A DNA stretch of 64,000 nt from an uncultured virus (IMG/VR IMGVR_UViG_2643221868_000001) (IMGVR_UViG_2643221868_000001:23769-87768); one strand, 5' to 3'; counted from the stretch's first letter, positions 1 through 64,000 are shown. Numbers and translations are program-made. Notes: generated by a model from the letters alone, not told the origin.

Positions 1-1402
1 TGCGAAATGAACCGACGCGACTTGTCTGAGACGCCCTAGCGATCTCAACCGCCTTCTGAGCAGACGCAATTCTATCTTCCAGCGATCCGCCCGTAATACC
101 CTTGTCAATAGTCTTCCCGATACGGTCCCAGACGTCGGCAACCACCGCCCCGACGGTAGAGGTCATACGCCCCCAGCCTGAAGTTAATTCGGTCGCGTCG
201 GTCAAGCTTGCTTTGTAGGCATCAAATAGCACTCGCTGAGCCCCAAGACGATCGCCCTGGGACTGAAGCCGGCGGATCGTCTCCGACGTCCGATCATTTA
301 GGAACCCCAACTGGCTATTGAGGGCTTCCGCGCCTTTGGCCGGGTCAGCGAATGCCGCCGCCAGGGCCTTGTTCGCATCGCCCAGATCCTGGCCGGTGGT
401 GGCTGCGTAATCCTTCGCCGAGCCGATAAGGCCAACGTACATCTCTGTGCCGATTTTGCCCGTGGCGGCGTACTCGCCAGCCATCTGACGAGCCGAGCGG
501 ATGGATACGTCGCCAGCATCGGCAGCGGCAGGGGCCAGAGCGCCGATGGCAGCGCTAGTAGCCCCAGACGCCCGACCTAGCCCGGCGAGGTTTCGCTCAA
601 GCTCCTTCTGCGATGAGGAATACGAAAGCCATGCGGCGACACCGCCGAGCACAATAGCCGTTACACCGCCGATGGCGCCGCCGACCAGCCCGATACGGCC
701 AAGGAAGCCAGAAGCCGCCTCACCCGCCTGAGACAGGGCTCCCTTCACGCTCGCGCCGCCGGGGCCGGCAAAAACCTGCGCGATCTGCGGCCCCTGCTGC
801 ATGGCGATCATGCCGAGGCCGGAGCCGCTACCAAGCTGAGCAACGATATCGCCGCCCTGATAGAGGAGGTTCTGCGCCTGATCCGCGCGGAGGCGCCCGT
901 TCTGATTGGCCGCCGTCGGCGCGGTCATGCCGGGTCGCACTGGCACCGAACCATCCGAAGACAGGCCGGAAAGGCGGCCCACGGGCGTCATGGCCCGCGA
1001 AACAGCATCGCCGGCCGCGCCGAGGTTCTTCCATGCCGCGGCAGTACGATCCGCCGCGCTGGCAGACGCACCGAAGCGGGCCTGAAGCAGCCCGAGGGTC
1101 CGGTCGTAGGTAGCGGTATCGAGGGCTCCCTGCTGAAGTCCGCGGTTCAAGGTAGAGGTCTGACGCTCCAGCATCTGCTGAGCGCGAAACGCTTGGTCGA
1201 CCGAGGCGCGCACGCGATCAGTCGCCGTGCTCACGGAAAGCATGCGGCGGGACGCAGTCTCCGTCGTGACGGCGGTCCGCTCCGTCGCCTGACCGAGGTT
1301 GTCCTGAGCGGCAGCGGCTGACTGAGCATCGGTCTTGAACTTCTCCGCACCCTCGGAGATGTAACTGACCTTGATGCTGCGGACGGTATTCAGGGAGACC
1401 AT
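1..1402 (-). CDS. Tail tape measure protein, N-terminal part (runs off the left edge)
   Basis: Manual translation from ATG at 1402: MVSLNTVRSIKVSYISEGAEKF...; Ala-rich; contains NLLYQGGDIVAQLGSG...AMQQGPQIAQVF, typical of lambdoid TMPs; lies directly after the tail chaperones. Confidence 0.9.
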   Translation of the reverse strand, partial: MVSLNTVRSIKVSYISEGAEKFKTDAQSAAAAQDNLGQATERTAVTTETASRRMLSVSTATDRVRASVDQAFRAQQMLERQTSTLNRGLQQGALDTATYDRTLGLLQARFGASASAADRTAAAWKNLGAAGDAVSRAMTPVGRLSGLSSDGSVPVRPGMTAPTAANQNGRLRADQAQNLLYQGGDIVAQLGSGSGLGMIAMQQGPQIAQVFAGPGGASVKGALSQAGEAASGFLGRIGLVGGAIGGVTAIVLGGVAAWLSYSSSQKELERNLAGLGRASGATSAAIGALAPAAADAGDVSIRSARQMAGEYAATGKIGTEMYVGLIGSAKDYAATTGQDLGDANKALAAAFADPAKGAEALNSQLGFLNDRTSETIRRLQSQGDRLGAQRVLFDAYKASLTDATELTSGWGRMTSTVGAVVADVWDRIGKTIDKGITGGSLEDRIASAQKAVEIARASQTSRVGSFR

Positions 1403-1753
1403 CTACTTCTTCCTCCCCTCGTCCAGCTTCTTCGCGATGTAGCGTCGCCACTCGTCGTCCATCGCCCGGACCAGACGGCAGAACCGGTCGAATTCTTCGG
1501 TGGCCAAGATGCCGAACCGTTCGGCGTAGCGGTCGATCGACGCGAACTGGATTGGCCCCGGCGAGCCGAACCCCAGTTGCCGGTCGCCGGAAAGCCGCCA
1601 GAAGGCGTCCCAGGCGAAGATCAGGTGCTCGGGGAGGTCTGGACGGTCGATGAGCGCTTTTGGCTCAATCCCATCTTCTTCGGCCAGATCGGCCAGCCAC
1701 TCGGCCCGCTCGCCCCACTCCAGCTGCCAGCGGAGGGCGGCGGTTAGTTTCCC
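1403..1753 (-). CDS. Tail assembly chaperone, -1 frameshift extension (gpGT-like)
   Basis: Open -1 frame from the slippery site (GKLTAALRWQLEWG...AWDAFWRLSGDRQLGFG...) to TAG at 1403-1405, abutting the TMP start codon. Confidence 0.85.
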   Translation of the reverse strand, partial: GKLTAALRWQLEWGERAEWLADLAEEDGIEPKALIDRPDLPEHLIFAWDAFWRLSGDRQLGFGSPGPIQFASIDRYAERFGILATEEFDRFCRLVRAMDDEWRRYIAKKLDEGRKK

Positions 1754-2154
1754 TCCGCGTCCGTGACGCTGAGGTCAGCCTCATCAGCGACGACGCTGGC
1801 GGCCCAGAGCACGGCGCTGCGAAAGCGGGCGAAGTCCGGCTCGGTGAGCAGCTGGAGGGCGAGACCCGCCGAATACGGCACCGCCTCCCCTTCGTCCCCC
1901 GTCAGTCCACGCCAGTCCTCCAGAACCGCCTCGTGGAGGCATTCCGAGACGATCCGGTCGCGGGTATCGGGTTCGAGGCCGCGGACCTTCTTCTGCCGCG
2001 GCACCGCCTCGACCTTTTTATCCATGAGGCGCCGGTACTCGGTGTTGCCGAGACCGCGAACCTTCAGCTCCAGGCCATCCATGTCGGGGATGTCCCTGAC
2101 CCACTGCCCCTGTTCGAGCTTGGCGGAGTCGGTCTTGAGGGCGGAGAGCTTCAC
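1744..2154 (-). CDS. Tail assembly chaperone (gpG-like)
   Basis: GTG start at 2154 (MKLSALKTDSAKLEQG...); lies between the tail tube and TMP genes; ends in a slippery site. Confidence 0.85.
   Translation of the reverse strand: MKLSALKTDSAKLEQGQWVRDIPDMDGLELKVRGLGNTEYRRLMDKKVEAVPRQKKVRGLEPDTRDRIVSECLHEAVLEDWRGLTGDEGEAVPYSAGLALQLLTEPDFARFRSAVLWAASVVADEADLSVTDAEGN
1747..1753 (-). promoter_or_regulatory. Programmed -1 ribosomal frameshift slippery site G GGA AAC
   Basis: XXXYYYZ heptamer in the correct phase, immediately before the TAA of the chaperone gene; same arrangement as lambda G/GT. Confidence 0.85.
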
Positions 2155-2351
2155 GCGGCAGTGTCCTTCTTCGTGGGGGCGGCAGGCGCGGTCGGCGCGG
2201 GCTTCGCCTCGATTTCCTTGGCCAGACCCTTCTCGACGAGGAGGTCGGCGAACTCGTTGGACACCTCGGGCTCGTCGCCCTTGGTGAAGCGCTTCTCGTC
2301 CTTGCCGTTCGGGTAGCCGTCGAACGTCTCGGTGATGCGGATGGTCTTCAT
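2151..2351 (-). CDS. Small tail-region hypothetical protein (66 aa)
   Basis: Start and stop overlap both neighbouring genes; typical small structural-operon ORF. Confidence 0.7.
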   Translation of the reverse strand: MKTIRITETFDGYPNGKDEKRFTKGDEPEVSNEFADLLVEKGLAKEIEAKPAPTAPAAPTKKDTAA

Positions 2352-3283
2352 CAGGCAACCCCACGGGTGATCTGGAGGGATGCGCCGGTGGTGGCATCGA
2401 GCACGGCCCGGTAGGGAATGCTCACCATCACATCGTCGCTGTTACCGCCTGGCCGGCGCTCGCCGTTGCCGAGGATGATCTTGGGGAGCAGGAAGGTGTA
2501 CTTCTGGTTCGTGGCGTTGCCGACCGTGAAGGTCAGGGCCGCGCTGCCGTGGTCGAGCACCTTCTGGTACAGCTCGTTCGTCTCGAAATAGCACTCCAGC
2601 GTGCCGGTGACCTCGCACATCCCGTAGCCGAAGGAGTCGGTGTAGAGGTTGCCGACGACCGGCCGGGTGCGCAGGTTGTTGTTCACCTCCAGGGTGAGGC
2701 TGCGGACCTTGGCCGGATTGGTAAGGCCAGAGACGGTCAGGTTCGCGACGTTGGCCGAGGCCGTTGAGATCGGCGTCGCTCCCGAAGCAGCATAGGTCGA
2801 GCCGGTGACGATCGCGGTGTCCAGCAGCTCTTTCTGCGCCATGATGGTCGCAGAGCCTGTGATGGCCGCGCGTGCCGTGATGGCGAGGCTGAGCATGCTC
2901 ACCATGGCGCCGGTGAAGCGCGAATAGGAGCGCGCCGCGCCGCCGATGTTGATGGTTTCCTCGAACGAGAACGACTTCACGTCGGTGCCGTTTTTCAGGA
3001 CGTTGGTCGTCCAGGTGCCGAAGAGAGCGCCCTCGAGCATGTCGTCGAGGCTGCCGTAGCTCAGCTCGAAATTGTAGGCTCCCGAGACGTCCTGGCCGAG
3101 CTGGAACTCGTCGCGGATGTTGCGGTCGGACTGGATCTCATCCGACGTGCCGGTGGTCTTGTTCGTCCGCGGCCCGCCGCCGGTGGAGCGGAACGTCTTG
3201 AACGAGGGCGTTGCCGGGGTCACCCCGTAGGTGGCCTCCGCGACATAGGCGATCCGTCGGCTAGAGCCGATTGCGATGGTCAT
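2351..3283 (-). CDS. Major tail tube protein
   Basis: 310 aa, Thr/Gly-rich, IAYVAEATYGVTP N-terminus; follows the tail terminator. Confidence 0.85.
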   Translation of the reverse strand: MTIAIGSSRRIAYVAEATYGVTPATPSFKTFRSTGGGPRTNKTTGTSDEIQSDRNIRDEFQLGQDVSGAYNFELSYGSLDDMLEGALFGTWTTNVLKNGTDVKSFSFEETINIGGAARSYSRFTGAMVSMLSLAITARAAITGSATIMAQKELLDTAIVTGSTYAASGATPISTASANVANLTVSGLTNPAKVRSLTLEVNNNLRTRPVVGNLYTDSFGYGMCEVTGTLECYFETNELYQKVLDHGSAALTFTVGNATNQKYTFLLPKIILGNGERRPGGNSDDVMVSIPYRAVLDATTGASLQITRGVA

Positions 3284-3320
3284 GATGTGCTCCAGGGGTG
3301 AGGCGGAGAGCGATCAGCGC

Positions 3321-3731
3321 TCAGCCGAGGATGTCCGCGGTGTACGGGACTGCGATGGACAAGGTGAAGTACTTGCCGTTGTCGTTCCGGTCGTCGATCG
3401 CCGGAGATGACGGGGCGAAGGTCTGGACACCACCGAACTCTTTGGCTCGGAAGATCGCGGCGATTTCATCGGCCCATTGCAGGCCATCCGAGACGCCCTT
3501 GCCACGCTTCGCGTTGATCTCGATGCGGAAGGCGCCTTCCTCGCGGTAGACGTTCTCTCCCGGTGCTCCGACCGTCAGCTGATCGCCATTCGCAACGGGA
3601 TAGGACACCTGCAGGAATGGGCTGTTATCGACCGGCGTGTCGCCAACCGTGTTGAGGCCAACGACGGGACACCGATCCCATTCCGATGCGAGTTTGGCCT
3701 CCACGGCATCGACGACGAGCTTCAGCGGCAT
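3321..3731 (-). CDS. Tail terminator / completion protein
   Basis: 136 aa, immediately upstream of the tail tube gene; call rests on size and synteny. Confidence 0.7.
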   Translation of the reverse strand: MPLKLVVDAVEAKLASEWDRCPVVGLNTVGDTPVDNSPFLQVSYPVANGDQLTVGAPGENVYREEGAFRIEINAKRGKGVSDGLQWADEIAAIFRAKEFGGVQTFAPSSPAIDDRNDNGKYFTLSIAVPYTADILG

Positions 3732-3734
3732 CGG

Positions 3735-4415
3735 TCAGCGCCCCGGATCGATGTAGATGGCGGGCTGACGGGTGAGCCAGTCGCGGCGCTTATTGGCGCT
3801 GCCGCCTCGAACGTCTTTGGCGAGCTTGGCGGCCGATGCGCTATCAGCCCATTTGCCGACCGCGCCGCCAGGGAACGACCGGTACGAAAAGCCGACATAG
3901 GCGATGTTGCCGAACCGACGCTTCGCGAGAGTGGCGACCGCCTGATAGACGCCCTCCGGCGCCTGCTGGCTCTGCCCGCGCTCGATTTTACGGCTATACG
4001 GCTGCGCGTTAAGCGCGATGTACGACTCGGCCGGCGGCGGGTTCTGCGGGTCCATCTCGACGTTGTCGGCGAACCAGACGTGGCTGCGGGCGTACCGCTC
4101 GGTCTTGACCGGCGAATGGATGATAAGCTGCTCGTCCACCCACTGGATCACGTCGATCAGCAGGTGGAACTCGATGCTGACGATGCTGCGCGGGTTGATG
4201 CCCTGAAGGCTCTCGCGCTTCGCCCCGTCGATGAACGTGTCATGGTCCGGCACGTAGCCAAGCGCTTGGCGGTTGATGTCCTGCGCCTCGGTCAACGCCT
4301 CGGTGGCGAAGGTCGCCAGTTGAGCGCTCTGCATCTCGGGCGAGAGTTCTTCGTTGAGCATCACCGCGATATCGCGAGAGATCGGGTCGAGACGAACCGA
4401 TGTCCGGCCGACCAT
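3735..4415 (-). CDS. Neck / tail completion protein (HK97 gp10-like position)
   Basis: SPVKTERYARSH and NAQPYSRKIERG motifs; synteny. Confidence 0.6.
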   Translation of the reverse strand: MVGRTSVRLDPISRDIAVMLNEELSPEMQSAQLATFATEALTEAQDINRQALGYVPDHDTFIDGAKRESLQGINPRSIVSIEFHLLIDVIQWVDEQLIIHSPVKTERYARSHVWFADNVEMDPQNPPPAESYIALNAQPYSRKIERGQSQQAPEGVYQAVATLAKRRFGNIAYVGFSYRSFPGGAVGKWADSASAAKLAKDVRGGSANKRRDWLTRQPAIYIDPGR

Positions 4416-4744
4416 CAGCCGGTGATCCACAAATTCCAGCGCACCACCTCACCACCGACACGGACGGGGTTTGCGACTTGGATGGTGCGGTAGCGTCCGC
4501 CGACTGTGAGGCCGCCGAGGCGAGCCGGATCGACCGTGAGGCCCGTAGGCGAGAGGACGACCTCGCTGTCTCCCTGGTTGATGCCGCCGGAGAGCTCGTC
4601 CGGCTTGTAGCCCCGCACGAAAGCGCGAAGCGTCAGATCCTGCGAGCCGTCGTCGGGCGCATCCTGGCCCCGCAACACGACGTCCTCACCCTTCTTGGCG
4701 AGTTGCCGATCTAGCTTGGCGATCTCATGGGCTGCGAGGCTCAT
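4415..4744 (-). CDS. Head closure / head-tail adaptor protein
   Basis: 109 aa, coupled to the connector gene; synteny. Confidence 0.65.
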   Translation of the reverse strand: MSLAAHEIAKLDRQLAKKGEDVVLRGQDAPDDGSQDLTLRAFVRGYKPDELSGGINQGDSEVVLSPTGLTVDPARLGGLTVGGRYRTIQVANPVRVGGEVVRWNLWITG

Positions 4745-5394
4745 GCGAACAGCATCCGCCGGTACTGAGACAGGATGGATTCGGCCTCGGGATGCGGGAG
4801 CGCGGCGTTCGCGCCCTGGACGTAGAAATCGGTCTGCCCGACGCCGTCCGTTTGCTCGCTCTTCACTGTGATATCCCGGCCCGACATGGACGCCGCGACC
4901 CCAACTAGCTGGATCACAGCGCGCTCGATGTCGGCCGGGAGATCCTCGGCAAGGGAGGTGACGCCGTTGACCTCGCGCTCCTCACCCGGAAGCAGCCACC
5001 CGGCCTCGTAGTCGATCGCGAGCCGCGAACCGCGCCAGCATGTGCGCTCGCCCGCCAGGGTCAGAAAAACTTCGCGCCCACCGACGACCTCAAAGGCCTC
5101 CGGGGCGTAGGTGACGCCATCAACGAAGGCACCGAGGATGCGAACGACAGGCCCGCGGTCGAGGAGGATTCCACCATCGTCCGTGCGGTAGCCGCAGAGA
5201 TTGACCCGCTCGCGCACCGTTTCCCTACCGAAGACGCGCCGGCAGTAGGAGGCAGCCTGCTGCGAGGCCTGGTCGATCCAGCGATCCAGCTGAGCATCTG
5301 CGGGGGAGCCGGCAGGCAGGCCGAGATCTCCGCGCGCGTTCGCAGCCGTGGTGAGGCGCTTCTGTGCGGCCGGCGTGAGGACGGTGACGCTCAT
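4741..5394 (-). CDS. Head-tail connector protein (gp6-like)
   Basis: LDRWIDQAS..AASYCRR.F and YEAGW...LPADIERAVIQL motifs typical of gp6-like connectors. Confidence 0.8.
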   Translation of the reverse strand: MSVTVLTPAAQKRLTTAANARGDLGLPAGSPADAQLDRWIDQASQQAASYCRRVFGRETVRERVNLCGYRTDDGGILLDRGPVVRILGAFVDGVTYAPEAFEVVGGREVFLTLAGERTCWRGSRLAIDYEAGWLLPGEEREVNGVTSLAEDLPADIERAVIQLVGVAASMSGRDITVKSEQTDGVGQTDFYVQGANAALPHPEAESILSQYRRMLFA

Positions 5395-6059
5395 CAGTTG
5401 CAGATCACTCTGATGGTCACGGGGGTAGACGGAGCAGGCTCAAACGGCCCGTCCGTCAGAAGCAGGGTGCCCTTCGAGCGCTTCACCGCGACGGTGGCGC
5501 CCGACAGGGTCTGAGCCGTCACACCGCCGACGATCATCTGATTGCCGGACCACGTGGGGATGATGTCGACATCGGCCGCCGATGTGCACGCGGCCCAAGT
5601 GAACGTGGCGACCGGGGCCGTCAGGCTTGCGCTCGAGGTGGCGGTGTAGCGCTCGACGCGCTTCGGGGCGCCAGCGGCGCCGGTCGCGCCCGTTTCGCCC
5701 TTTAGTCCCGCGGCTCCCGGCTGTCCCGCAGCGCCAGCGTCGCCTTTCGGGCCTGCGACTCCAACCGGACCCTGCGGGCCTGTTCCCCCGGCGGCACCCG
5801 CGGGGCCAGCAGCACCCGCTGCGCCCGGAGTACCTGTGTCGCCTTTTTGTCCGGCATTTCCTGCATCTCCCTTTGGGCCGGCAACGCCTGACGGACCGGG
5901 ATTTCCCTGCGGCCCAACCGCACCGGGATCGCCTTGAGGGCCTGCAGGACCGGTGCGCTGGACACCGTCGCCCATCATGGGGCTGATGGAGCGCAAGGTG
6001 CTCTCGGCCGGCGATACGAGCCCAAGGCTCAGGCATGCGAGAAGCCACAGGACGCGCAT
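5394..6059 (-). CDS. Collagen-like (Gly-X-Y) protein with N-terminal signal-peptide-like segment
   Basis: About 30 consecutive GXY triplets; hydrophobic N-terminus MRVLWLLACLSLGLVSPAES. Confidence 0.8.
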   Translation of the reverse strand: MRVLWLLACLSLGLVSPAESTLRSISPMMGDGVQRTGPAGPQGDPGAVGPQGNPGPSGVAGPKGDAGNAGQKGDTGTPGAAGAAGPAGAAGGTGPQGPVGVAGPKGDAGAAGQPGAAGLKGETGATGAAGAPKRVERYTATSSASLTAPVATFTWAACTSAADVDIIPTWSGNQMIVGGVTAQTLSGATVAVKRSKGTLLLTDGPFEPAPSTPVTIRVICN

Positions 6060-6562
6060 CAGCCGCCGTTCCCGTAGTTGAGTTCTAGGTTGCAGTCCGC
6101 CGATGGGGCAGCGAGCGCCATGATGGAGACGAATCCGGGGCTGGACGTGCCGAAGGTCTCAGCAGAGCGCGCCATCACCCGGACGCCAGTGGTCGGCGTC
6201 ACCTGCTGCGTGAGATCGGCGACGCGGCGAGCGCGAATGTCGACGTTGCAGGGGTTGATGATGCGATAGCTCGTAACCGAGGCGGGCTTGTCGACCTGGA
6301 ATTGCTTCGGGGTCGTAGTGATGCCCGCGAAGATGATCGGGTCTCCGCCGTTGGCGAATGAAAAGGGCGTGGAGAGGACGGTGAGCGGGGTGGTGGGACC
6401 GCCGCAGGGAAGCGCCTCTCGTGCCTTCCCCGTGGCGCAGTAGATGACATTGCCCAGAATGGGAGTGCCGTCCGGCTGCTGCCAACCGTTGTAGAAGCTC
6501 TGCGCCGAGACCACGCCCGTCAGAGCGAGCAGGGTCGCAATGGTGAGGATGATACGGCACAT
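6059..6562 (-). CDS. Hypothetical protein with signal-peptide-like N-terminus
   Basis: MCRIILTIATLLALTGVVSAQ; translationally coupled to the collagen-like gene. Confidence 0.7.
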   Translation of the reverse strand: MCRIILTIATLLALTGVVSAQSFYNGWQQPDGTPILGNVIYCATGKAREALPCGGPTTPLTVLSTPFSFANGGDPIIFAGITTTPKQFQVDKPASVTSYRIINPCNVDIRARRVADLTQQVTPTTGVRVMARSAETFGTSSPGFVSIMALAAPSADCNLELNYGNGG

Positions 6563-6567
6563 GTGGG

Positions 6568-6846
6568 TCAGTCCCGCGCTACGGGGCCGCGACGGCCACG
6601 AGGCTTGGCGTCGTTGTCGATCATGGCCTCAGCTTCGAGGGGCGCCTTGCCTGCTTCGGCTGCGACAGTCTCCGGCGCCTCGTCGGCGTGAGCGGAGCCG
6701 TCCAGCATCCGAGCGAAGCCGTTGGCCGTAAGCTCGACCGCGTGCGGACGCTCAACCTCATAGGCAGGGCTGTGAGAATGCTTGGTCTCCGCACCCTCGT
6801 TGTACGAGGTGAGCGGCTGAACCATCACGGTGTCAGATTTTGCCAT
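6568..6846 (-). CDS. Helper MCP-companion small protein
   Basis: Directly downstream of the MCP stop; VMVQPLTSYNEG...AYEVERPHAVELTANG aligns by eye with the satellite ORFs at 13152-13382 and 31480-31710. Confidence 0.75.
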   Translation of the reverse strand: MAKSDTVMVQPLTSYNEGAETKHSHSPAYEVERPHAVELTANGFARMLDGSAHADEAPETVAAEAGKAPLEAEAMIDNDAKPRGRRGPVARD

Positions 6847-6923
6847 GTCGGCAGACCCCTGTGAGAGGGAGGCGACGGCGCGAGGGCGCCGCCGGTCGTT
6901 GATGGAGAGGCTCACGCCGCCGA

Positions 6924-7019
6924 TTAGACGACGGTGGTGAGCTGGCCCTGGACGAAAGCCGCCGGGCGGTAGACGGCGAGCGCGAGGCGCTCCTCGGCGC
7001 GAATGGTGATCATGTTCTT
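6924..7019 (-). CDS. Helper major capsid protein, C-terminal fragment (piece 3 of 3)
   Basis: Manual translation KNMITIRAEERLALAVYRPAAFVQGQLTTVV*, a canonical HK97-fold C-terminus; too short for the ORF track. Confidence 0.95.
   Translation of the reverse strand, partial: KNMITIRAEERLALAVYRPAAFVQGQLTTVV
7006..7019 (+). repeat. att core of element B, integrase-proximal copy (GTGATCATGTTCTT)
   Basis: Identical to 22869-22882; 17/18 match if extended to 7002 and 22865. Confidence 0.93.
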
Positions 7020-7030
7020 TGGCTGAGAAA

Positions 7031-7043
7031 TATCAACGACTTA
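7031..7043 (+). promoter_or_regulatory. IHF-like site in the att arm of element B (TATCAACGACTTA)
   Basis: Perfect match to the WATCAANNNNTTR consensus, 11 bp inside the core; followed by two ATGGG-starting repeats 11 bp apart (7051, 7062). Confidence 0.7.
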
Positions 7044-7085
7044 GCGGCCTATGGGCGCGCTATGGGAACATGCCGTTTCGTTTTC

Positions 7086-8276
7086 TCAGGGAGTGAGGAG
7101 CAGTTCCAGCTTCGGTGCGGCCAAAAGTTCTGCTGCCATCACCTCGAAAGCGTCGGTTCGGCGATGCCCTCCGACGATAGGGTGGGCGTAAATTTGAAGC
7201 GTCACGTCGAACTTCTGGTGTCCCATGAGCGAGGCCGCATCGGGAAGCGGGCACCCGTTGTGAATCCACCAACTCGCGGCGAAGTGACGAAGTGCGTGGA
7301 AGTGAAGTTGGTCGCCCTGACGATCCAGGCCAGCGCGCTTCAAGAGCGCCTGCCAATAGTGGACGTTGAAGGCAGACCACATGATCATGCGGCCGTTCTC
7401 GCCCCGAAAGACGAGATCGCGGTCGTTCTCGACGAAGCAGTCGTCCAGCCACCGGCTAAGGAGGGCGCGGACGTGGCTCGGCATCGGGACATCCCGCTCC
7501 CCCGATTTGGTCTTCGGCCCCTTCAGTATGTCAAAGGGTGTGAGGCTATGTCGGACCTCAATGACCCCCGCCTGGAAGTTGATGCGCGACCGCTTCAGGC
7601 CCATGATTTCGCCAAGGCGCAGACCACAGAACGCCGCGAGGTGGACCGCGCATTGCAGCATCCGATGGGTTCGGGCGTGCTGCCATTTCGCTCGGGTCTC
7701 GACCGTGGCGATTAGAGCCTGAACCTGCGGAAGGGTGAATGTGCGGATCGGGTCGGATTTGACGCTGCCGATCTCTTTCAGCGCATCTGCGACCGGGTTC
7801 ACGGCGAGGTACTTCCGCTTGATGGCGAAGGCGCACATGAGCTTGAACTCAAGCACGCGCCCTTTGGCCGTTGCTGGCTTCAAGCGGCGCTCTCTAACCA
7901 GCTTCGCATACCAGTCCTCAACATCGACCGGCGTCACCTGATCCATCCGACGCTTGGCGAAATATGGAAGGACTGAGCAGCGCGCTGCGACGCCCAGGTT
8001 CTTCAAGCGTCCATGGCTGATCCGACCATCCCTCTGCCGATCCTCCATCACCCTCAGATATTCATCGGCGATTTGCTGGACCGTCCTGGGGACTAGCTTC
8101 GGCCGATGGATGCCCTCCACTTTGTCCGTCTCTACACGAGCCTTGAAAGCCTTCGCATCCTTCTGCTTGGCAAAGGTCTCAGACTCCTGCTTGTCTCCGT
8201 CCCGATACCTGACGCGCCATCCGACCTTTTTCTCTCCCTTCGCCGTGACCCATTCCCGCTTCTCAATGCTCGCCAT
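7086..8276 (-). CDS. int: Tyrosine integrase of element B
   Basis: MASIEKREW start; catalytic motifs GLRLGE, HALRH, LMGH, TLQIYAH. Confidence 0.95.
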   Translation of the reverse strand: MASIEKREWVTAKGEKKVGWRVRYRDGDKQESETFAKQKDAKAFKARVETDKVEGIHRPKLVPRTVQQIADEYLRVMEDRQRDGRISHGRLKNLGVAARCSVLPYFAKRRMDQVTPVDVEDWYAKLVRERRLKPATAKGRVLEFKLMCAFAIKRKYLAVNPVADALKEIGSVKSDPIRTFTLPQVQALIATVETRAKWQHARTHRMLQCAVHLAAFCGLRLGEIMGLKRSRINFQAGVIEVRHSLTPFDILKGPKTKSGERDVPMPSHVRALLSRWLDDCFVENDRDLVFRGENGRMIMWSAFNVHYWQALLKRAGLDRQGDQLHFHALRHFAASWWIHNGCPLPDAASLMGHQKFDVTLQIYAHPIVGGHRRTDAFEVMAAELLAAPKLELLLTP

Positions 8277-8277
8277 G

Positions 8278-8583
8278 TCAGAGGTCTCCTCGGGTCGAAG
8301 GGGAAGCGCCGTGCGGCACAGCGGTATAGCTGACGTCCATCGCGGCCTGCCGACCCGTGGCCCACAACTCCGGCACGATAGGAAGTCGGAGCGCAAACCA
8401 GAGTGAGCCGGCGGAGCGACCTTCGTTGTTTCGCCCGCCCTCCGACCCCTCACGACGCATCCCCCGCGAAGAAGATTTCTTGAGTCCAGCATCCACAGTG
8501 GCACGTTTGGTTGGGACACTCTGATAGCTCGCAGCCGGGCTCACAGCCGCACTACGCGGCCGGCTGTGGGTTTGGAAAGACAT
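8278..8583 (-). pseudogene. Truncated/chimeric antirepressor-like ORF
   Basis: C-terminus (AGSLWFALRLPIVPE...HGASPSTRGDL) is nearly identical to that of 24370-24963, but the N-terminal antirepressor domain is missing. Confidence 0.55.
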
Positions 8584-8584
8584 G

Positions 8585-8930
8585 ATCCCGGGTTCTCTGG
8601 GGCTCGAACCGGCTTCTCACGGCCGGTGGCTCCCTCGCCGGGGAACCAATGCCAGCGGACGACACTGGCGCCGGGAGGGTGAGAACACGCCTCAGAGAAC
8701 GTGCCCGCTCGCCTTCCCCCTCTCGGGGTCTTGTATAGCGAACGGACTCCCAGCATAGTATCGCCGGTCGCGCCCGCTAGTTAAAGTGGGCACGTCGTTT
8801 TACGGGGCTCTTCACTCGGCAAGGTGATTAGCTTCCGTCTGAGATAGAACCGCCAACCCCTAGTAGGGCCCGGTTCGGGAGTTCTCACGCTCCGTATTCA
8901 TCATGACACGAGAAACCCGAGCCCAGCAAG
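8585..8930 (-). ncRNA. Putative c4/P4-CI-like antisense immunity RNA with target sites (Ash-like region), element B
   Basis: Promoter-like TTGCTG-17-CATGAT on the - strand; hairpin loop GTGAGAAC (8881-8888) is complementary to a downstream site (8679-8686); the region is homologous to 26260-26610. Confidence 0.55.
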
Positions 8931-8970
8931 GCGGCGCGGCGTTCGCCGTGCGCATAGGGTGAGGGGCATC

Positions 8971-9717
8971 ATGAACCAAGAAATTTCAAAGCTTCCAGCA
9001 TCCGACAGCCGACCTGTGTTGGGTGCTAACGCAAATGATCGGTGGGCCGCTTTAGCGCGGGCAGGTGTTGGTCTTGTGCCAATAGTGGGATCTGCGCTCG
9101 TCGAAGTAGTCGCGGAGATTGTGCCTAATCAGAGAGTGGACCGTATCGAAGCTTATCTTCGAGCGCTTGAGGAGCGTATTGATCGTCTAAGCAGCGATGA
9201 GACGGCGGAAAATATTGCGAGCGAAATGAAGCGACCAGAAAAAGTCGCCCTAATTGAAGAGGGGGCGTCTGTTTCTGCACGACTCATTAGTAGTGATCGC
9301 CGCGGGCATATTGCACAAATTGTAGCGTATGGGCTGACCCAAGAGGTGTCAGGCACTTTGACGACCCAACGCTTCATTTTTTTATACGGCGAATTGGATG
9401 ATGGAGATATTGCGCTTCTTATTTCTTGGGCCGAACCCATGGGAGCCGTTTGGCGTCTACATCCGCAAAGGGCAGATTTCCCTAATTCGGATGAGTATCA
9501 TGTGGCCGAGGGGCTTCATGATGCATCCGTAATGAAACTTGAACGGCTTGGCCTGCTGCAATTTTTACCCAGAACTGGAGGTAATTCACATGCTCCAATC
9601 AATAATAGGTTTTCGGGCAGACCGGAGGGGTCTCACATTTTGTCACCGCTAGGAAGGGCGTTACTAAACCGACTTGAATTGAGCGATCTTCCCGGTGAAA
9701 GCGTCGGTAATGAATGA
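8971..9717 (+). CDS. Low-GC cargo protein, possibly Abi-alpha-like
   Basis: Opposite strand to the core genes, lower GC; GLVPIVGSALVE N-terminus and winged-helix-like C-terminus (KLERLGLL...LSPLGRALL). Confidence 0.6.
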   Translation: MNQEISKLPASDSRPVLGANANDRWAALARAGVGLVPIVGSALVEVVAEIVPNQRVDRIEAYLRALEERIDRLSSDETAENIASEMKRPEKVALIEEGASVSARLISSDRRGHIAQIVAYGLTQEVSGTLTTQRFIFLYGELDDGDIALLISWAEPMGAVWRLHPQRADFPNSDEYHVAEGLHDASVMKLERLGLLQFLPRTGGNSHAPINNRFSGRPEGSHILSPLGRALLNRLELSDLPGESVGNE

Positions 9718-9838
9718 AATCTTAGCTTTTGATTCTTGAATGCCGTGTTGCAGCGGGATCTTGACTTCTGACCAACGCTCCCTCATATTGCGGACATGGC
9801 CGAGGGGTTGTCCCCGGCCGGATTGAGGGACTACCCCA

Positions 9839-10075
9839 ATGGCCAGCACTTCCGCCCCTAACAGCCTCGACATCGCCGAGCAGGTCGCCCGCGTTCTCCG
9901 CTCGAACGCCGAGACCCAGAAGTTCATCGACGAGCAGGCGAAGCTCCGCGCCGAGGCCGAGAAGCTGGCCCGCGACCGCGCTCTTGCTCCCTGGCAGATC
10001 GTCCTTTCCAGCATGGCCGCTGGTGCCGCCCTGTTTGGTGCGGGCGCCGCCTTCATCAAGGTTTTCGGGGCTTGA
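9839..10075 (+). CDS. Small coiled-coil protein with C-terminal hydrophobic segment
   Basis: Good RBS; TTGACT-17-CATATT promoter-like element at 9761; coupled to the next ORF. Confidence 0.65.
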   Translation: MASTSAPNSLDIAEQVARVLRSNAETQKFIDEQAKLRAEAEKLARDRALAPWQIVLSSMAAGAALFGAGAAFIKVFGA

Positions 10076-10284
10076 CCCCGGATCGCCTCCGCGACGTCCT
10101 GGCCCTGCTGCGCTGGTCGCAGCGGGGTCTTTCCGATGCGTTGGGCTGCGATGACCGCCTCGTGAGGCGCTGGGCTTCTGGCGATGCCTCCGTGCCGCCT
10201 GACGTTGCTTCGTGGCTGGAAGCGCTTGCGTCCGCGCATGAGAGGCACCCTGCCCCCGGTGGGTGGCGTCGGCGGGTCGCCTGA
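10072..10284 (+). CDS. Small XRE-type HTH protein
   Basis: WSQRGLSDALGCDDRLVRRWASG helix-turn-helix pattern. Confidence 0.7.
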   Translation: MTPDRLRDVLALLRWSQRGLSDALGCDDRLVRRWASGDASVPPDVASWLEALASAHERHPAPGGWRRRVA

Positions 10285-10954
10285 GACGATGGCAGCCATG
10301 GACCTGAGCGAGTTCTGCATTGGCGGCGAGTTCATGTGCGGCGACAAGCGGTAGCGTTGCACGGACATCGGCACGCGAGTCGTCGTTGCCATCTGAGTCG
10401 ATGAGACCACAATCGCCAGGAAGTCGGGCGACGGACTTGTGACGACGCTCGTCGTTCCCGGTGCGGAAGCTGAGGCGATGGGTTGGTTCAATAGCCCCCC
10501 CCTATGGCGTGGCCGAGACCACCTTTGATGAGGACGGCCGCGAAACCTGTGAGTTGGTCTAATTTTACGTCTGCCCCGTCTTTCTTGAAATCAAACGATT
10601 GTTGCTTCGTTAACTCGCTAGCCTCTGAATCGACCGTATCAAACGCCTTCGCCATCTGAGCAATGCGTATCGACACCCTATACGCCGACAAATGTTGCGC
10701 GTGGACTTGACCCTTGTGGGTTTGCTCAGCAAGGGCCTCAAACGGTCGAGGATACGGTCCAGTCAATATTACCCTTGCTAAACTCTGAACTCGAACACCC
10801 GTATCCGACTTCTCCATGAATTAGCGTATGGTGCCAATTGCTTCAGAAATTTGAAAAGAACCTCGATATATGAGGAAGTTGAACTCGCGGGCCTCGACCA
10901 TAACACGAGCAGGCACTAAACTCTTTGAAGGCACGTATGCAGCTAGGGAATGTC

Positions 10955-12838
10955 ATGCGTTATAAAAGTTTTCGAATTGTCAATTTCAAAGGTATCAAGG
11001 ACACAACAATTGATCTAGATGCCGGGCACGCTGCCGTTTTTCCATTCGTTGGGCTAAATGAGAGTGGGAAGACAACTATTTTAGAGGCTATACATAGTTT
11101 CTCGCCTGACCCAGCCACGAGCGAGTTAGTGGGCGGGGACGAAACTTCGGGAGTTCCTTATAAATTTCGCGTTCCCAGGCATCTAATATCAAGTTTTACG
11201 GGTAGAGTTTCAGTGATAGCGACAGTATCGGTTTCGAAGACAAACGCGCATGCTATTGAATTATTTTTGAGCAGAAGCGGAATAATAATTGATAGATCAA
11301 AGGTACCGAATGAGGTTGTCTTTGAAAGGCACCAGGATTTTGTAAACGGTGATTTTCAGAAAAGCAGCTTTGCGTTGAAGTTGTCTATGCAAGTAAAAAC
11401 GGGAAAGCAGAAGAAATGGAGAGCACCAACTGCCGCTGAAATAGATTATATTCGAGACGCATTCTACGCTTTTACTCCCGATATAGCTTATTTTCCAACT
11501 TTTGTTTTCGATTTTCCGAAAACTATCTATCTCACTAATAAGGGTAATAAGGTTGATAAATTTTACCGTCGAGTTTTTCAAGACATTTTAGATTATGATG
11601 GGCAAGGACATAAGATCACAGACAATATCGTTCGTCGAATTCGCGAGCCAGATATGGTCGTCCCATGGACTTCGTTTTTAGGAATATTTGGTAGACACGA
11701 TGCAAGGGAAAAAATCCAACACGTTATAGACCGTGCCGGCGCCGTTGTTACTAAAGTTGTCTTTGGTCGGTGGAATGAAATATTCGGAGAAAGCGCCCAG
11801 GGAAAAGAAGTCACTATCTCCTTTGACACAGAAGAGGGGACGATAACAGAGACCTCTGGCACAATTAAAAAAACCAATGAGCACGATATATTCATAAAGT
11901 TTCAAATTAAAGACGGAACTAGGCGGTTTGCCGTTAATGATCGGTCCCTTGGGTTTCGATGGTTCTTTGCATTTATGCTGTTTACACAGTTCCGCGTCGC
12001 GAGGAATGAATCTCAGAATATGCTGTTCTTGTTTGACGAGCCGGCGTCGAATCTTCACGCGGCCGCTCAGCAGAAGCTAATCGATAGCTTTCCTGAGATT
12101 GTGAAGGGAGAACATACACTGATTTACACGACCCACAGCCATTATATGATTGAGCCAAAATGGTTGGAGCAGACATTTATCGTTACAAACAGATCAGATA
12201 CTCCCCTTAAATCAGTCTTAGAGGCGATATCACTGGATGATGAATCGCTTGATATTAAAGCTAATCGTTATAGGGCGTTTATTGACCTCCACCCTAACAA
12301 AACTAGCTATTTTCAGCCAATACTAGATAGACTGGAAGTGATACCGTCACGGTTCGATATAAAAAAGAGCTCTATCGTTTTAGAGGGTAAATCGGATTAC
12401 TATGTTCTGCGATACGCAAAAGAGCTATTAAAGAAACGAGAGTTGCCCTTATTGCCGGGATTAGGGGCTGGCACATTTGGCGCCCTTGTTGCGCTCCACG
12501 TAGGGTGGAATTTAAAGTTTTTGTTTGTGCTTGACGGGGATAAGCAGGGTAAAAATGAAAAGAAACGATACGAAACAGAGTTTGGGGTGCCGCCTGATAG
12601 AGTCATTACGATAACTGACATTGTCCCAAGCGTAAGTGTCATTGAAGATTTATTTGATGTTGACGCGCTAGATATAATAAAAAATACATTAAATATAAAT
12701 GAAAGGCCAAAGAAGGGCCAAATTCTTAGATTTTGTCAGGAAAGTTTAGCGAGTGATAATGTTATCCCGTTGGGTGAAGAATTCAATAAATTAGCAAGCA
12801 TTGTTTTAGAAGATTTGGAAAAGAGGCTGGCCGTGTAA
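10955..12838 (+). CDS. OLD-family-like ATP-dependent nuclease (ABC ATPase + TOPRIM), candidate anti-phage protein
   Basis: NFKGIKD, Walker A GLNESGKTT, Walker B LFLFDEP, H-loop YTTHSH, TOPRIM VLEGKSD and VLDGDK; strongly AT-rich. Confidence 0.85.
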   Translation: MRYKSFRIVNFKGIKDTTIDLDAGHAAVFPFVGLNESGKTTILEAIHSFSPDPATSELVGGDETSGVPYKFRVPRHLISSFTGRVSVIATVSVSKTNAHAIELFLSRSGIIIDRSKVPNEVVFERHQDFVNGDFQKSSFALKLSMQVKTGKQKKWRAPTAAEIDYIRDAFYAFTPDIAYFPTFVFDFPKTIYLTNKGNKVDKFYRRVFQDILDYDGQGHKITDNIVRRIREPDMVVPWTSFLGIFGRHDAREKIQHVIDRAGAVVTKVVFGRWNEIFGESAQGKEVTISFDTEEGTITETSGTIKKTNEHDIFIKFQIKDGTRRFAVNDRSLGFRWFFAFMLFTQFRVARNESQNMLFLFDEPASNLHAAAQQKLIDSFPEIVKGEHTLIYTTHSHYMIEPKWLEQTFIVTNRSDTPLKSVLEAISLDDESLDIKANRYRAFIDLHPNKTSYFQPILDRLEVIPSRFDIKKSSIVLEGKSDYYVLRYAKELLKKRELPLLPGLGAGTFGALVALHVGWNLKFLFVLDGDKQGKNEKKRYETEFGVPPDRVITITDIVPSVSVIEDLFDVDALDIIKNTLNINERPKKGQILRFCQESLASDNVIPLGEEFNKLASIVLEDLEKRLAV

Positions 12839-13151
12839 GTCGAGAGGGTTTCGTTCTCGTCAGTAGGCATCGCCGCTCTAAAGCGGCCCCTGCCCTTGCC
12901 GCCCCATACTGCCGGAGTGCGTTATCGCCGGCTGCGGTCGGGTTGCGGGGGCGAGGCTCTGTAGAAGCCGGCGCTGCGTCGCGCCACGGTGCCACTGGTG
13001 CGGGTTTCGGTGTCGCCAAGAGGACGAAGCGGCTGACGTGCGCTCATGGTTTGGGAATCGCAGGCGTCGGAAGTGATCTCGTTGTTCGTCTCGAATGTGC
13101 CCTGCCCTCAGTCGCAGGCCGATGTTGGAAGTTGGAGAATCCTGCTTGGCA

Positions 13152-13382
13152 TTACGCGGGGCGCTGGCGCCGTCCGCGTGATTTCTGCGCCTCCGGCTCC
13201 GGTTCCGCCGGGGCGGGCTCCGGCGCCGCCTCTGGCGCGGCCTCCTCGAAGGTCACGAGGCCATTGCCCCGCAACTCCACGGCCCGCGAGCGGGAAACTT
13301 GATAGGGCTGGTCGGTCGCCTGCTTCAGGTCCGGACCCTCGAGATAGGTCCGGACCGGCTGGACGATCACGTCATCGGCCAT
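13152..13382 (-). CDS. Element B MCP-companion small protein
   Basis: Directly after the satellite MCP; near-identical to 31480-31710 and similar to helper 6568-6846. Confidence 0.8.
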   Translation of the reverse strand: MADDVIVQPVRTYLEGPDLKQATDQPYQVSRSRAVELRGNGLVTFEEAAPEAAPEPAPAEPEPEAQKSRGRRQRPA

Positions 13383-13393
13383 GGTCGCCTCCC

Positions 13394-14665
13394 CTATGCC
13401 AGCGTGGCGGAGAGGCTACCGGTCACGAACGACGCCGGACGCTTCACAGTGAAGGCCAGGCGCTCCTCGGCACGTAGGGTGATGAGGTTGCGGCGGAAGT
13501 TGTCGCCGTCTTCCGACGAGGCCAGTACCTCGATTCCCATCCGGTCGAAGATCTGTGCCTGCGTCTTGAACGGACCGACGAGGAAGGTGCCCTTCGGCAT
13601 CCGGTTCGTAGTCGCCACCGGCGTCTGCCAGATGCGCTGAAGGACGGACGCCTCGAACGGCGAGTTGCCGATGTAGCGGCCCTGCGTGTCCTTCATGGCC
13701 TGGAGCATCCGCCAATCGACGGCGTTCAGGACCATGCCGTCCACCTTCCAGTTCAGCGCCTCCACCTGAGCGATGGCCTGGATGAGCACGTCGAGGGGCG
13801 AGCCCGTCGCGTTCGTCCACTGCTTCACGAAGGCGCTGGCCTGCGGGACGATGCCGAGCAGGTTCTGGCCGGTGCCGTCGCCGAACAGAAGCTGCGCGTC
13901 CTCGACGTCGGCGAGGCCGTTGCGCGCCTCGGCGTCGATGGTGGCGGCGAGCGCCGGGGCGTCGTCGATGATCTGCCGGCTGGCGAGGAAGTAGTGCGCC
14001 AAGGTGCGAACCGGCGCCGTCACCTCCTCGAAGGCAAGGTCCGATTGCGGCTTCAGCGCGCCTTCCGCCACCATGGCGGCCCCGATGGTGCGGCTGGTCA
14101 TCCGGGGGTAGGAGACCGCATTGGAGATGGTCGTCCCCTGCGCGACGAGATCGCGGACCGTGAGAGCATTCCAGGGCAGAAGAGCCGGATCGCTGACACG
14201 CTGGTCGCGGCCGACGAGAGAACCGCCGGAAGCCGTCACGCTGGTGATGTTCTTGTGCTCGTCCTCGGTCGAGGCGACTTCGGCACGAAAGCGCAGGCCC
14301 TGCCGGTCGCGGGAGCCATCGAACGACTTGTATTCCGGGGCCTCAACGAACCGCTGCCCCCAGGATTTCGGGCCGGCGAGAGACCCGCCACCGCCCCGCC
14401 GAGCCGCCTTCTGCTCTGCATCGGCCAGCCGGGCGTCCATGTCGCCGAGCTTCGACTTCACCTCGCCCATTGCGGCCTCGGCCTTGCCCAGGCGCTCGTC
14501 GGTCCTGGTGAAGAGGCCCTTGGTCTCGGTGTGGTTGGCGTCGAGGCGCTGCATCACAGCCGAACCCAGGTTCTCCGGGTTGTCGAAGGCGATGCGGAAG
14601 CGGCCGATGGTGTTGGCGGCGAGGAAGGCGGCGGAACCGCCGGCCAGGGTGTTGTGACGGTTCAT
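13394..14665 (-). CDS. Element B major capsid protein (HK97 fold, 423 aa)
   Basis: AAMVAEGALKPQS, QLLFGDGTGQNLLGI and NLITLRAEERLAFTVKRPASFV motifs; coiled-coil delta domain. Confidence 0.95.
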   Translation of the reverse strand: MNRHNTLAGGSAAFLAANTIGRFRIAFDNPENLGSAVMQRLDANHTETKGLFTRTDERLGKAEAAMGEVKSKLGDMDARLADAEQKAARRGGGGSLAGPKSWGQRFVEAPEYKSFDGSRDRQGLRFRAEVASTEDEHKNITSVTASGGSLVGRDQRVSDPALLPWNALTVRDLVAQGTTISNAVSYPRMTSRTIGAAMVAEGALKPQSDLAFEEVTAPVRTLAHYFLASRQIIDDAPALAATIDAEARNGLADVEDAQLLFGDGTGQNLLGIVPQASAFVKQWTNATGSPLDVLIQAIAQVEALNWKVDGMVLNAVDWRMLQAMKDTQGRYIGNSPFEASVLQRIWQTPVATTNRMPKGTFLVGPFKTQAQIFDRMGIEVLASSEDGDNFRRNLITLRAEERLAFTVKRPASFVTGSLSATLA

Positions 14666-15357
14666 CGGTTCAAGCCTTTCAGGTCGAGGAGATTGCGGTC
14701 GAGCGCCTTCACGAGGTCGCGCAACATTGGATCGTTGGAGGGTTGGGGTTCGTCGGAGAGTGCGGCCCAGCCGCCGGCCACGATCTGCCGGGCTGCGGCC
14801 TTGGACAGACCGCTCTTTCGAAGCAGGGTTTCGAGTTCGCCGCGCGCCGCGAGCTTCACGGAGCCGACGCGAGCGAGGGAGTTGGACGGCTCGTCCACGA
14901 TAGAGACTTCGTGGAGGTTGATTGCCTTGAGGAGGCGCCTGGGTTCGCCGACGCGCTTGCCGTTAACAGCGCCGCCGGCCGGGACACGGTAGCCGATGGA
15001 GAGGCCAGAGATGGCCCCATCCTTCACCCGCTCGTAGTAGTGCCGCCCCCGGTCGGTGTTCATGCCGGATATGCGGCCCCGGACATGCAGGCCCTTGCTG
15101 TCCTCTGACATGGCCTTCCACACGCCAATCGCGGGCTCGCCACCGTACTCCGGCAGACCGTGATTGAAGTGCATCGGGACGGCAGGCAGGCCGCTCTGGA
15201 CGCGACGGTCGAGACTGGCCTTGAAGGCGCCGGGCGCGATTGTGTCGCCATGGCTATCGATATTGCCGAAGAACGCGCCGTAGCCTTCGAACTCACCGGC
15301 ATCGGTGTTGCCAGCGAGCTTTATTTCGAGCGGGGCTGAGAGGGTTTCGAGGTCCAT
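14662..15357 (-). CDS. Element B HK97-type prohead protease
   Basis: FEGYGAFFGNIDSHGD, MHFNH, GLSIGY and LHEVSIVDEPSN motifs. Confidence 0.93.
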   Translation of the reverse strand: MDLETLSAPLEIKLAGNTDAGEFEGYGAFFGNIDSHGDTIAPGAFKASLDRRVQSGLPAVPMHFNHGLPEYGGEPAIGVWKAMSEDSKGLHVRGRISGMNTDRGRHYYERVKDGAISGLSIGYRVPAGGAVNGKRVGEPRRLLKAINLHEVSIVDEPSNSLARVGSVKLAARGELETLLRKSGLSKAAARQIVAGGWAALSDEPQPSNDPMLRDLVKALDRNLLDLKGLNR

Positions 15358-15554
15358 CGATCACCTTCGTGGATCAAAGCGACGGACACGACAGACAGAC
15401 CGCTCGAAGCGGTGTCGGTAGGTGTCCAGTTCAGCCTTGCCGCCTAGCGTCCGCCAGTGCGCCGAAGGTGTCTCGTCGAAGATGCCCCGTGCCACACGGT
15501 GACAGCCGAACCGATCGATAACGCCTAAAGCTTTACGGCAAGCGATAGGTTCCG

Positions 15555-15839
15555 TCAATGGCTGAGATGGCTGCCGATAGCCTTCCGGTCGCGGGCCGCG
15601 GCCTGTAGCTCGGGTGAGATGTTCGCCAAAGCTGTGCCGGCCGAGATGATCCGAACGGCGCTCTTAGCGACACCTTCAACGTCGATCAGCAGAGCGCAGG
15701 CGACAACGAGCCCCATCTCAGCCACGTCGGCAGGCTTGGCGCCGGCCTCGATCAGCTCGCGGAGCTTGTCGCGGATGGCTTCCTGCAACGGCTCGGAGCG
15801 GAGGTCTTCGTGGAGCGAGGCGTAAGGGTGATCGGACAT
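15555..15839 (-). CDS. Conserved satellite hypothetical protein (94 aa)
   Basis: Homologous to 33217-33498 (YASLHEDLRSEP vs YASLNEDLTAEP) at the same position in the element. Confidence 0.75.
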   Translation of the reverse strand: MSDHPYASLHEDLRSEPLQEAIRDKLRELIEAGAKPADVAEMGLVVACALLIDVEGVAKSAVRIISAGTALANISPELQAAARDRKAIGSHLSH

Positions 15840-16012
15840 GGTGTCTCCAGGGGTGGGGGTGAGTGAAAAGGTTCGGCCGATAGGGCGTGGACCGCATGGG
15901 AAGCGGCGTTCGCACTCGACAGAATTTTAGGAAGGGGGGTTTCGGCCGGATCGGGCTAAAGCCGATGGAGCGGCGAACGAAAAGCGGTTTAAACGGTGTA
16001 TCAGTTCGTGCG

Positions 16013-16441
16013 TTATTTGCCGCCGAGAATGCCCGTTGGGGTACGTGGCACTTGGAACGGGGATCGCGGCCGATCCGGCTCGAGAAGGCTGTCCCAGGCA
16101 TCGGTCCCGAGCTTTTCAGCCGCAAGCCGAGCCGCCTCTTTCTTCCCAGGACGCGGGATTGGCGGCGCTATCAGGCGTAGGTCGCGGGCCAGCCGCCGAC
16201 TGGTCGAGGTCGCCGCCTCAATCGCCCTCGTGAGCCTTAGGTATTCGTCGGTTGGCAGGCCGGGCGTCACTCGATCCCGCAGTTCGGCTAGTCGGAGCCG
16301 GGCCGCGACATAGTCCGCCACCATATCGAGTTCGGCGTCTGAAATGGGCTTCCCGAGGGCCGAACGGGCTGCAATCACCCTGCGAAACTCGCGCTTTTCG
16401 GCACGGCGCATCCATGATGGCGGGGTCGGTTCAATCATCAA
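16013..16441 (-). CDS. Small terminase-like protein (P27-family pattern)
   Basis: PTPPSWM...AEKREFRR...D.VADYV...RRLARDLRL pattern; directly downstream of the cos-like site. Confidence 0.55.
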   Translation of the reverse strand: MMIEPTPPSWMRRAEKREFRRVIAARSALGKPISDAELDMVADYVAARLRLAELRDRVTPGLPTDEYLRLTRAIEAATSTSRRLARDLRLIAPPIPRPGKKEAARLAAEKLGTDAWDSLLEPDRPRSPFQVPRTPTGILGGK

Positions 16442-16526
16442 TCGCCCTGCGGAAATCGAAAAAACGGCGAGGGGATCGGCGGGACGTCCGGCAGGGTCCG
16501 CACGCGAAAACCATTCCCAGCAAAAA

Positions 16527-16595
16527 AATCTGCGCGTGCGATCCTGTGCGATGCGTGGCCCTTAGGGCCTCTGAGTTTTGCTTCCCCCCCCGCCC
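16527..16595. other. Putative cos/packaging region of element B
   Basis: 16527-16550 matches helper 44274-44297 at 20/24; followed by GGCCCTTAG and a C-run as in the helper. Confidence 0.7.
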
Positions 16596-16719
16596 AGTGC
16601 CAGATCATGGCTCGATGTAGGTAGACGCCTCAATTTCTTGGGTTGTCGATGAGCAAATTGCCATGCCAAGGTGTGCCAGCCAAGTTCGGGCACCTCCAGC
16701 CTAACGCATGCGGTGACAA

Positions 16720-17460
16720 ATGTTCAAGCAGGATCTGGTCGTAAGACCTATCAGAGATTTTGTTTTCCCAATTGGGGTGGTGATAAATAACCGTTTCTTA
16801 CTGAGAGGAACCGCCTTTTTTATTGGTGATAAAGGTTTTGCAATTACCGCTTCACACGTCATTGATCAGCTTCACTTCGATGACGATAAAAACCGGTATG
16901 TTGGTAGCGATATCGTTGGTCTATTTATTAATGAGGCCGCAAAGTGGGAGGCTGTTGGAATAATAGGCGCAGAAAAACACCCAGACGAAGACGTTGCCAT
17001 CATAAAAATGGATGGAGCATTTCAGAGCATTTTTCAAGTAACGCCTTCACAGGAAAATTCCTCATGTGAATATGACCTCTGGGGGTATCCTGAACGAGTC
17101 GCGCACGAAATACGCGCTCTCGCAACGAATGCCGAAGAAGCCAAGCATATGATTTCGCCCGATCTCATATATAGTCGAGGTTATATTCGTAGGCGGATCT
17201 CTCGTTCTCTGGGGTCATCAATATACATTGGTCGTTTTTTCTATGAGCTGAGTGCTGTTGCTGGGGCATGCTGCTCGGGATCGCCGATTATTGCTCGCCC
17301 GCTTGTTGCAAATGCCCCTTATCGAGTAATAGGTGTATATATTGGAGAAGAGACAGCTGGTCAGCCTGCGGTAGGGTATGCGACGCGCTTCGATGACATT
17401 AAAAGTTGGATGCCCCAGCTAACCGGACAGCTTTTGCATCACCTGCCTGCCATCGGCTAA
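16720..17460 (+). CDS. Trypsin-like serine protease (cargo)
   Basis: Catalytic triad motifs AITASHV, DVAII and GACCSGSPI; low GC; inverted relative to core genes. Confidence 0.8.
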   Translation: MFKQDLVVRPIRDFVFPIGVVINNRFLLRGTAFFIGDKGFAITASHVIDQLHFDDDKNRYVGSDIVGLFINEAAKWEAVGIIGAEKHPDEDVAIIKMDGAFQSIFQVTPSQENSSCEYDLWGYPERVAHEIRALATNAEEAKHMISPDLIYSRGYIRRRISRSLGSSIYIGRFFYELSAVAGACCSGSPIIARPLVANAPYRVIGVYIGEETAGQPAVGYATRFDDIKSWMPQLTGQLLHHLPAIG

Positions 17461-17483
17461 GGTGGAACTAGTGCGTTTCGGGC

Positions 17484-17798
17484 TCATCGCAGCCCATGCC
17501 TCTTTGCCCTCGCGTCCGCCGTCTTCTTCGTGTGGCATGAGCCGCATCGCAGCCGGACGTTGCTCTCGTCCAGGCCGGGACCGCCGTCGCTGATCTCCAC
17601 CACATGGTCGCAGTAGATCCGGGTTCCTGTGCGCCCGCAGTCCTCACACTTTCGGCCCCGGGTCCGGAGAAGCCGGTCACGAAGCTCTCGCCATTCCGGC
17701 GTGCTGTAGAACGGCTGTCCGGGCTCGGTGCCTCGACTTACCTTAATCCTCGTATCGATCATGCGGAGTTGCGGCTTCAGGGTGGTGAGGCGGGCCAT
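17484..17798 (-). CDS. HNH endonuclease (packaging-associated), element B
   Basis: CEDCG...YCDHVVEISDGG...N...CGSCHTKKT; resembles helper HNH 44401-44736. Confidence 0.92.
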   Translation of the reverse strand: MARLTTLKPQLRMIDTRIKVSRGTEPGQPFYSTPEWRELRDRLLRTRGRKCEDCGRTGTRIYCDHVVEISDGGPGLDESNVRLRCGSCHTKKTADARAKRHGLR

Positions 17799-17807
17799 GG
17801 TCTGTCC

Positions 17808-18086
17808 CTATCGCTTGGTCACGTCGATCTCGTCCTCAGGCGTGAACCATCCGAGGAAGGCGGCTTCCAACACGGTGTTGACGGTATCGCCGAGAGAGAT
17901 GGCCTTGGCGCGTGAGCCCGGCTCGGTGCTGTCGATCTCAGCTATCGTGTGCTCGCCATAGGGTCCGCCGACGACGCTGACGCTGAGGGTTCGCGGATGG
18001 TCCACGGTCTCCATCACCAAAACCTGCAACGCGCCTACGTCAGGCCAGCTATGGATGAGGCCGTGAGTGATCGGGTTATCGGGCAT
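17808..18086 (-). CDS. Conserved satellite hypothetical protein (92 aa)
   Basis: Homologous to 35678-35956 (THGLIH.W...ETV.HPRT...AEIDSTEPG.RAKA.SLGD). Confidence 0.8.
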   Translation of the reverse strand: MPDNPITHGLIHSWPDVGALQVLVMETVDHPRTLSVSVVGGPYGEHTIAEIDSTEPGSRAKAISLGDTVNTVLEAAFLGWFTPEDEIDVTKR

Positions 18087-18239
18087 CAGATCCCCCAACT
18101 TTTTAGTTTGGATTTCGTCTTCGGTGCGAAGGGATGAACCCATGCGGTTCTCGCCCTTACCCGGCCGAACTTTGAGGGGTGCCCCGTATCGTGCCTAAAG
18201 CTGGCCAGCCGAGCTTGGTCCCGGCTGGCCTTTGATTGG

Positions 18240-18485
18240 CTAGAAGTTCATCTGTGGGAAGATGGTTTTAAGCACCTTCTTTCCTTCGTCCGCACCCGGT
18301 GCCGAAGCGACCTGATTTGCGGTTGCCTGGATAATTGCCTCGGCCTCGGCTTGGGTTAGAACCTTTTTGTCGACAAGTGCCAAAAGGGTCCGGGCATTCA
18401 AAATCAAGGCTGCAACCGAGGCCGCACCGGGATCGACTAAATCGGGCAAGAGCGTTTCTCCATGTACCGCGCTGGGTCGAGCCAA
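18240..18485 (-). CDS. Small hypothetical protein
   Basis: ORF with plausible composition; start uncertain; followed by an inverted repeat at ~18202-18230. Confidence 0.45.
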   Translation of the reverse strand: MARPSAVHGETLLPDLVDPGAASVAALILNARTLLALVDKKVLTQAEAEAIIQATANQVASAPGADEGKKVLKTIFPQMNF

Positions 18486-18519
18486 AGCGCCTTAACCTCA
18501 TACCGCAAGTGGTATCTAT

Positions 18520-19035
18520 CTCCACCTCAAACTGGTGGGTGGAGATAGGTGGGGGTAAGTGGAAGCTACCGACCCTCCACCACCCCTTATAGGGGGGTGG
18601 AGGGTGGTGATGGGGGTGACTGGCGAGGTGGAAGTGGAGAATCTCACTCTCCAGGTTGCGCCTCGCGGTGCGCCGCCTTGTGATGCTTCGGACAGAGCCA
18701 TTCGATCCGAAGAGGGTCGGCATAGTCGGGGTGATGCGCCTCGGCCGGCTCGGATCGGCAAACCGCGCAAGGCTCCGGTCTCAAGGCGCCCTGCTTCTTC
18801 GCCTTCTCGACAGCTCGATGCGCGCGGCGCTTCTGAGGGTTGGCCTTGATCCACTTCTGCGAGCGGGCATAGGCGCGCGCCCTCGCGGCCGGGCTCATGC
18901 CCTTCCGTGGTCGTTCCATCGGCGATGTCCGTGATGGTTTCCACACTTCCACAGGTGAGGTGTGGAACGGTGTGGAAGTGTGGAAACTCCAGTCCACACC
19001 ACCACCCCTTTAGGGGTGTGGGGTGGGGTGTGGAC
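18520..19035. repeat. Two GTGG/CCAC-rich iteron clusters with central palindromes; putative origin of element B
   Basis: CCACCCCCTTATAGGGGGGTGG near 18580-18600 and CACCCCTTTAGGGGTG near 19003-19018, each flanked by GTGGA/TCCAC repeats, just downstream of the primase-helicase gene. Confidence 0.6.
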
Positions 19036-19066
19036 GCGCTAGGGGCCGAACCTCGGGTATGGAAGC

Positions 19067-21367
19067 TCAGTCAGCGGCGATCTCGCCGACCTCGATGAAG
19101 GTCCGGTCCATCGCCTTGTCGTCCTTGCCGGTGACGGCGACAAACATGCCGGTCTTGATCCAGACGGCGAGCATTCCCTTGATCCTCGCCCGGTCGGCCT
19201 TGTTCTCCGGGTCGAGGCCCAGCGCATAGGCGATCGGTTTGCCGATCCAGTCTCGAGCCTGCGAGTTCTCACGCCACCGGCCATCCCTGGTCGCGGCCTG
19301 CGCTTTTCTGAGGTCCGCGACCGACACGCCGTCCATCGGGTTCGGTGGCTTCCATTCCGTCACCACGCCGATGCTATCGCCGTCGAGGGCGAGGGTGCCG
19401 AGGCTCCCGCCATTGCCGAGCGGAACCGATTCCATCTTGAACCATGCCGACCCCTCGGACGGCGGCGGCGCGAGGTTCGCCTTGCCATTGTCCACCCGGA
19501 AGTGAAGCCTCCGATCCGGGATGCCCTATTTTTCGGCCTCGTCCTTTTGCATCCCATTGAGGGTCCGGGCCGAACGGACTGCCGCGAGCAGCGCCACAGC
19601 GCCGCGTGCATCCTCAATCGTGATCTCGGCCCCGCCGGTCTTGCGCGAGTGATGGACGAGCTCGACGCTGCATCCGGTCTCCCCTGCGAGCCGGCCCCAT
19701 AGCTTCGCCACCCGATCCACGGCGTTGTTGTCGTTCTCCGTCACCTCATGGCAGGACACGAAGGGGTCCACGAACACCACGTCGATCTGGTTCGCCAAGA
19801 TCGTCGCCTTCAGCGCATCCACCACAGGCACGGCTATCACCACGTCGCCGCGATGCATCTTGGCTATCGTGATGGGGTCGTCTCTGCCCGAATTGACGAA
19901 CAGGCGCCCTTCGATCTCCGTCCGGTCGATCTCGAAATGTAGGCAGGCCGCTAGAATGCGCTTCTGCATCTCCTCAATCGGGTCTTCGCCGTTCCAGATC
20001 ATCACCCGATGCCGGCCGTGCGGCTGGTGCCCGATGAGGTTCCGGCCGGTCACGAGGGCAAGCGCGTCCACGATGATGATGGACGATTTGCCGAGGCCGC
20101 CGGGCGAGATGGTGGCGCTGGTATAGTGGCGGATGAGATGCCGGCCGAGCAACCATTCCCGCTGCGGCAGGGTGCGCGGGTCCACCCATACGAACGGCCG
20201 GGCCTGGAAGGCGGGCGGCGGCGGTTCGGCCTGGTGCTCCGGCTCCGGCGATGGACCCCGATCCGCGGTGCCCTGGTGGTCGCCATCCTCCCGCTTGCCG
20301 CCTCGCCATCCGATGTCCTCGGGACGCAGGCCCAGGCGGTCGCATAGCCAGAACGCGGCCTCGCGCGCATCCCGCGCCGGCAGGTAGTCTTGCACGATGT
20401 CGATGGGAGACCGGCCGCCGTCCATCGCGTCGCCCATGTCGGCCACGCCAAAATCCTTGATCCCGTCCGGGTGGATCGAAAGGTCTTCCTCGTAAGTCTC
20501 GCCCAGGTCCTTTTGCTTGACGCGGTAGGCGCCGGTCCCGGACTGCCATTTCGCGGTCGGGAACATGCTCTGGACCCAGGCGTGAAGGTTGCTGAGAGCG
20601 CGGTCGTTCACTGTCCTCCAGAAGTCGCCGCCGCCGGTATCGTGACGGGCTCGCGCGGATGCCGCGGCCCGCTCGCTGATGGACGGTCCCATGCCCGCCT
20701 CGGCCCGCTTCTCAGCTTTCTTGCGGTCCATCTCGCGGGCCAGCTCGGCGGCGGCTCGCTGCGCCTCGCGGAATTGGTCGGCCCGTTCCTGAAGGTAGGC
20801 GACGAGGCGCGGGGCCTCGCGGATCTCCGTCGGCGTGCCGGGCACATGCCGGCCGGTCACGGTGAGGTATCGGCCTTCGGTGTAGATTTCGACCTGCGCA
20901 GCGTCGATCTTTCGACCGTCTACTAGGCCACGCACGAAGAACCGGAGACCCCGGCCGGATGGACTGATCTCGGTATAGGTCTCGGCGAAGTCTACCGCGA
21001 CTTGCGCCCATGCCTGTAGCTTGCCGGTCTCCGGGTCGCGGCACTTGTCGAGGTCGATCCCGCTGTCCTCGATGTCGGGCGTGAGGACGTAGCCGATGCC
21101 GGGAAGGTTCTCGCGCTTGGCGCGGGCCACGGCCTGCTCATAGGTCGCCCAGGTCGCCGGGTCCGTCGAGGAGCCGTGCTGTCCGGTGTGCGGGTTAAGC
21201 GGCGGCTTGTCCCATTTGCCGACGCCCTGCCGGTTCACCTTCCATTCGTAGTTCCAGGCAAGCCAGTGCGGCCGCTCCCGCATCTCGCGGATGGCGGGCA
21301 GGTCCGGCAGGCCATTGAACGGCGGATAGGACGGCTTGGGCGGGCGCTCCATATTGGTGGTGCTCAC
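19067..21367 (-). pseudogene. Primase-helicase (N-terminal primase/polymerase + RepA/AAA_25 helicase) interrupted by an in-frame TAG at 19526-19528
   Basis: GIDLDKC, TEISPSGRGLR, Walker A SPGGLGKS, VFVDP, LVHHSRK; reading continues in frame after the stop (EAEK*GIPDRRLHFRVDNGKANLAPP). Confidence 0.85.
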
Positions 21368-21732
21368 ATGGCCCCCGCTTTTTTCAGTGCGCTTACAAGG
21401 CGGGCGGTGAGGTCGCGTGTGCCCTGCCCCTCCACCTCGCGATAAATCTGCGCGGCGACGGCCTCGGAAACGTCAGTATCGCAGAGCTCTGGCGCCTGGA
21501 CGTAGACGCGGACACGGACGCCCTCGGCGACTTGACGGATTGCGGTGAACCATCGGAAGCCGGGCATCGGAGCGTCGAGCATAGATCCTGAGCGCGTGAC
21601 CTGCGCCATCTCGGCCTGCGAGGTATGGCGGACGCGGTGTGACCGATCGGGATGGCGAACGAAGAACCGGCGGTCGGCCTCGGTAACAGCCTCGAAGTCG
21701 ACCGGGACGACGGGCATCTTACGGCGGCCCAT
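21364..21732 (-). CDS. Hypothetical protein upstream of the primase
   Basis: Stop codon overlaps the primase start. Confidence 0.65.
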   Translation of the reverse strand: MGRRKMPVVPVDFEAVTEADRRFFVRHPDRSHRVRHTSQAEMAQVTRSGSMLDAPMPGFRWFTAIRQVAEGVRVRVYVQAPELCDTDVSEAVAAQIYREVEGQGTRDLTARLVSALKKAGAM

Positions 21733-21870
21733 CAGACAGACCGTCCGTGCGAAAGCGCGGCGGCGAGCGCGCTGCGCCCGGCCCCGTTGAACGAGACGTG
21801 CATGGGATTATCCTTGTGCCCGCGCACTGGCGGCTGCTACCGGAAGTTAGGCAGTTGCTGCCGGGGAGGA

Positions 21871-22308
21871 ATGTCAGAAATGTCTAAGACAGAGCCGTTC
21901 GCAAGCTTCGCTAAAGTTCTGGAGAAGCATAAGGGCGTGCCGGAAGGTCGGACGGTGTTGTCTGTAAGAAAGGAACTAACAGAACGTTATTTTTGGCTAT
22001 TCCAAGGAATTGAGAATTACGATGCTGCATTGAAGCACCAGGATAATACACTGGAGCTTAAAGTCGCTACGTTTAACGCTAATCGCGAAAACAACCTGGG
22101 AACGTTGACAATCAAACTTAAAACCGGCGGCGCAGCTCAACAGTATATCCTTGATCTGCGTTATGATAAGATACGTGTAGTGCAAGGGCAGCATCTTATG
22201 AGCGGAAACTCCCGCCAAGGGACATATGCCGCTGATGATGACGATGTGTTTCTTATCGCTCTAGGCAATCAGATACTTTCTGATCTTGGGGTCATCAACC
22301 ACATCTGA
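21871..22308 (+). CDS. Low-GC hypothetical cargo protein
   Basis: GGAGG RBS; AT-rich; inverted relative to core genes. Confidence 0.6.
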   Translation: MSEMSKTEPFASFAKVLEKHKGVPEGRTVLSVRKELTERYFWLFQGIENYDAALKHQDNTLELKVATFNANRENNLGTLTIKLKTGGAAQQYILDLRYDKIRVVQGQHLMSGNSRQGTYAADDDDVFLIALGNQILSDLGVINHI

Positions 22309-22499
22309 TTTCGTGATCCTGGCGCATAGTGCCGGGCCAGGATCGCGGCCCGCGCGTCGATGAGGGCCGCGTGAGAGCCGAATCGGGTGCCATCCTGCAT
22401 CCGAGCGGCCCAGCCTTTCGGCGTCTGGTAGGCATGGCCCACGACGATCTCGCCGGCATAGATCGGGACGTGAGGCGAGTCAGGTTTGGTCGCTGCCAC
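22269..22499 (-). CDS. Conserved satellite small protein
   Basis: Homologous to 37659-37892 (VP.YAG..VVG.A...WA.RM.DGTR.G.H..L..A..AILARH). Confidence 0.7.
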   Translation of the reverse strand: MAATKPDSPHVPIYAGEIVVGHAYQTPKGWAARMQDGTRFGSHAALIDARAAILARHYAPGSRNQMWLMTPRSESI

Positions 22500-22707
22500 C
22501 GGCCTGTGCCTCGCGGGTCTTAAGCCACGTCCGGAGGGTCGCGCGTCGAGCGCACTGCTTCCCATTAAGACGGAACGCCGGAAGTCCTTCCTGTCGGATC
22601 AGGCCATAGGTCTGCCAGTATGACAGCCCCAGGAAACTGGCGATTGCCTTGACCCCGTGAAGGAGGTCGGCGCCGCCATCGCTGCTATCGTTCATGAGGG
22701 CATCCAT
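22480..22707 (-). CDS. AlpA/excisionase-like HTH protein, element B
   Basis: DLLHGVKAIASFLG...LPAFRLNGKQCARRATL pattern; at the element end opposite the integrase. Confidence 0.8.
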   Translation of the reverse strand: MDALMNDSSDGGADLLHGVKAIASFLGLSYWQTYGLIRQEGLPAFRLNGKQCARRATLRTWLKTREAQAGGSDQT

Positions 22708-22868
22708 GGGCAGTTTATGGGTGACGCATGCGCCGCGTTCCCAGGCAAATGGCGCAAAAGTTACGCAAAATCAGGCAATTAGCGGAAACGCACCCTACAA
22801 TAGACAAATCCGCCCATTAGGCGGCTAAGTCATTATAAATACAGCGATTATCGTTCCCCGCTGTAATC

Positions 22869-22882
22869 GTGATCATGTTCTT
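22869..22882 (+). repeat. att core of element B, xis-proximal copy
   Basis: GTGATCATGTTCTT, identical to 7006-7019; IHF-like AATCAGGCAATTA at 22769-22781 and ATGGG repeats at 22706 and 22717. Confidence 0.93.
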
Positions 22883-23101
22883 GACGAAGTCGTCTTCGTT
22901 CTCGGTGGAGAGCAGAACCTCAATCGCCATGCGGTCGAAGAGCTGCGCGCCGAGCCGGAAGGCGCCGACGAGGAACTGGTTCACGGTCATCGCCAGCGTG
23001 GTGGCGACCGGCAGGCCCCAGAGACGCGGGGCGAGATTGCCCTGCGGCGAGCCGATGATGTACCGGCCCTGGGTGTCCTTGGTGAGCTCGATGCGGGCCC
23101 A
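22869..23101 (-). CDS. Helper major capsid protein, middle fragment (piece 2 of 3)
   Basis: WARIELTKDTQGRYIIGSPQGNLAPRLWGLPV...DDFVKNMIT continues piece 1 and joins piece 3 in frame. Confidence 0.95.
23094..23101 (+). repeat. att core of element A, integrase-proximal copy (CGGGCCCA)
   Basis: Identical to 38275-38282; located exactly where MCP homology breaks. Confidence 0.88.
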
Positions 23102-23119
23102 ATCAAACAGGCCCTGTCT

Positions 23120-23159
23120 TATCAATGACTTAGCGGGCTATGCGCAAACCATGCGTAAA
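23120..23159 (+). promoter_or_regulatory. IHF-like site (TATCAATGACTTA) and arm-type repeats (ATGCGYAAA x2) of element A
   Basis: Perfect WATCAANNNNTTR at 23120-23132; repeats at 23140 and 23151 recur at 38100-38152. Confidence 0.72.
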
Positions 23160-23168
23160 CGAGGCAGG

Positions 23169-24368
23169 CTAGATCGCGGCTGCAAGTGTCGGGCCTTCAA
23201 TCCGGGGAGGCATGAGAGACGCCGCGAGACGGTCGCCGGGCTCGGCTCTGGCCCGTCCGCTGAGGATCGGATGGGCGTAGACCTGCAACGTCACGTCGAA
23301 GTGACTGTGACCGACGAGGGCGGCAACGTCGGACGGACCAACGCCATTGTGCATCATCATCGAACAGTAGAAGTGCCGGAGCGCGTGGAAGTGCATTTGC
23401 TTCCCGCCCGGCACCTTGAGCGACACCCGATCCAGCAAGGGATACCAGATTTCGTTTCGGAAGTTGCCCGGCGACATAGGGGCGCCGGTCGAACTCGTCA
23501 GGATGAAGCCCATCTCGTTCGGGACGTACCAGTCGGCCATGATCTCGCGTAGGGCATCGACCACGGGCGGCGGCATCGGCACGTCGCGGATGCCCGCCTT
23601 CGTCTTCGGAGGCTTGAGCTTGTCGGTGTCAGTGAGGCTGTGCCGAACCTCGATGACGTTGCGTGTGAAGTCGACGTGCTGCCCCCGAAGCGCACGGATT
23701 TCGCCGAGACGCAGGCCACAAAGCGAAGCCAGATAGACGAAGGCGCGAGTGAGATGGAAGCTGCGCTCGCGGAACCGGAACGGCCGATCCTGTACCGCCA
23801 CGAAAAGGCGCTTAACCTCGGCTTCCTGAAAGGTCTTGATCCGCACGCGCGGCAAAGAGCCGATCTGCCGGATGGCCCCCTGAGCCGGGTTGGCTTTGGC
23901 GTGGCCGTACCGCTGCGCATACTCAAACACGCATTTCAGGTCGATGAGCCGGGTGCGTGCCGTCTGAGGTGCGAGACCCTGTTTCCGCACCACCGTGTGA
24001 AACCACGTCTCAATTTCGGAGGGCGTCACGTCCGCGATGAGCTTCTGGCCAAGCAGCGGCTTTATGTTCCGATCGACCGCCTTTTTCAGGTTCTCGTATC
24101 GGCCTTGCCCGATGATGCCGTTCCGAACGCGGTCCTCTTGTAGGCGCATGAAAGCTTCGCAGACTTCATCAACAGTCTTCTTCTCGCTCTCGGCAAGGTG
24201 AGTGCCGTCCGCCGTCTCACGCTCCACCTTCTGGCGGTAGGCGTCGGCCTGCTTCTTCATCTTGAAGGTGCGGCTTCGGTGCTTCCCACCGTCCTTATAG
24301 CGAACCTCCCATCCCGATTTCTTCTCGCCTTTCGGGGTCGTCCACTCGCGCTTGTTGACGCTCGCCAT
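23169..24368 (-). CDS. int: Tyrosine integrase of element A
   Basis: GLRLGE, HALRH, LVGH and TLQVYAH motifs; homologous to, but diverged from, the element B integrase. Confidence 0.95.
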   Translation of the reverse strand: MASVNKREWTTPKGEKKSGWEVRYKDGGKHRSRTFKMKKQADAYRQKVERETADGTHLAESEKKTVDEVCEAFMRLQEDRVRNGIIGQGRYENLKKAVDRNIKPLLGQKLIADVTPSEIETWFHTVVRKQGLAPQTARTRLIDLKCVFEYAQRYGHAKANPAQGAIRQIGSLPRVRIKTFQEAEVKRLFVAVQDRPFRFRERSFHLTRAFVYLASLCGLRLGEIRALRGQHVDFTRNVIEVRHSLTDTDKLKPPKTKAGIRDVPMPPPVVDALREIMADWYVPNEMGFILTSSTGAPMSPGNFRNEIWYPLLDRVSLKVPGGKQMHFHALRHFYCSMMMHNGVGPSDVAALVGHSHFDVTLQVYAHPILSGRARAEPGDRLAASLMPPRIEGPTLAAAI

Positions 24369-24369
24369 G

Positions 24370-24963
24370 TCAAAGGTCTCCTCGGGTCGAAGGGGAAGCG
24401 CCGTGCGTCACGGCGGTATAGGTGAAGTCCATTGCCGTCTGTCGTCCCGTGGCCCGCATCTCAGGGACGATAGGCAGGCCGAGGGCGAACCAGAGAGAGC
24501 CGGCGGCGCGGGCTCCGAAGGTCTGCCGGGCCTCGGTCACAAGCTGGCGCTTGACCGGCACCGTCTCCTCGCGGGCGGGGTCGAAGGGCAAGGTATCCGT
24601 GTGACGCGGATGCCTTTCCGGCGCGAAGAAATGCCGGAACAGCACGTCGTGGCACTCTCGCTGATAGGTCAGCACCAGGGCGCGGCTTTCGGCTTTCACC
24701 TGATTAGCGCCGATCCCGAAGAGCCAGCCCGGCAGGAGAGAGAGCGGCAGGGTTGCGGTCTCTTGAGCGCCGCCCGGCGAAGGTATGGTCATAATGGCCA
24801 TACCTTCAGCCAAAATGGCGTCCCGCTTCGTCCGCCGTAGCTGCGCGGCCCAGTCGAGGCCGAGCCGGTCGGTGATGGGCTTGAGCGCGACGCGGACGGC
24901 GCCGGCTTCCTCAATGGCGAACAGGGTGTCGCCGTGAAACTCGATAGTCGTCAGCTTGGACAT
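24370..24963 (-). CDS. Phage antirepressor (P22 Ant N-terminal-domain-like)
   Basis: IEFHGDTL...VALKPITDRLGLDWAAQLRR...GWLFGI...YQRECHDVLFRHF pattern. Confidence 0.8.
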   Translation of the reverse strand: MSKLTTIEFHGDTLFAIEEAGAVRVALKPITDRLGLDWAAQLRRTKRDAILAEGMAIMTIPSPGGAQETATLPLSLLPGWLFGIGANQVKAESRALVLTYQRECHDVLFRHFFAPERHPRHTDTLPFDPAREETVPVKRQLVTEARQTFGARAAGSLWFALGLPIVPEMRATGRQTAMDFTYTAVTHGASPSTRGDL

Positions 24964-25134
24964 GGGGGTGATCCTCACGGGTTGCGGCTCCATCATAGAG
25001 GCGCAGGCGCCGCCCTCCGGGATTGGAGAGCGGCGTTCGTGAGGCCCGGCCGGGCTCGGTAGACCGACGCAAAACTGCGTTCGTGCTGCGGCCTCAGTTC
25101 TGAGGCGACCGTGCGAGCGGCCGGGCCGGGGGTG

Positions 25135-25362
25135 CTAGAGCGGCAATCTCGCCAAGTCGGCGGCGTAATCCCACTTCGCCTGAAGTCTGCGATGAAGGTC
25201 GCTCACCGCGTCAGCTATCGGAGCAAGGGCTTCCGGGCTGTAGGAAGTGCCGCAGGTTCCAAGCGCGTGGAAAACCTGAGACCACCGCCACACGTCTGCG
25301 ATGTCGTTTTCCATGTCGCTGAAAGCGCACCAGATGGCGCTCGGGTGGGGCTGGTCCGCCAT
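25135..25362 (-). CDS. Small hypothetical protein
   Basis: ATG at 25362 overlaps the upstream stop codon. Confidence 0.5.
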   Translation of the reverse strand: MADQPHPSAIWCAFSDMENDIADVWRWSQVFHALGTCGTSYSPEALAPIADAVSDLHRRLQAKWDYAADLARLPL

Positions 25363-25730
25363 CAGAAGCCCCTCCATCCGCATCCAACCGTGCTCAGAAC
25401 GAGAGCGGCGCGGGTCGAGGCCGGGGGCTCGCTGTTCCCGTGAAAGCGAGCGCCATCGTTTGCTGCCGGGATCATGTCGAACTGATCCCAGCCCGCCATT
25501 TCGTCCCGAAACGGGAGGGAAAGGCGCTGGATCGTGTCGCGGTTGCCGTACCGCTCCCACTGTAGCCAGCGACGCTCGTATTCGAGCCATGCGTCGTAGC
25601 TGTCGAGGAGGTCAGGGGTGAGCGGTGCGGCCACCGCCGAGGGCGAGCCGATAAGCGCCACGCTGCCGCCGATGAGCGGGAGCGAGGCGAGGCCGGAGAG
25701 GAAGCCCCGGCGGGATGCGGGGCCGCTCAT
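25362..25730 (-). CDS. Hypothetical protein with twin-arginine-like N-terminus
   Basis: SRRGFLSGLASLPLIGG; translationally coupled on both sides. Confidence 0.65.
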   Translation of the reverse strand: MSGPASRRGFLSGLASLPLIGGSVALIGSPSAVAAPLTPDLLDSYDAWLEYERRWLQWERYGNRDTIQRLSLPFRDEMAGWDQFDMIPAANDGARFHGNSEPPASTRAALVLSTVGCGWRGF

Positions 25731-26257
25731 GCCGTGAGTCCAGTCTGCTCGGCGAGACCATCGGCGTCACCGATGCCCCATTCCGCCATGTCGAGCTCGC
25801 GGTCGTCGTCGGCCTCTTGATCGTGACTCTCCTCGTCGTCCTCATGACCGGACCGCTTAAAACCCGCTCCAGCCCGCTCCAGCGCAGTCGCGTCGCCGTC
25901 CGGCGTGTTGGGGCCGAGGCCGAGTTGTCTCGCGTTCTCGCACCAGCCTAGCGCATCCTCGCCGCCCTGGTCGTCGGAGTTAGCGTCTTCGTCGGGCTCG
26001 ACGTCCCCGTCGTCCTCAAGATCGGGGTCGCCGCCGGTCGCGTCGAGGAAGTCGATCCCCTCGGCGACGGCCTTCGCCACGCGACGACGAAGGGCGAGGA
26101 GGTCGGCGGCTTCCTGCCGGCGCATCTCAGCTTCGCGGATCTCCCACGACGGCATCTCATTCGGGCGCAGGCCGCGAATGGCGCGGGTCACAGGTCCGAC
26201 CGTAGGCGCAGCCGGCAGCGGGGCGAAGAACGCCCGGCGCATATTTTGAAACGACAT
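25727..26257 (-). CDS. Acidic hypothetical protein following the immunity region
   Basis: MSFQ start shared with 8583; IDFLDATGGDPDLE followed by an Asp/Glu-rich tail. Confidence 0.7.
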   Translation of the reverse strand: MSFQNMRRAFFAPLPAAPTVGPVTRAIRGLRPNEMPSWEIREAEMRRQEAADLLALRRRVAKAVAEGIDFLDATGGDPDLEDDGDVEPDEDANSDDQGGEDALGWCENARQLGLGPNTPDGDATALERAGAGFKRSGHEDDEESHDQEADDDRELDMAEWGIGDADGLAEQTGLTA

Positions 26258-26259
26258 GG

Positions 26260-26610
26260 TGAATGGTCTTTCGCAGCTAAACAGGCTTCTCAGGGCCTGG
26301 GTCTTCAACCTTCTCAGGGGCATCCGACCAAACCAGTCAGCGGGACTGGCGCCGGGAGTCTGAGAACACGCTGCGAAACGTGCGCCACGGCCTTCACCCG
26401 AAGGCTCTTGTATAACCGTGGCACTCCCGGCATAGTGAGCCGGTCGCGACCCACGGTATCGGGCGCGTCGAAGATTTCGGCGACACTCCGGCCGGCAAGC
26501 CGCAGCACACGCCTATCGCAGATGGAATGCTATCCCCGGCAAGGGACCATTCCGAGAGTTCTCAGGCTCCATATTCACCATGACACGACAACCCCGCGCC
26601 CGGCAAGGCG
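26260..26610 (-). ncRNA. Putative c4/P4-CI-like antisense immunity RNA with target sites, element A
   Basis: Promoter-like TTGCCG-17-CATGGT on the - strand; 26558-26570 is complementary (12/13) to 26355-26367; homologous to 8585-8930. Confidence 0.55.
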
Positions 26611-26667
26611 GCGGGGGTTTCGTCGTGCACGTTTAGTAGAGGAGCTTGTTGCTCTGACGGAGTGCTC

Positions 26668-27123
26668 ATGTCTGACGAAACGCCGACGCCATCGCTGGCC
26701 GATGCCGCAAGAGCTCAAAGGTCGCGCGTGGATGAAGCGGCAGCTAAAAGACTAAGCGATGAGGCCGCTCGACAAGCCGCCTTGGACAAAGTTGCTCTCG
26801 CATGGAAGGACGTTTCGGATCGATTTTCTCGTATTGTATCGAATGTTAACGATGAACTCGAGGGTACCGGCGCTTCCGTCTCAATGGTGAAGTCCGAATT
26901 TGATAAAAGTAAAAGAGAAGCGTCCGCTAGGTTCACCCTGTCCAGAGAGTGGACTCCGCAAATTAAGTCCTTTCTTCAGTTGTTCTGCGATTACGATGGG
27001 GCAATAAAAATCACTAGTAGCAATTCTGCTATCAAAGCTCATATGGAGGGCTATGTTTCGAACTTGCCAATGTCTTATTATGATGGGTACGTTCGAAAGT
27101 TTCTAGCCTTAGAACTGAAATAG
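26668..27123 (+). CDS. Low-GC hypothetical cargo protein
   Basis: Occupies the same slot as 8971-9717 in element B; AT-rich. Confidence 0.65.
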   Translation: MSDETPTPSLADAARAQRSRVDEAAAKRLSDEAARQAALDKVALAWKDVSDRFSRIVSNVNDELEGTGASVSMVKSEFDKSKREASARFTLSREWTPQIKSFLQLFCDYDGAIKITSSNSAIKAHMEGYVSNLPMSYYDGYVRKFLALELK

Positions 27124-27274
27124 CTACGGCTTCTTGGTCGCCTTTTGGATGCGGCGGACTTACTCGACGAACATCGGCGGGATACGCCATAGAGATCCCG
27201 CCGCATGAAATAAATGCGCCTAGGGCGCAGAGATTGCCCTTGCCTCTTGTGCGCCCAGGGCGTACACACTCCCC

Positions 27275-27544
27275 ATGGATTTCGATTGGCACGATGAGAA
27301 GTCGGAGACGAACAAGGCCGAGCGCGGCTTTGGTTTCGACTTCGCCGCGCTGATCTTCCTCGGTCGGACACTCCTCAAGACCGATGACCGCCAGGATTAC
27401 GGCGAGGTTCGTGTGAACGCCCTCGGCGAGGTCGACGGCGATATCTACAATGTCACTTTCACGGATCGCGGCGACGTGCGTTGGATCATTTCCGCCCGCC
27501 GCGCCAATCGGAAGGAGCGCAAGCTATGGCACGCGTCAGCCTAG
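27275..27544 (+). CDS. brnT: BrnT-family toxin
   Basis: FDWHDEKSETN..ERGFGF...DYGEVR...WIISARRANRKER pattern. Confidence 0.9.
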   Translation: MDFDWHDEKSETNKAERGFGFDFAALIFLGRTLLKTDDRQDYGEVRVNALGEVDGDIYNVTFTDRGDVRWIISARRANRKERKLWHASA

Positions 27545-28005
27545 ACTACCTCAAGGCGAACCGGCCCCAGGTCGATCAAGCCAAAATGGACGCTACCACG
27601 GAAGCGGATATCCGCCGGCACATGGTCGAAGACGGCCACGAGCCGGACGCGGAACCCGTAGGCTATCGCGCCATGCCCTCGCCCGCCGATATCCGCGCAC
27701 GGCTCGGCCTCACACAGGTTGCCTTCGCGAATGCGCTAGGTGTGCCGGCGGCTACCCTTCGGAACTGGGAACAGGGACGAAAGCAGCCGGACCCGGCCGC
27801 TCGCTCGCTATTGACGATCTTCGACCGTGAACCCGAAGCGGCGATGCGGGCGTTGGGGTTCGAAACAAAGCCGCCCTCGTTTCATGATGTCCTCGCCGAG
27901 ATGGTCCGGGCAAGGAGTGTTGAGACTACGGTTGAGGATAAGGTCGGAATAGTGGTGGGTCAGTTGGAGGTACTTCTCGGGGTGCCGCCGGCCCACCACG
28001 AGTGA
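27526..28005 (+). CDS. XRE/HTH antitoxin with C-terminal extension
   Basis: IRARLGLTQVAFANALGVPAATLRNWEQGRKQP; overlaps the toxin stop codon. Confidence 0.8.
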   Translation: MARVSLDYLKANRPQVDQAKMDATTEADIRRHMVEDGHEPDAEPVGYRAMPSPADIRARLGLTQVAFANALGVPAATLRNWEQGRKQPDPAARSLLTIFDREPEAAMRALGFETKPPSFHDVLAEMVRARSVETTVEDKVGIVVGQLEVLLGVPPAHHE

Positions 28006-28181
28006 TCTCGACAACCGCACCCCGGCTGCTAACCCTGCCGGGGCCTACGGCTTCCCCGTCGCCTTCTGGATGCCCGGCGGGAATTGTCGTGCACGCTTGC
28101 CATCCTCTCGCGGCAATCCACATTGTGAGAGGGCGGCAGCGAGTAGCGCCAGCTTTGCTCTACTGAGGTCGGGAGGATATT

Positions 28182-28421
28182 TTGAGCGAACAATCGGTCG
28201 AGAGCTTGAAGCTTATCAGACAGTATTTCGTCGCCAAAAGGCGGGATTGCGCAAGAATAGCGGTGGCAGATCTAAAACAAGGTATCCTTGCTGGCCAAAT
28301 TAGTAAGGTTTTAGCGTATCAGAATGAAATCGAGACTATAGACAGAGCTATCGCTGATGAAGAGTCCGGTGAAAGCTCCCATCAGCCAGAAAGTATGAAA
28401 GGCCCTAGTAAGTCCCTCTAG
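28182..28421 (+). CDS. Small hypothetical cargo protein
   Basis: GGGAGG RBS before the TTG start. Confidence 0.5.
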   Translation: MSEQSVESLKLIRQYFVAKRRDCARIAVADLKQGILAGQISKVLAYQNEIETIDRAIADEESGESSHQPESMKGPSKSL

Positions 28422-28560
28422 CTGATGGGCTTCCCAATCTCGTTCGACCACACCCGCACGATGCGCGTGGTGATGCCGGCTCGGGTGAGGACAATCTACA
28501 AGCAGCAATGCCCTTACGAACCCGAGAATTCCTTATCCGAAAAATACATAGGAGGATTCG

Positions 28561-28770
28561 ATGGCATCGGAAAACCTGACCTTTTTGCAGACCCACGGCA
28601 ATCGGAATATCTACCGATTCGATCTCCCTTTGCCGACCGGTTCGGAGGTTTTCACGGAATATAGAGGGCGGACCTTTATTGTACGCGGTGATGGCTCACA
28701 TCTCGAGACCCCGCCGGTTGAGACTTTCGAAACTGAGGAAGCCGCGCTGAAGTGGCTACACGACGCCTAG
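28561..28770 (+). CDS. Small hypothetical cargo protein
   Basis: AGGAGG RBS before the ATG. Confidence 0.6.
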   Translation: MASENLTFLQTHGNRNIYRFDLPLPTGSEVFTEYRGRTFIVRGDGSHLETPPVETFETEEAALKWLHDA

Positions 28771-28896
28771 AATGGCTTAGGGTACTCAGGGCGGCGCGAG
28801 TATGCGCCACGACTGACCGTTGCCTTGACACCACAGACACCGGCTCGGGATTGCGGCATGAAAGTGCCGCAACTTTCTGATGCTCCGGATTTTCTG

Positions 28897-29301
28897 ATGC
28901 GCGCCCTCGCCACCCTCGCCGTGTGTTCGCTCGCCCTGGCCGGGTGCCAGTCTTCGCGGGAGCCCAACCTCACTGTGGCCTCCACGCAAAGCCACACGCT
29001 TTCGCCCGCCCAAGTTGGGATTGTGAAGGCGGTAGTGCTCGCCGATCTGAAAGACCCCTACTCCGCTCATTTCGGACGAATTCTATCGGCGAAAACTGCA
29101 CTATCGAACGGCCTAAACGGCTATGTCGTGTGCGGTGAGGTCAACTCGAAAAACAGCTACGGCGGCTATGTTGGGATGTCGCCCTTCATCGGAGCGTTCA
29201 AGCCCGACGGCAAAGAGTTCAAAGTTGTGGCAATGGGTGGCCCTGTCGTGATGACGGCAGAAGTCACAAAATATTGCGCCGAGGCCGGGATAACCTTTTA
29301 G
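28897..29301 (+). CDS. Lipoprotein (possible superinfection-exclusion type)
   Basis: Lipobox LAGC; LKDPYSAHF...VCGEVNSKNSYGGYVG motif common in prophage-borne lipoproteins. Confidence 0.75.
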   Translation: MRALATLAVCSLALAGCQSSREPNLTVASTQSHTLSPAQVGIVKAVVLADLKDPYSAHFGRILSAKTALSNGLNGYVVCGEVNSKNSYGGYVGMSPFIGAFKPDGKEFKVVAMGGPVVMTAEVTKYCAEAGITF

Positions 29302-29308
29302 GCCGCGC

Positions 29309-29752
29309 CTATTCGCCGAACGGGTCCACTAGAAGCGATCCGGTCGCCGGGATGGACGAGCTGATGATGGCCGAACTGATGGCCGCGCCTGCCGATCCGG
29401 CCGCGACCGAAACCCCGAATGCGCCGGCGAACCCGATCGCATAGTACTGGCCCGCCGCGACCGCCGCGACCGTGAGCGCGATGGTCAGGATGTTCTTGAG
29501 GGCGCCGTCGCCAGGAACCGGCTTGAGGACCACCATCGTTCCGATCTTGGGGCGCACACAGTCCCACATGGCCGGCGGAACCTCGATATTGTCCACGAGG
29601 GCGCGAATGATCCCGGCACGCTCGGCCGGCAGGCCCGGATAGCTGCGAACCACCATTTCGCCGATAGTCGTCCTCTCCGGCACCATAAGTGCCCGCTTGG
29701 CGTGCGGGTTCATGACGCTATCGAACGCCAAGACGGGGATCTCAGAAAGCAT
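29309..29752 (-). CDS. N-terminal portion of a tail-tip / tail-assembly protein (gpI/gpJ-N-like), apparently truncated
   Basis: WDCVRPK.G..V.LKPVPG followed by an Ala/Gly-rich hydrophobic stretch; follows DUF1833-like and NlpC/P60 genes; no central-fibre body follows. Confidence 0.6.
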   Translation of the reverse strand: MLSEIPVLAFDSVMNPHAKRALMVPERTTIGEMVVRSYPGLPAERAGIIRALVDNIEVPPAMWDCVRPKIGTMVVLKPVPGDGALKNILTIALTVAAVAAGQYYAIGFAGAFGVSVAAGSAGAAISSAIISSSIPATGSLLVDPFGE

Positions 29753-30179
29753 TGCGGGTCTCCACTTCACGATGCCGGTAAACGCCTGTCAGGCGATGAA
29801 CCCAAGGGTTCCGGCTGTAGTCGACGATGCCGCTGTACGCCTGCCCGGACGTGGCATGGAGCATCCGGCCGGGGGTCGCGCGGATGCCGACATGGGCGTC
29901 CAGAGCGCCAACCCGGAACACGAGGATGTCGAAGTCCTCGGCGTCCTCCGGCGCCTTCCTGATCCAGGGACCGGCGGCCGACGTGCTTTCGGCGAACACC
30001 GCCGCAACCTCGGCTTTCTCGGCAATGCAGGCGACCTGGGCGGCATAGTCGGGGACAGTGATGCCGAGGTACTCACGATAGACGAGGCACGCCAACCCCC
30101 AGCACGCGATACCATCGCGCGTGAGGCCGCGCTCCTGCCAAGGCAGGCCGACGTAGGGGGCGCTCCAATGCATTGCCAT
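29742..30179 (-). CDS. NlpC/P60 tail-assembly protein
   Basis: YVGLPW..RG.TRDGIACWGL, HVGI and MLHA motifs. Confidence 0.85.
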   Translation of the reverse strand: MAMHWSAPYVGLPWQERGLTRDGIACWGLACLVYREYLGITVPDYAAQVACIAEKAEVAAVFAESTSAAGPWIRKAPEDAEDFDILVFRVGALDAHVGIRATPGRMLHATSGQAYSGIVDYSRNPWVHRLTGVYRHREVETRNAF

Positions 30180-30181
30180 GC

Positions 30182-30694
30182 CTAGTTGAAAAGCGAGGGG
30201 AACCGGCTGGCGGTCATCCGCCCTTCGGGCCACGGTTCGGAGGTGAAAGGCTCGCGGGATAGCTCTATGCCGACCTGCGCGGCGTCGTAGCTGGAAGCCA
30301 CACCGCGCAAGCCTCGATAGCTGGTCTCAATGAAGTCAGGCGTCCCAGCGAGCACAACGAAAATGTCGGCACGCAAGTATGTCCCCGGAGTGATGCCCCG
30401 CAGAACAGCCGCCATATCTTTTGAAATGTTCTCGAACACAAGCCTCGTCTTCGGTGGCGCATTTTCCTGGTCGTCAGGCATAATCGCGCCGACCATCAGA
30501 TAAATATAGTCCTCGCCAGCGTGCTTAGTGCCGTAGACCATAGGCTCAATTGAGAGGCGGACGGTCGGATCGCTTGATATACGAACGGGCTTTTCCAGAC
30601 TCGGATGATAGATCGTCACGAGCATGATTGGCGTCTCTGCCGTACTAGGGGCATTCGCCCCCACGCGAGCATTGAGCGAGATTAGGCGGCCCAT
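30182..30694 (-). CDS. Tail-tip protein (DUF1833-like)
   Basis: LVTIYHPSL..PVRISSDP...PPKTRLVFENI...EPWP..RMT.SRFPSLF pattern. Confidence 0.75.
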   Translation of the reverse strand: MGRLISLNARVGANAPSTAETPIMLVTIYHPSLEKPVRISSDPTVRLSIEPMVYGTKHAGEDYIYLMVGAIMPDDQENAPPKTRLVFENISKDMAAVLRGITPGTYLRADIFVVLAGTPDFIETSYRGLRGVASSYDAAQVGIELSREPFTSEPWPEGRMTASRFPSLFN

Positions 30695-31338
30695 ACGACG
30701 CGCTCCCCTTCCTGAAAGTCCGGGGTCTGTTCCCACCGGTGGATGAGCCGGGTACGGATGTCCCAGTGCGATATCGTGGTGAGTTGCGCGAAGGCGCCGA
30801 TCCCGTGCGCCGGGTTACGCCTCTGAAGGTCCAGCAGCCGCACGCTGTCCGTCATAGGGTCGAAGTCCTCCAAAGCCTCGCGGCTCGAAACGATCTCGTG
30901 CACTCCCTCGACTACATCCGGCCCGGCCGGGTGCATGGCGATGTCCTCGACCGTCTGGATTTCCCATGGGAGCGGAATGCGCTCGTCGTCGTGGAACACG
31001 AAAGCGTCGAGGCCCGTGGTCTCAGACCTTCCGGCCACGGCGATGAGCCAGCGAGGGTCCGGCATTCGGTCCATCAGCGGCTTAGCCCGGTCGATGGCTG
31101 TCCGCACCGTGTCGAGGATCGTCGCCTTCAACTCGTCGTAGCTCGTCGCGCTGAGCGCGATTTCCTGAAACAGGATCGGGGCCAGCAATTGCGGCCCGGC
31201 CGCCGCGATGACCGCGTGAAGGTGCGGCATCTGCCAGACCTTCGGGCATGAGCCGGCGAAATGGCCGCCCTGGAACGCAGCGCCGTCCGTGATGACGTAG
31301 ACGTATTCGGATTGCTTCACGACATTGATGGCTGTCAC
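30682..31338 (-). CDS. Hypothetical protein, possibly Ntn-hydrolase/proteasome-like fold
   Basis: GTG start gives MTAINVV...VITDG with an N-terminal Thr; fold assignment is inference. Confidence 0.5.
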   Translation of the reverse strand: MTAINVVKQSEYVYVITDGAAFQGGHFAGSCPKVWQMPHLHAVIAAAGPQLLAPILFQEIALSATSYDELKATILDTVRTAIDRAKPLMDRMPDPRWLIAVAGRSETTGLDAFVFHDDERIPLPWEIQTVEDIAMHPAGPDVVEGVHEIVSSREALEDFDPMTDSVRLLDLQRRNPAHGIGAFAQLTTISHWDIRTRLIHRWEQTPDFQEGERVVWAA

Positions 31339-31479
31339 GGATCGCCCTGCCCTATCGGGTGGATGGAATCGCCGGCCGCGCACCAGGAATGGGATGCCGC
31401 CGGCTGTCGGGGTTGTTTCGGACACTCGCCGACTTGTCCGCCGCCGGACTGACCCGCATTTGCGGACCCGGCAGTCGCG

Positions 31480-31710
31480 TTACGCGGGGCGCTGGCGCCG
31501 TCCGCGTGATTTTTGAGCCTCCGGCTCCGGTTCCGCCGGGGCGGGCTCCGGCGCCGCCTCTGGCGCAGCCTCCTCGAAGGTCACGAGGCCATTGCCCCGC
31601 AACTCCACGGCCCGCGAGCGGGAGACCGGATAGGGCTGGTCGGTCGCCTGTTTCAGGTCCGAACCTTCGAGATAGGTCCGAACCGGCTGGACGATCACGT
31701 CATCCGTCAT
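31480..31710 (-). CDS. Element A MCP-companion small protein
   Basis: 73/76 aa identical to 13152-13382. Confidence 0.8.
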   Translation of the reverse strand: MTDDVIVQPVRTYLEGSDLKQATDQPYPVSRSRAVELRGNGLVTFEEAAPEAAPEPAPAEPEPEAQKSRGRRQRPA

Positions 31711-31719
31711 GATCGCCCC

Positions 31720-32937
31720 TTACGCCAGCGAGGCGGTGAGGCTGCCGGTGACGAAGGAGGCCGGACGCTTCACGGTGAAGGCCAGGCGCTCCTCGGCACG
31801 CAGGGTGATGAGGTTGCGGCGGAAGTTGTCGCCGTCTTCCGACGATGCCAGCACCTCGACGCCCATCCGGTCGAAGATCTGCGCCTGCGTCTTGAACGGG
31901 CCAACGAGGAAGGTGCCCTTCGGCATCCGGTTCGTCGTCGCCACCGGCGTTTGCCAGATCCGCTGAAGAACGGACGCCTCAAACGGCGAGTTGCCGATGT
32001 AGCGGCCCTGAGTGTCCTTCATGGCCTGAAGCATCCGCCAATCGACGGCGTTCAGCACCATGCCGTCCACCTTCCAGTTCAGCGCTTCCACCTGAGCGAT
32101 GGCCTGGATGAGCACGTCGAGCGGCGAGCCCATCGCGTTCGTCCACTGCTTCGCGAACGCACTAGCCTGCGGCACGATGCCGAGAAGGTTCTGACCCGTG
32201 CCGTCGCCGAACAGAAGCTGTGCGTCCTCAACGTCGGCGAGGCCGTTGCGGGCTTCGGCATCGATGGTCGCGGCGAGCGCCGGGGCATCGTCGATGATCT
32301 GCCGGCTGGCGAGGAAGTAGTGCGCCAGTGTGCGAACCGGTGCCGTCACCTCCTCGAAGGCCATGTCCGACTGAGGCTTGAGCGCACCCTCGGCGACCAT
32401 CGCCGCGTTGTTCGTGCGGCCGGTCATGCGAGGATAGCTGACCGCGTTCGACTCGGTCGTGCCGGCCGCCACCAGATCGCGTACCGTCAGCGTGTTCCAG
32501 GGCATCAGCGACAGGTCGGAGACGCGACGGTCTACCGGCACCAGGGAGCCGCCAGAGCCGGACACGCTGGTGATGTTCTTGTGTTCGCCTTCGGTCGAGG
32601 CCACCTCGGCGCGGAACTTCAGGCCCTGCCGATCGCGGGATCCCTGGAAGCCCTTGTACTCATCGGACTCGACAAAGCGCTGACCCCAGCTCTTCGTGGC
32701 GATGCCGCCGCCGCGACCGCCGCGGGCCGCCTTCTGTTCCACGTCCGATAGGCGGGCGTTCGTCTCGGTGGCGAAGCGTGACACCTCCCCGAACTTCTCC
32801 TTCACCATCGTCGCGATGGCGCTGATGTCGCCCCCCTGAGAGTCAGGCGGAGCCAGAGCGACACGGATGCCGCCGATGTTGCAGGATGCCAGGAAAGCGG
32901 CCGAGCCGGCGCCAACAGAGCGAATGAGTTTGGTCAT
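31720..32937 (-). CDS. Element A major capsid protein (HK97 fold, 405 aa)
   Basis: Mature region nearly identical to the element B MCP; shorter delta domain. Confidence 0.95.
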   Translation of the reverse strand: MTKLIRSVGAGSAAFLASCNIGGIRVALAPPDSQGGDISAIATMVKEKFGEVSRFATETNARLSDVEQKAARGGRGGGIATKSWGQRFVESDEYKGFQGSRDRQGLKFRAEVASTEGEHKNITSVSGSGGSLVPVDRRVSDLSLMPWNTLTVRDLVAAGTTESNAVSYPRMTGRTNNAAMVAEGALKPQSDMAFEEVTAPVRTLAHYFLASRQIIDDAPALAATIDAEARNGLADVEDAQLLFGDGTGQNLLGIVPQASAFAKQWTNAMGSPLDVLIQAIAQVEALNWKVDGMVLNAVDWRMLQAMKDTQGRYIGNSPFEASVLQRIWQTPVATTNRMPKGTFLVGPFKTQAQIFDRMGVEVLASSEDGDNFRRNLITLRAEERLAFTVKRPASFVTGSLTASLA

Positions 32938-33216
32938 GTGTCCTCACTTCCAGGCGCAGCACACGGCGAGAGCCTGCAATGGTTGGGTTCCGTCTGGCTC
33001 GTGCTGAGACGATCACCGCGACGGGCGACAAAACGAGAGCCTGAGGCCCTTCCAGTTCTGCCCTGCCACTCCCTCATCCCGAGGGCCGCGATAGGTGCCG
33101 CCCGCTGGTGCTAGGCGGCCATCACGCGCATCTCATCCCAAGACCCGCGCAAGCAAATTACAACTAAACCGCACGATAGGTTGCGTCAATCCGTGCAGCC
33201 AAACCAATAAGCGGAA

Positions 33217-33498
33217 TCAATGGCTAGCGGCGCCGAGGCCGTTGCGGCGGAGAGCGACTTTGCTTTGAAGTTCAGGGCTCGCTTCGGCGAGCTTGGTCCC
33301 CACGGTGAGGAGCCGCGTCGCCGTTCGCCCGATCCCTTCAAGATCGAGGCACAGTGCCGTGGCAGTCGCCATAGCCGCCTCCACGACCTCAACCGGCGGA
33401 ACCCCTTCCTCAATCATTCGACGCAGCACGTCCCTGACTTCGGCGTGGACCGGCTCGGCGGTCAGGTCTTCGTTCAGAGAGGCGTAAGTGTCTCGCAT
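33217..33498 (-). CDS. Conserved satellite hypothetical protein
   Basis: Homolog of 15555-15839. Confidence 0.75.
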   Translation of the reverse strand: MRDTYASLNEDLTAEPVHAEVRDVLRRMIEEGVPPVEVVEAAMATATALCLDLEGIGRTATRLLTVGTKLAEASPELQSKVALRRNGLGAASH

Positions 33499-33804
33499 GG
33501 TCGGATCCAATCTTTGTCGGAAGGGGGGGGGCGGGGGGGGGCAGCACCCCCAAGGAGTGAGGCGCTTTCCGCAGCACTCCGCACGTCGGATGGTGCGGAT
33601 TTCAAAGGGGTTTCATAGGGACGCGAAGTGGCAGCAAACCTTGTGCGATCTTAGCATCGGCTAACTTTAAGCATGGCGGCTAAGATGCTGTGCCCGAATT
33701 GATTTCGGCGCTCTGCCCGAACCGATTTCGAGGAAAAAAATCAGCATTTCCTCAGGGCCTTACGTGCGGACTCCGCACGCCACACCAACCGTCCAGGGGA
33801 AAAA

Positions 33805-33875
33805 AATCTGCGAATGCGATCCCATGCGATGCAGGCCCCTTAGGGCTGTAGAGTTTCGAGGTGCCCCCCTGCCTC
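33805..33875. other. Putative cos/packaging region of element A
   Basis: 33805-33828 (AATCTGCGAATGCGATCCCATGCG) is identical to helper 44274-44297; similarity continues to the C-run. Confidence 0.78.
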
Positions 33876-33970
33876 CCTCAGGGCCAAGCGCTGCGGACTA
33901 AAACAGCTTCGGTGCTTGTGTTAGAAACCGTGGAGCTATGCCGCATTGGACGCGCTAGCGGAGGCCATCC

Positions 33971-34453
33971 TTGCACAAGTACCTTGCTGTACTAAGAACT
34001 GTGGCGCTCACCGTGGTAGCATTCGCTGCCGGCGCTGTTTTGTTCACGGACAACCTGTCAAAGCTCTACGATGCGACACAAAGAGTTTTAAACCCAGTTG
34101 GTGAGCCGTCAGATATTGTCTTACGAGATCCGTCGCCCATTTTTCTGGGAAGGTCTCGCTCTATTGAGGGGAAGGTAAGCGATACAGTTGCTGTTATTGC
34201 GGAATTCATCATAACAAAGAAGTCGGAACCAGAAATTGAAAACTGTGAAATCTTGTTCATCTTGGGGGATAGGTCGTACAAGGACAACGATAGATATATG
34301 GCTTTATCAAAGGGCAAGTTCGATAGAACGATTTCCGGATTTTTCACTTTCGATAAACAGAGTTATTCGAAGCAACTGAAAGTTCGGATTGAATGCTCTA
34401 ATGCAGTCACAGGGTGGCTGGCGCTGCAAATGCCAAAGCTGCCACTGAAATGA
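33971..34453 (+). CDS. Low-GC membrane-anchored cargo protein
   Basis: N-terminal hydrophobic helix; occupies the cos-HNH slot. Confidence 0.65.
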   Translation: MHKYLAVLRTVALTVVAFAAGAVLFTDNLSKLYDATQRVLNPVGEPSDIVLRDPSPIFLGRSRSIEGKVSDTVAVIAEFIITKKSEPEIENCEILFILGDRSYKDNDRYMALSKGKFDRTISGFFTFDKQSYSKQLKVRIECSNAVTGWLALQMPKLPLK

Positions 34454-34496
34454 GCCCCGCGCGCATCGCGCATGTAGATAAAACAGGCGCATAGGG

Positions 34497-34811
34497 CTAG
34501 CGAAGTCCATGCCGCCTCGCCCTCGCATCCGCCGTCTTCGTCGTGTGGCATGAGCCGCACCGCAGCCGGACATTCGCCTCGTCCAGGCCGAGGCCGCCGT
34601 CGCTGATCTCCACCACATGATCGCAGTAGATGCGGGTTCCTGTGCGTCCGCAGTCCTCGCACTTGCGGCCTCGGGTTCGGAGGAGCCGGTTACGAAGCTC
34701 TCGCCATTCCGGCGTGCTGTAGAATGGCTGGCCGGGCTCGGTTCCCCGGCTCACTGTTATGCGGGGTGCGAGGGTGCGCAGCTGTGGCTTGAGGGTGGTG
34801 AGGCGAGCCAT
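34497..34811 (-). CDS. HNH endonuclease, element A
   Basis: Near-identical to 17484-17798. Confidence 0.92.
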   Translation of the reverse strand: MARLTTLKPQLRTLAPRITVSRGTEPGQPFYSTPEWRELRNRLLRTRGRKCEDCGRTGTRIYCDHVVEISDGGLGLDEANVRLRCGSCHTTKTADARARRHGLR

Positions 34812-34958
34812 GGAAGAGACCTTATCTGAAGATCATTATTGGCTGGTGAAAGGCGTCGCCGACCGTTGGTTTCTGCTTCCTCTGGCAAGAACGTCGCGGC
34901 GGTCGTATGCCAACTAGTAGGCGCACGGCGATGGGCTGCGTCGAGCATGGATCGGCAG

Positions 34959-35660
34959 ATGGGCGAGAAAAAACAAAAAGCTGCTTGGGCTCGGCCTAAT
35001 GCTGAAATTGTGGAGGCGTTGACACACCAAGTTGGTTTCATGCGCTCATCATGTCGGGCGTACGACAAAGGTTCTTTGCAGGAAGCTCAGCGCCTTGCGT
35101 CGGCTGTATACATAATCGTCGTAGACGGCGGCCAGAGAAGTCTCCTGACGCAATTGTCTGCTCGTAGAGACTTGCAGTTTTTTGACTCAACATACGCAGA
35201 CGATCCGAGAAATCTAAGTGAATATATGCCAATGATATTAATGCGTGTGGGTGGGTTGAACGAGAAAGGAGATATTGATTGCAAATATGTCCCTGTCGTA
35301 AATGGCCCTATGACGTCGGGCGAGAATGTCAAATTCGTTGATTGGTGGGAGAGGCGAATAATATTTGATGATAAACGTGGAAACGCCTTGACAAGAAGGA
35401 GTATTGTTCGGGCGCTAAGGAGCCAGGACGGGGGTAGTCATTTCGACGAGCACCTTACAGACCCGGCGTATGTTGCATTGTCGCGAGAGAATGCCCCGGG
35501 TTGGGGATTTGGCGTAGATGGTGACATCAGCACTCCTTTCCCCCCCGGTGCGCATCTCGCCATGATGCGTGTCATAGCCTGGGAGCTAGAGAAAACACTG
35601 GTAGATGGTCAGTTGCTGAAGGGGCCGGTCGAGACCGGAACGTTTCCTGCTCCCGAATAG
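34959..35660 (+). CDS. Low-GC hypothetical cargo protein
   Basis: Long AT-richer ORF on the opposite strand with an RSQDGGSHFD motif; start uncertain. Confidence 0.65.
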   Translation: MGEKKQKAAWARPNAEIVEALTHQVGFMRSSCRAYDKGSLQEAQRLASAVYIIVVDGGQRSLLTQLSARRDLQFFDSTYADDPRNLSEYMPMILMRVGGLNEKGDIDCKYVPVVNGPMTSGENVKFVDWWERRIIFDDKRGNALTRRSIVRALRSQDGGSHFDEHLTDPAYVALSRENAPGWGFGVDGDISTPFPPGAHLAMMRVIAWELEKTLVDGQLLKGPVETGTFPAPE

Positions 35661-35677
35661 GCGTCGCATCACCTTGC

Positions 35678-35956
35678 TTACCGGCGTTGTGCGTCGATCT
35701 CGTCGTCAGGCGTGAACCACCCAAGTTCAGCGGCTTCCAGCGCATCGTTGAGCATGTCGCCGAGCGAGACCGCCTTGGCTCTGGCGCCGGGCTCCGTGCT
35801 GTCGATCTCGGCCATCGTAGACCACCCGAAAGGGCCGCCGGAGATGGAGACGCTGATGGTGCGGGGATGCTCCACCGTCTCAAGCGCCACGACCTGAAGG
35901 CCCCGGATTTCGGCCCATTCGTGGATGAGACCGTGAGTGTGGCGGCTATCACTCAT
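35678..35956 (-). CDS. Conserved satellite hypothetical protein
   Basis: Homolog of 17808-18086. Confidence 0.8.
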   Translation of the reverse strand: MSDSRHTHGLIHEWAEIRGLQVVALETVEHPRTISVSISGGPFGWSTMAEIDSTEPGARAKAVSLGDMLNDALEAAELGWFTPDDEIDAQRR

Positions 35957-36707
35957 CGTCGGTCGGCACCTTCGCGCGAGGCTGCGTCGGGATGTAAAGG
36001 GCGCGCCGCATATCGAGCGTCATGTCGTGACCGTCCGCGAGACCGGCGTGCGCTGCCTCGCGGGCCCGGAACCTCCGGTTCTCGTCCAAGGCTTCCTGCC
36101 GGCGCTTCTCGCTGAGATCCTCGGTCACATCCGCGTGCCCCATGGTTGGGCGGATTTCGTCGTGCCATCGGGCAACAGCAGCATCGCGCTCGGATTGCGT
36201 CGGCACCTGCTCCACGCTGGCGGACAGGCCGGCCTCGATTGACCCAAGCTCGCGCTGGAACGGGGCCGCGATCCGGTTGGCTTCAATCCGCAGCTCCGGT
36301 GGCTTGGGGGTGAAGCGAGGGTTGGCCCCGGCGATCGTGCCCTGCATCCAGTTGAGAAGCGCTTGGCGGATAGCCCAGAGCGGAAGGCCCATGAGCGACG
36401 CCACGAACATGCTGACCATCTCGTCGAGGTCGTCTGCCGTCATCTTGAGGTCCATGCCGGCCATGAACTTGAGGAGGGACGTCCGCACTTCCTCTTTGGT
36501 CGCCGGGATCAGCCCTAGCCGCAGGTCATCGGCCCGCGCCGTCAGCTGATTCCGCTCACTTTCGGTCGGAGCGGATCGGCTCGAGATCGAGTATCGACCT
36601 GGCCCCACCCATTCGGCCGCGCTCCGAAGGCGCGACACGATCCGGTCCACCTCCGGTGTGGGGTCGCCGATGGGCACCCTGATCGTCGAAGGGATCGTGG
36701 TTGTCAT
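35949..36707 (-). CDS. Replication-associated protein (helicase loader/inhibitor-like position)
   Basis: Follows the initiator gene; LPLWAIRQA...W...FTPKPPELR pattern. Confidence 0.55.
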   Translation of the reverse strand: MTTTIPSTIRVPIGDPTPEVDRIVSRLRSAAEWVGPGRYSISSRSAPTESERNQLTARADDLRLGLIPATKEEVRTSLLKFMAGMDLKMTADDLDEMVSMFVASLMGLPLWAIRQALLNWMQGTIAGANPRFTPKPPELRIEANRIAAPFQRELGSIEAGLSASVEQVPTQSERDAAVARWHDEIRPTMGHADVTEDLSEKRRQEALDENRRFRAREAAHAGLADGHDMTLDMRRALYIPTQPRAKVPTDDE

Positions 36708-37530
36708 GAGCCTCACGCTCCATGCGGTCGCGCTTGAGCAGGGTGGTCGCCGCGTTGTCGGGGCGAGACCATTGGCGCGGCGCCGCACCGCGCGAGATGT
36801 CGGGGCGCGGCGCGGGCTCGTCCGCCCAATGGCCGCCGTTGAGCCAGGTCTTCGGGTGCTTCGTGTATTGGGGCTCTTCGTCGGTTCGCTCGGCTGCGTA
36901 CCGCGCGACGCCCGCCATGAGATCGTCCAAGCTCGCCCGGCCGGCCTTCAGCACGCGGTCGAACACAGGCCGACACGCTTCCTTGCCGACCTTCCTCGGA
37001 TAGAGGCTCCACCACCGGTCGAACGCCGTTGGCTCGATGACCGATAGAGTCCTCTTTCCCTTCCCTTGTTCTAACTTCCCATGTTCGGGTCTGGATTTCG
37101 GACCACCCCTAGTCTGGATTTCGGACGGGGGTGGTCCGGATTTCGGACTAGGGGGTGGTCCGAAATCTGTACTAGGGGGGTGGTCCGTATTTCGGACTAC
37201 CCCCTGGTCTTCCGGGGCGCGGTCGAAGGCGAAGCTGTAGCGGTTTGAGACGTGGGACTGTGCGCCAGTGCGGCCGGGCACCTTCACCCGCTCGACTGAG
37301 ATCCAGCCGCCCGCCTGCAGGTCGGAAATCGCCTTGATGACGGTGCTGCGCGCTGTCCCAACAGCCTGCGCCAGGGTGTCGTAGGAGGGCGAGCACTGCC
37401 CGGTCAGCGTGTTGTGGTGGTGTAGAAGGCGTGCCGCTACCGCCTTCGCAGCCGGCGAGAGCGCCGGGTCGCAGACGATGGCCTGAAGCAGCCGCCACTT
37501 GTGGAGGAGCGTGAGGGCTGGCGCGCTCAC
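36556..37530 (-). CDS. HTH replication initiator of element A
   Basis: LSPAAKAV...CSPSYDTLAQAVG..RSTVIKAI HTH; internal iterons; FDRWWSLYPRKVGK...HPKTWLNGGHWADE C-terminal domain. Confidence 0.82.
   Translation of the reverse strand: MSAPALTLLHKWRLLQAIVCDPALSPAAKAVAARLLHHHNTLTGQCSPSYDTLAQAVGTARSTVIKAISDLQAGGWISVERVKVPGRTGAQSHVSNRYSFAFDRAPEDQGVVRNTDHPPSTDFGPPPSPKSGPPPSEIQTRGGPKSRPEHGKLEQGKGKRTLSVIEPTAFDRWWSLYPRKVGKEACRPVFDRVLKAGRASLDDLMAGVARYAAERTDEEPQYTKHPKTWLNGGHWADEPAPRPDISRGAAPRQWSRPDNAATTLLKRDRMEREAHDNHDPFDDQGAHRRPHTGGGPDRVAPSERGRMGGARSILDLEPIRSDRK
37088..37205. repeat. Five iterons (GTCYG-N5-CGGAC-like, ~22-25 bp period); putative origin of element A
   Basis: Repeated GGATTTCGGAC/GGGGGTGGTCC units inside the initiator gene, as in lambda O. 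Confidence 0.8.
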
Positions 37531-37658
37531 GGCGTGCCGTTCCGGCCGCCGGGGTGAACCGGAGTCGCGAGAGTGCTCATGATGTGGGATCCTTGGGGGC
37601 GACCGGCCGTACCGCACGGCGAGTGGCCCAAAGGGCTGAAACCGATGCTTTGGAGCGC

Positions 37659-37892
37659 TTAGCGCACGCCGATGGTCGGCCGGCTCACCGGTGGCGCTGC
37701 CGTTCGAGCCGCCGTGGTCTTCGCATGTCGCGCCAGGATCGCGCCTTGTGCGGCCTCAAGCGAGCCGTGGAAGCCTACCCGGGTACCGTCTGACATGCGC
37801 CCCGCCCAGGAATTGCGGCCGAGCTCGAAGGCCCGCCCGACCACCGCATCGCCAGCGTAGACGGGGACGAACGGAGAGGAAGGCTTAGCCAC
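37659..37892 (-). CDS. Conserved satellite small protein
   Basis: Homolog of 22269-22499. Confidence 0.7.
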   Translation of the reverse strand: MAKPSSPFVPVYAGDAVVGRAFELGRNSWAGRMSDGTRVGFHGSLEAAQGAILARHAKTTAARTAAPPVSRPTIGVR

Positions 37893-38088
37893 GGTTCGGC
37901 CGCGTCGCTTCGGCGCGAGAGCGCATTTCGTCGTTGATTGCCGACCTGAGAGCACAGACGGTTCGGCCCAACTTGAACGATGGAATGAGCTTCTGAGCCA
38001 CCCGGTGCTTGGCCTGCCCTCTGGTGATCCCTAGGTGCGCGGCGATGGCCTCAAGGCCGTAGAGTGTGTCTGCAGGTTCTATCTTCAT
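37885..38088 (-). CDS. AlpA/excisionase-like HTH protein, element A
   Basis: DTLYGLEAIAAHLG...IPSFKLGRTVCALRSAI; homolog of 22480-22707. Confidence 0.8.
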   Translation of the reverse strand: MKIEPADTLYGLEAIAAHLGITRGQAKHRVAQKLIPSFKLGRTVCALRSAINDEMRSRAEATRPNRG

Positions 38089-38099
38089 GGCTCGCCCTC

Positions 38100-38152
38100 A
38101 TGCGCAAATCGTGCGTAAAACATGCGCAACTGCCGCGCCGGCCATGCGCAGA
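38100..38152 (+). repeat. Arm-type repeats RTGCGYA x4
   Basis: Copies at 38100, 38111, 38122 (11-bp period) and 38144; same motif as at 23140 and 23151. Confidence 0.7.
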
Positions 38153-38274
38153 CTTCATTGTCTTTTCAGGCACTTACCCAGCCATAGCCGGCCATCGTCA
38201 GCTGCATAGAAAAAGCCGCCAAAAGGCGGCTAAATCCTTGCTCTATATGAGCTTTTACCAGAAGGATGCTGACA

Positions 38275-38282
38275 CGGGCCCA
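38275..38282 (+). repeat. att core of element A, xis-proximal copy
   Basis: CGGGCCCA at the WAR codons of the helper MCP. Confidence 0.88.
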
Positions 38283-39302
38283 GTCTGTGTCGTTCAGGAC
38301 GATACCGGTGGACGGGTAGAGAGCCAGCGTTGCCTGAAGGATGGCGAGGCGCAGGCGGTCGATCGGGGTTTCCGCGGTCGGCGTGAACGGCGCAGCATAG
38401 GCCGAGGCCTGCGGGATGATGCCGGTCAGGTTCTGGCCGGTGCCGTTGCCGTAGAGGATCTGCGCCTCCTCGACGAATTCGAGGCCGTAGCGTGCGCGGC
38501 CGTCGATGTAGGAGACCAGACCGGGGGCATCGTCGAGCAGCTGGCGCGAACCCTTGAAGATGTGGGCCAGCGTGCGGACGGGCGCCGACTTCAGGTCGAA
38601 CGTCAGCTCGGACTGAGGCTTGCGGGCACCCTCGGCCACCATCGCCGCGGCGTTGGTGAAGCCGGTCTCCACCGGGTACTCGATGTTGTTCGACGAGGTC
38701 TGACCGGGGGTGATCAGGTCACGAACACGCAGCGGTCGATCCGGCAGGTTCACGATACCCTGGCGATCGGTGACGACGAGCGACGAGCTCGGAGAGACGC
38801 CGGTGCCGAGGGTGGCCGGGGCCGTCATGATGTTCTTCGTCTCGACGGTCGCGCGGATCTGGCCGCGATACTGCGAGCCCTGCTCCTTCACGCCCTTGAA
38901 GCCCTCGCTGTCGGCGAAGTGCTGACCGAGGCTCTTCGTCTCGGAGTTGCCGGGCCCCCCGCGACGAGCGCCCTTCTGCTCGACATCCGCGAGACGCGCG
39001 TCGAACTCGGAGACCTTGGCGTTCATCTCGGTGATGGCCTTGTCGGCCGCCGCCTTGGTCTCCTCGGTCATCTTGCCGAGGCTCTTCATTTCGCCCTCGG
39101 CCTTCTCGGCGAAGCGCTTCACCTCGTTGGTGGCCGCCTTGAGCCCGCCAGCGAGAGCCTTGAACTCGGCGTCGCCGGCGCCGCCCTGGGAGCCAGCGGC
39201 GGCTGCAGCGCCGCTGTCGGGCGGGGCGAGGTGGATGCGCGGGCCGATCTGGCACGCGAAGAGAACGGCCGCCGAAGCGCCGATGGAGGTCATGCGGGTC
39301 AT
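38275..39302 (-). CDS. Helper major capsid protein, N-terminal fragment (piece 1 of 3); the ORF reads 35 aa into element A, to 38166
   Basis: HK97-fold motifs up to IVLNDTDWAR, then non-capsid sequence; follows the protease gene. Confidence 0.95.
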
Positions 39303-39322
39303 GTGGTCGATTCCTTGATGGA

Positions 39323-40240
39323 TCAGGGGAGCTTGAAGCCCGTCAGGGCGCTGCCGAGATCGGACAGTGCCGCCTTCGCTTCGGTTTCGGCCTGGTCGCG
39401 CCCCTCATCCCGAGGACTCGCCTTGAACAGCCGCGCGGCCATCGCGTCTGCCTGGGAATGCGAGAGACCCAACTCCTCCCGGAGCCAAGCCTTCACTTCC
39501 CGATCGTTGATCGCGCCTTTGGTCCAGCCGATGAGGCCGTCCGGGGCGCGTGAACCTGTCAGGGCCTCGTAGGTGTCGCGGAGGGCGTCCATGAGGAGCG
39601 CGCCGTCCTTCGCCGACTGGCCGTAAAAGTAGGAGCCCATGAACCCGTCATGGATGCGGATCGCTTCTTCGAGGCGCGTCGCGGCCTTTGCCGTATCCGG
39701 ATCGGTCAGGACGGACGCCTTCAACTCGGCTCGAGCGAGCCGCTTCATCTCCATGACGCGCGCCTGCGCATTCGATGGATCATCGACGAGACTGATCTCG
39801 CCGAGGTGGAGGGACTTCAGGGTGCGCTTCGGCTCTCCCGGCTTCTGGCCGTAGGTGGCGCCATTCTTCTTCACCCGGTAGCCGATGGAGAGACCGCCCA
39901 GGGCACCGTCCTTGACGAGCTCGTAGCGCATCCGGCCGGCATCGGTGTTCATGCCCGAGAGCTTTCCCTCGACACGGAGGCCCTTGTCGTCTTCCTCGAC
40001 GTTGGTCCAGACACCGACAGGGACGCCGTCTCCGCCGTATACGCCGTGCATGACGTGCATCGGGACGCCGCGGCCTTGTGATTTCCGCTCGGCGAGCGAC
40101 TCCTTGAAAGCGCCCGGCAGGATCACGTCGCCATGGCTGTCGACATTGCCGAACATGGCGCCATAGCCGGAGAATACGCCCTCGGCGGCGTTCTCGGCGA
40201 ACTTGAGCTCCAGCGGAGCAACGAAGACGTCAGGCTGCAT
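39323..40240 (-). CDS. Helper prohead protease
   Basis: FSGYGAMFGNVDSHGD, GLSIGY and LGEISLVDDPSN motifs. Confidence 0.93.
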   Translation of the reverse strand: MQPDVFVAPLELKFAENAAEGVFSGYGAMFGNVDSHGDVILPGAFKESLAERKSQGRGVPMHVMHGVYGGDGVPVGVWTNVEEDDKGLRVEGKLSGMNTDAGRMRYELVKDGALGGLSIGYRVKKNGATYGQKPGEPKRTLKSLHLGEISLVDDPSNAQARVMEMKRLARAELKASVLTDPDTAKAATRLEEAIRIHDGFMGSYFYGQSAKDGALLMDALRDTYEALTGSRAPDGLIGWTKGAINDREVKAWLREELGLSHSQADAMAARLFKASPRDEGRDQAETEAKAALSDLGSALTGFKLP

Positions 40241-40386
40241 GGGACACTCTCAGTCTCCGCACCTCCGAGCCGCTGCCCTCTATTGAAGAGCCGCACAGCA
40301 AGTGCTAGGTTTCGGTCAAGTCGTGAGGCGTTTCGGACGTTCGGCTCGGGGACGATCTTCAGATCGGGCATCGAGCATCACGGCGC

Positions 40387-42141
40387 TCAATCCCACAGCG
40401 TGACCAATTCAATGCGGCGCTTGCCGGCGTGGATTTCCGCGACGAAGGCTAGGCGGCGCTTACCGATCGTCTTTTCAAATACGATGCGCGGCTGACCGTT
40501 CGGCCCCGGGCGCTTGCCAGCAAAGATGCGATCGGGCTTCAACGCCACCTCACGTAGAAGTCCTACGTCCGTTGCGTTCGACAGCAGCCCGGGCCTTTTT
40601 TTGCGCACATGCGCGATGCCCTGATTTGTAACTGTGTGAGCGAAACCTGAAACGTCGATACCCGTCAGGCGACGTATCTCTCCGGCTCTTCGAACGGTCC
40701 CTAGCTGCGCCCGGACAGGCTTTCCTCCGAGCCCGACCGCATCGAAAGCGGCAGCCAGCCCGGATACCCAGCGCCCGCGAGCATCTCGCAGTTGACCGCC
40801 ATCAAAAGCCTTAAGGGCCAGCCCCTCCGCCATCCTGGCCAGGGCGGCCAGAGCCATGAACCCAAAAGGGGCTTCGTCGAGCGCACCTCCGCTGGCCCTG
40901 TTCCGTTCAATCTGTGGGGCCGACTCTGGGGTGGCCGGCGCAGCCTGGCCAAGTTTCTCGATCGGTAACATCGCCGACTGCATGAAGAGGCTGTCGCCGC
41001 CAGGAAGCGGGGGCTTGTTCTCGCGGGACCGGATCTCGTTCGGGGTGCTGAGGCCATGGGTAACCTCGGCGCTGTAGAGCTCGGCGCGCCCTTTGCTGTC
41101 GGCGCGGAGCAGGCCTTCGACGTTGAACTCTGGGAAGTAGCGAAGCTGCTCGGCTGCCGTCAGACACTTCGACCAGATCGCCTGTTCGGTTGCCTTCAGG
41201 TGAGATCGCAGGGTGTAGGTCAGGAACCAGAGGTTCATCTGCTCGAGGCCGGTGCCCCAGGCGGTGGCCTTGTCCATGTGCCCGATCATGACCGGCAGGA
41301 CGCCGAACCACCGGCAGATCACCTCGACGTTGAAGCCGCGGGTCTCGAGAAGCTGTGCATCCTCTGGCGGGATAGTGAGGGACTGGAAATCGAAGCCGCC
41401 CTCAAGCAGGGGCGTGGAGCCGGTGTTGTCGGCGCCCTTCCATCCAGCGATGAGCGCCTTTGCATCCTCACGCTGTTCTGGCGTGAGAAACATGGGCGCC
41501 TTCAGAAAGCCCGAGGGACGCATCCCGTTCTTGAAGATCCGCCCCGCCGACCGCTCGGCGCCCATAGCGCTGCCCAGGCTGTGCCGACCGGCGGCGATTG
41601 CCGACATGCCGATTTGCCCGTCGAGCGAGAAGCCCTTGAGATGGAGAACCTGATCCTCGGTGAATGTCTGCGTGAGGCCCTGGAAAGCGTATCGGTAGGT
41701 CAGCGACCCATCGACTTCCCGTGTGACTTGAACGCGGTCCGGCCGCATCGGAAGCAGCGCCACCACCCGCTCGTTCGCACCGCGGACGATCTCGGCGTAG
41801 GCGTTCCCCCAAAGCAGCTTGCAGGCGAACAGGGCCTGCCAGAACTCGACCGCCGTCATCTCGGCGTTGGGCTTGTCGTGGAGCACTCGGTAGAGTGGGT
41901 GCCCGCTGGCGACATTGTTCCGGCCCTGCGCGTCGCGCTCGTAAAGCGGCAACGGCAACGTCGCGATCGTCTGCGACATCAGGCGAGTGCACGCCCAGAC
42001 TGCGTCCAGGGTGAGGGAGCTGTCGACGGTGACGCGCTCGCCCGAGTGGCTTTCCTCGCCGCCAAAATATGAGATCAGACGCTGGTCGGTGAGGCCCAAC
42101 CCGCGGGCGACCGTCAGCGCCGCCTTGCGGAGTAGGCCCAT
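40387..42141 (-). CDS. HK97-family portal protein with C-terminal extension
   Basis: AVWACTRL, LLWGNAY, FKNGMRPSG and TPNEIRSRENKPPLPGGD motifs; ~170 extra C-terminal residues. Confidence 0.93.
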   Translation of the reverse strand: MGLLRKAALTVARGLGLTDQRLISYFGGEESHSGERVTVDSSLTLDAVWACTRLMSQTIATLPLPLYERDAQGRNNVASGHPLYRVLHDKPNAEMTAVEFWQALFACKLLWGNAYAEIVRGANERVVALLPMRPDRVQVTREVDGSLTYRYAFQGLTQTFTEDQVLHLKGFSLDGQIGMSAIAAGRHSLGSAMGAERSAGRIFKNGMRPSGFLKAPMFLTPEQREDAKALIAGWKGADNTGSTPLLEGGFDFQSLTIPPEDAQLLETRGFNVEVICRWFGVLPVMIGHMDKATAWGTGLEQMNLWFLTYTLRSHLKATEQAIWSKCLTAAEQLRYFPEFNVEGLLRADSKGRAELYSAEVTHGLSTPNEIRSRENKPPLPGGDSLFMQSAMLPIEKLGQAAPATPESAPQIERNRASGGALDEAPFGFMALAALARMAEGLALKAFDGGQLRDARGRWVSGLAAAFDAVGLGGKPVRAQLGTVRRAGEIRRLTGIDVSGFAHTVTNQGIAHVRKKRPGLLSNATDVGLLREVALKPDRIFAGKRPGPNGQPRIVFEKTIGKRRLAFVAEIHAGKRRIELVTLWD

Positions 42142-42151
42142 GCGCAGTCCT

Positions 42152-43840
42152 TCAGGCGAAGATCGGCGCCGCGAGGAAGCCGCCGAGGTTGGCGTTGGCA
42201 GGCGCGGCGGGGTTGAGTGACATCGGGACCACTGCGTCGAACAGTGACATCACCGGGTCGATCTTCGCGTCGCCGGCATTCTGCTTCGTCGCCCGGATGG
42301 CGGTCGCGGTCGGTTCGATTTTCAGATTGCCCACGGCCCAGGCCATGAGGGTCGATCCGGAGTGGCGCAGCGTCCCGTTTGCGAGCTTCCGCTCGGCGGT
42401 CTTGATGGCGTTCATCATGCCATATCCCTGCGGGACACCGACGAGGAGCTTTGCTTCCTGCGTCACCCCGATCTCGGCCATGGCTTCGATGAACTCGCCG
42501 AGGCCTGCCGGGTCGACGCCGACACAGGCGAGAAGCCCGCGTTCCTTCACGTCCGAAACGATCTCCACGATGGCGGAGATGTCGCCGAGCTCATCATCGA
42601 CGATAGTCAGTTCGCCGGCCCGCTCGAAGTCGCGGAGCTTGGAGGCAATCGACTTGCGGCGCTCCAGAACGCCCTTGTGGCACCAAGCATGGGTCCATGC
42701 GAGCCAGTCGCGAGACCCCCTCTCCCTGCCGATAACCGTGAGGCCGAACAAATCGTCCAGGCCGCCGCCATCGATGCCGATGCAGACGACCTCGGATCGG
42801 CTCAACACCTCGTCGAGGGTGAGTGCCGCATCCGCCCGATCGTTCCAGTAGTCGGCCCCTGACCAGCGGTTAGCGCGGAGGTCCATCCCGATCTGGACGT
42901 TGAGATGCTTGGCGAGGAAGGTCCGGCGAGTCTCTTCGCCCTTCGCCAATTCCTTGACGAGCTCGTCTTCCAGCCATTCCCGGCTGACAGATCGTCCCAT
43001 GTTCGGGTTGGTGATGTAGAAGTTGTCCGGCTCCAGGTAGGCCTTCGCTTCCACCATCGCCTTCGGAAATTCGTAGATGACTGCGAGGCTCTTGCGATCG
43101 GGGATCTTGCCGTCGCGAACGTCGCGAAAATAGTCCAGCTTGTCCTTGAACACCCCGGCAGGCGGAGCATCGCTCTGCGTCGAGATGGAGATCACGAACC
43201 CTTCGGGCCGGGAGACCAGGCCGCCGGTGGCTTCGCGCAGCATCGCATCAGCCCGCGGCTTGCTCCCAAACTCCCATAGCTCGTCGATCAGGACGAACGC
43301 TGCCTTCTTGCCCACCACTGTCGCGCTATCGGCCGCGACGACCTTCAACGTGGCCTTTGTCACCCGGTGCGTGATCGTCCGGATGTGATCCTGGATGTGC
43401 ATCATGCTGTCGAGTTCGGGGTCGGCCCGAACCATGTCGGCAGCTGGCTTGAAACTGTTCTGCGCGGCCTCAATCGTCGGTGCCAGGATCAGAAGCTCGT
43501 TCGACAGGCGCCAGTTGCGAAGCAGCGCCGTGAGCATGATGCCGGCCGAGACCGTCGACTTGCCGTTCTTCTTCGAGATGAGGAGGAAGAACTCCCGGAT
43601 GAGGCGTTTGCCCTTCTCCGCATCGTAGGCGCCGAAGATCGCCGCCACGAAGTCGAAAACCCAGTCCTCGCAGGTTTCACCGAATGTCGGCGACCCGGCC
43701 ACATCGACCACGATCAGCGACTTGAACACCTCCAGAGCCGCATCCGCCTCGCTTGGGAAGAGCGGTGGCGACGTAATCAGCGACCGGCCTGCCACGATGC
43801 GCTCGGCCCAGTCAGGGCAAGCTGTGGTCCAATCTTTCAT
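42152..43840 (-). CDS. terL: Terminase large subunit
   Basis: Walker A ISKKNGKST, Walker B VLIDELW, nuclease motifs GIDGGGLDD and KIDPVM. Confidence 0.95.
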   Translation of the reverse strand: MKDWTTACPDWAERIVAGRSLITSPPLFPSEADAALEVFKSLIVVDVAGSPTFGETCEDWVFDFVAAIFGAYDAEKGKRLIREFFLLISKKNGKSTVSAGIMLTALLRNWRLSNELLILAPTIEAAQNSFKPAADMVRADPELDSMMHIQDHIRTITHRVTKATLKVVAADSATVVGKKAAFVLIDELWEFGSKPRADAMLREATGGLVSRPEGFVISISTQSDAPPAGVFKDKLDYFRDVRDGKIPDRKSLAVIYEFPKAMVEAKAYLEPDNFYITNPNMGRSVSREWLEDELVKELAKGEETRRTFLAKHLNVQIGMDLRANRWSGADYWNDRADAALTLDEVLSRSEVVCIGIDGGGLDDLFGLTVIGRERGSRDWLAWTHAWCHKGVLERRKSIASKLRDFERAGELTIVDDELGDISAIVEIVSDVKERGLLACVGVDPAGLGEFIEAMAEIGVTQEAKLLVGVPQGYGMMNAIKTAERKLANGTLRHSGSTLMAWAVGNLKIEPTATAIRATKQNAGDAKIDPVMSLFDAVVPMSLNPAAPANANLGGFLAAPIFA

Positions 43841-44226
43841 CTGTTATCGACGATGAGCCTCGGCGCGGAAGGGGCAGAGAACTTGCCGCCCACCTTCTCA
43901 GCCGCAGCCTGTCGTTCGGCCTTCTTCCCGCCAGTGCCGGCCTTCTCAGCCTTCTCGTCCCTGGCGATATCGAGGATCGCGCGCGCTGCGGTCACCCGAG
44001 GCGCGGGGAATGGTGAGTTGTCCATGACGTCTTGCAACGTCGCGTAGGCTTTGGCGACGAGATCCGCGGCTGTCATGCTCGATGCCGGTTCCTGACGCGC
44101 CTTCACGATGATCTGAGCGGCGTCCTCGACCTGACGCTCTGCCTGCTTGACCGTAATCGCGTGTTTCGGCTTGCGGCCAGCGCCAGAGCGCTTTCCGCCC
44201 CGTCCGAGGCCAGTTGATTTCGTCAT
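43837..44226 (-). CDS. terS: Terminase small subunit
   Basis: RGGKRSGAGRKPK N-terminus and GKKAERQAAA C-terminus; overlaps the terL start. Confidence 0.8.
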   Translation of the reverse strand: MTKSTGLGRGGKRSGAGRKPKHAITVKQAERQVEDAAQIIVKARQEPASSMTAADLVAKAYATLQDVMDNSPFPAPRVTAARAILDIARDEKAEKAGTGGKKAERQAAAEKVGGKFSAPSAPRLIVDNR

Positions 44227-44273
44227 GCCGTATGAATTCCGCCCGTTTGATTTCGAAAGGACCGGGAGGATTT

Positions 44274-44340
44274 AATCTGCGAATGCGATCCCATGCGGTA
44301 GCCGGCCCTTAGACCGTAGACTTTCGACCGCCCCCTACCC
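44274..44340. other. Putative helper cos/packaging region
   Basis: Intergenic between HNH and terS, the canonical position in HK97-like phages; conserved in both satellites. Confidence 0.75.
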
Positions 44341-44400
44341 TTCGGCAGATGCCACATCAGGCGCCTAGGATGGCCCAGGATGCCCGTCAGCCCCGTTGGG

Positions 44401-44736
44401 CTAGGTCGGCATCAATCCCATGCGCCGCGCCCGCTCAGCGGCCGTCTTGCGCCCATGGTGAGGAGGGCAGAGCGCCTGCCCATTGCGTGGGTCCAGCGGG
44501 TCGCCGCCATCACGTCTCTCGACGATGTGGTCGGCATAGAGCCGGACGCCACCTCGCCTGCCGTGGGCCGTACATCCGGGCCATTGGCACTTCCACCCTG
44601 CGCGCTTCAGCACCTCTTGGCGCCAGGCTGCGTGCTCAGGTGTCAGTAGCTCAGCGTCTGCTGCCTTGGGTGCCGGGATCGCTGTGCGAGTGTCTAGGGT
44701 TCCTAGACGAGGCTTCAGGGTGGTGAGACGGGACAT
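44401..44736 (-). CDS. Helper HNH endonuclease (terminase-associated)
   Basis: CQWPGC...ADHIVERRDGG...N.QALCPPHHGRKT. Confidence 0.92.
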   Translation of the reverse strand: MSRLTTLKPRLGTLDTRTAIPAPKAADAELLTPEHAAWRQEVLKRAGWKCQWPGCTAHGRRGGVRLYADHIVERRDGGDPLDPRNGQALCPPHHGRKTAAERARRMGLMPT

Positions 44737-44754
44737 ATAAACTCAACACATCTG

Positions 44755-44783
44755 TTGACTTCCACAGAAGTGTGGAGTATGTT
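44755..44783 (+). promoter_or_regulatory. hicAB promoter with operator palindrome
   Basis: TTGACT-17-TATGTT; the spacer contains the inverted repeat TCCACA-N4-TGTGGA. Confidence 0.7.
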
Positions 44784-44790
44784 AGCCTTC

Positions 44791-44979
44791 ATGAACGCGA
44801 ACGAACTCCGCAAGCTCCTGGCCTCTAAAGGCTGCACCTTCGAGAACCACAAGGGCGGCTCAGGCCACCTTACGGTACGGAGGGGCGACAAGGTCTCTCA
44901 GTTGCCGATGCATGGCAGCCGGAAGGAACTCGGCACGGCGCTCGTGAACCGTATTCTCAAGCAACTGGATCTCAAGTGA
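44791..44979 (+). CDS. hicA: HicA toxin
   Basis: 62 aa; GGSGH, LPMHG and ILKQL motifs. Confidence 0.92.
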   Translation: MNANELRKLLASKGCTFENHKGGSGHLTVRRGDKVSQLPMHGSRKELGTALVNRILKQLDLK

Positions 44980-45398
44980 TGATCGGATACCGCATCGAAC
45001 TGGAGCCGGATGACAACGGCTCCTTCCTCGTTACCTGCCCTGCCCTGCCGGAGGTTACGACCTTCGGAGATGATGAGTTCGAGGCACGCATTCATGCCGC
45101 CGACGCGATTGAAGAGGCGCTGGGTGGGCGGATTGCGAGCGGCGAAGCGATACCGCCTTTCGAGGACGACGCCGGAGCCATTCGGCTGTCGCTTCAGACC
45201 AAGCTGAAGGTGGTACTCTATCGCGAGTTGCTGGCCGCCGGCATGACGCGAGCGGACCTGATGCGACGGCTTCAGTGGAATAGGGAGTCGGTCGACCGGC
45301 TGTTCCGCCTAGATCACGCATCAAGGATCGACCAGATCGACATCGCAATGACCGCTCTTGGCAGAGAGGTTGATCCGACAGTCCGCCAAGCGGCTTAA
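44976..45398 (+). CDS. hicB: HicB antitoxin
   Basis: LEPDDNGSFLVTCPALPEVTTFGD plus a C-terminal HTH. Confidence 0.92.
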   Translation: MMIGYRIELEPDDNGSFLVTCPALPEVTTFGDDEFEARIHAADAIEEALGGRIASGEAIPPFEDDAGAIRLSLQTKLKVVLYRELLAAGMTRADLMRRLQWNRESVDRLFRLDHASRIDQIDIAMTALGREVDPTVRQAA

Positions 45399-45475
45399 GC
45401 TGCCCCTTCGTCTCTCTCCCGCCTCAGCGGCGAATTGGGGCGGCAAGAGTGAACTCCAGCCGCCCGAACTGATGT

Positions 45476-45712
45476 CTAAGCCGCAACGCTCTCGCGCTCA
45501 GGATACTGCATGCGCTCGTCGCCGGGTGGGAAGCCGAGGCGGCCAGCCTCATCCTTCGCCAGCGCGCGTGCGATCTCACGCGCCAGTTTGGCGTTGTCGA
45601 ACTCGCCCTTCACCTCGGAGCCGCATGGGCGACCCTCAGTGTCTTCGACGTAGCGGGTGATGATGTGCCGCTCTACCGGTCGGACTTGGTAGCAAACCTT
45701 GCCGATGTTCAT
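45476..45712 (-). CDS. Small hypothetical protein
   Basis: MNIGKVCYQVRPVERHIITRY...; preceded by an AGGA RBS. Confidence 0.5.
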   Translation of the reverse strand: MNIGKVCYQVRPVERHIITRYVEDTEGRPCGSEVKGEFDNAKLAREIARALAKDEAGRLGFPPGDERMQYPERESVAA

Positions 45713-46033
45713 GCCTGATGTCCTGTCGTGTGGAAGCGACGGCCTTGGCCGCCTATCCGCGAGAACGCGGACCTCGTTGCCGTTCAGCGGCGAATTGGGG
45801 GATGGGCGGGGCGATGCGGGCGGGGCCTGCCATGAACCCCGCAATGTGAACCGAAGCCGGGGCCTCGTCCTACGGCCGGCAGATTATCACCGTGTCGCCG
45901 CATCGAACTGCTTCAAGACAGGCTTGGCACATGGCCCCATTCAACCCGCCACCCCGGTTTCAACCAACGGCGGGCACCTTGCCTTGAACTCTTCCATCTC
46001 CCTCGGCCTTGGGGCTGGGGAGAAGGGTGGAAA

Positions 46034-46109
46034 TGGTGCCGGCGGGGTGGAATCGAACCCCCGACCTTCAGCTTACAAGGATGCTGCTCTGCCACTGAGC
46101 TACGCCGGC
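46034..46109 (-). tRNA. tRNA-Thr(TGT), atypical or possibly pseudo
   Basis: Perfect acceptor stem GCCGGCG/CGCCGGC, D arm, TTCGATT loop and encoded CCA; two mismatches in the anticodon stem and one bulged base in the T stem. Confidence 0.8.
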
Positions 46110-46251
46110 TTAAGCCTAGCGTGTGCTCGTTCGGATGATGATGGCCTCGGACATGGCAGCTTCCGATAATCTCCGGGGCGGCAACCCTGCGGTCGCAATT
46201 CTCACCCGTATGAACGTCACCACATCATGGTTTGAACGCCGTGTCAACCGC

Positions 46252-46863
46252 CTACTTCCAGCAACGGTGGAGGGCGTTTAGGCCAATGCGAAGCGCCCCC
46301 AATTCCGCGTCGTTCCGCGGGTCTTTCAGCATGACGCCAATGGCAACGAGAGCACCAGCACACGCGGCCCATTCGCCAGTGTCGGCGAGCGCAGTCTGCG
46401 CCTCGTGCCACTGCGCCTTGATCTTGTCGGCCTCCTCGAAGGTCATGTCGCGCGAGGTCGCCTTTCCACCGGGCGCGTCGCTGATGGCTTGGCATGGGAA
46501 CTTCGGCGCGACGCCGACCACCTGATGAGCATAGCGCTGATAGAGCTCAATGTACTTCTCACTCGCGTTAAGCTGATCAATGGTGATCGTGCCGGCGAGG
46601 TAGAGCCGGCCGATCGGGAAGCCGGCTTTCGGATCACGGGCGCCAAGCGTTTGGTTCAGTCGAGGCGACTTCACAGAGCGCCTGTGAGGCTGGTTGAGAG
46701 CCACAGATAGGGCTTCGGTCTCGGTCATGTCTTCCTTGGCCTTCCTGGCCTCGCTACGGCCCTTGCGGGTGGTTGGGCGCTGGGGTTGCCCGCTTGCCTC
46801 GCGACGGGGCGCTGCGAGGCTCCGGAAGCGTTCGACTTGTTCGGGTGACTTGGCGAAAGCCAT
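46252..46863 (-). CDS. Putative late-gene regulator
   Basis: Last early gene before the late leader (Q-like position); function inferred from synteny only. Confidence 0.5.
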   Translation of the reverse strand: MAFAKSPEQVERFRSLAAPRREASGQPQRPTTRKGRSEARKAKEDMTETEALSVALNQPHRRSVKSPRLNQTLGARDPKAGFPIGRLYLAGTITIDQLNASEKYIELYQRYAHQVVGVAPKFPCQAISDAPGGKATSRDMTFEEADKIKAQWHEAQTALADTGEWAACAGALVAIGVMLKDPRNDAELGALRIGLNALHRCWK

Positions 46864-46891
46864 CGGGCGTCTCCGGGTGTCGGGGTGAGGG

Positions 46892-47221
46892 TTAGGCGGA
46901 GGGAGGGGTTAGAAACGAGGCCAAGACCTCGATCCGCCGCGCACTGCCGATCTCGAATGCCCGCTGCGAACCTTTCAGCTGGATCGATCCGAAGTCGTTG
47001 TACGGCTCACGAACGATGATGCCGGCCACGACCAGCTCGTCGACAGCGTCCTGAACACTCCGCATCGTTTTGTGAGGCTTGTGCGAGGTCACGACATCGC
47101 GCGGACTCATGCCGAACCATCGGGCGCATAGGCTCCGTGCTTCTTCGCTTAGCTCTCCCACGGTCCCCTCCTCTGTTTCGGTTCTGGCGAAGCTGGCGGC
47201 TTTGTCGGTGAGGGGAGGCAT
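46892..47221 (-). CDS. Hypothetical protein
   Basis: Coupled ORF in the operon. Confidence 0.55.
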   Translation of the reverse strand: MPPLTDKAASFARTETEEGTVGELSEEARSLCARWFGMSPRDVVTSHKPHKTMRSVQDAVDELVVAGIIVREPYNDFGSIQLKGSQRAFEIGSARRIEVLASFLTPPSA

Positions 47222-47520
47222 CAGGCGGGCTCCGCCAAATCGTCTCTGGTGAGTTGCGTCCGCACACCCTGCGTGGACTTCGAGCCGCGCGTTGGGCTGA
47301 ACTCGTCCAGGATCGTCTCAACGATGTGAGAGACATGCCTGGGCTCCTTGATGCCCAGATCGAGAAGCGTTCGGACGACGTAGAAGCCGTACTCGTTCAC
47401 TAGCTTCCGCATGGCCGGGGATAGGTCGTCGATGGAGCCCATGCGCCTCTGACGGCGAGCGTCGATTAGGGCGGAGAACTCTGGGGCAGACAGATCAGAT
47501 AGCTTCCGGTCGCCCATCAC
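47221..47520 (-). CDS. Hypothetical protein
   Basis: Coupled ORF in the operon. Confidence 0.6.
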   Translation of the reverse strand: MMGDRKLSDLSAPEFSALIDARRQRRMGSIDDLSPAMRKLVNEYGFYVVRTLLDLGIKEPRHVSHIVETILDEFSPTRGSKSTQGVRTQLTRDDLAEPA

Positions 47521-47738
47521 TCGCTCCTATTTCGGGAGAATTCAGAGACGGCCCAGCCAACCGCGTAGGCTACAAGCATCGCCAAAAAGACGACGTAGCT
47601 GCTGCTCGGCTGGCCAAGCGCCTTGAGAGCGATCTTGTCCGTCACGGAGAGAACCAACATCGCGAAAATGATCAGAGCTACGTTCATCGCGCGTCCCTCT
47701 CTGCGGTCGGGGACTGACGGGGAGAGGTCATGGATCAC
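47517..47738 (-). CDS. Small membrane protein
   Basis: Two hydrophobic segments; overlaps both neighbours. Confidence 0.55.
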   Translation of the reverse strand: MIHDLSPSVPDRREGRAMNVALIIFAMLVLSVTDKIALKALGQPSSSYVVFLAMLVAYAVGWAVSEFSRNRSE

Positions 47739-48982
47739 TCCGCTGCCATGAGGACGGGAACGGACATGGCCTCGACGGCTTCGATGCGTCGGCCGATCCA
47801 GCGCATCGCGTTGACGGCCATGGAATTGCCCAGAGCCTTGTAGCGAGGGCCGTCGGCCATCATCCCGCGCGTGGTCGGGACGAGCGTGTAGTCGCGAGGA
47901 AATCCTTGCAGGGCCTCACACTCGCCTGGGGTTAATCGCCGGACGGCCCAGCCTTGTTGGACGCCGGGAAACCGCGTGGTGTCGAGGGTGTTGGCAAGGT
48001 CGGGAGAGGCATCAACGTTACGTGGCGCCCAACCGCTGTTCAGAGCGGACACCGTGAAAGCGACTGCTGGCGCATGTGCGCCAGACGCAAGAGGATGGCA
48101 CGGATCACCAGCCTGCGGATTGGAGCGGTTCGCAGCGCTCGTAATCTGGGTCGTGTCAAAGGCAATAGGTACGATGGGCGTACCTCGGCCTGTACCGTCC
48201 TCGCTGGCATCAAAGCCCTCGGCACGCAGACTGTGCGAAACGCCGAGTTCTATGAGAGCGTGAGGCTTGTCGCCCCCACCGGTTGAAGCACGAAGGGTAT
48301 GCCCAACCTCGTCGCCTAGTTCGCAGGCGGCACCGCCGTCTCGGCCACGCATTGCAATGCTGAAAGCAGCGCTGGCGGTAATTCCCGCCCCCGCAATACG
48401 GCGCGGCGCAAGATCCCCGCGCAAGCTCGCGCGCTCAAAAAGTACCGCTGCGGCACGGCGCCAATCTCCAAGATATCCGACAACGAACACACGCCGGCGT
48501 CGTTGAGGGACAGCCCGTCCAAATCCGTCCACTCGGACGTACTGAGCGTCAAGCACTCGGTAGGCGACGCCATACCCGAGTTCGCCCATGCCCCCGAGAA
48601 TGGCACCAAAGTCCCGTCCTCCGTTCGATGACAGGACGCCGGGGACGTTCTCCCAGACCAACCATCTGGGGCGCAGGCGCTGAGCCAGCCTAAGATACTG
48701 GAGGGCCAAGTTGCCACGGTCGTCTGCCAAGCCGCCTCGGAGCCCGGCGACCGAGAAGGACTGACAGGGGGTTCCGCCCACGAGAAGGTCGATTGTACCG
48801 TACTGGCCGTCTTGGATCGTCGTGAAGTCGCCATGGAGCGGCACACCCGGGTAATGGTGGGACAGGACCGCGCGCGGCGCGGCGTCGATCTCAGAGAAGA
48901 ATTGCGGCTGCCAACCGAGCGGGTGCCACGCGACGGTGGCGGCCTCGATGCCGGAGCAGACGGAGCCGTAGCGAAGCGTCAT
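47735..48982 (-). CDS. C5 DNA cytosine methyltransferase (orphan)
   Basis: Motifs VCSGIEA, GGTPCQSFS, WENVPG, QRRRRVF, RRLTPGECEALQGFP and YKALGNSM. Confidence 0.95.
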   Translation of the reverse strand: MTLRYGSVCSGIEAATVAWHPLGWQPQFFSEIDAAPRAVLSHHYPGVPLHGDFTTIQDGQYGTIDLLVGGTPCQSFSVAGLRGGLADDRGNLALQYLRLAQRLRPRWLVWENVPGVLSSNGGRDFGAILGGMGELGYGVAYRVLDAQYVRVDGFGRAVPQRRRRVFVVGYLGDWRRAAAVLFERASLRGDLAPRRIAGAGITASAAFSIAMRGRDGGAACELGDEVGHTLRASTGGGDKPHALIELGVSHSLRAEGFDASEDGTGRGTPIVPIAFDTTQITSAANRSNPQAGDPCHPLASGAHAPAVAFTVSALNSGWAPRNVDASPDLANTLDTTRFPGVQQGWAVRRLTPGECEALQGFPRDYTLVPTTRGMMADGPRYKALGNSMAVNAMRWIGRRIEAVEAMSVPVLMAAE

Positions 48983-49169
48983 GCCGCCACCTCGTTCGTG
49001 AATAGCGCCACGACCCACATCGGGACCAAGGCGACCAACGCCAGGCGCAGGATCATTCCCCGCGTCAGCTCCACCTGCTGCTCATCCCGTCCGGTCAGCA
49101 GCACCCCGCCCCGGTCGTCCCGGTCTGCGCAGACGGTCTTCTCGCCCTTGGAGGTGAGGAGGAGGCGGG

Positions 49170-50096
49170 TCATGCTGCCCTCACTGAAAGCAGGTTGTGG
49201 ACGCCGTGAAAGTCCCTCGGCGCGATGCCGAACTCCGTCAGGAAGCGTTGCGGGACTTTGGTTTTCGGGCTGTCCGGTGGGCTGGAATGGCGGGAGAGAT
49301 CCCACTGGCCGCCGGTCTTCTTCCACTGGCGGAGGGCGTCTCTCCAGCGGTCGTCTGAGAGCCGGGCGAGGTAATCCTCGGAGGATACGGCTACCGGCTG
49401 AGATTGGCCGCCGAGGTAGTCCTTCCATTTTCCAGAGAAGAGGAAGGCATCCGCTGATTTCACATACTGCGTGCCGATGTTGCCGAGGTCGGCCTGCTCG
49501 GCGGCATAGTTGCGCGCAGATCGCTCAAGGTCGGCTTCGGACGCGCCATTCTTGATCGCTGCGTCGTAGCGCTTCCGAGCTGTCTCGGTTGGGAATGAGC
49601 TTTTCTTTTTCGGGAATGCGGCTCTGAAATTGGCGAAGCCAGCGTCCGTCCCCTTGGGGACTATAGGGGTATTAATAGGTGTAGGTGTAGGTGCTTTCCG
49701 TTCGCTTTCGTTCTGCTTTCCGTTTTCATAACCTGATGCTTTGCCCAGATCGTTATTTTCCAATGACTTAGGTCGCCCACCTTGCTTGCCGGCGGCGCGT
49801 TTCTTCTCGACTTTTTCCGTGACGAATTCGTGCTCGCGAGTGAGCCTTTTCTGCGTCCAGAACCCATCGTCGAGAGACCAGAACGCCATTACGGCGGGCT
49901 TCAGGGATGACCAGCGCTTGGCCGTCAGACCAAGCATCCGAGTGATGCGAGCATCGTCATCGGGCAGGCGGCAGTCCGGCGAGCGCCAAGCGAACATGAG
50001 GAGGCGAAGGTAGGCGCCATGCTCCTCATTGGTCAGGTGAGCCGTGTCCGCGATGTAGGCGTCCGTGAACAGCGGCAGGCTTGGGAATGCGCTCAT
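49170..50096 (-). CDS. Replication initiator (YdaU/DUF1376-like)
   Basis: LPLFTDAYIADTAHLTNEEHGAYLRLLMFAW N-terminus. Confidence 0.85.
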   Translation of the reverse strand: MSAFPSLPLFTDAYIADTAHLTNEEHGAYLRLLMFAWRSPDCRLPDDDARITRMLGLTAKRWSSLKPAVMAFWSLDDGFWTQKRLTREHEFVTEKVEKKRAAGKQGGRPKSLENNDLGKASGYENGKQNESERKAPTPTPINTPIVPKGTDAGFANFRAAFPKKKSSFPTETARKRYDAAIKNGASEADLERSARNYAAEQADLGNIGTQYVKSADAFLFSGKWKDYLGGQSQPVAVSSEDYLARLSDDRWRDALRQWKKTGGQWDLSRHSSPPDSPKTKVPQRFLTEFGIAPRDFHGVHNLLSVRAA

Positions 50097-51505
50097 TGGG
50101 CCATCTCCGCGAGGACGTTGCAGGCGATGTCGCAAAAGCAGTCGATGCGAACCGTGGGGCCGGATCGCTGCTTCAGGATCTCGATTTCGAGGACGTTGCG
50201 ACGGTGGCAGAGACGGTCTGTCTCCTCGTCCGTCCGCTCGACTTTCCGCTCCAGGTAGTAGGCCTCCCGGAAGAGGCCGATCACCACGTCAGCGTCCTGC
50301 TCGATGGAGCCGCTGTCGCGGAGGTCGGACAGGACTGGGCGCTTATCCTCCCGGCTCTCGACGCTTCGGTTGAGTTGCGAGAGGGCCACCACAGGCGAGC
50401 CAAGTTCCTTCGCCAGCCCCTTGAGGGCTGCGGAAATCTCGGTGATCTCTTGGACCCGGTTGCCGGCGTAGCGCTTGGATGGGCGGATGAGGCCGATGTG
50501 ATCCACCACCAGGGCGGCGAAGGGCATTCCCATCCGCTCGGCCCGCATCTTCATCTGACGGGCGCGTGCGCTGATCTGAGAGATGGTCAGGCCAGGCTGC
50601 TGCTCAATCCAGAGCGGAATGTCGGCGCACTCATCGGCGGCGCGGCGCAGGCGCTCCATGGCTACCCGAGAGAGGCCACGCGCCTCCGCGATGGACCGAT
50701 AGCTGATCTCGTCGAATTCGCGGGGATTGTAGGCTGCCGAGGCGAGGACGCGCTCGGCCAGCTCGTCAGCGCCCATCTCCAAGCTGACGAAACCAACGGC
50801 GCCTGCAATGCGGGCGCTGGACATACCGATGTGAATGGCAGTCGCCGTCTTTCCCATGCCGGGCCGGCCGGCGAGAATGATAAGCTGGTTCTCGCGCATA
50901 CCGAGGGTGGCGCGGTCGAGGCTGGGAAGGCCGTAGGGGGCACCCGTGATGACCCGCCCTGCCCTAGCGTTGTCCACGCGGGTAATGACGCTCTGGACGC
51001 TTTGGCCGATGGAGGTACGGCGCAGCCCAGAGGACAGGGCTGACGTCGCCACCTCGTCCAGATCCTCAATCATCTGCGCGGCGTAATCGGCGGGGCTCGC
51101 GACCGCGCCGGCCATCATGGCGGCGGTGCCGGCCTGACAGGTCTCCAGCACCCGTCGCATCTGTGCAGCCTGGGCAATGAGGCGGGCATAGCCAGGCGCA
51201 CCGCTCACGGTGGTGGCCTCTGCAACGAGGCGGCCGAGATACTGGCCCACCGTCGCGCCACCGAGATCGGCATTGCCGAGGACGGCCTTCATAAGCTTGA
51301 AGTCGATGGTCTCGCCGACATCGCGGCGCTGGCACATCGTCTCGAAGATGTGGCGGTTCACGTCCTCGGCGAAATCCTCCGCGCGCACGTACTCGCGCAC
51401 ACGGTCGAGGATATCCGGGTTGTGAAGCACAGCACCAATCAGGCCCTGCTCGGCCTCGATAGCGTTCGGGGGCGCCTCTGCGCCAGGATGCGCGTACCCA
51501 CTCAT
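50093..51505 (-). CDS. dnaB: DnaB-like replicative helicase
   Basis: LAGRPGMGKT, SLEM, VALSQLNR and DLRDSGSIEQDAD motifs. Confidence 0.95.
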   Translation of the reverse strand: MSGYAHPGAEAPPNAIEAEQGLIGAVLHNPDILDRVREYVRAEDFAEDVNRHIFETMCQRRDVGETIDFKLMKAVLGNADLGGATVGQYLGRLVAEATTVSGAPGYARLIAQAAQMRRVLETCQAGTAAMMAGAVASPADYAAQMIEDLDEVATSALSSGLRRTSIGQSVQSVITRVDNARAGRVITGAPYGLPSLDRATLGMRENQLIILAGRPGMGKTATAIHIGMSSARIAGAVGFVSLEMGADELAERVLASAAYNPREFDEISYRSIAEARGLSRVAMERLRRAADECADIPLWIEQQPGLTISQISARARQMKMRAERMGMPFAALVVDHIGLIRPSKRYAGNRVQEITEISAALKGLAKELGSPVVALSQLNRSVESREDKRPVLSDLRDSGSIEQDADVVIGLFREAYYLERKVERTDEETDRLCHRRNVLEIEILKQRSGPTVRIDCFCDIACNVLAEMAQ

Positions 51506-51723
51506 CCGCGGCGACGCTGCGCCAGCGAGTGATCAACGGCCTCGTGTGCCGCGGTCTGCTCAGGGGTCTGGAACAGCGTCAGGAAGGTGCGCCAAGCCTT
51601 GCCAGCGGCGATCCCGTCAGAGAGGTTGCGGCTGTGCTCAGCGGCGTCACGGGCTCGCACATAGCTATCCCAAGCCGCAGCAGCGCGGTCCTCTTGGTGA
51701 CGCGTGAAGTCGACCACGTTCAT
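51502..51723 (-). CDS. Hypothetical protein
   Basis: Stop codon overlaps the dnaB start. Confidence 0.6.
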   Translation of the reverse strand: MNVVDFTRHQEDRAAAAWDSYVRARDAAEHSRNLSDGIAAGKAWRTFLTLFQTPEQTAAHEAVDHSLAQRRRG

Positions 51724-52175
51724 GCGGTTACTCCTTCGATAGCTTGGAGAGGGCGGCGTAGCGACTGATCACAAAGCGTCGCGGCAACGACGGCATAGCG
51801 TTCAGGAGAGCGAGGGCTTCGGCGCGGCGCGCAGGTTCTGCGACCCGGCCAAGAGCGATGGCAGCGGGGCGAGCCTCGGGAGCGGCCGCACACGCCTTTG
51901 TCAGACGCAGGGCGAGCTTGCCGCGCATGGCATTGGTGAGGTTGTCGGCGAATGGTCCCAAGCCGTGGAAGTCGCAGCCGGTCATGCGCGCCTCGCTTGC
52001 ACGAGGAGGTCACGCCTACAGAGTTGCTGCCGGGCCAGAACGCGAGCGACGTTGGCTTCTGAGATGTTGAGGCGCGCACCGATCTCAGCGGTGTCGTTGC
52101 GCTCCCACCACAGATCAGCGATCTCGGCGCGCTGACGGTGCGTCAGATTTTCGAAGGGGGTGAGCGCGACCTGCT

Positions 52176-52571
52176 TCATGCCGACACCTCGGCAGATGCG
52201 ATGGCGGTCTTGCGCGTCGGGACGGCCTTCGTCTCCATGACGCGTACGAAGGCGCCGTCCACGTTCGGCGACCATTCCATCTCGATCCGCTGGCAGGCGC
52301 TGTCGTCCGACACAGCACCGACGCTGACCAAAAGATCCGAAAGGGCCTTCTCGAGGTTCCCTAGGTCACGACGCCGGTTGTCCGGCTTCCCGATCTGGAT
52401 GTTGAGCGCGTAGGGACCGTCAATCCGCTTCGCCCGGATCGCCAGCTTGGCGACTATGGACGCTTCCTTGATCCATGCTTTGTAGGCATCCGTCTTCCGA
52501 CGGCCCTTGCCGGACACGCTGAAGAACAGGTTGTTCGTTGAAGGCGGAATGGCGACGGTAAAGCAGATCAT
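52176..52571 (-). CDS. rusA: RusA-family Holliday junction resolvase
   Basis: IPPSTNNLF and PDNRRRDLGNLEKALSDLL...DD motifs. Confidence 0.9.
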   Translation of the reverse strand: MICFTVAIPPSTNNLFFSVSGKGRRKTDAYKAWIKEASIVAKLAIRAKRIDGPYALNIQIGKPDNRRRDLGNLEKALSDLLVSVGAVSDDSACQRIEMEWSPNVDGAFVRVMETKAVPTRKTAIASAEVSA

Positions 52572-53059
52572 GGTCGCACTGCCTCTAGAATGGCAGCGAC
52601 CGGCTCATCGGCTTGATTGTCGTACTTGCTGCCTGCGTAGGTGCGCTCTGGCGGCGCAACCATCTGGTGGAAGACGATTTGTGCGATCGGCTGGCCGGCT
52701 TTGATGACGACCGGGCCAGACGCGTGGCAGACGATTTCCAGCGTCAAGAAACCGGTCCATCCCGGCTCTAGGCAGGTATTAAAGCAACTCACGCCTTGGC
52801 GAGCCATCGTGCTCTTGTCGAGGACGAAGGCCATCACATCTTCGGGGATCGCGAAGTGCTCCACCGTGGAGGCAAGGCTGAATTCGCCCTGGTGGAGGGT
52901 GAGATCCTGCTTGATGCGCACGTCGTACCCGCCATGGCTCAAGCCGAAGCTGAGACCGGTCTCGTGAACACTGCGCTCGACGAACGGCTCGACGATGTGA
53001 CGGCGTTCGCCATCAACAAGAACGCCGCGCTCGCGGATCATGTAATCGGAGAGGATCAT
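52568..53059 (-). other. dcd: dCTP deaminase
   Basis: GLSHGGYDVR, DKSTMARQG, LEPGWTGFLTLE, IAQIVF and YAGSKYDNQ motifs. Confidence 0.88.
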
Positions 53060-53415
53060 GCTGCCCCCCGATCTTCGTTGCGAAGGCGGGACTTCAGTCC
53101 CGCGATGCCCGCTTCGATCTCTTCCAACGCTCCAACATCGCGGCGAAGAGCGCCCAAACGGACTGCCAGAAGCTCGTTCTCAAGGGCTTGGATCTCCAGC
53201 CGGACTTGCTTCTCAACGGCTTCCTGAAGCACCACCAGCAATTCGGCGCTCACCGTCTTTGGCGACCTGAACAAGAGCCCCCAGATCGACCCATGGGGCT
53301 GCCGCAGCCGAGCGGCGACATGCTTGGCGACTTCCTTGATTGGCTGCCCCGTAACGCGCGCCTCGCTCTCAACGAGACGGCGCGCATAGGTGCTTGCGAT
53401 GGTGACAGTCGTCAT
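53056..53415 (-). CDS. Hypothetical DNA-binding protein (CII-like position)
   Basis: Helical ORF downstream of the Cro region; function inferred from synteny. Confidence 0.45.
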   Translation of the reverse strand: MTTVTIASTYARRLVESEARVTGQPIKEVAKHVAARLRQPHGSIWGLLFRSPKTVSAELLVVLQEAVEKQVRLEIQALENELLAVRLGALRRDVGALEEIEAGIAGLKSRLRNEDRGAA

Positions 53416-53722
53416 CACCCTGCCCTTTGGTTGCGTGATTTGTGAATGGTGGTTGCGCACAGCGTGACCAGCTCCGTGGGAGACATCGTCTCGGCCACGG
53501 AGGGTTGGTTATGCGGAACGGAGGAGATCTGAAGGTTGGCCGGCTGATCTTTGAGGAGATCGCAGCTGACGAGACGTACCTGGAACACCTGGAAGCAGTC
53601 AGACAGAGCGGACGACGCTACACACCCGGCAAGGTGTGCAACCGACCGTCCGTCAAAGAGCGTCCGAAGGCCGGCAAGCCGCGGAAGCCGAAACAACTCG
53701 AAATGGATCTGAGCGCACGGGG

Positions 53723-54103
53723 TCATGCTGAGACCCCGAGCCGCTTGGCAACGCGGATGCAGGACGCCGCAACGTGCTCACCATGGCGCTGAGCGATGAG
53801 ACAGTACCGAGGGTGCCATTGATCGCTGACCCAACCCGGCACCTCAAATTCCCGAGGAGCATTTGGCGGCCGACCACCTACACGCGGCCTATAATCAGGG
53901 TGCCCCTGAAGAGTGATGCAAATGAGCGCTTTGTAGGTGCCCATCTGGGCAGCGATCTCTTGCAGCGAAAACCCGCACTGATAGAGCGCCACCATCTCAT
54001 CCGCACGCTTCGTCCAATAGTTATTGCGCCGTTTCTTAGGGCGATAAAGAGTGTGCCCTCTGACGACCTGCGACGTGCGCTCTTCAATGCATCCACCAGC
54101 CAT
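53723..54103 (-). CDS. HTH-containing hypothetical protein
   Basis: GFSLQEIAAQMG pattern. Confidence 0.5.
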   Translation of the reverse strand: MAGGCIEERTSQVVRGHTLYRPKKRRNNYWTKRADEMVALYQCGFSLQEIAAQMGTYKALICITLQGHPDYRPRVGGRPPNAPREFEVPGWVSDQWHPRYCLIAQRHGEHVAASCIRVAKRLGVSA

Positions 54104-54437
54104 CGCTCAAGCTCCCAGAAGCCAAGCGACGAGCATCGCTGCAATCCACGGGGCGAGCACGTAGGGGATGGGACTGTCGATGAGGGGCAGCCGGCTCTCG
54201 AAAGGGCCGACCAGATCGAGCGAACCCATCTGATCGGCCAAGCCGAGGGAGGAGCAACGCCCGTCATGGGCCTCGGACGCGCGGATGCGCGGAACGGTGA
54301 GAACGCTCATCGGATCGTATTCCATTTGAGAGGAGCGGAGATCGGGGTGAGGTCAGGGCCGGGGCCGCGGATCACCACGAAGGCGACCCAGGCGGCACAG
54401 ATGGCCGCCACGACGAGGCAGAGAGCGCCTTCGGTCG

Positions 54438-55127
54438 TCATGCCGCCGGCCCCTTCTTTACGGCGGGACGATCTTCTTCCTCTGGCTCAGAAAGCGTCCA
54501 CCATGCCGCAGCGGCACCATTCTCGCGCACCCACTCCGCTTCTATCTGGAGAAGGGTCCGCTTATTCTCTTCGTCTTGGATAGCTTGGTTGTGACGATCA
54601 ACTTCCTCGAACTGTGCATCTGTGGCGGCACGCGCTTCGTTGATTGTCTTAAGTGTAATATCGTGACGCCCTGCGTCGTTCAGAAGAAGGGAGGCTGCCG
54701 ACCAATACTGAGCGCTGATCATATTGGGCGCTACGACCCAAGTTGGCAGACGCATTCTCCGTGCGAGAGCCTCGGGGCCTCCGATAACCGCAAGGATCTC
54801 TTGGTGAAGGCAACGTTCACGCCCCCAAGCATTATCAGGAAAATTTCGCCCAGAGTTGCGCTTGATGAGAGGGATAGGCAGGTCTTCGTAGCCGAAGTTT
54901 TCGGATGTCATCTCATCAGAGAACGTAAACCACTCTCCCGTCAGACGGCGGGCGGCAAATCTCTGATGAAGGGCGCTTTCCTCATCGCGACCTCCTTTGA
55001 CAATCCTGATGATGCGCAGTGCGACAGACTGGTTGGTCTGCAATTGCCGAAGGCGCTTAACAACGTCATTGGCAATCCCGATCTTGACGGGGCCGGTGAC
55101 GCCTTGCCGAATGAAGTACACCGCCAT
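54438..55127 (-). CDS. GIY-YIG / T5orf172-domain protein
   Basis: VYFI...VKIGIA...RLRQLQT...ESALHQRF...GEWF pattern. Confidence 0.8.
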   Translation of the reverse strand: MAVYFIRQGVTGPVKIGIANDVVKRLRQLQTNQSVALRIIRIVKGGRDEESALHQRFAARRLTGEWFTFSDEMTSENFGYEDLPIPLIKRNSGRNFPDNAWGRERCLHQEILAVIGGPEALARRMRLPTWVVAPNMISAQYWSAASLLLNDAGRHDITLKTINEARAATDAQFEEVDRHNQAIQDEENKRTLLQIEAEWVRENGAAAAWWTLSEPEEEDRPAVKKGPAA

Positions 55128-55381
55128 CAGAGAGCCTTTCCATGGTGGTCTGCGCTGTCAGCGGAGATGATTGCTGGCGAGAAGAGATCAGGGCGCAGCT
55201 CATGCCGGGGAACGCCGGTGGCTTGCTCGATCTTGGCGACCCACTCTGCGGGTGCGCCGCGCTTGCTCTTGTTTAGCCAGGTCCAGACGTTCGACTGCGT
55301 CGTGCCAATGGCATTCGCTAGGCGAAGTTGGCCCTTTTTGATTTCAGTAGCGCGAGCGAGGGCTTCATGGGCGGGACTCAT
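55127..55381 (-). CDS. cro: Cro-like repressor
   Basis: QLRLANAIGTTQSNVWTW...IEQATGVPRHELRPDLF; divergent from CI. Confidence 0.88.
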   Translation of the reverse strand: MSPAHEALARATEIKKGQLRLANAIGTTQSNVWTWLNKSKRGAPAEWVAKIEQATGVPRHELRPDLFSPAIISADSADHHGKAL

Positions 55382-55394
55382 ACCGACCGTATAT

Positions 55395-55429
55395 ACCGGA
55401 AAAACGGTACATTCAACCGCTATTCCGGT
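55395..55429. promoter_or_regulatory. Operators between cro and cI (ACCG-N6-CGGT x2)
   Basis: Palindromes at 55395-55408 and 55416-55429. Confidence 0.75.
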
Positions 55430-55464
55430 TGGGACGGTCGGTTAGTGTGTCGGTAGCAGGCGTT

Positions 55465-56193
55465 ATGGAACACCTCGGCAACCGATTGAAATCAGCCCGT
55501 GAACGTGTTGGCCTGTCTCAAGCAGAGCTAGCAGAGCGAGTGGGCATGTCGCAGCAAGGGGTGGCTGACATCGAAACGAAGGGCGGTAGGCCTCGAAAGC
55601 TCATCGAGATCGCGCGCGCCTGTGGTGTGTCGCCAGAGTGGTTGCTAGGCGAGACGCAGGACCGGGGCGGCGAAGTTCCATCGGAAGGCCTAAAGCCGCG
55701 ACAGGTGCGGCAGGCTTCGCCTTCATCAGCTTCTCGAAAGACGCTGCCGGAGTACGATATCCGAGCTGGGGCCTCCTACGGCGGCGGAATGGATGACCAG
55801 GCTTGGCAGAACGGCGATGTCGCTGGGCATGAGCCGGTAGCAGCATGGGGCCTGCCTTCTGCCTACGTCGAGAAAGAGCTCGGCCTTACATATGGGTTTG
55901 CCGACATCCTTCCGGTGCGCGGTGATTCCATGGACGACGGAAGCGCCAAGGCTCTGACCTCGGGGGACCGCGTGGTGATAGACCGGAAAGACACCGATCC
56001 GCGCCAGGGCGGGATTTTTGCGGTCTGGGATGGAGATGGCGTAATCATCAAGCAGGTGGAGATCGTTCGCAACTCGAACCCGCCGCAGATCGTCTGCACT
56101 TCTCGGAATGCTTATTACAAACCGATCATTCTCAATATGGACGGCAACGTTCACATTATTGGCAGGGTCTCCGCGAAATTCTCTCGGATGTAA
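55465..56193 (+). CDS. cI: CI-like repressor (XRE HTH + S24 peptidase)
   Basis: N-terminal HTH; cleavage-region IRAGAS; VRGDSM and IIKQV motifs. Confidence 0.92.
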   Translation: MEHLGNRLKSARERVGLSQAELAERVGMSQQGVADIETKGGRPRKLIEIARACGVSPEWLLGETQDRGGEVPSEGLKPRQVRQASPSSASRKTLPEYDIRAGASYGGGMDDQAWQNGDVAGHEPVAAWGLPSAYVEKELGLTYGFADILPVRGDSMDDGSAKALTSGDRVVIDRKDTDPRQGGIFAVWDGDGVIIKQVEIVRNSNPPQIVCTSRNAYYKPIILNMDGNVHIIGRVSAKFSRM

Positions 56194-56327
56194 CCGGAGC
56201 GTCCATCATTAGACGGCCAACGCCTCGCCCCGCGCGAGGCGTTTCTGTTTCTGTGGAAAAGAACGAGCGGTACGGGGGACCGGAAACCGCACGATCCGAC
56301 CGGAAAATACCGAAACGGTAGAACACG

Positions 56328-56370
56328 ACCGGAATACCGGTTGACACCGATACCGGAATTTCGGTAGGTT
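56328..56370 (+). promoter_or_regulatory. pL-like promoter with two ACCG-N6-CGGT operators
   Basis: TTGACA at 56341-56346; operators at 56328-56341 and 56352-56365. Confidence 0.75.
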
Positions 56371-56393
56371 GTCTTCATCAGCTCCCCGAGCCG

Positions 56394-56756
56394 ATGGAGA
56401 TCGAAGTGTCCAGCGAAAAGCCCGTCCCGTCCTTCCCGGTCCCTGATTTCGACCGCCCAACCGTCATCTTCGGCGCCGAGCATTCTGCCTATCTGACGAA
56501 GGCTCAGATGGGCGATGAGTTCTACTCAGGCCAGCACCCCATGTGCCGGGTGGCTTCCAAGCTGTTCTTCAGCGGCGGGAAGCTGGAGGATTACGGTATC
56601 CGCCTGAAGGGTGAGATCGACAGCGCCAAGGCGCATGCGGCCATTCAGGGCTTGCTCGGCAGCTTCGCTCCGAAGCACGAGATCAAGATCGGCACCGTCG
56701 GCGTAGCACTCGCCAACTGGTGCGTGCCGGTTGCCTCTTCCGAGAAGGCAGCCTGA
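56394..56756 (+). CDS. Hypothetical early protein
   Basis: First ORF after pL. Confidence 0.65.
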   Translation: MEIEVSSEKPVPSFPVPDFDRPTVIFGAEHSAYLTKAQMGDEFYSGQHPMCRVASKLFFSGGKLEDYGIRLKGEIDSAKAHAAIQGLLGSFAPKHEIKIGTVGVALANWCVPVASSEKAA

Positions 56757-57117
56757 GCCATGGGCACCTTCTCCGGAAACCTCGCCCCCTTCGCGTTTCT
56801 GCTGATCCTGCTCGGCGGCCTCGCTGTCGGCTTCCTCCTCGACAGCCTCCGCCACCATCGCGCTCGCACTGCTGACCGGCAGGCCTCCTCGTTCGTGTGG
56901 AGGGCTTGAGATGGCTGAGCGCCTCAATCTCACCGACGCGGAAGTCGAATGGCTGCGTGCCAATGCGAGCAGCAATTCGGTCGCTGATGGGCTGATCCGT
57001 CAGTACCAAATGGTCGTCGCCTGCTCTCAAGACCCCGGCGCACGCGGCGTCTTCGCTGCCATGCTGGACGACTGGCGCCGCACTCGGCCCGCTCTCGCCA
57101 AAGCGGAGGCCTGAGCC

Positions 57118-57615
57118 ATGCCGACCTTCGATCACCCCCACTTCTCCGACCGCGACATGGTAATTCAGGCCGCGCTTCGTGAGGACGCCCGCAACAACCG
57201 GGCTCCGCGGTATCGGCAGACGCCTGTCACCGGCATCGCCTCTCGCCGGGTCACGGTTCAGGAGAAGGTCGAGCAGAACGTTGCTCGCCAGATCATCGCC
57301 GGCCGGACGTGGTTCGAAGCCGTGATGCGCCGGAACGAGATGATCGCCGGCATGGCGCGCCTCAACCTCAACGGCATCGACACCAGCGCGATTGAAGTGG
57401 CGAACACCCTCGTCGCCCAGGCCGAGACGCAGCTGGCGACGGTAAACGGCATCCTCCTCGACGCTCACACCGACCTCGACATGGAGGACTTCGAAGACCT
57501 GCGCACTGCGATGCATGCCCGCTTCGACAGCCTCACCGCCCCATCCCTGGACGATCCGAACGCCGAGCATCGGCAGGTTCCGTTCGACGTCCTCTCCAAC
57601 CTTCGGAGCGCCTAA
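57118..57615 (+). CDS. Hypothetical early protein
   Basis: GGAGG RBS; coupled to the next ORF. Confidence 0.65.
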   Translation: MPTFDHPHFSDRDMVIQAALREDARNNRAPRYRQTPVTGIASRRVTVQEKVEQNVARQIIAGRTWFEAVMRRNEMIAGMARLNLNGIDTSAIEVANTLVAQAETQLATVNGILLDAHTDLDMEDFEDLRTAMHARFDSLTAPSLDDPNAEHRQVPFDVLSNLRSA

Positions 57616-57913
57616 TGTCGTTCGCTCTCAAGCCCCGCACCGGCACCAAGTGCTACCACCTGTTCCACGGCAACACGAAGATCGGCACGCTCGCGGCCCC
57701 TATCGAAGGCTCTGAGGCCGGAAGCGCCTGGGCCATTCTGATCGGAGATGCGGTTGCCGATCATGGCGCCCTGCCCGCTCCGCTCCGGCACTTCTACACG
57801 GAGTTCGCCTCCCTGGACGCGGCGCTGGCGTTCCTCGGCCTGTCTGAGGCTCCCGAGCACCCCGTCTACGTGCCGTGGTCCTATCAGGACAGCTTCGTGT
57901 CGGCGGTGGCGGC

Positions 57914-58414
57914 ATGAGCGCCCCCCTCGCCCACGATGTCCTCATCGGACAGGCCATTATCTCCGAGATCCAGGCTGCTGGCATCGACGAGGACGACTCT
58001 GACTTCGCCACGCTGGTCGAAGCCGAATGCGACGTGATGGAGCGCATGCGCCGGATCATCCGTGCGGCCCGCTACCACGAAGCGCAGAGCAAGGCGCTTG
58101 CCGAGCTTCAGGCTGAAATGCGGGAGCGCAAGGCGCGTATCGACGCCAAGGCTGAGAAGCTACGCGACGCTACCAAATGGGCGATGGGCGAGCTTGGCCT
58201 GTCGAAGCTCGCGGCACCCGATTTCAACGTCTCGCTATCGGCCGGCCGCGTTCCGCTCGTCATCACTGACGAGGCCGCCATTCCGGACGATCTCTGCCGC
58301 ACGAAACGCGAGGCCGACAAGACCGCGATCCGCGAGGCACTGGATGCCGGTCGCGACGTGCCTGGCGCCGCTTTCGGCAATCCCTCTCCGACCCTGACCG
58401 TGAGGGCGAAATGA
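57914..58414 (+). CDS. Siphovirus Gp157-like protein
   Basis: Coiled coil followed by LVITDEAAIPDD...DKTAIREAL..G.DVPGA. Confidence 0.82.
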   Translation: MSAPLAHDVLIGQAIISEIQAAGIDEDDSDFATLVEAECDVMERMRRIIRAARYHEAQSKALAELQAEMRERKARIDAKAEKLRDATKWAMGELGLSKLAAPDFNVSLSAGRVPLVITDEAAIPDDLCRTKREADKTAIREALDAGRDVPGAAFGNPSPTLTVRAK

Positions 58415-59091
58415 GCTTCACCGACACTCAGATCGGCTATCTCTCTGCCGGCCTCGACCGCAGCAAGGTCCGCTCCCGCGAGCAGGCTGGCCGCAAGCTC
58501 AGCTACGTGGAGGGCTGGTGGGCTATTGCCGAGGCCAACCGCATCTTCGGTTTCAGCGAGTGGTCTTCCGAGACCGTCGATATCCGCTGCGTCGCCGAGG
58601 CCCCGCGCAAGATCGGCAAGACCAATCCGCGCGACGGCCACGCCGTCTCCTACATCGCCCGCGTCCGTGTCGTCGTTCAGGCAGATGGATCGCCGGTTGT
58701 GCGTGAGGGTGTCGGCTCCGGTCACGGCATCGACGTGGATCTCGGCCTCGCCCATGAGAGCGCGATTAAGGAAGCCGAGACGGACGCCCGCAAGCGCGCC
58801 CTGATGACCTTCGGAAACCCGTTCGGCCTCGCCCTTTACGACAAGGAACAGACGAACGTCGTGGATGCCCCGTCAGAGGAAGACAGGGCTACCGCCGAGT
58901 ACGTCGCCAGCGTCAAGCGCCAGATCGCCGCTCACTCGGATGCTGCCACGCTGATCCCCTGGTGGAACTCTGCCGAGGAAAAGCAGGCTCGGCGCGACTT
59001 CGGCCTTTCGCGCGAAGACGTGGACGCCCTCAAGGTGATCCTCATGAAGCGCATTGAGGCCCTGTCTCCGCAGAAGGAGGCCGCGCAATGA
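58411..59091 (+). CDS. Rad52/22-family single-strand annealing protein
   Basis: LSYVEGW..IAEANRIFGF, KEAETDARKRAL and FGNPFGLALYDK motifs. Confidence 0.9.
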   Translation: MSFTDTQIGYLSAGLDRSKVRSREQAGRKLSYVEGWWAIAEANRIFGFSEWSSETVDIRCVAEAPRKIGKTNPRDGHAVSYIARVRVVVQADGSPVVREGVGSGHGIDVDLGLAHESAIKEAETDARKRALMTFGNPFGLALYDKEQTNVVDAPSEEDRATAEYVASVKRQIAAHSDAATLIPWWNSAEEKQARRDFGLSREDVDALKVILMKRIEALSPQKEAAQ

Positions 59092-59558
59092 GCGCCGTCC
59101 TCGCCTCCTACGTGAAGATGAGCACGCTCGTGGACGGCACTATGCGTGTTGTCCTCGATATCGAGCCTACCGCGGCCCCCGAGGCATTCGCCATGTTGGG
59201 CGCGCCGGGCTCACCGATTGCTCTCGCTCGGATCACCGCCGCCGCTGCGATGGCGCAAGACCGGAAAGCGCAGGCGACGGCGGATAAGAAGCCTTTGAGC
59301 CTCGCGAGCAAGGTCGCCCTGCGGTGCCAAGAGCGCGATTTCCACACCTACTTGCTGGAGACGCAGCGCGGCTTCGTCCTCGACGCTCACACGGAGTTGG
59401 ATGGCGAGGCGAGCCAAACCGACCTCAACGCCGAGGCTCTGCGCCGCGTCCTCGGCATCCAGTCCCGTCGTGAAATCGTGGATGGATCAGAGGCGGGCCG
59501 GCAATGGCTGAACCTCGAAGCCGACTACCACCACTGGCAGCGTCGGAGGGCTGCATGA
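59088..59558 (+). CDS. Hypothetical protein (recombination module)
   Basis: Coupled ORF; GIQSRRE motif. Confidence 0.65.
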   Translation: MSAVLASYVKMSTLVDGTMRVVLDIEPTAAPEAFAMLGAPGSPIALARITAAAAMAQDRKAQATADKKPLSLASKVALRCQERDFHTYLLETQRGFVLDAHTELDGEASQTDLNAEALRRVLGIQSRREIVDGSEAGRQWLNLEADYHHWQRRRAA

Positions 59559-59805
59559 CGAAGCTCAGCTTCAAACGGCGCGCGCTCCTCACGACGATTG
59601 CGTCGATGCCGCATTCTTCAACTTTTGAGGCCTTCCGGTTCGCGTTTTCCGACTACGCCGGCGGCCCAAAGTGGATGGCGAAGAAGCTCGACAGTCTGGC
59701 GAGGATGGAGAGGGCCGGGCTTATCGTCCGGGTGGGCACCTCCGATAAGGGGCAAGCGACTTGGTGCATTTCACGCAAGGGAATGAACGCCCTTGAGGTG
59801 ACGCC

Positions 59806-60285
59806 ATGAAGGCCGAGAAGCGCCGCGCCGTCCCCATGAAGCTCCAGCGGGACCTCGCTCTGAAGCTCTGCGCCGATCTTATGCGCCAGGCCGGAATGGT
59901 CCCGGTCGAGGTCACCCCGAAGTTCGAGCTCGACCACGTTCCGGCGCTGGCACTGCGCGACTTCGACCCAACGACCGGCGAACACCGCCCGCATCAGCAC
60001 GACCCCGCACACCTCGTCTGGATGACGAAGGAAGCTCACGCCGCCAAGACCTTTGGCAACGGGGCGACCACGCGCGGCGCCGACGCTGGCGAAATCGCCC
60101 ACCATCGACGGCTCTCCGCGAAGGAGATGGAGTTCCGCGCCCGGATGCTGGCGAAGGAGCACGGCACCGAGCCGCCCGAGCCGAAACGCAAGCACAAGAT
60201 CCCACGACCTCCGAAGCGGCAAGCGAAGCCGCAACGCACGGCAACCCGCCCCCTCGCCAAGCCCCTACTCGGAGCCGCCCCATGA
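59806..60285 (+). CDS. HNH-like protein
   Basis: ELDHVPALALR...HAAKTFG pattern. Confidence 0.55.
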   Translation: MKAEKRRAVPMKLQRDLALKLCADLMRQAGMVPVEVTPKFELDHVPALALRDFDPTTGEHRPHQHDPAHLVWMTKEAHAAKTFGNGATTRGADAGEIAHHRRLSAKEMEFRARMLAKEHGTEPPEPKRKHKIPRPPKRQAKPQRTATRPLAKPLLGAAP

Positions 60286-63200
60286 CCACCCCCTCCCTCA
60301 CCAACCCGAACCCGAAGCGCGATGGGGCTGCGGCCGGTTACTTCGACAGCCTGATGCAGATCGTTGCCTGGGTACGCGAAGCCCAGCAAATCCCTCAGCC
60401 TGAGAATTCCATCAGCATTGACGATGTCGACGCGGATGAGATCGAAGCCGCGGCCTATTTCATAGATCGGATTTACTCCCCCGGAGACCCGGTGCGGGCG
60501 GCGTTGGAGGAGGCCGTTGCCTTCCTCGAAATGGACGACGAGGCCAGCACCCCTGGCACGGACCTCTACACGTGGCTCACTGTCGTCGGCCGACCCCTTA
60601 GCCGCGCCGCCCTCTCCGTCTCGACACCGACAGGTGAGGGGGAGGAGCTGGAGATCATCCAGCACGTGAAGTCGAAGGGCCTCTACGAGGTAGTGACCCG
60701 CGACGCACAGGTTCAGACAGACACGCCGCTTTCCGACTATGCCTTCGTCTGCGTCTACCGCAACGCCATTACCGGAGTGACGTGGGTTCGCCCCGTCTCG
60801 GAGATGGATGACGGACGCTTCGTCACCGTGCGCGCCGTCGCCCCGACATCAGCTTCCAAAAGCTCAGGGGAGGAGGCGTGATGGCGAAGCACTCTCCGAC
60901 GCCATGGCGGATCGCCCTCTCTCCACGGCGCAAGACCCTTTGCATCCTCTCCGATGAGGCGTGGATCTGCGGCGAGCTTTTGAATGGTAACGGCGAATTC
61001 TACCATGAGGGTCGCGCCAACGCTGAGCGTATTGTTCATGCGGTCAACGTTTTTGAAGATTTGGTCAGCGCGCTGAAGGAAGCGCGAGGTGCGCTCGCTC
61101 TGACGACAACGCCGGAAGCAATCCAATCTTCGTCGGTTCAGCACGCATGGGCGCAGGCCGTTGCTGCGGAGGCTCGTGCTCGCGCCGCTCTCGCCAAAGC
61201 GGAGGCCGCATCATGACCACCCCAACACCACCGTGCCTGGGAGAGCGGGAGGCCGTGGCGCGGACGGACGAGGCCTGTTCATGCTGCGGGCTTACGATTG
61301 AGGAATGCTCTGAACGCTACATGCTCGGCATCGAAGCAAAAGAGGCATTGCAGGCCGATGCGGATCTATGGCCGGCCTTAAAGGCCAATTTCCATCTGAT
61401 GCACGCGAAAGCCTTCGAGCAGGGCTACCTCGCGGGCCGAGCTAGATTCGACCCCATCCGCACCGAGAACGAAACCCTGCGGGCCGAGATTGCAAAGGTA
61501 GGCCCGGCCACAAACGACACCCGCCCTGCTCGCTTCAGCGCTAATGGCCTGCCTCTAACCTGGGAGCCGGATAGTCCGATCTATGAATCGCCCCAGCAGG
61601 TTTACGACCGAGGAATTGCCGCCGCGCTTGCCAAGTTCCCGCTAGGCCCACCTCTACTGAAGACGGTGGCGGACAAGAACGCCCAGATTGAAACCCTGCG
61701 GGCCGAACGGGATGCGGCGATAGCCAGGGCCGAGGAGCAAGCCAACCGCATTGCGCAGATGGAGCGCTGGCTTGGCCTAACCGGCGACCCAGCCCTGCGA
61801 CCAACCATCGAGGCATCGCACGAGTTGGCCGCCCAGTTCGACGACCGGTTTCGCGCTCGCGTCCGCGAGAATTTTGCCCTCACCACACCGGAGCATCCCC
61901 ATGGCGTTTAAGGTCTTCATCTCTGGATACGGCATATATGAAGCCGAAGGCACGCGCGAAGAGGTCGAGGCGGACGCGGAAGACAAGCGCCGGTGGGAAC
62001 GTGCTCGCCGATCCCTTGTCTGGGACGCGAGCCTCAGTACGCCTCTCGATAAGATCACCGCCGAGATTGCCGAGCTTTGGTCCGCCGGCAAGGGCGTGCC
62101 GACCGAGATGCTTCAAGAGCGCAACCGCCTCATGGCTCTTGTGACGGAGCATCCCCATGGCGATTGAAGCTGAGGCGCTGCAGGCGATCCTCAAACAACA
62201 CATCAAGGTCGACGCTACCGGGCTCTCTCCGGCCGTCGCCAGCGCCTTCGTGACCGGCTTTGATGAAGCTGTGGAGGCCATCCGCTCCGCGCTAGCAGAA
62301 GACACGGCGCGCGCGGCGGAGGGGTGGGAACCGATTGAGACGGCGCCCCGGAACAAGGCGATCCAAGTCTACGTCCCCCATCTCGACTACTACGGCAACG
62401 AAGGCGTCTACGCCGGGATGCTCGTCGACATGGGGACTGGGCTTCGTTGGATGACCTTCGCGTGGGCCATGGGCCGCGACATGAACGAGGAGGTTCTTCC
62501 GACTCATTGGCGCCCCCTTCCGGCCCCTCCCGCCCTTCCGCTCACCAAGGAGGCCGCCGATGCCAACCGCTGAGACCTTGCGCGCGCTCCTTGCTCTGGT
62601 GGAGGAGGCGAAGGCTGGAAGCCGGGAGTTGGACGAGGCGATCCACGGCGCGCTGCTGCCGGACGATCCGTGGTGGCAGGCCATCGTGGAGGGGCGCCGC
62701 CTCGTCGCCGCCGGCCAGGAAGACACGAAGATCGATGCCTGCAACTGCAACCTTCGGGCCGACAGTTGGGCGACCGGCTCTCGTGTTCATGCCTACACCA
62801 CCTCCATAGACGCCGCGCTCGCGCTGGTCGCCAAGGTGCTGCCGGACACAGTGAGGCCAGCCCTCGTTCAGCTTCCATGGGGGCACTGGAGATGCTCTCT
62901 CCGTTGCGTCGAACTGGGCGAATGGCCTGCGTCTTACTACGATGCCGTCACTCTCCCCCTCGCAATCCTGGCTGCCCTTCTCCGCGCCCTCCTCCAGCAA
63001 TCGGAGACCGCCCATGTCGAGCGCTGAGACCGCCCACCCCATCGAGTGGCGGGATGACGGAGCTGGTGGGGAGACGGCTGTCCAGAATGGGGAGGCTATC
63101 GGCTCCGTCAGGACGAGCGCAATCTTAGAAGAGAAATGGGTCGCCGACATGTTCCGGCGTGACGCTCAGCTTGCCTACTTCCCCACCGCCTCTGCCGCCC

Positions 63201-63735
63201 GCTCCTTCGTCGAGAAATCCGTCAAGGAGGCCGGCCATGGGGAGTGACGTGCTCACGATCTCGCAAATCGCGATCCTGAGAGAGCTCGCTCGTCTCGGCG
63301 ACAGCGGCGGGCTGACCGGCAACCTTGCACCTCGGCTGTTCGGCCCGGTTGCAACGTCGGAACGTGTGCGCCGGCCGTGCCAGGCCATGGCTGCCCTGGG
63401 CTTCGTAAGGCGCCATCCAACCAACGACCAGCGCTGGTTCATCATTGAGTTTGGCCGCTCTGCCCTTTCGACCACGACGAAGGGAGTGGGCCATGAGTGA
63501 GGTGAAGCTGACGGAAGCGCAGCGAAAAGCTCTGGAATGGGTCGGCGAGAAGGCCCGCCGGCCGTGGGCTAAGAGGCGCAAGAACTATCCGAAAATGATC
63601 TCACTTGAGATCCTCGTCCGAGATGGTCTGGTCGAGCGGACGCGGGATTTCCCATACGACCAGTTCTCTCTGTCGGACCTCGGCCGCTCCGCTCTCGCTC
63701 TCGACAATGAGGAGGCAAGACGTGGCAAAGGCTAG
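60282..63735 (+). other. Cluster of small coupled early hypothetical genes (60282-60881, 60878-61216, 61213-61911, 61901-62167, 62157-62573 with a DUF551-like tail, 62560-63027, 63014-63247, 63237-63500, 63493-63735)
   Basis: Overlapping start/stop codons with GGAG RBSs; WEPIETAP...PTHWRPLPAPP in 62157-62573. Confidence 0.65.
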
Positions 63736-64000
63736 GAGCTCCACCGGAACGCGCGACTACCCGCTGCCGCCAGGCGTGGCCCCGATCGGCGTGTCCCGAA
63801 CCGAGGCGGCTTGGCTCGTGGGCGTCTCCCCCAACACCTACGACGTCATGGTGAAGGACGGGCGCATGCCGAAGCCTAAGCGGATCGGCTCGCGGACGAT
63901 CTGGGATCGATACGAGGTTGAGCGCGCCTTTCGCGAGCTGCCCGGCGACGATGCCGTCTCAGCATCCGACAAAGACCCGTGGGGCAACCTTGTCCTCTGA
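63722..64000 (+). CDS. Helper excisionase / AlpA-like protein
   Basis: GVSRTEAAWLVGVSPNTYDVMVKDGRMPKP...WDRYEV; implies the helper integrase lies just beyond the window. Confidence 0.8.
   Translation: MAKARSSTGTRDYPLPPGVAPIGVSRTEAAWLVGVSPNTYDVMVKDGRMPKPKRIGSRTIWDRYEVERAFRELPGDDAVSASDKDPWGNLVL

Follow-up and report, generated by a model that had tools for sequence, protein, structure and literature searches.

A Methylobacterium prophage whose capsid gene is split by two satellites carrying capsid genes of their own

Introduction

Can a mobile element that interrupts the capsid gene of a phage provide the capsid protein itself and take the rest of the particle from the phage that it interrupts? 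This question is raised by a 64,000-nt stretch (the window) of an 87.8-kb viral record, which holds an HK97-like Methylobacterium prophage (the helper) and two satellites, E1 and E2. A sequence-only reading had proposed "knock-out-and-replace" capsid hijacking for positions 13152-32937. Both ends of that interval fall inside a satellite, midway through E2 and midway through E1. The elements themselves span 7020-22868 (E2, element B of that reading) and 23102-38274 (E1, its element A), with the second piece of the helper major capsid protein (MCP) gene between them. The whole 87.8-kb composite is scored as a single provirus by prophage callers, with a CheckV completeness estimate of 92%. Nested satellites such as E1 and E2 inflate and distort viral genome catalogues.

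Results

The helper and its split capsid gene

The helper gene set comprises TerS, TerL, portal, protease, MCP and tail genes. On the minus strand lie an HNH endonuclease (111 aa, 44401-44736; Pfam HNH, 5.4e-05), the small terminase (129 aa, 43837-44226), which matches phrog_18735 and phrog_641, both annotated "terminase small subunit", the large terminase (42152-43840; Pfam TerL_ATPase and TerL_nuclease), the portal (40387-42141; Pfam Phage_portal, 2e-99) and the S78 prohead protease (39323-40240; Pfam Peptidase_S78, 7.3e-26). No tyrosine integrase of the helper was found in the record, whose sole integrases are those of E1 and E2.

The helper MCP gene is found in three pieces on the minus strand, split at two different core sites by the co-oriented E1 and E2. 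Piece 1 (38275-39302) encodes residues 1 to about 342, ends in ...LNDTDWAR, matches Pfam Phage_capsid at positions 11-178 only and contains the attL1 core TGGGCCCG (38275-38282). Piece 2 (22869-23101), which reads DWARIELTKDTQGRY...FVKNMIT, is flanked by the attR1 core (23094-23101) and the attL2 core (22869-22882), while piece 3 (6918-7019) reads NMITIRAEERLALAVYRPAAFVQGQLTTVV followed by a stop and holds the attR2 core (7006-7019). Both satellites lie on the minus strand, E1 with 15,173 bp between its 8-bp cores and E2 with 15,849 bp between its 14-bp cores AAGAACATGATCAC. At 15.2 and 15.8 kb they are about a third of the size of the helper, whose genome length is known only as an upper bound, the remainder of the record (at most 56.7 kb). 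We moderately favor reading the window as a composite of one HK97-like cos prophage, the cos function being predicted, and two related 15-16 kb satellites; this judgment is made jointly with the proposal on packaging and capsids set out in the Discussion.

Excision restores the helper MCP in silico

The ORF of piece 1 reads on into unrelated E1 sequence up to a stop at 38166, and the truncated fusion ORFs finish in unrelated sequence, so that the insertions carry no replacement for the MCP sequence. When both elements are removed in silico, the result is a 1344-nt reading frame with a single stop, at its end, encoding an open 444-aa MCP with 91% identity, over the full length, to an intact 444-aa homolog (P0050). 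The pieces themselves show no decay. The satellites' own MCPs differ from the cores at 4 of 8 positions (8-bp core) and 4 of 14 (14-bp core).

In the sequencing run X1, the probable source of the record, one contig joins 23093 to 38275 and skips 15,181 bases, which is the expected E1-free junction; 8 letters fit both sides and the shorter side is 22 letters long. Its depth is 69, against 171-268 for E1 contigs, and the depths of neighboring contigs are too variable for checking whether the sums agree. Further X1 contigs terminate at 23094 and 38282. The circular attP joint is absent from the listed X1 contigs; support for a junction comes from this single contig, concerns E1 only and could mean an E1-free subpopulation instead of ongoing excision. 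The knock-out is reversible: the elements bring no substitute for the interrupted sequence, taking them out precisely gives back the ORF, and a contig with the E1-free junction is present. Judged from the sequence, a gate on the helper MCP describes the insertion better than a lasting inactivation does.

Gene content of E1 and E2

E1 and E2 have in common an integrase, a replication module, an HNH gene, a candidate cos block, a full MCP and a 76-aa companion gene, and their backbone genes all lie on the late-operon strand of the helper. With their own integrase and replication genes and an incomplete virion gene set, both show what generally characterizes phage satellites. No gene separates the integrase from attR, and an antirepressor-like gene lies just upstream of it. 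In E1 these are a 399-aa tyrosine integrase (23169-24368, minus strand; Pfam Phage_integrase, 2.6e-20) and a protein with a P22_AR_N domain (24370-24996, minus strand; Pfam 1.3e-27); in E2, the integrase (7086-8279, minus strand; Phage_integrase, 2.1e-26) belongs to an ORF which continues to 8519 through the remnant of an antirepressor C-terminus.

At the upstream end, a terminator-like hairpin stands 44 nt inside E1 (38214-38231, minus strand) and a homologous one is found in E2 (22810-22824); the total number of such sites is not above chance, and it is the position that matches between the two elements. The replication initiator of E1 (36556-37617, minus strand; Pfam HTH_36; phrog_270 "replication initiation protein", 5.4e-38) contains three 24-nt direct repeats, which are candidate iterons (37127-37199). 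In E2, we find a 613-aa protein with an AAA_25 domain (19526-21367, minus strand; Pfam 2.5e-36), read from this domain as a primase/helicase-like replication protein; a homolog with 58% identity is present in a related satellite (L010). The HNH endonucleases of E1 (34497-34811) and E2 (17484-17798; Pfam HNH, 2.1e-09), both of 104 aa and on the minus strand, are 90% identical to each other and 41-42% identical to that of the helper.

E2 carries as cargo an ABC-ATPase resembling the OLD, AriA and GajA defense proteins (10925-12838, plus strand; Pfam AAA_15; PADLOC AriA, 6.5e-25, and Old, 5.9e-15), in a region of low GC (0.44). E1 holds a block of four ORFs of 247, 184, 163 and 153 aa (29309-31425, minus strand). 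The 247-aa ORF has no family match, and the last three are homologs of helper tail-tip genes (phrog_396 "minor tail protein", Pfam NlpC/P60 and a J-like N-terminus), with 66%, 59% and 37% identity to the helper's. For E1, the statement that neither element has head-tail genes has to be corrected accordingly.

Candidate cos block

A block in the gap between the helper HNH and TerS genes (44274-44327, minus strand) is matched at just two further places in the window, one per satellite, each downstream of the satellite HNH gene. The E1 block (33805-33859, minus strand) matches it at 86% over 56 nt (E 1e-10), and the E2 block (16527-16565, minus strand) more weakly, at 77% over 39 nt (E 0.005). 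The block also recurs in the satellites of two related loci (L006 and L012). From its position and its presence in both E1 and E2, we consider it a candidate cos.

Capsid proteins without portal or large terminase

As the sequence-only reading had it, both elements encode a full HK97-fold MCP, of 405 aa in E1 (31720-32937, minus strand; Pfam Phage_capsid, 3.8e-51) and 423 aa in E2 (13394-14665, minus strand; 1.3e-48). The two are 79% identical, and show 45.6% (E1) and 48% (E2) identity to the restored helper MCP. In the helper, the conserved RLxDxEQK motif is at residue 103; in E1 it is at 62 and in E2 at 79, which leaves an N-terminal region ahead of it that is shorter than the helper's by 41 aa (E1) and 24 aa (E2). 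Delta-domain length has been linked with capsid size (Carpena et al., 2016, PMC5052747). For satellite MCPs, all 15 pairs compared gave dN/dS values of 0.13-0.39, indicating purifying selection.

Each MCP is followed by a companion gene of 76 aa (31480-31710 in E1; 13152-13382 in E2; minus strand), and the peptides quoted in support of its homology to the small gene that stands 3' of the helper MCP (6568-6915, minus strand) agree with our translations. The two companions share 96% identity, against 43% to the helper gene; the E1 copy and the helper gene both match phrog_20799, a family of unknown function. The E1 companion combines a conserved N-terminal part of about 45 aa, a linker rich in Pro, Ala and Glu, and a basic C-terminal tail. 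The companions are probably capsid- or packaging-associated partners matched to their own MCP.

The S78 prohead protease attributed to E2 is indeed present (231 aa, 14662-15357, minus strand; Pfam 7.8e-24), with 54% identity to the helper's, and is absent from E1. Portal and TerL are missing from both elements: the 87.8-kb record has one match to Phage_portal and one, by six-frame search, to TerL_nuclease, both in the helper. All satellite ORFs of at least 300 aa are accounted for by MCP, an antisense shadow of MCP, integrase, replication protein or ABC-ATPase, and no unassigned ORF of that length is left in E1 or E2. A "terS-like" gene had been assigned to E2 only. The 94-aa protein concerned (15555-15839, minus strand) has a homolog of 97 aa in E1 (33217-33510, minus strand; 45% identity by tblastn), and neither protein has a match in Pfam or PHROG searches, so that no family supports this name.

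Relatives in other Methylobacterium genomes

Seven loci related to the satellites were compared in other Methylobacterium genomes. The pair of MCP and small gene is kept in six; the remaining one (L009) has the MCP, and the small gene was not detected. A tblastn search with the helper portal and TerL gave no hit within 10 kb of any of the seven, and no Phage_portal match was found near a satellite MCP in the five whole genomes searched. Two loci (L007 and L008) are units of 16.4-16.6 kb inside tRNA genes that carry the same MCP and small-gene module, and all mapped units are uniform in size (15.1-16.6 kb).

The integrase lineage targets capsid, coat, terminase and portal genes in Methylobacterium. 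One relative of the same integrase clade (G326) splits a P22-type coat gene and carries TerL together with a tape-measure-like gene; a search for two MCP families found no member of either in it. Since tRNA-integrated relatives carry the MCP while G326 splits a coat gene without one, knock-out and replacement are uncoupled in this family. The E1 and E2 integrases are 22% identical to that of Eco567.11capE (11capE), with pairwise E values of 2e-5 (E1) and 0.02 (E2), and in the integrase tree 11capE stands on a terminal branch 4.98 long, outside all 24 other rows.

Discussion

According to our preferred reading, each satellite would have been inserted by its own tyrosine integrase at a different short core within the helper MCP gene. 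Once integrated, the satellites would keep the helper from making its own capsid protein, and excision would restore this capability. After induction, they would be cut and packaged at the cos-like site by the helper TerS, TerL and HNH, and would use the helper portal and tails, E1 additionally needing the protease in trans. The satellite MCPs, with their shorter N-terminus, may build capsids fitting a 15-16 kb genome or steer assembly to them. Taken as a whole (composite, gating, helper packaging and satellite capsids), this reading, drawn from sequence, appears to us somewhat better than an even chance. From the earlier "knock-out-and-replace" idea it retains the interruption of the MCP in cis, satellite MCPs under purifying selection, the lack of portal and TerL and a common candidate cos; it parts from it in that the knock-out is reversible and is not coupled to replacement in the family, and the idea is not new.

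The satellite MCP might instead act on capsid size, co-assembling with the restored helper MCP, or steering it, into small capsids after excision, as has been proposed for Ccm of SaPIbov5. This is possible, if rather unlikely in our view. The shorter N-terminus would fit, since Ccm has a delta-domain 44 residues shorter (PMC5052747), as would the restoration of the helper MCP by excision and the tRNA-integrated relatives, which carry the same MCP with an intact helper elsewhere. However, the satellites encode full-length MCPs with 46-48% identity to that of the helper, compared to 19% for Ccm as described in PMC5052747, E2 supplies its own protease, and no helper MCP can be made until both satellites have left.

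We find it improbable that the MCP is a captured late gene dispensable for transfer, with packaging, possibly as multimers, in helper-sized heads and an embedding that serves only for timing and riding on helper replication and late transcription. Such capture is exemplified by the tail-tip homologs of E1, and G326 has TerL and a tape-measure-like gene in place of the MCP; yet the MCP and small-gene pair persists in six of seven related loci, the MCP is under purifying selection and the mapped units are uniform in size. Least probable is an inert composite, a dead prophage colonized by unrelated integrative elements in which no helper-satellite relationship exists. The missing helper integrase would fit it. 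Against it, the MCP pieces are undecayed (91% to the intact homolog), the key ORFs are all open, helper and satellites have homologous versions of the cos-like block, HNH, MCP, small gene and protease, and the E1-free junction contig is present.

Like E1 and E2, cf-PICIs encode their own major capsid protein (Alqurainy et al., bioRxiv 10.1101/2022.09.08.507074). In that account they make every protein for producing capsids and for exclusive packaging, and tails are all they need, whereas E1 and E2 lack portal and TerL, and E1 also the protease. The cos SaPIs of the SaPIbov5 type described in PMC5052747 are likewise small elements, of about 14-16 kb or roughly a third of the helper, without portal or TerL of their own. 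SaPIbov5 carries the helper cos and an HK97-fold capsid homolog with a shortened N-terminus; E1 and E2 have a candidate cos and MCPs with a shorter N-terminal region. Besides its lower identity to the helper protein, Ccm is unable to form capsids unless that of the phage is available (Carpena et al., 2016, PMC5052747), which speaks against our preferred reading; unlike Ccm, the E2 MCP is accompanied by its own protease. SaPIs are also chromosomal, whereas E1 and E2 are embedded in the helper.

The embedding layout is already known from enterobacteria, in the HE-PICIs, whose type element is 11capE of E. coli NRG857c (Tommasini, Mageeney and Williams, 2023, PMC10111431). That report describes clade members found by TBLASTN at 1e-20 with the integrase, and a type element which has a capsid gene of its own although it interrupts one; in an enterobacterial model PICI, knockout of the capsid gene was tolerated, which also speaks against our preferred reading. 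As described there, HE-PICIs resemble E1 and E2 in lying inside a helper late gene, most commonly the capsid gene, in the same orientation. They disrupt their target, bring no replacement sequence and restore the gene upon excision, and their own capsid gene differs from the helper's at the att region. Sequence common with the helper is reported at the cos position, and captured late genes and Bro-type proteins are present, as in the window. A small head gene stands beside the 11capE MCP too, there a head decoration protein. One helper with two HE-PICIs is known from the same source, in two different genes, whereas both satellites here are in the same gene. The differences extend to the integrases, which fall outside the 11capE-related clade (22% identity), and to the gene order, attL-Rep-HNH-cos-Late-cargo-antirepressor-int-attR in E1 and E2 compared to int-alpA-Bro-Rep-Late in HE-PICIs (PMC10111431). 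The doubled TGTATTGC attP motif of HE-PICIs has no match in the window at up to 3 mismatches, and no AlpA or HTH_17 match was found among the satellite ORFs scanned, which covered small ORFs only in part. The target is an HK97-type MCP instead of lambda E, and the host is Methylobacterium instead of Enterobacteriaceae (PMC10111431).

Helper embedding as published concerns one integrase clade, with surveyed elements that are all from Enterobacteriaceae (PMC10111431); the Methylobacterium lineage, at 22% identity, would make late-gene embedding a convergent and probably widespread satellite strategy. We tentatively suggest, as less than an even prospect, that a second integrase lineage, which evolved independently, exists in alphaproteobacteria and has a tropism for the morphogenesis genes of prophages. 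Its MCP-bearing members would form a class between PICIs and cf-PICIs, gating the helper capsid gene in cis (here twice), substituting their own short-delta-domain MCP and a matched small basic-tailed partner, and using helper portal, terminase, HNH and tails for satellite-sized particles. Because helper MCP can be made only once both satellites are out, and each brings an MCP without portal or terminase, the composite is a test case for whether a foreign capsid protein can assemble on the helper's portal. Compared to the enterobacterial elements, what is new here is the different integrase lineage, the other gene order, the alphaproteobacterial host and the presence of two satellites in one gene.

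Helper gene layout and the split capsid gene

The window covers bases 23769-87768 of the 87.8-kb IMG/VR provirus record, and the relatives of its proteins bear the name Methylobacterium. The helper prophage encodes on the minus strand an HNH endonuclease (44401-44736), a small terminase (43837-44226; PHROG terminase small subunit), TerL (42152-43840), the portal (40387-42141) and an S78 protease (39323-40240). These are followed by an ORF (38166-39302, minus) with a partial capsid match, limited to positions 11-178 of the Phage_capsid model (280 positions). The helper head-tail and tail genes pick up again below 6915 and include the tail tube (2351-3283) and the tape measure (from 1402). A J-like gene and more tail genes are found further left in the record, beyond the window. 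The record contains no tyrosine integrase other than the two of the satellites, so the integration module of the helper is either of a different type or situated beyond the record.

Several other helper features were recorded. At its C-terminus the portal has a nuclease-like PBECR3 domain (Pfam PF18812, 2.7e-06, which is below the cut-off), a collagen triple-helix repeat protein (5394-6059, minus) is encoded amid the head-tail genes, and genes for tRNA-Thr(TGT) and a C-5 cytosine DNA methylase are located at 46034-46109 and 47735-49018 (both minus).

Junction translation and comparison of the junction DNA showed that the helper capsid (MCP) gene is present as three pieces, all on the minus strand. 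Piece 1 (39302-38275) ends in ...LNDTDWAR, piece 2 (23101-22869) reads DWARIELTKDTQGRY...FVKNMIT, and piece 3 (7019-6918) runs from NMITIRAEERLA... up to the stop. The 8-bp core TGGGCCCG is found at 38275-38282 and 23094-23101, and the 14-bp core AAGAACATGATCAC at 22869-22882 and 7006-7019. A six-frame comparison of the E1 satellite MCP with the record gave exactly five matches, corresponding to the two full satellite genes and the three helper pieces. When joined by script, the three pieces give 1344 nt in frame with one terminal stop and a 444-aa protein. This restored helper MCP can be aligned over its entire length with the satellite MCPs (45.6% and 48.2% identity), and it shares 91% identity, again over the full length, with P0050, an intact 444-aa homolog from a public collection which contains both target motifs. 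The open 444-aa frame and the match to P0050 indicate that the insertions are precise and that the helper gene is free of decay.

Compared with the helper gene, the MCP genes of the satellites themselves have mismatches at 4 of the 8 and 4 of the 14 core positions. Judging from these mismatches, the satellite integrases would be unlikely to target the MCP genes that they travel with. The available text of PMC10111431 makes the same self-targeting argument for 11capE (Eco567.11capE of E. coli NRG857c), the type element of helper-embedded PICIs (HE-PICIs).

Gene content of the two satellites

E1 (23102-38274; 15,173 bp) and E2 (7020-22868; 15,849 bp) both lie in the orientation of the helper late operon and have a backbone in common. 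It starts with a conserved first gene (37659-37955 in E1, with a homolog of 56% identity near 22329-22511 in E2), followed by a replication module. In E1 this module consists of an HTH_36/phrog_270 initiator that contains three 24-nt repeats, and in E2 of an AAA_25 protein. Next come one gene of 92 or 111 aa per satellite, a 104-aa HNH endonuclease (E1 and E2 copies 90% identical), an intergenic block conserved in both, a gene of 94 or 97 aa and the MCP. The MCP is followed by the 76-aa small gene and then by cargo. Both satellites also have an antirepressor-like gene, truncated in E2, and a tyrosine integrase adjoining attR. The two MCPs are 79% identical overall, as a mosaic whose nucleotide identity is 49-75% in codons 1-200 and 88-94% beyond.

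The sequence-only reading had proposed that each satellite carries its own MCP and companion gene and has no portal or TerL. This holds: the record contains one Phage_portal match and one TerL_nuclease match, both belonging to the helper, and neither E1 nor E2 has an unassigned ORF of portal or TerL length. Its assignment of a protease to E2 and none to E1 was also borne out, as a 65-aa ORF and an S78 protease precede the MCP in E2 only. The observation behind that reading holds, and the layout is tidier than it could show.

We also considered the companion small protein as a homolog of lambda gpFI and rejected this assignment, which is without sequence support. Its Atlas structure match to Packaging_FI was below the tool's own bar, profile comparison with the FI protein of NRG857c gave a probability of 1.8%, and a Pfam search of the small protein returned no match.

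E1 additionally encodes homologs of helper tail-tip genes (66%, 59% and 37% identity). The cargo of E2 includes a 637-aa ABC-ATPase of the OLD/AriA/GajA type (10925-12838, plus strand) with a low GC content (0.44), which matches the PADLOC models AriA, Old, GajA and PtuA. The satellite probably carries it for anti-phage defence, and no gene for a partner nuclease was found. A trypsin-like peptidase gene is located on the opposite strand of E2 (16720-17460, plus; Pfam Trypsin_2 below the cut-off), with weak PADLOC matches to LmuA and PDC-M35A.

A block shared by helper and satellites

HK97-like phages have their cos site in the interval between HNH and terS. A block in the corresponding gap of the helper (44274-44327) has only two other matches within the window, one in E1 (33805-33859; 86% over 56 nt, E 1e-10) and one in E2 (16527-16565; 77% over 39 nt, E 0.005). 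Both copies are downstream of the satellite HNH genes, and the block was also found in the related satellites at loci L006 and L012. A terminator-like hairpin is present 44-45 nt inside the upstream end of both satellites. Since the terminator scan as a whole was not enriched (17 sites against 14 +/- 4 expected), we report this hairpin as an observation only.

An E1-free form of the helper gene

One Logan contig of X1, the sequencing run that is the probable source, connects 23093 with 38275, leaving out the 15,181 bases between; eight letters of it are compatible with either side, and the shorter side has 22 letters. Its depth is 69, compared to 171-268 in the contigs covering E1, which end exactly at 23094 and 38282. 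If a word length of 31 is assumed, this geometry is as expected for a junction-specific piece in an assembly graph of 31-mers. The contig shows that an E1-free form, in which site 1 of the helper gene is rejoined at the predicted core, is present in the X1 sample. It is compatible with excision of E1 or with a subpopulation free of E1, and no circular attP joint was found among the X1 contigs listed. X2 and X3 contained small fragments only and were left aside.

The capsid module belongs to a wider satellite family

Relatives of the satellite-type MCP are 62-94% identical and, where the source is named, come from Methylobacterium or Methylorubrum. Among seven related loci taken from species-representative genomes, the protease is upstream of the MCP in five (it is missing in L007 and L012, as in E1) and the small gene is present in six. 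Searching with tblastn, we found no helper-like portal or TerL within 10 kb of any of the seven, nor was a Phage_portal match seen near the satellite MCP in any of the five whole genomes searched. No extra MCP fragments lie beside the seven loci, so these satellites are not inserted in capsid genes. L007 and L008 form units of 16.4 and 16.6 kb, each with a tRNA gene at one boundary and a repeat of the 3' part of that gene (22 and 46 exact nt) at the other. Together, these loci mark the MCP and its small gene as a core module of a mostly chromosomal satellite family. The proposal that knock-out of the helper gene is coupled to its replacement is therefore not supported by the other family members.

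The MCP dN/dS ratios (0.13-0.39) indicate purifying selection in all 15 pairs. A pattern scan of viral contigs with the E1 MCP gave nine pattern matches, none confirmed by tblastn. In M. bullatum, a lone C-terminal Phage_capsid fragment with two stops (G001:C1:4468560-4468910) lies far from the satellite of that genome and may be the remnant of another split capsid gene.

Integrase lineage and insertion targets

Of 401 genomes sampled from the family, 14 contained relatives of the E1 and E2 integrases (E <= 1e-30), as did 8 of 146 genomes of the genus (E <= 1e-50). We examined 11 relatives with at least 33% identity to the E2 integrase. Five of them (in genomes G326, G305, G414, G468 and G525) lie next to a phage late gene of the same strand that lacks its 5' part; the remaining six (G305b, G004, G195, G475, G451 and G410) adjoin other or unidentified sequence, and that of G410 is located at a contig end.

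In G326, both halves of a P22-type coat gene were found around a 15.1-kb element with an 18-bp core repeat. The N-terminal half was missed by HMM and located via this repeat, and removal of the element leaves a 395-aa open frame. The element (L032 8353 to L033 3429) brings a T4-type TerL of its own along with a tape-measure-like gene, and its interior matches neither of the two capsid families searched. In G305, the target is a prophage TerL from residue 136, whose N-terminal fragment is 55 kb away (L028/L029, G305:C1, about 3392334-3447585). The integrase at the downstream junction belongs to the same clade, and the insert of about 55 kb is far bigger than one satellite. The other targets are a gpA-type TerL from model position 40 (G414), a C-terminal portal fragment (G468) and phrog_13692 from position 42 (G525).

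A maximum-likelihood tree of 25 integrases contains one 12-member clade (99/98 support), made up of the E1 and E2 integrases and the 11 relatives minus that of G410. All seven integrases that abut late genes fall inside it, and the tRNA-integrated L007 and L009 and the 11capE integrase fall outside. The late-gene label requires five changes on the tree, and no more were needed in 59 of 500 shuffles, so the clustering is not significant by this test; for the 12 Beijerinckiaceae integrases outside the clade, the target check covered MCP fragments, helper-protein matches and tRNAs only.

By eye, several clade members have a conserved stretch with CGCTAAGTCRTTGAT-like sequence in it between the integrase stop and the core (near 23105-23160 and 7025-7075 in the window, and just downstream of the integrases in L039, L040 and L028), preceded in some by TTTACGCAT...GCGCATAG. 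This conserved stretch may be an attP arm site.

Comparison with known systems

Helper-embedded PICIs were described by Tommasini, Mageeney and Williams (2023; PMC10111431). According to the available text, the surveyed HE-PICIs are all from Enterobacteriaceae, with reference PICIs from Pasteurellaceae; one helper holds two elements, in different genes, and attP comes without replacement sequence. Judged by titles and abstract openings, none of the papers found to use "helper-embedded" or "HE-PICI" concerns elements outside Enterobacterales. Like E1 and E2, 11capE has a small gene beside its MCP, in its case a head decoration gene. Its integrase is 22% identical to theirs, its attP motif was not found in the window, and its gene order is unlike that of E1 and E2.

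The cf-PICIs, as far as their preprint was available (bioRxiv 10.1101/2022.09.08.507074), encode a whole capsid and packaging set, whereas E1 and E2 do not. The closest mechanistic parallel, from the accessible part of Carpena 2016 (PMC5052747), is a cos satellite whose HK97-fold capsid homolog has a shortened delta-domain. The knock-out-and-replace reading takes up an idea that is already known, here in a new lineage.
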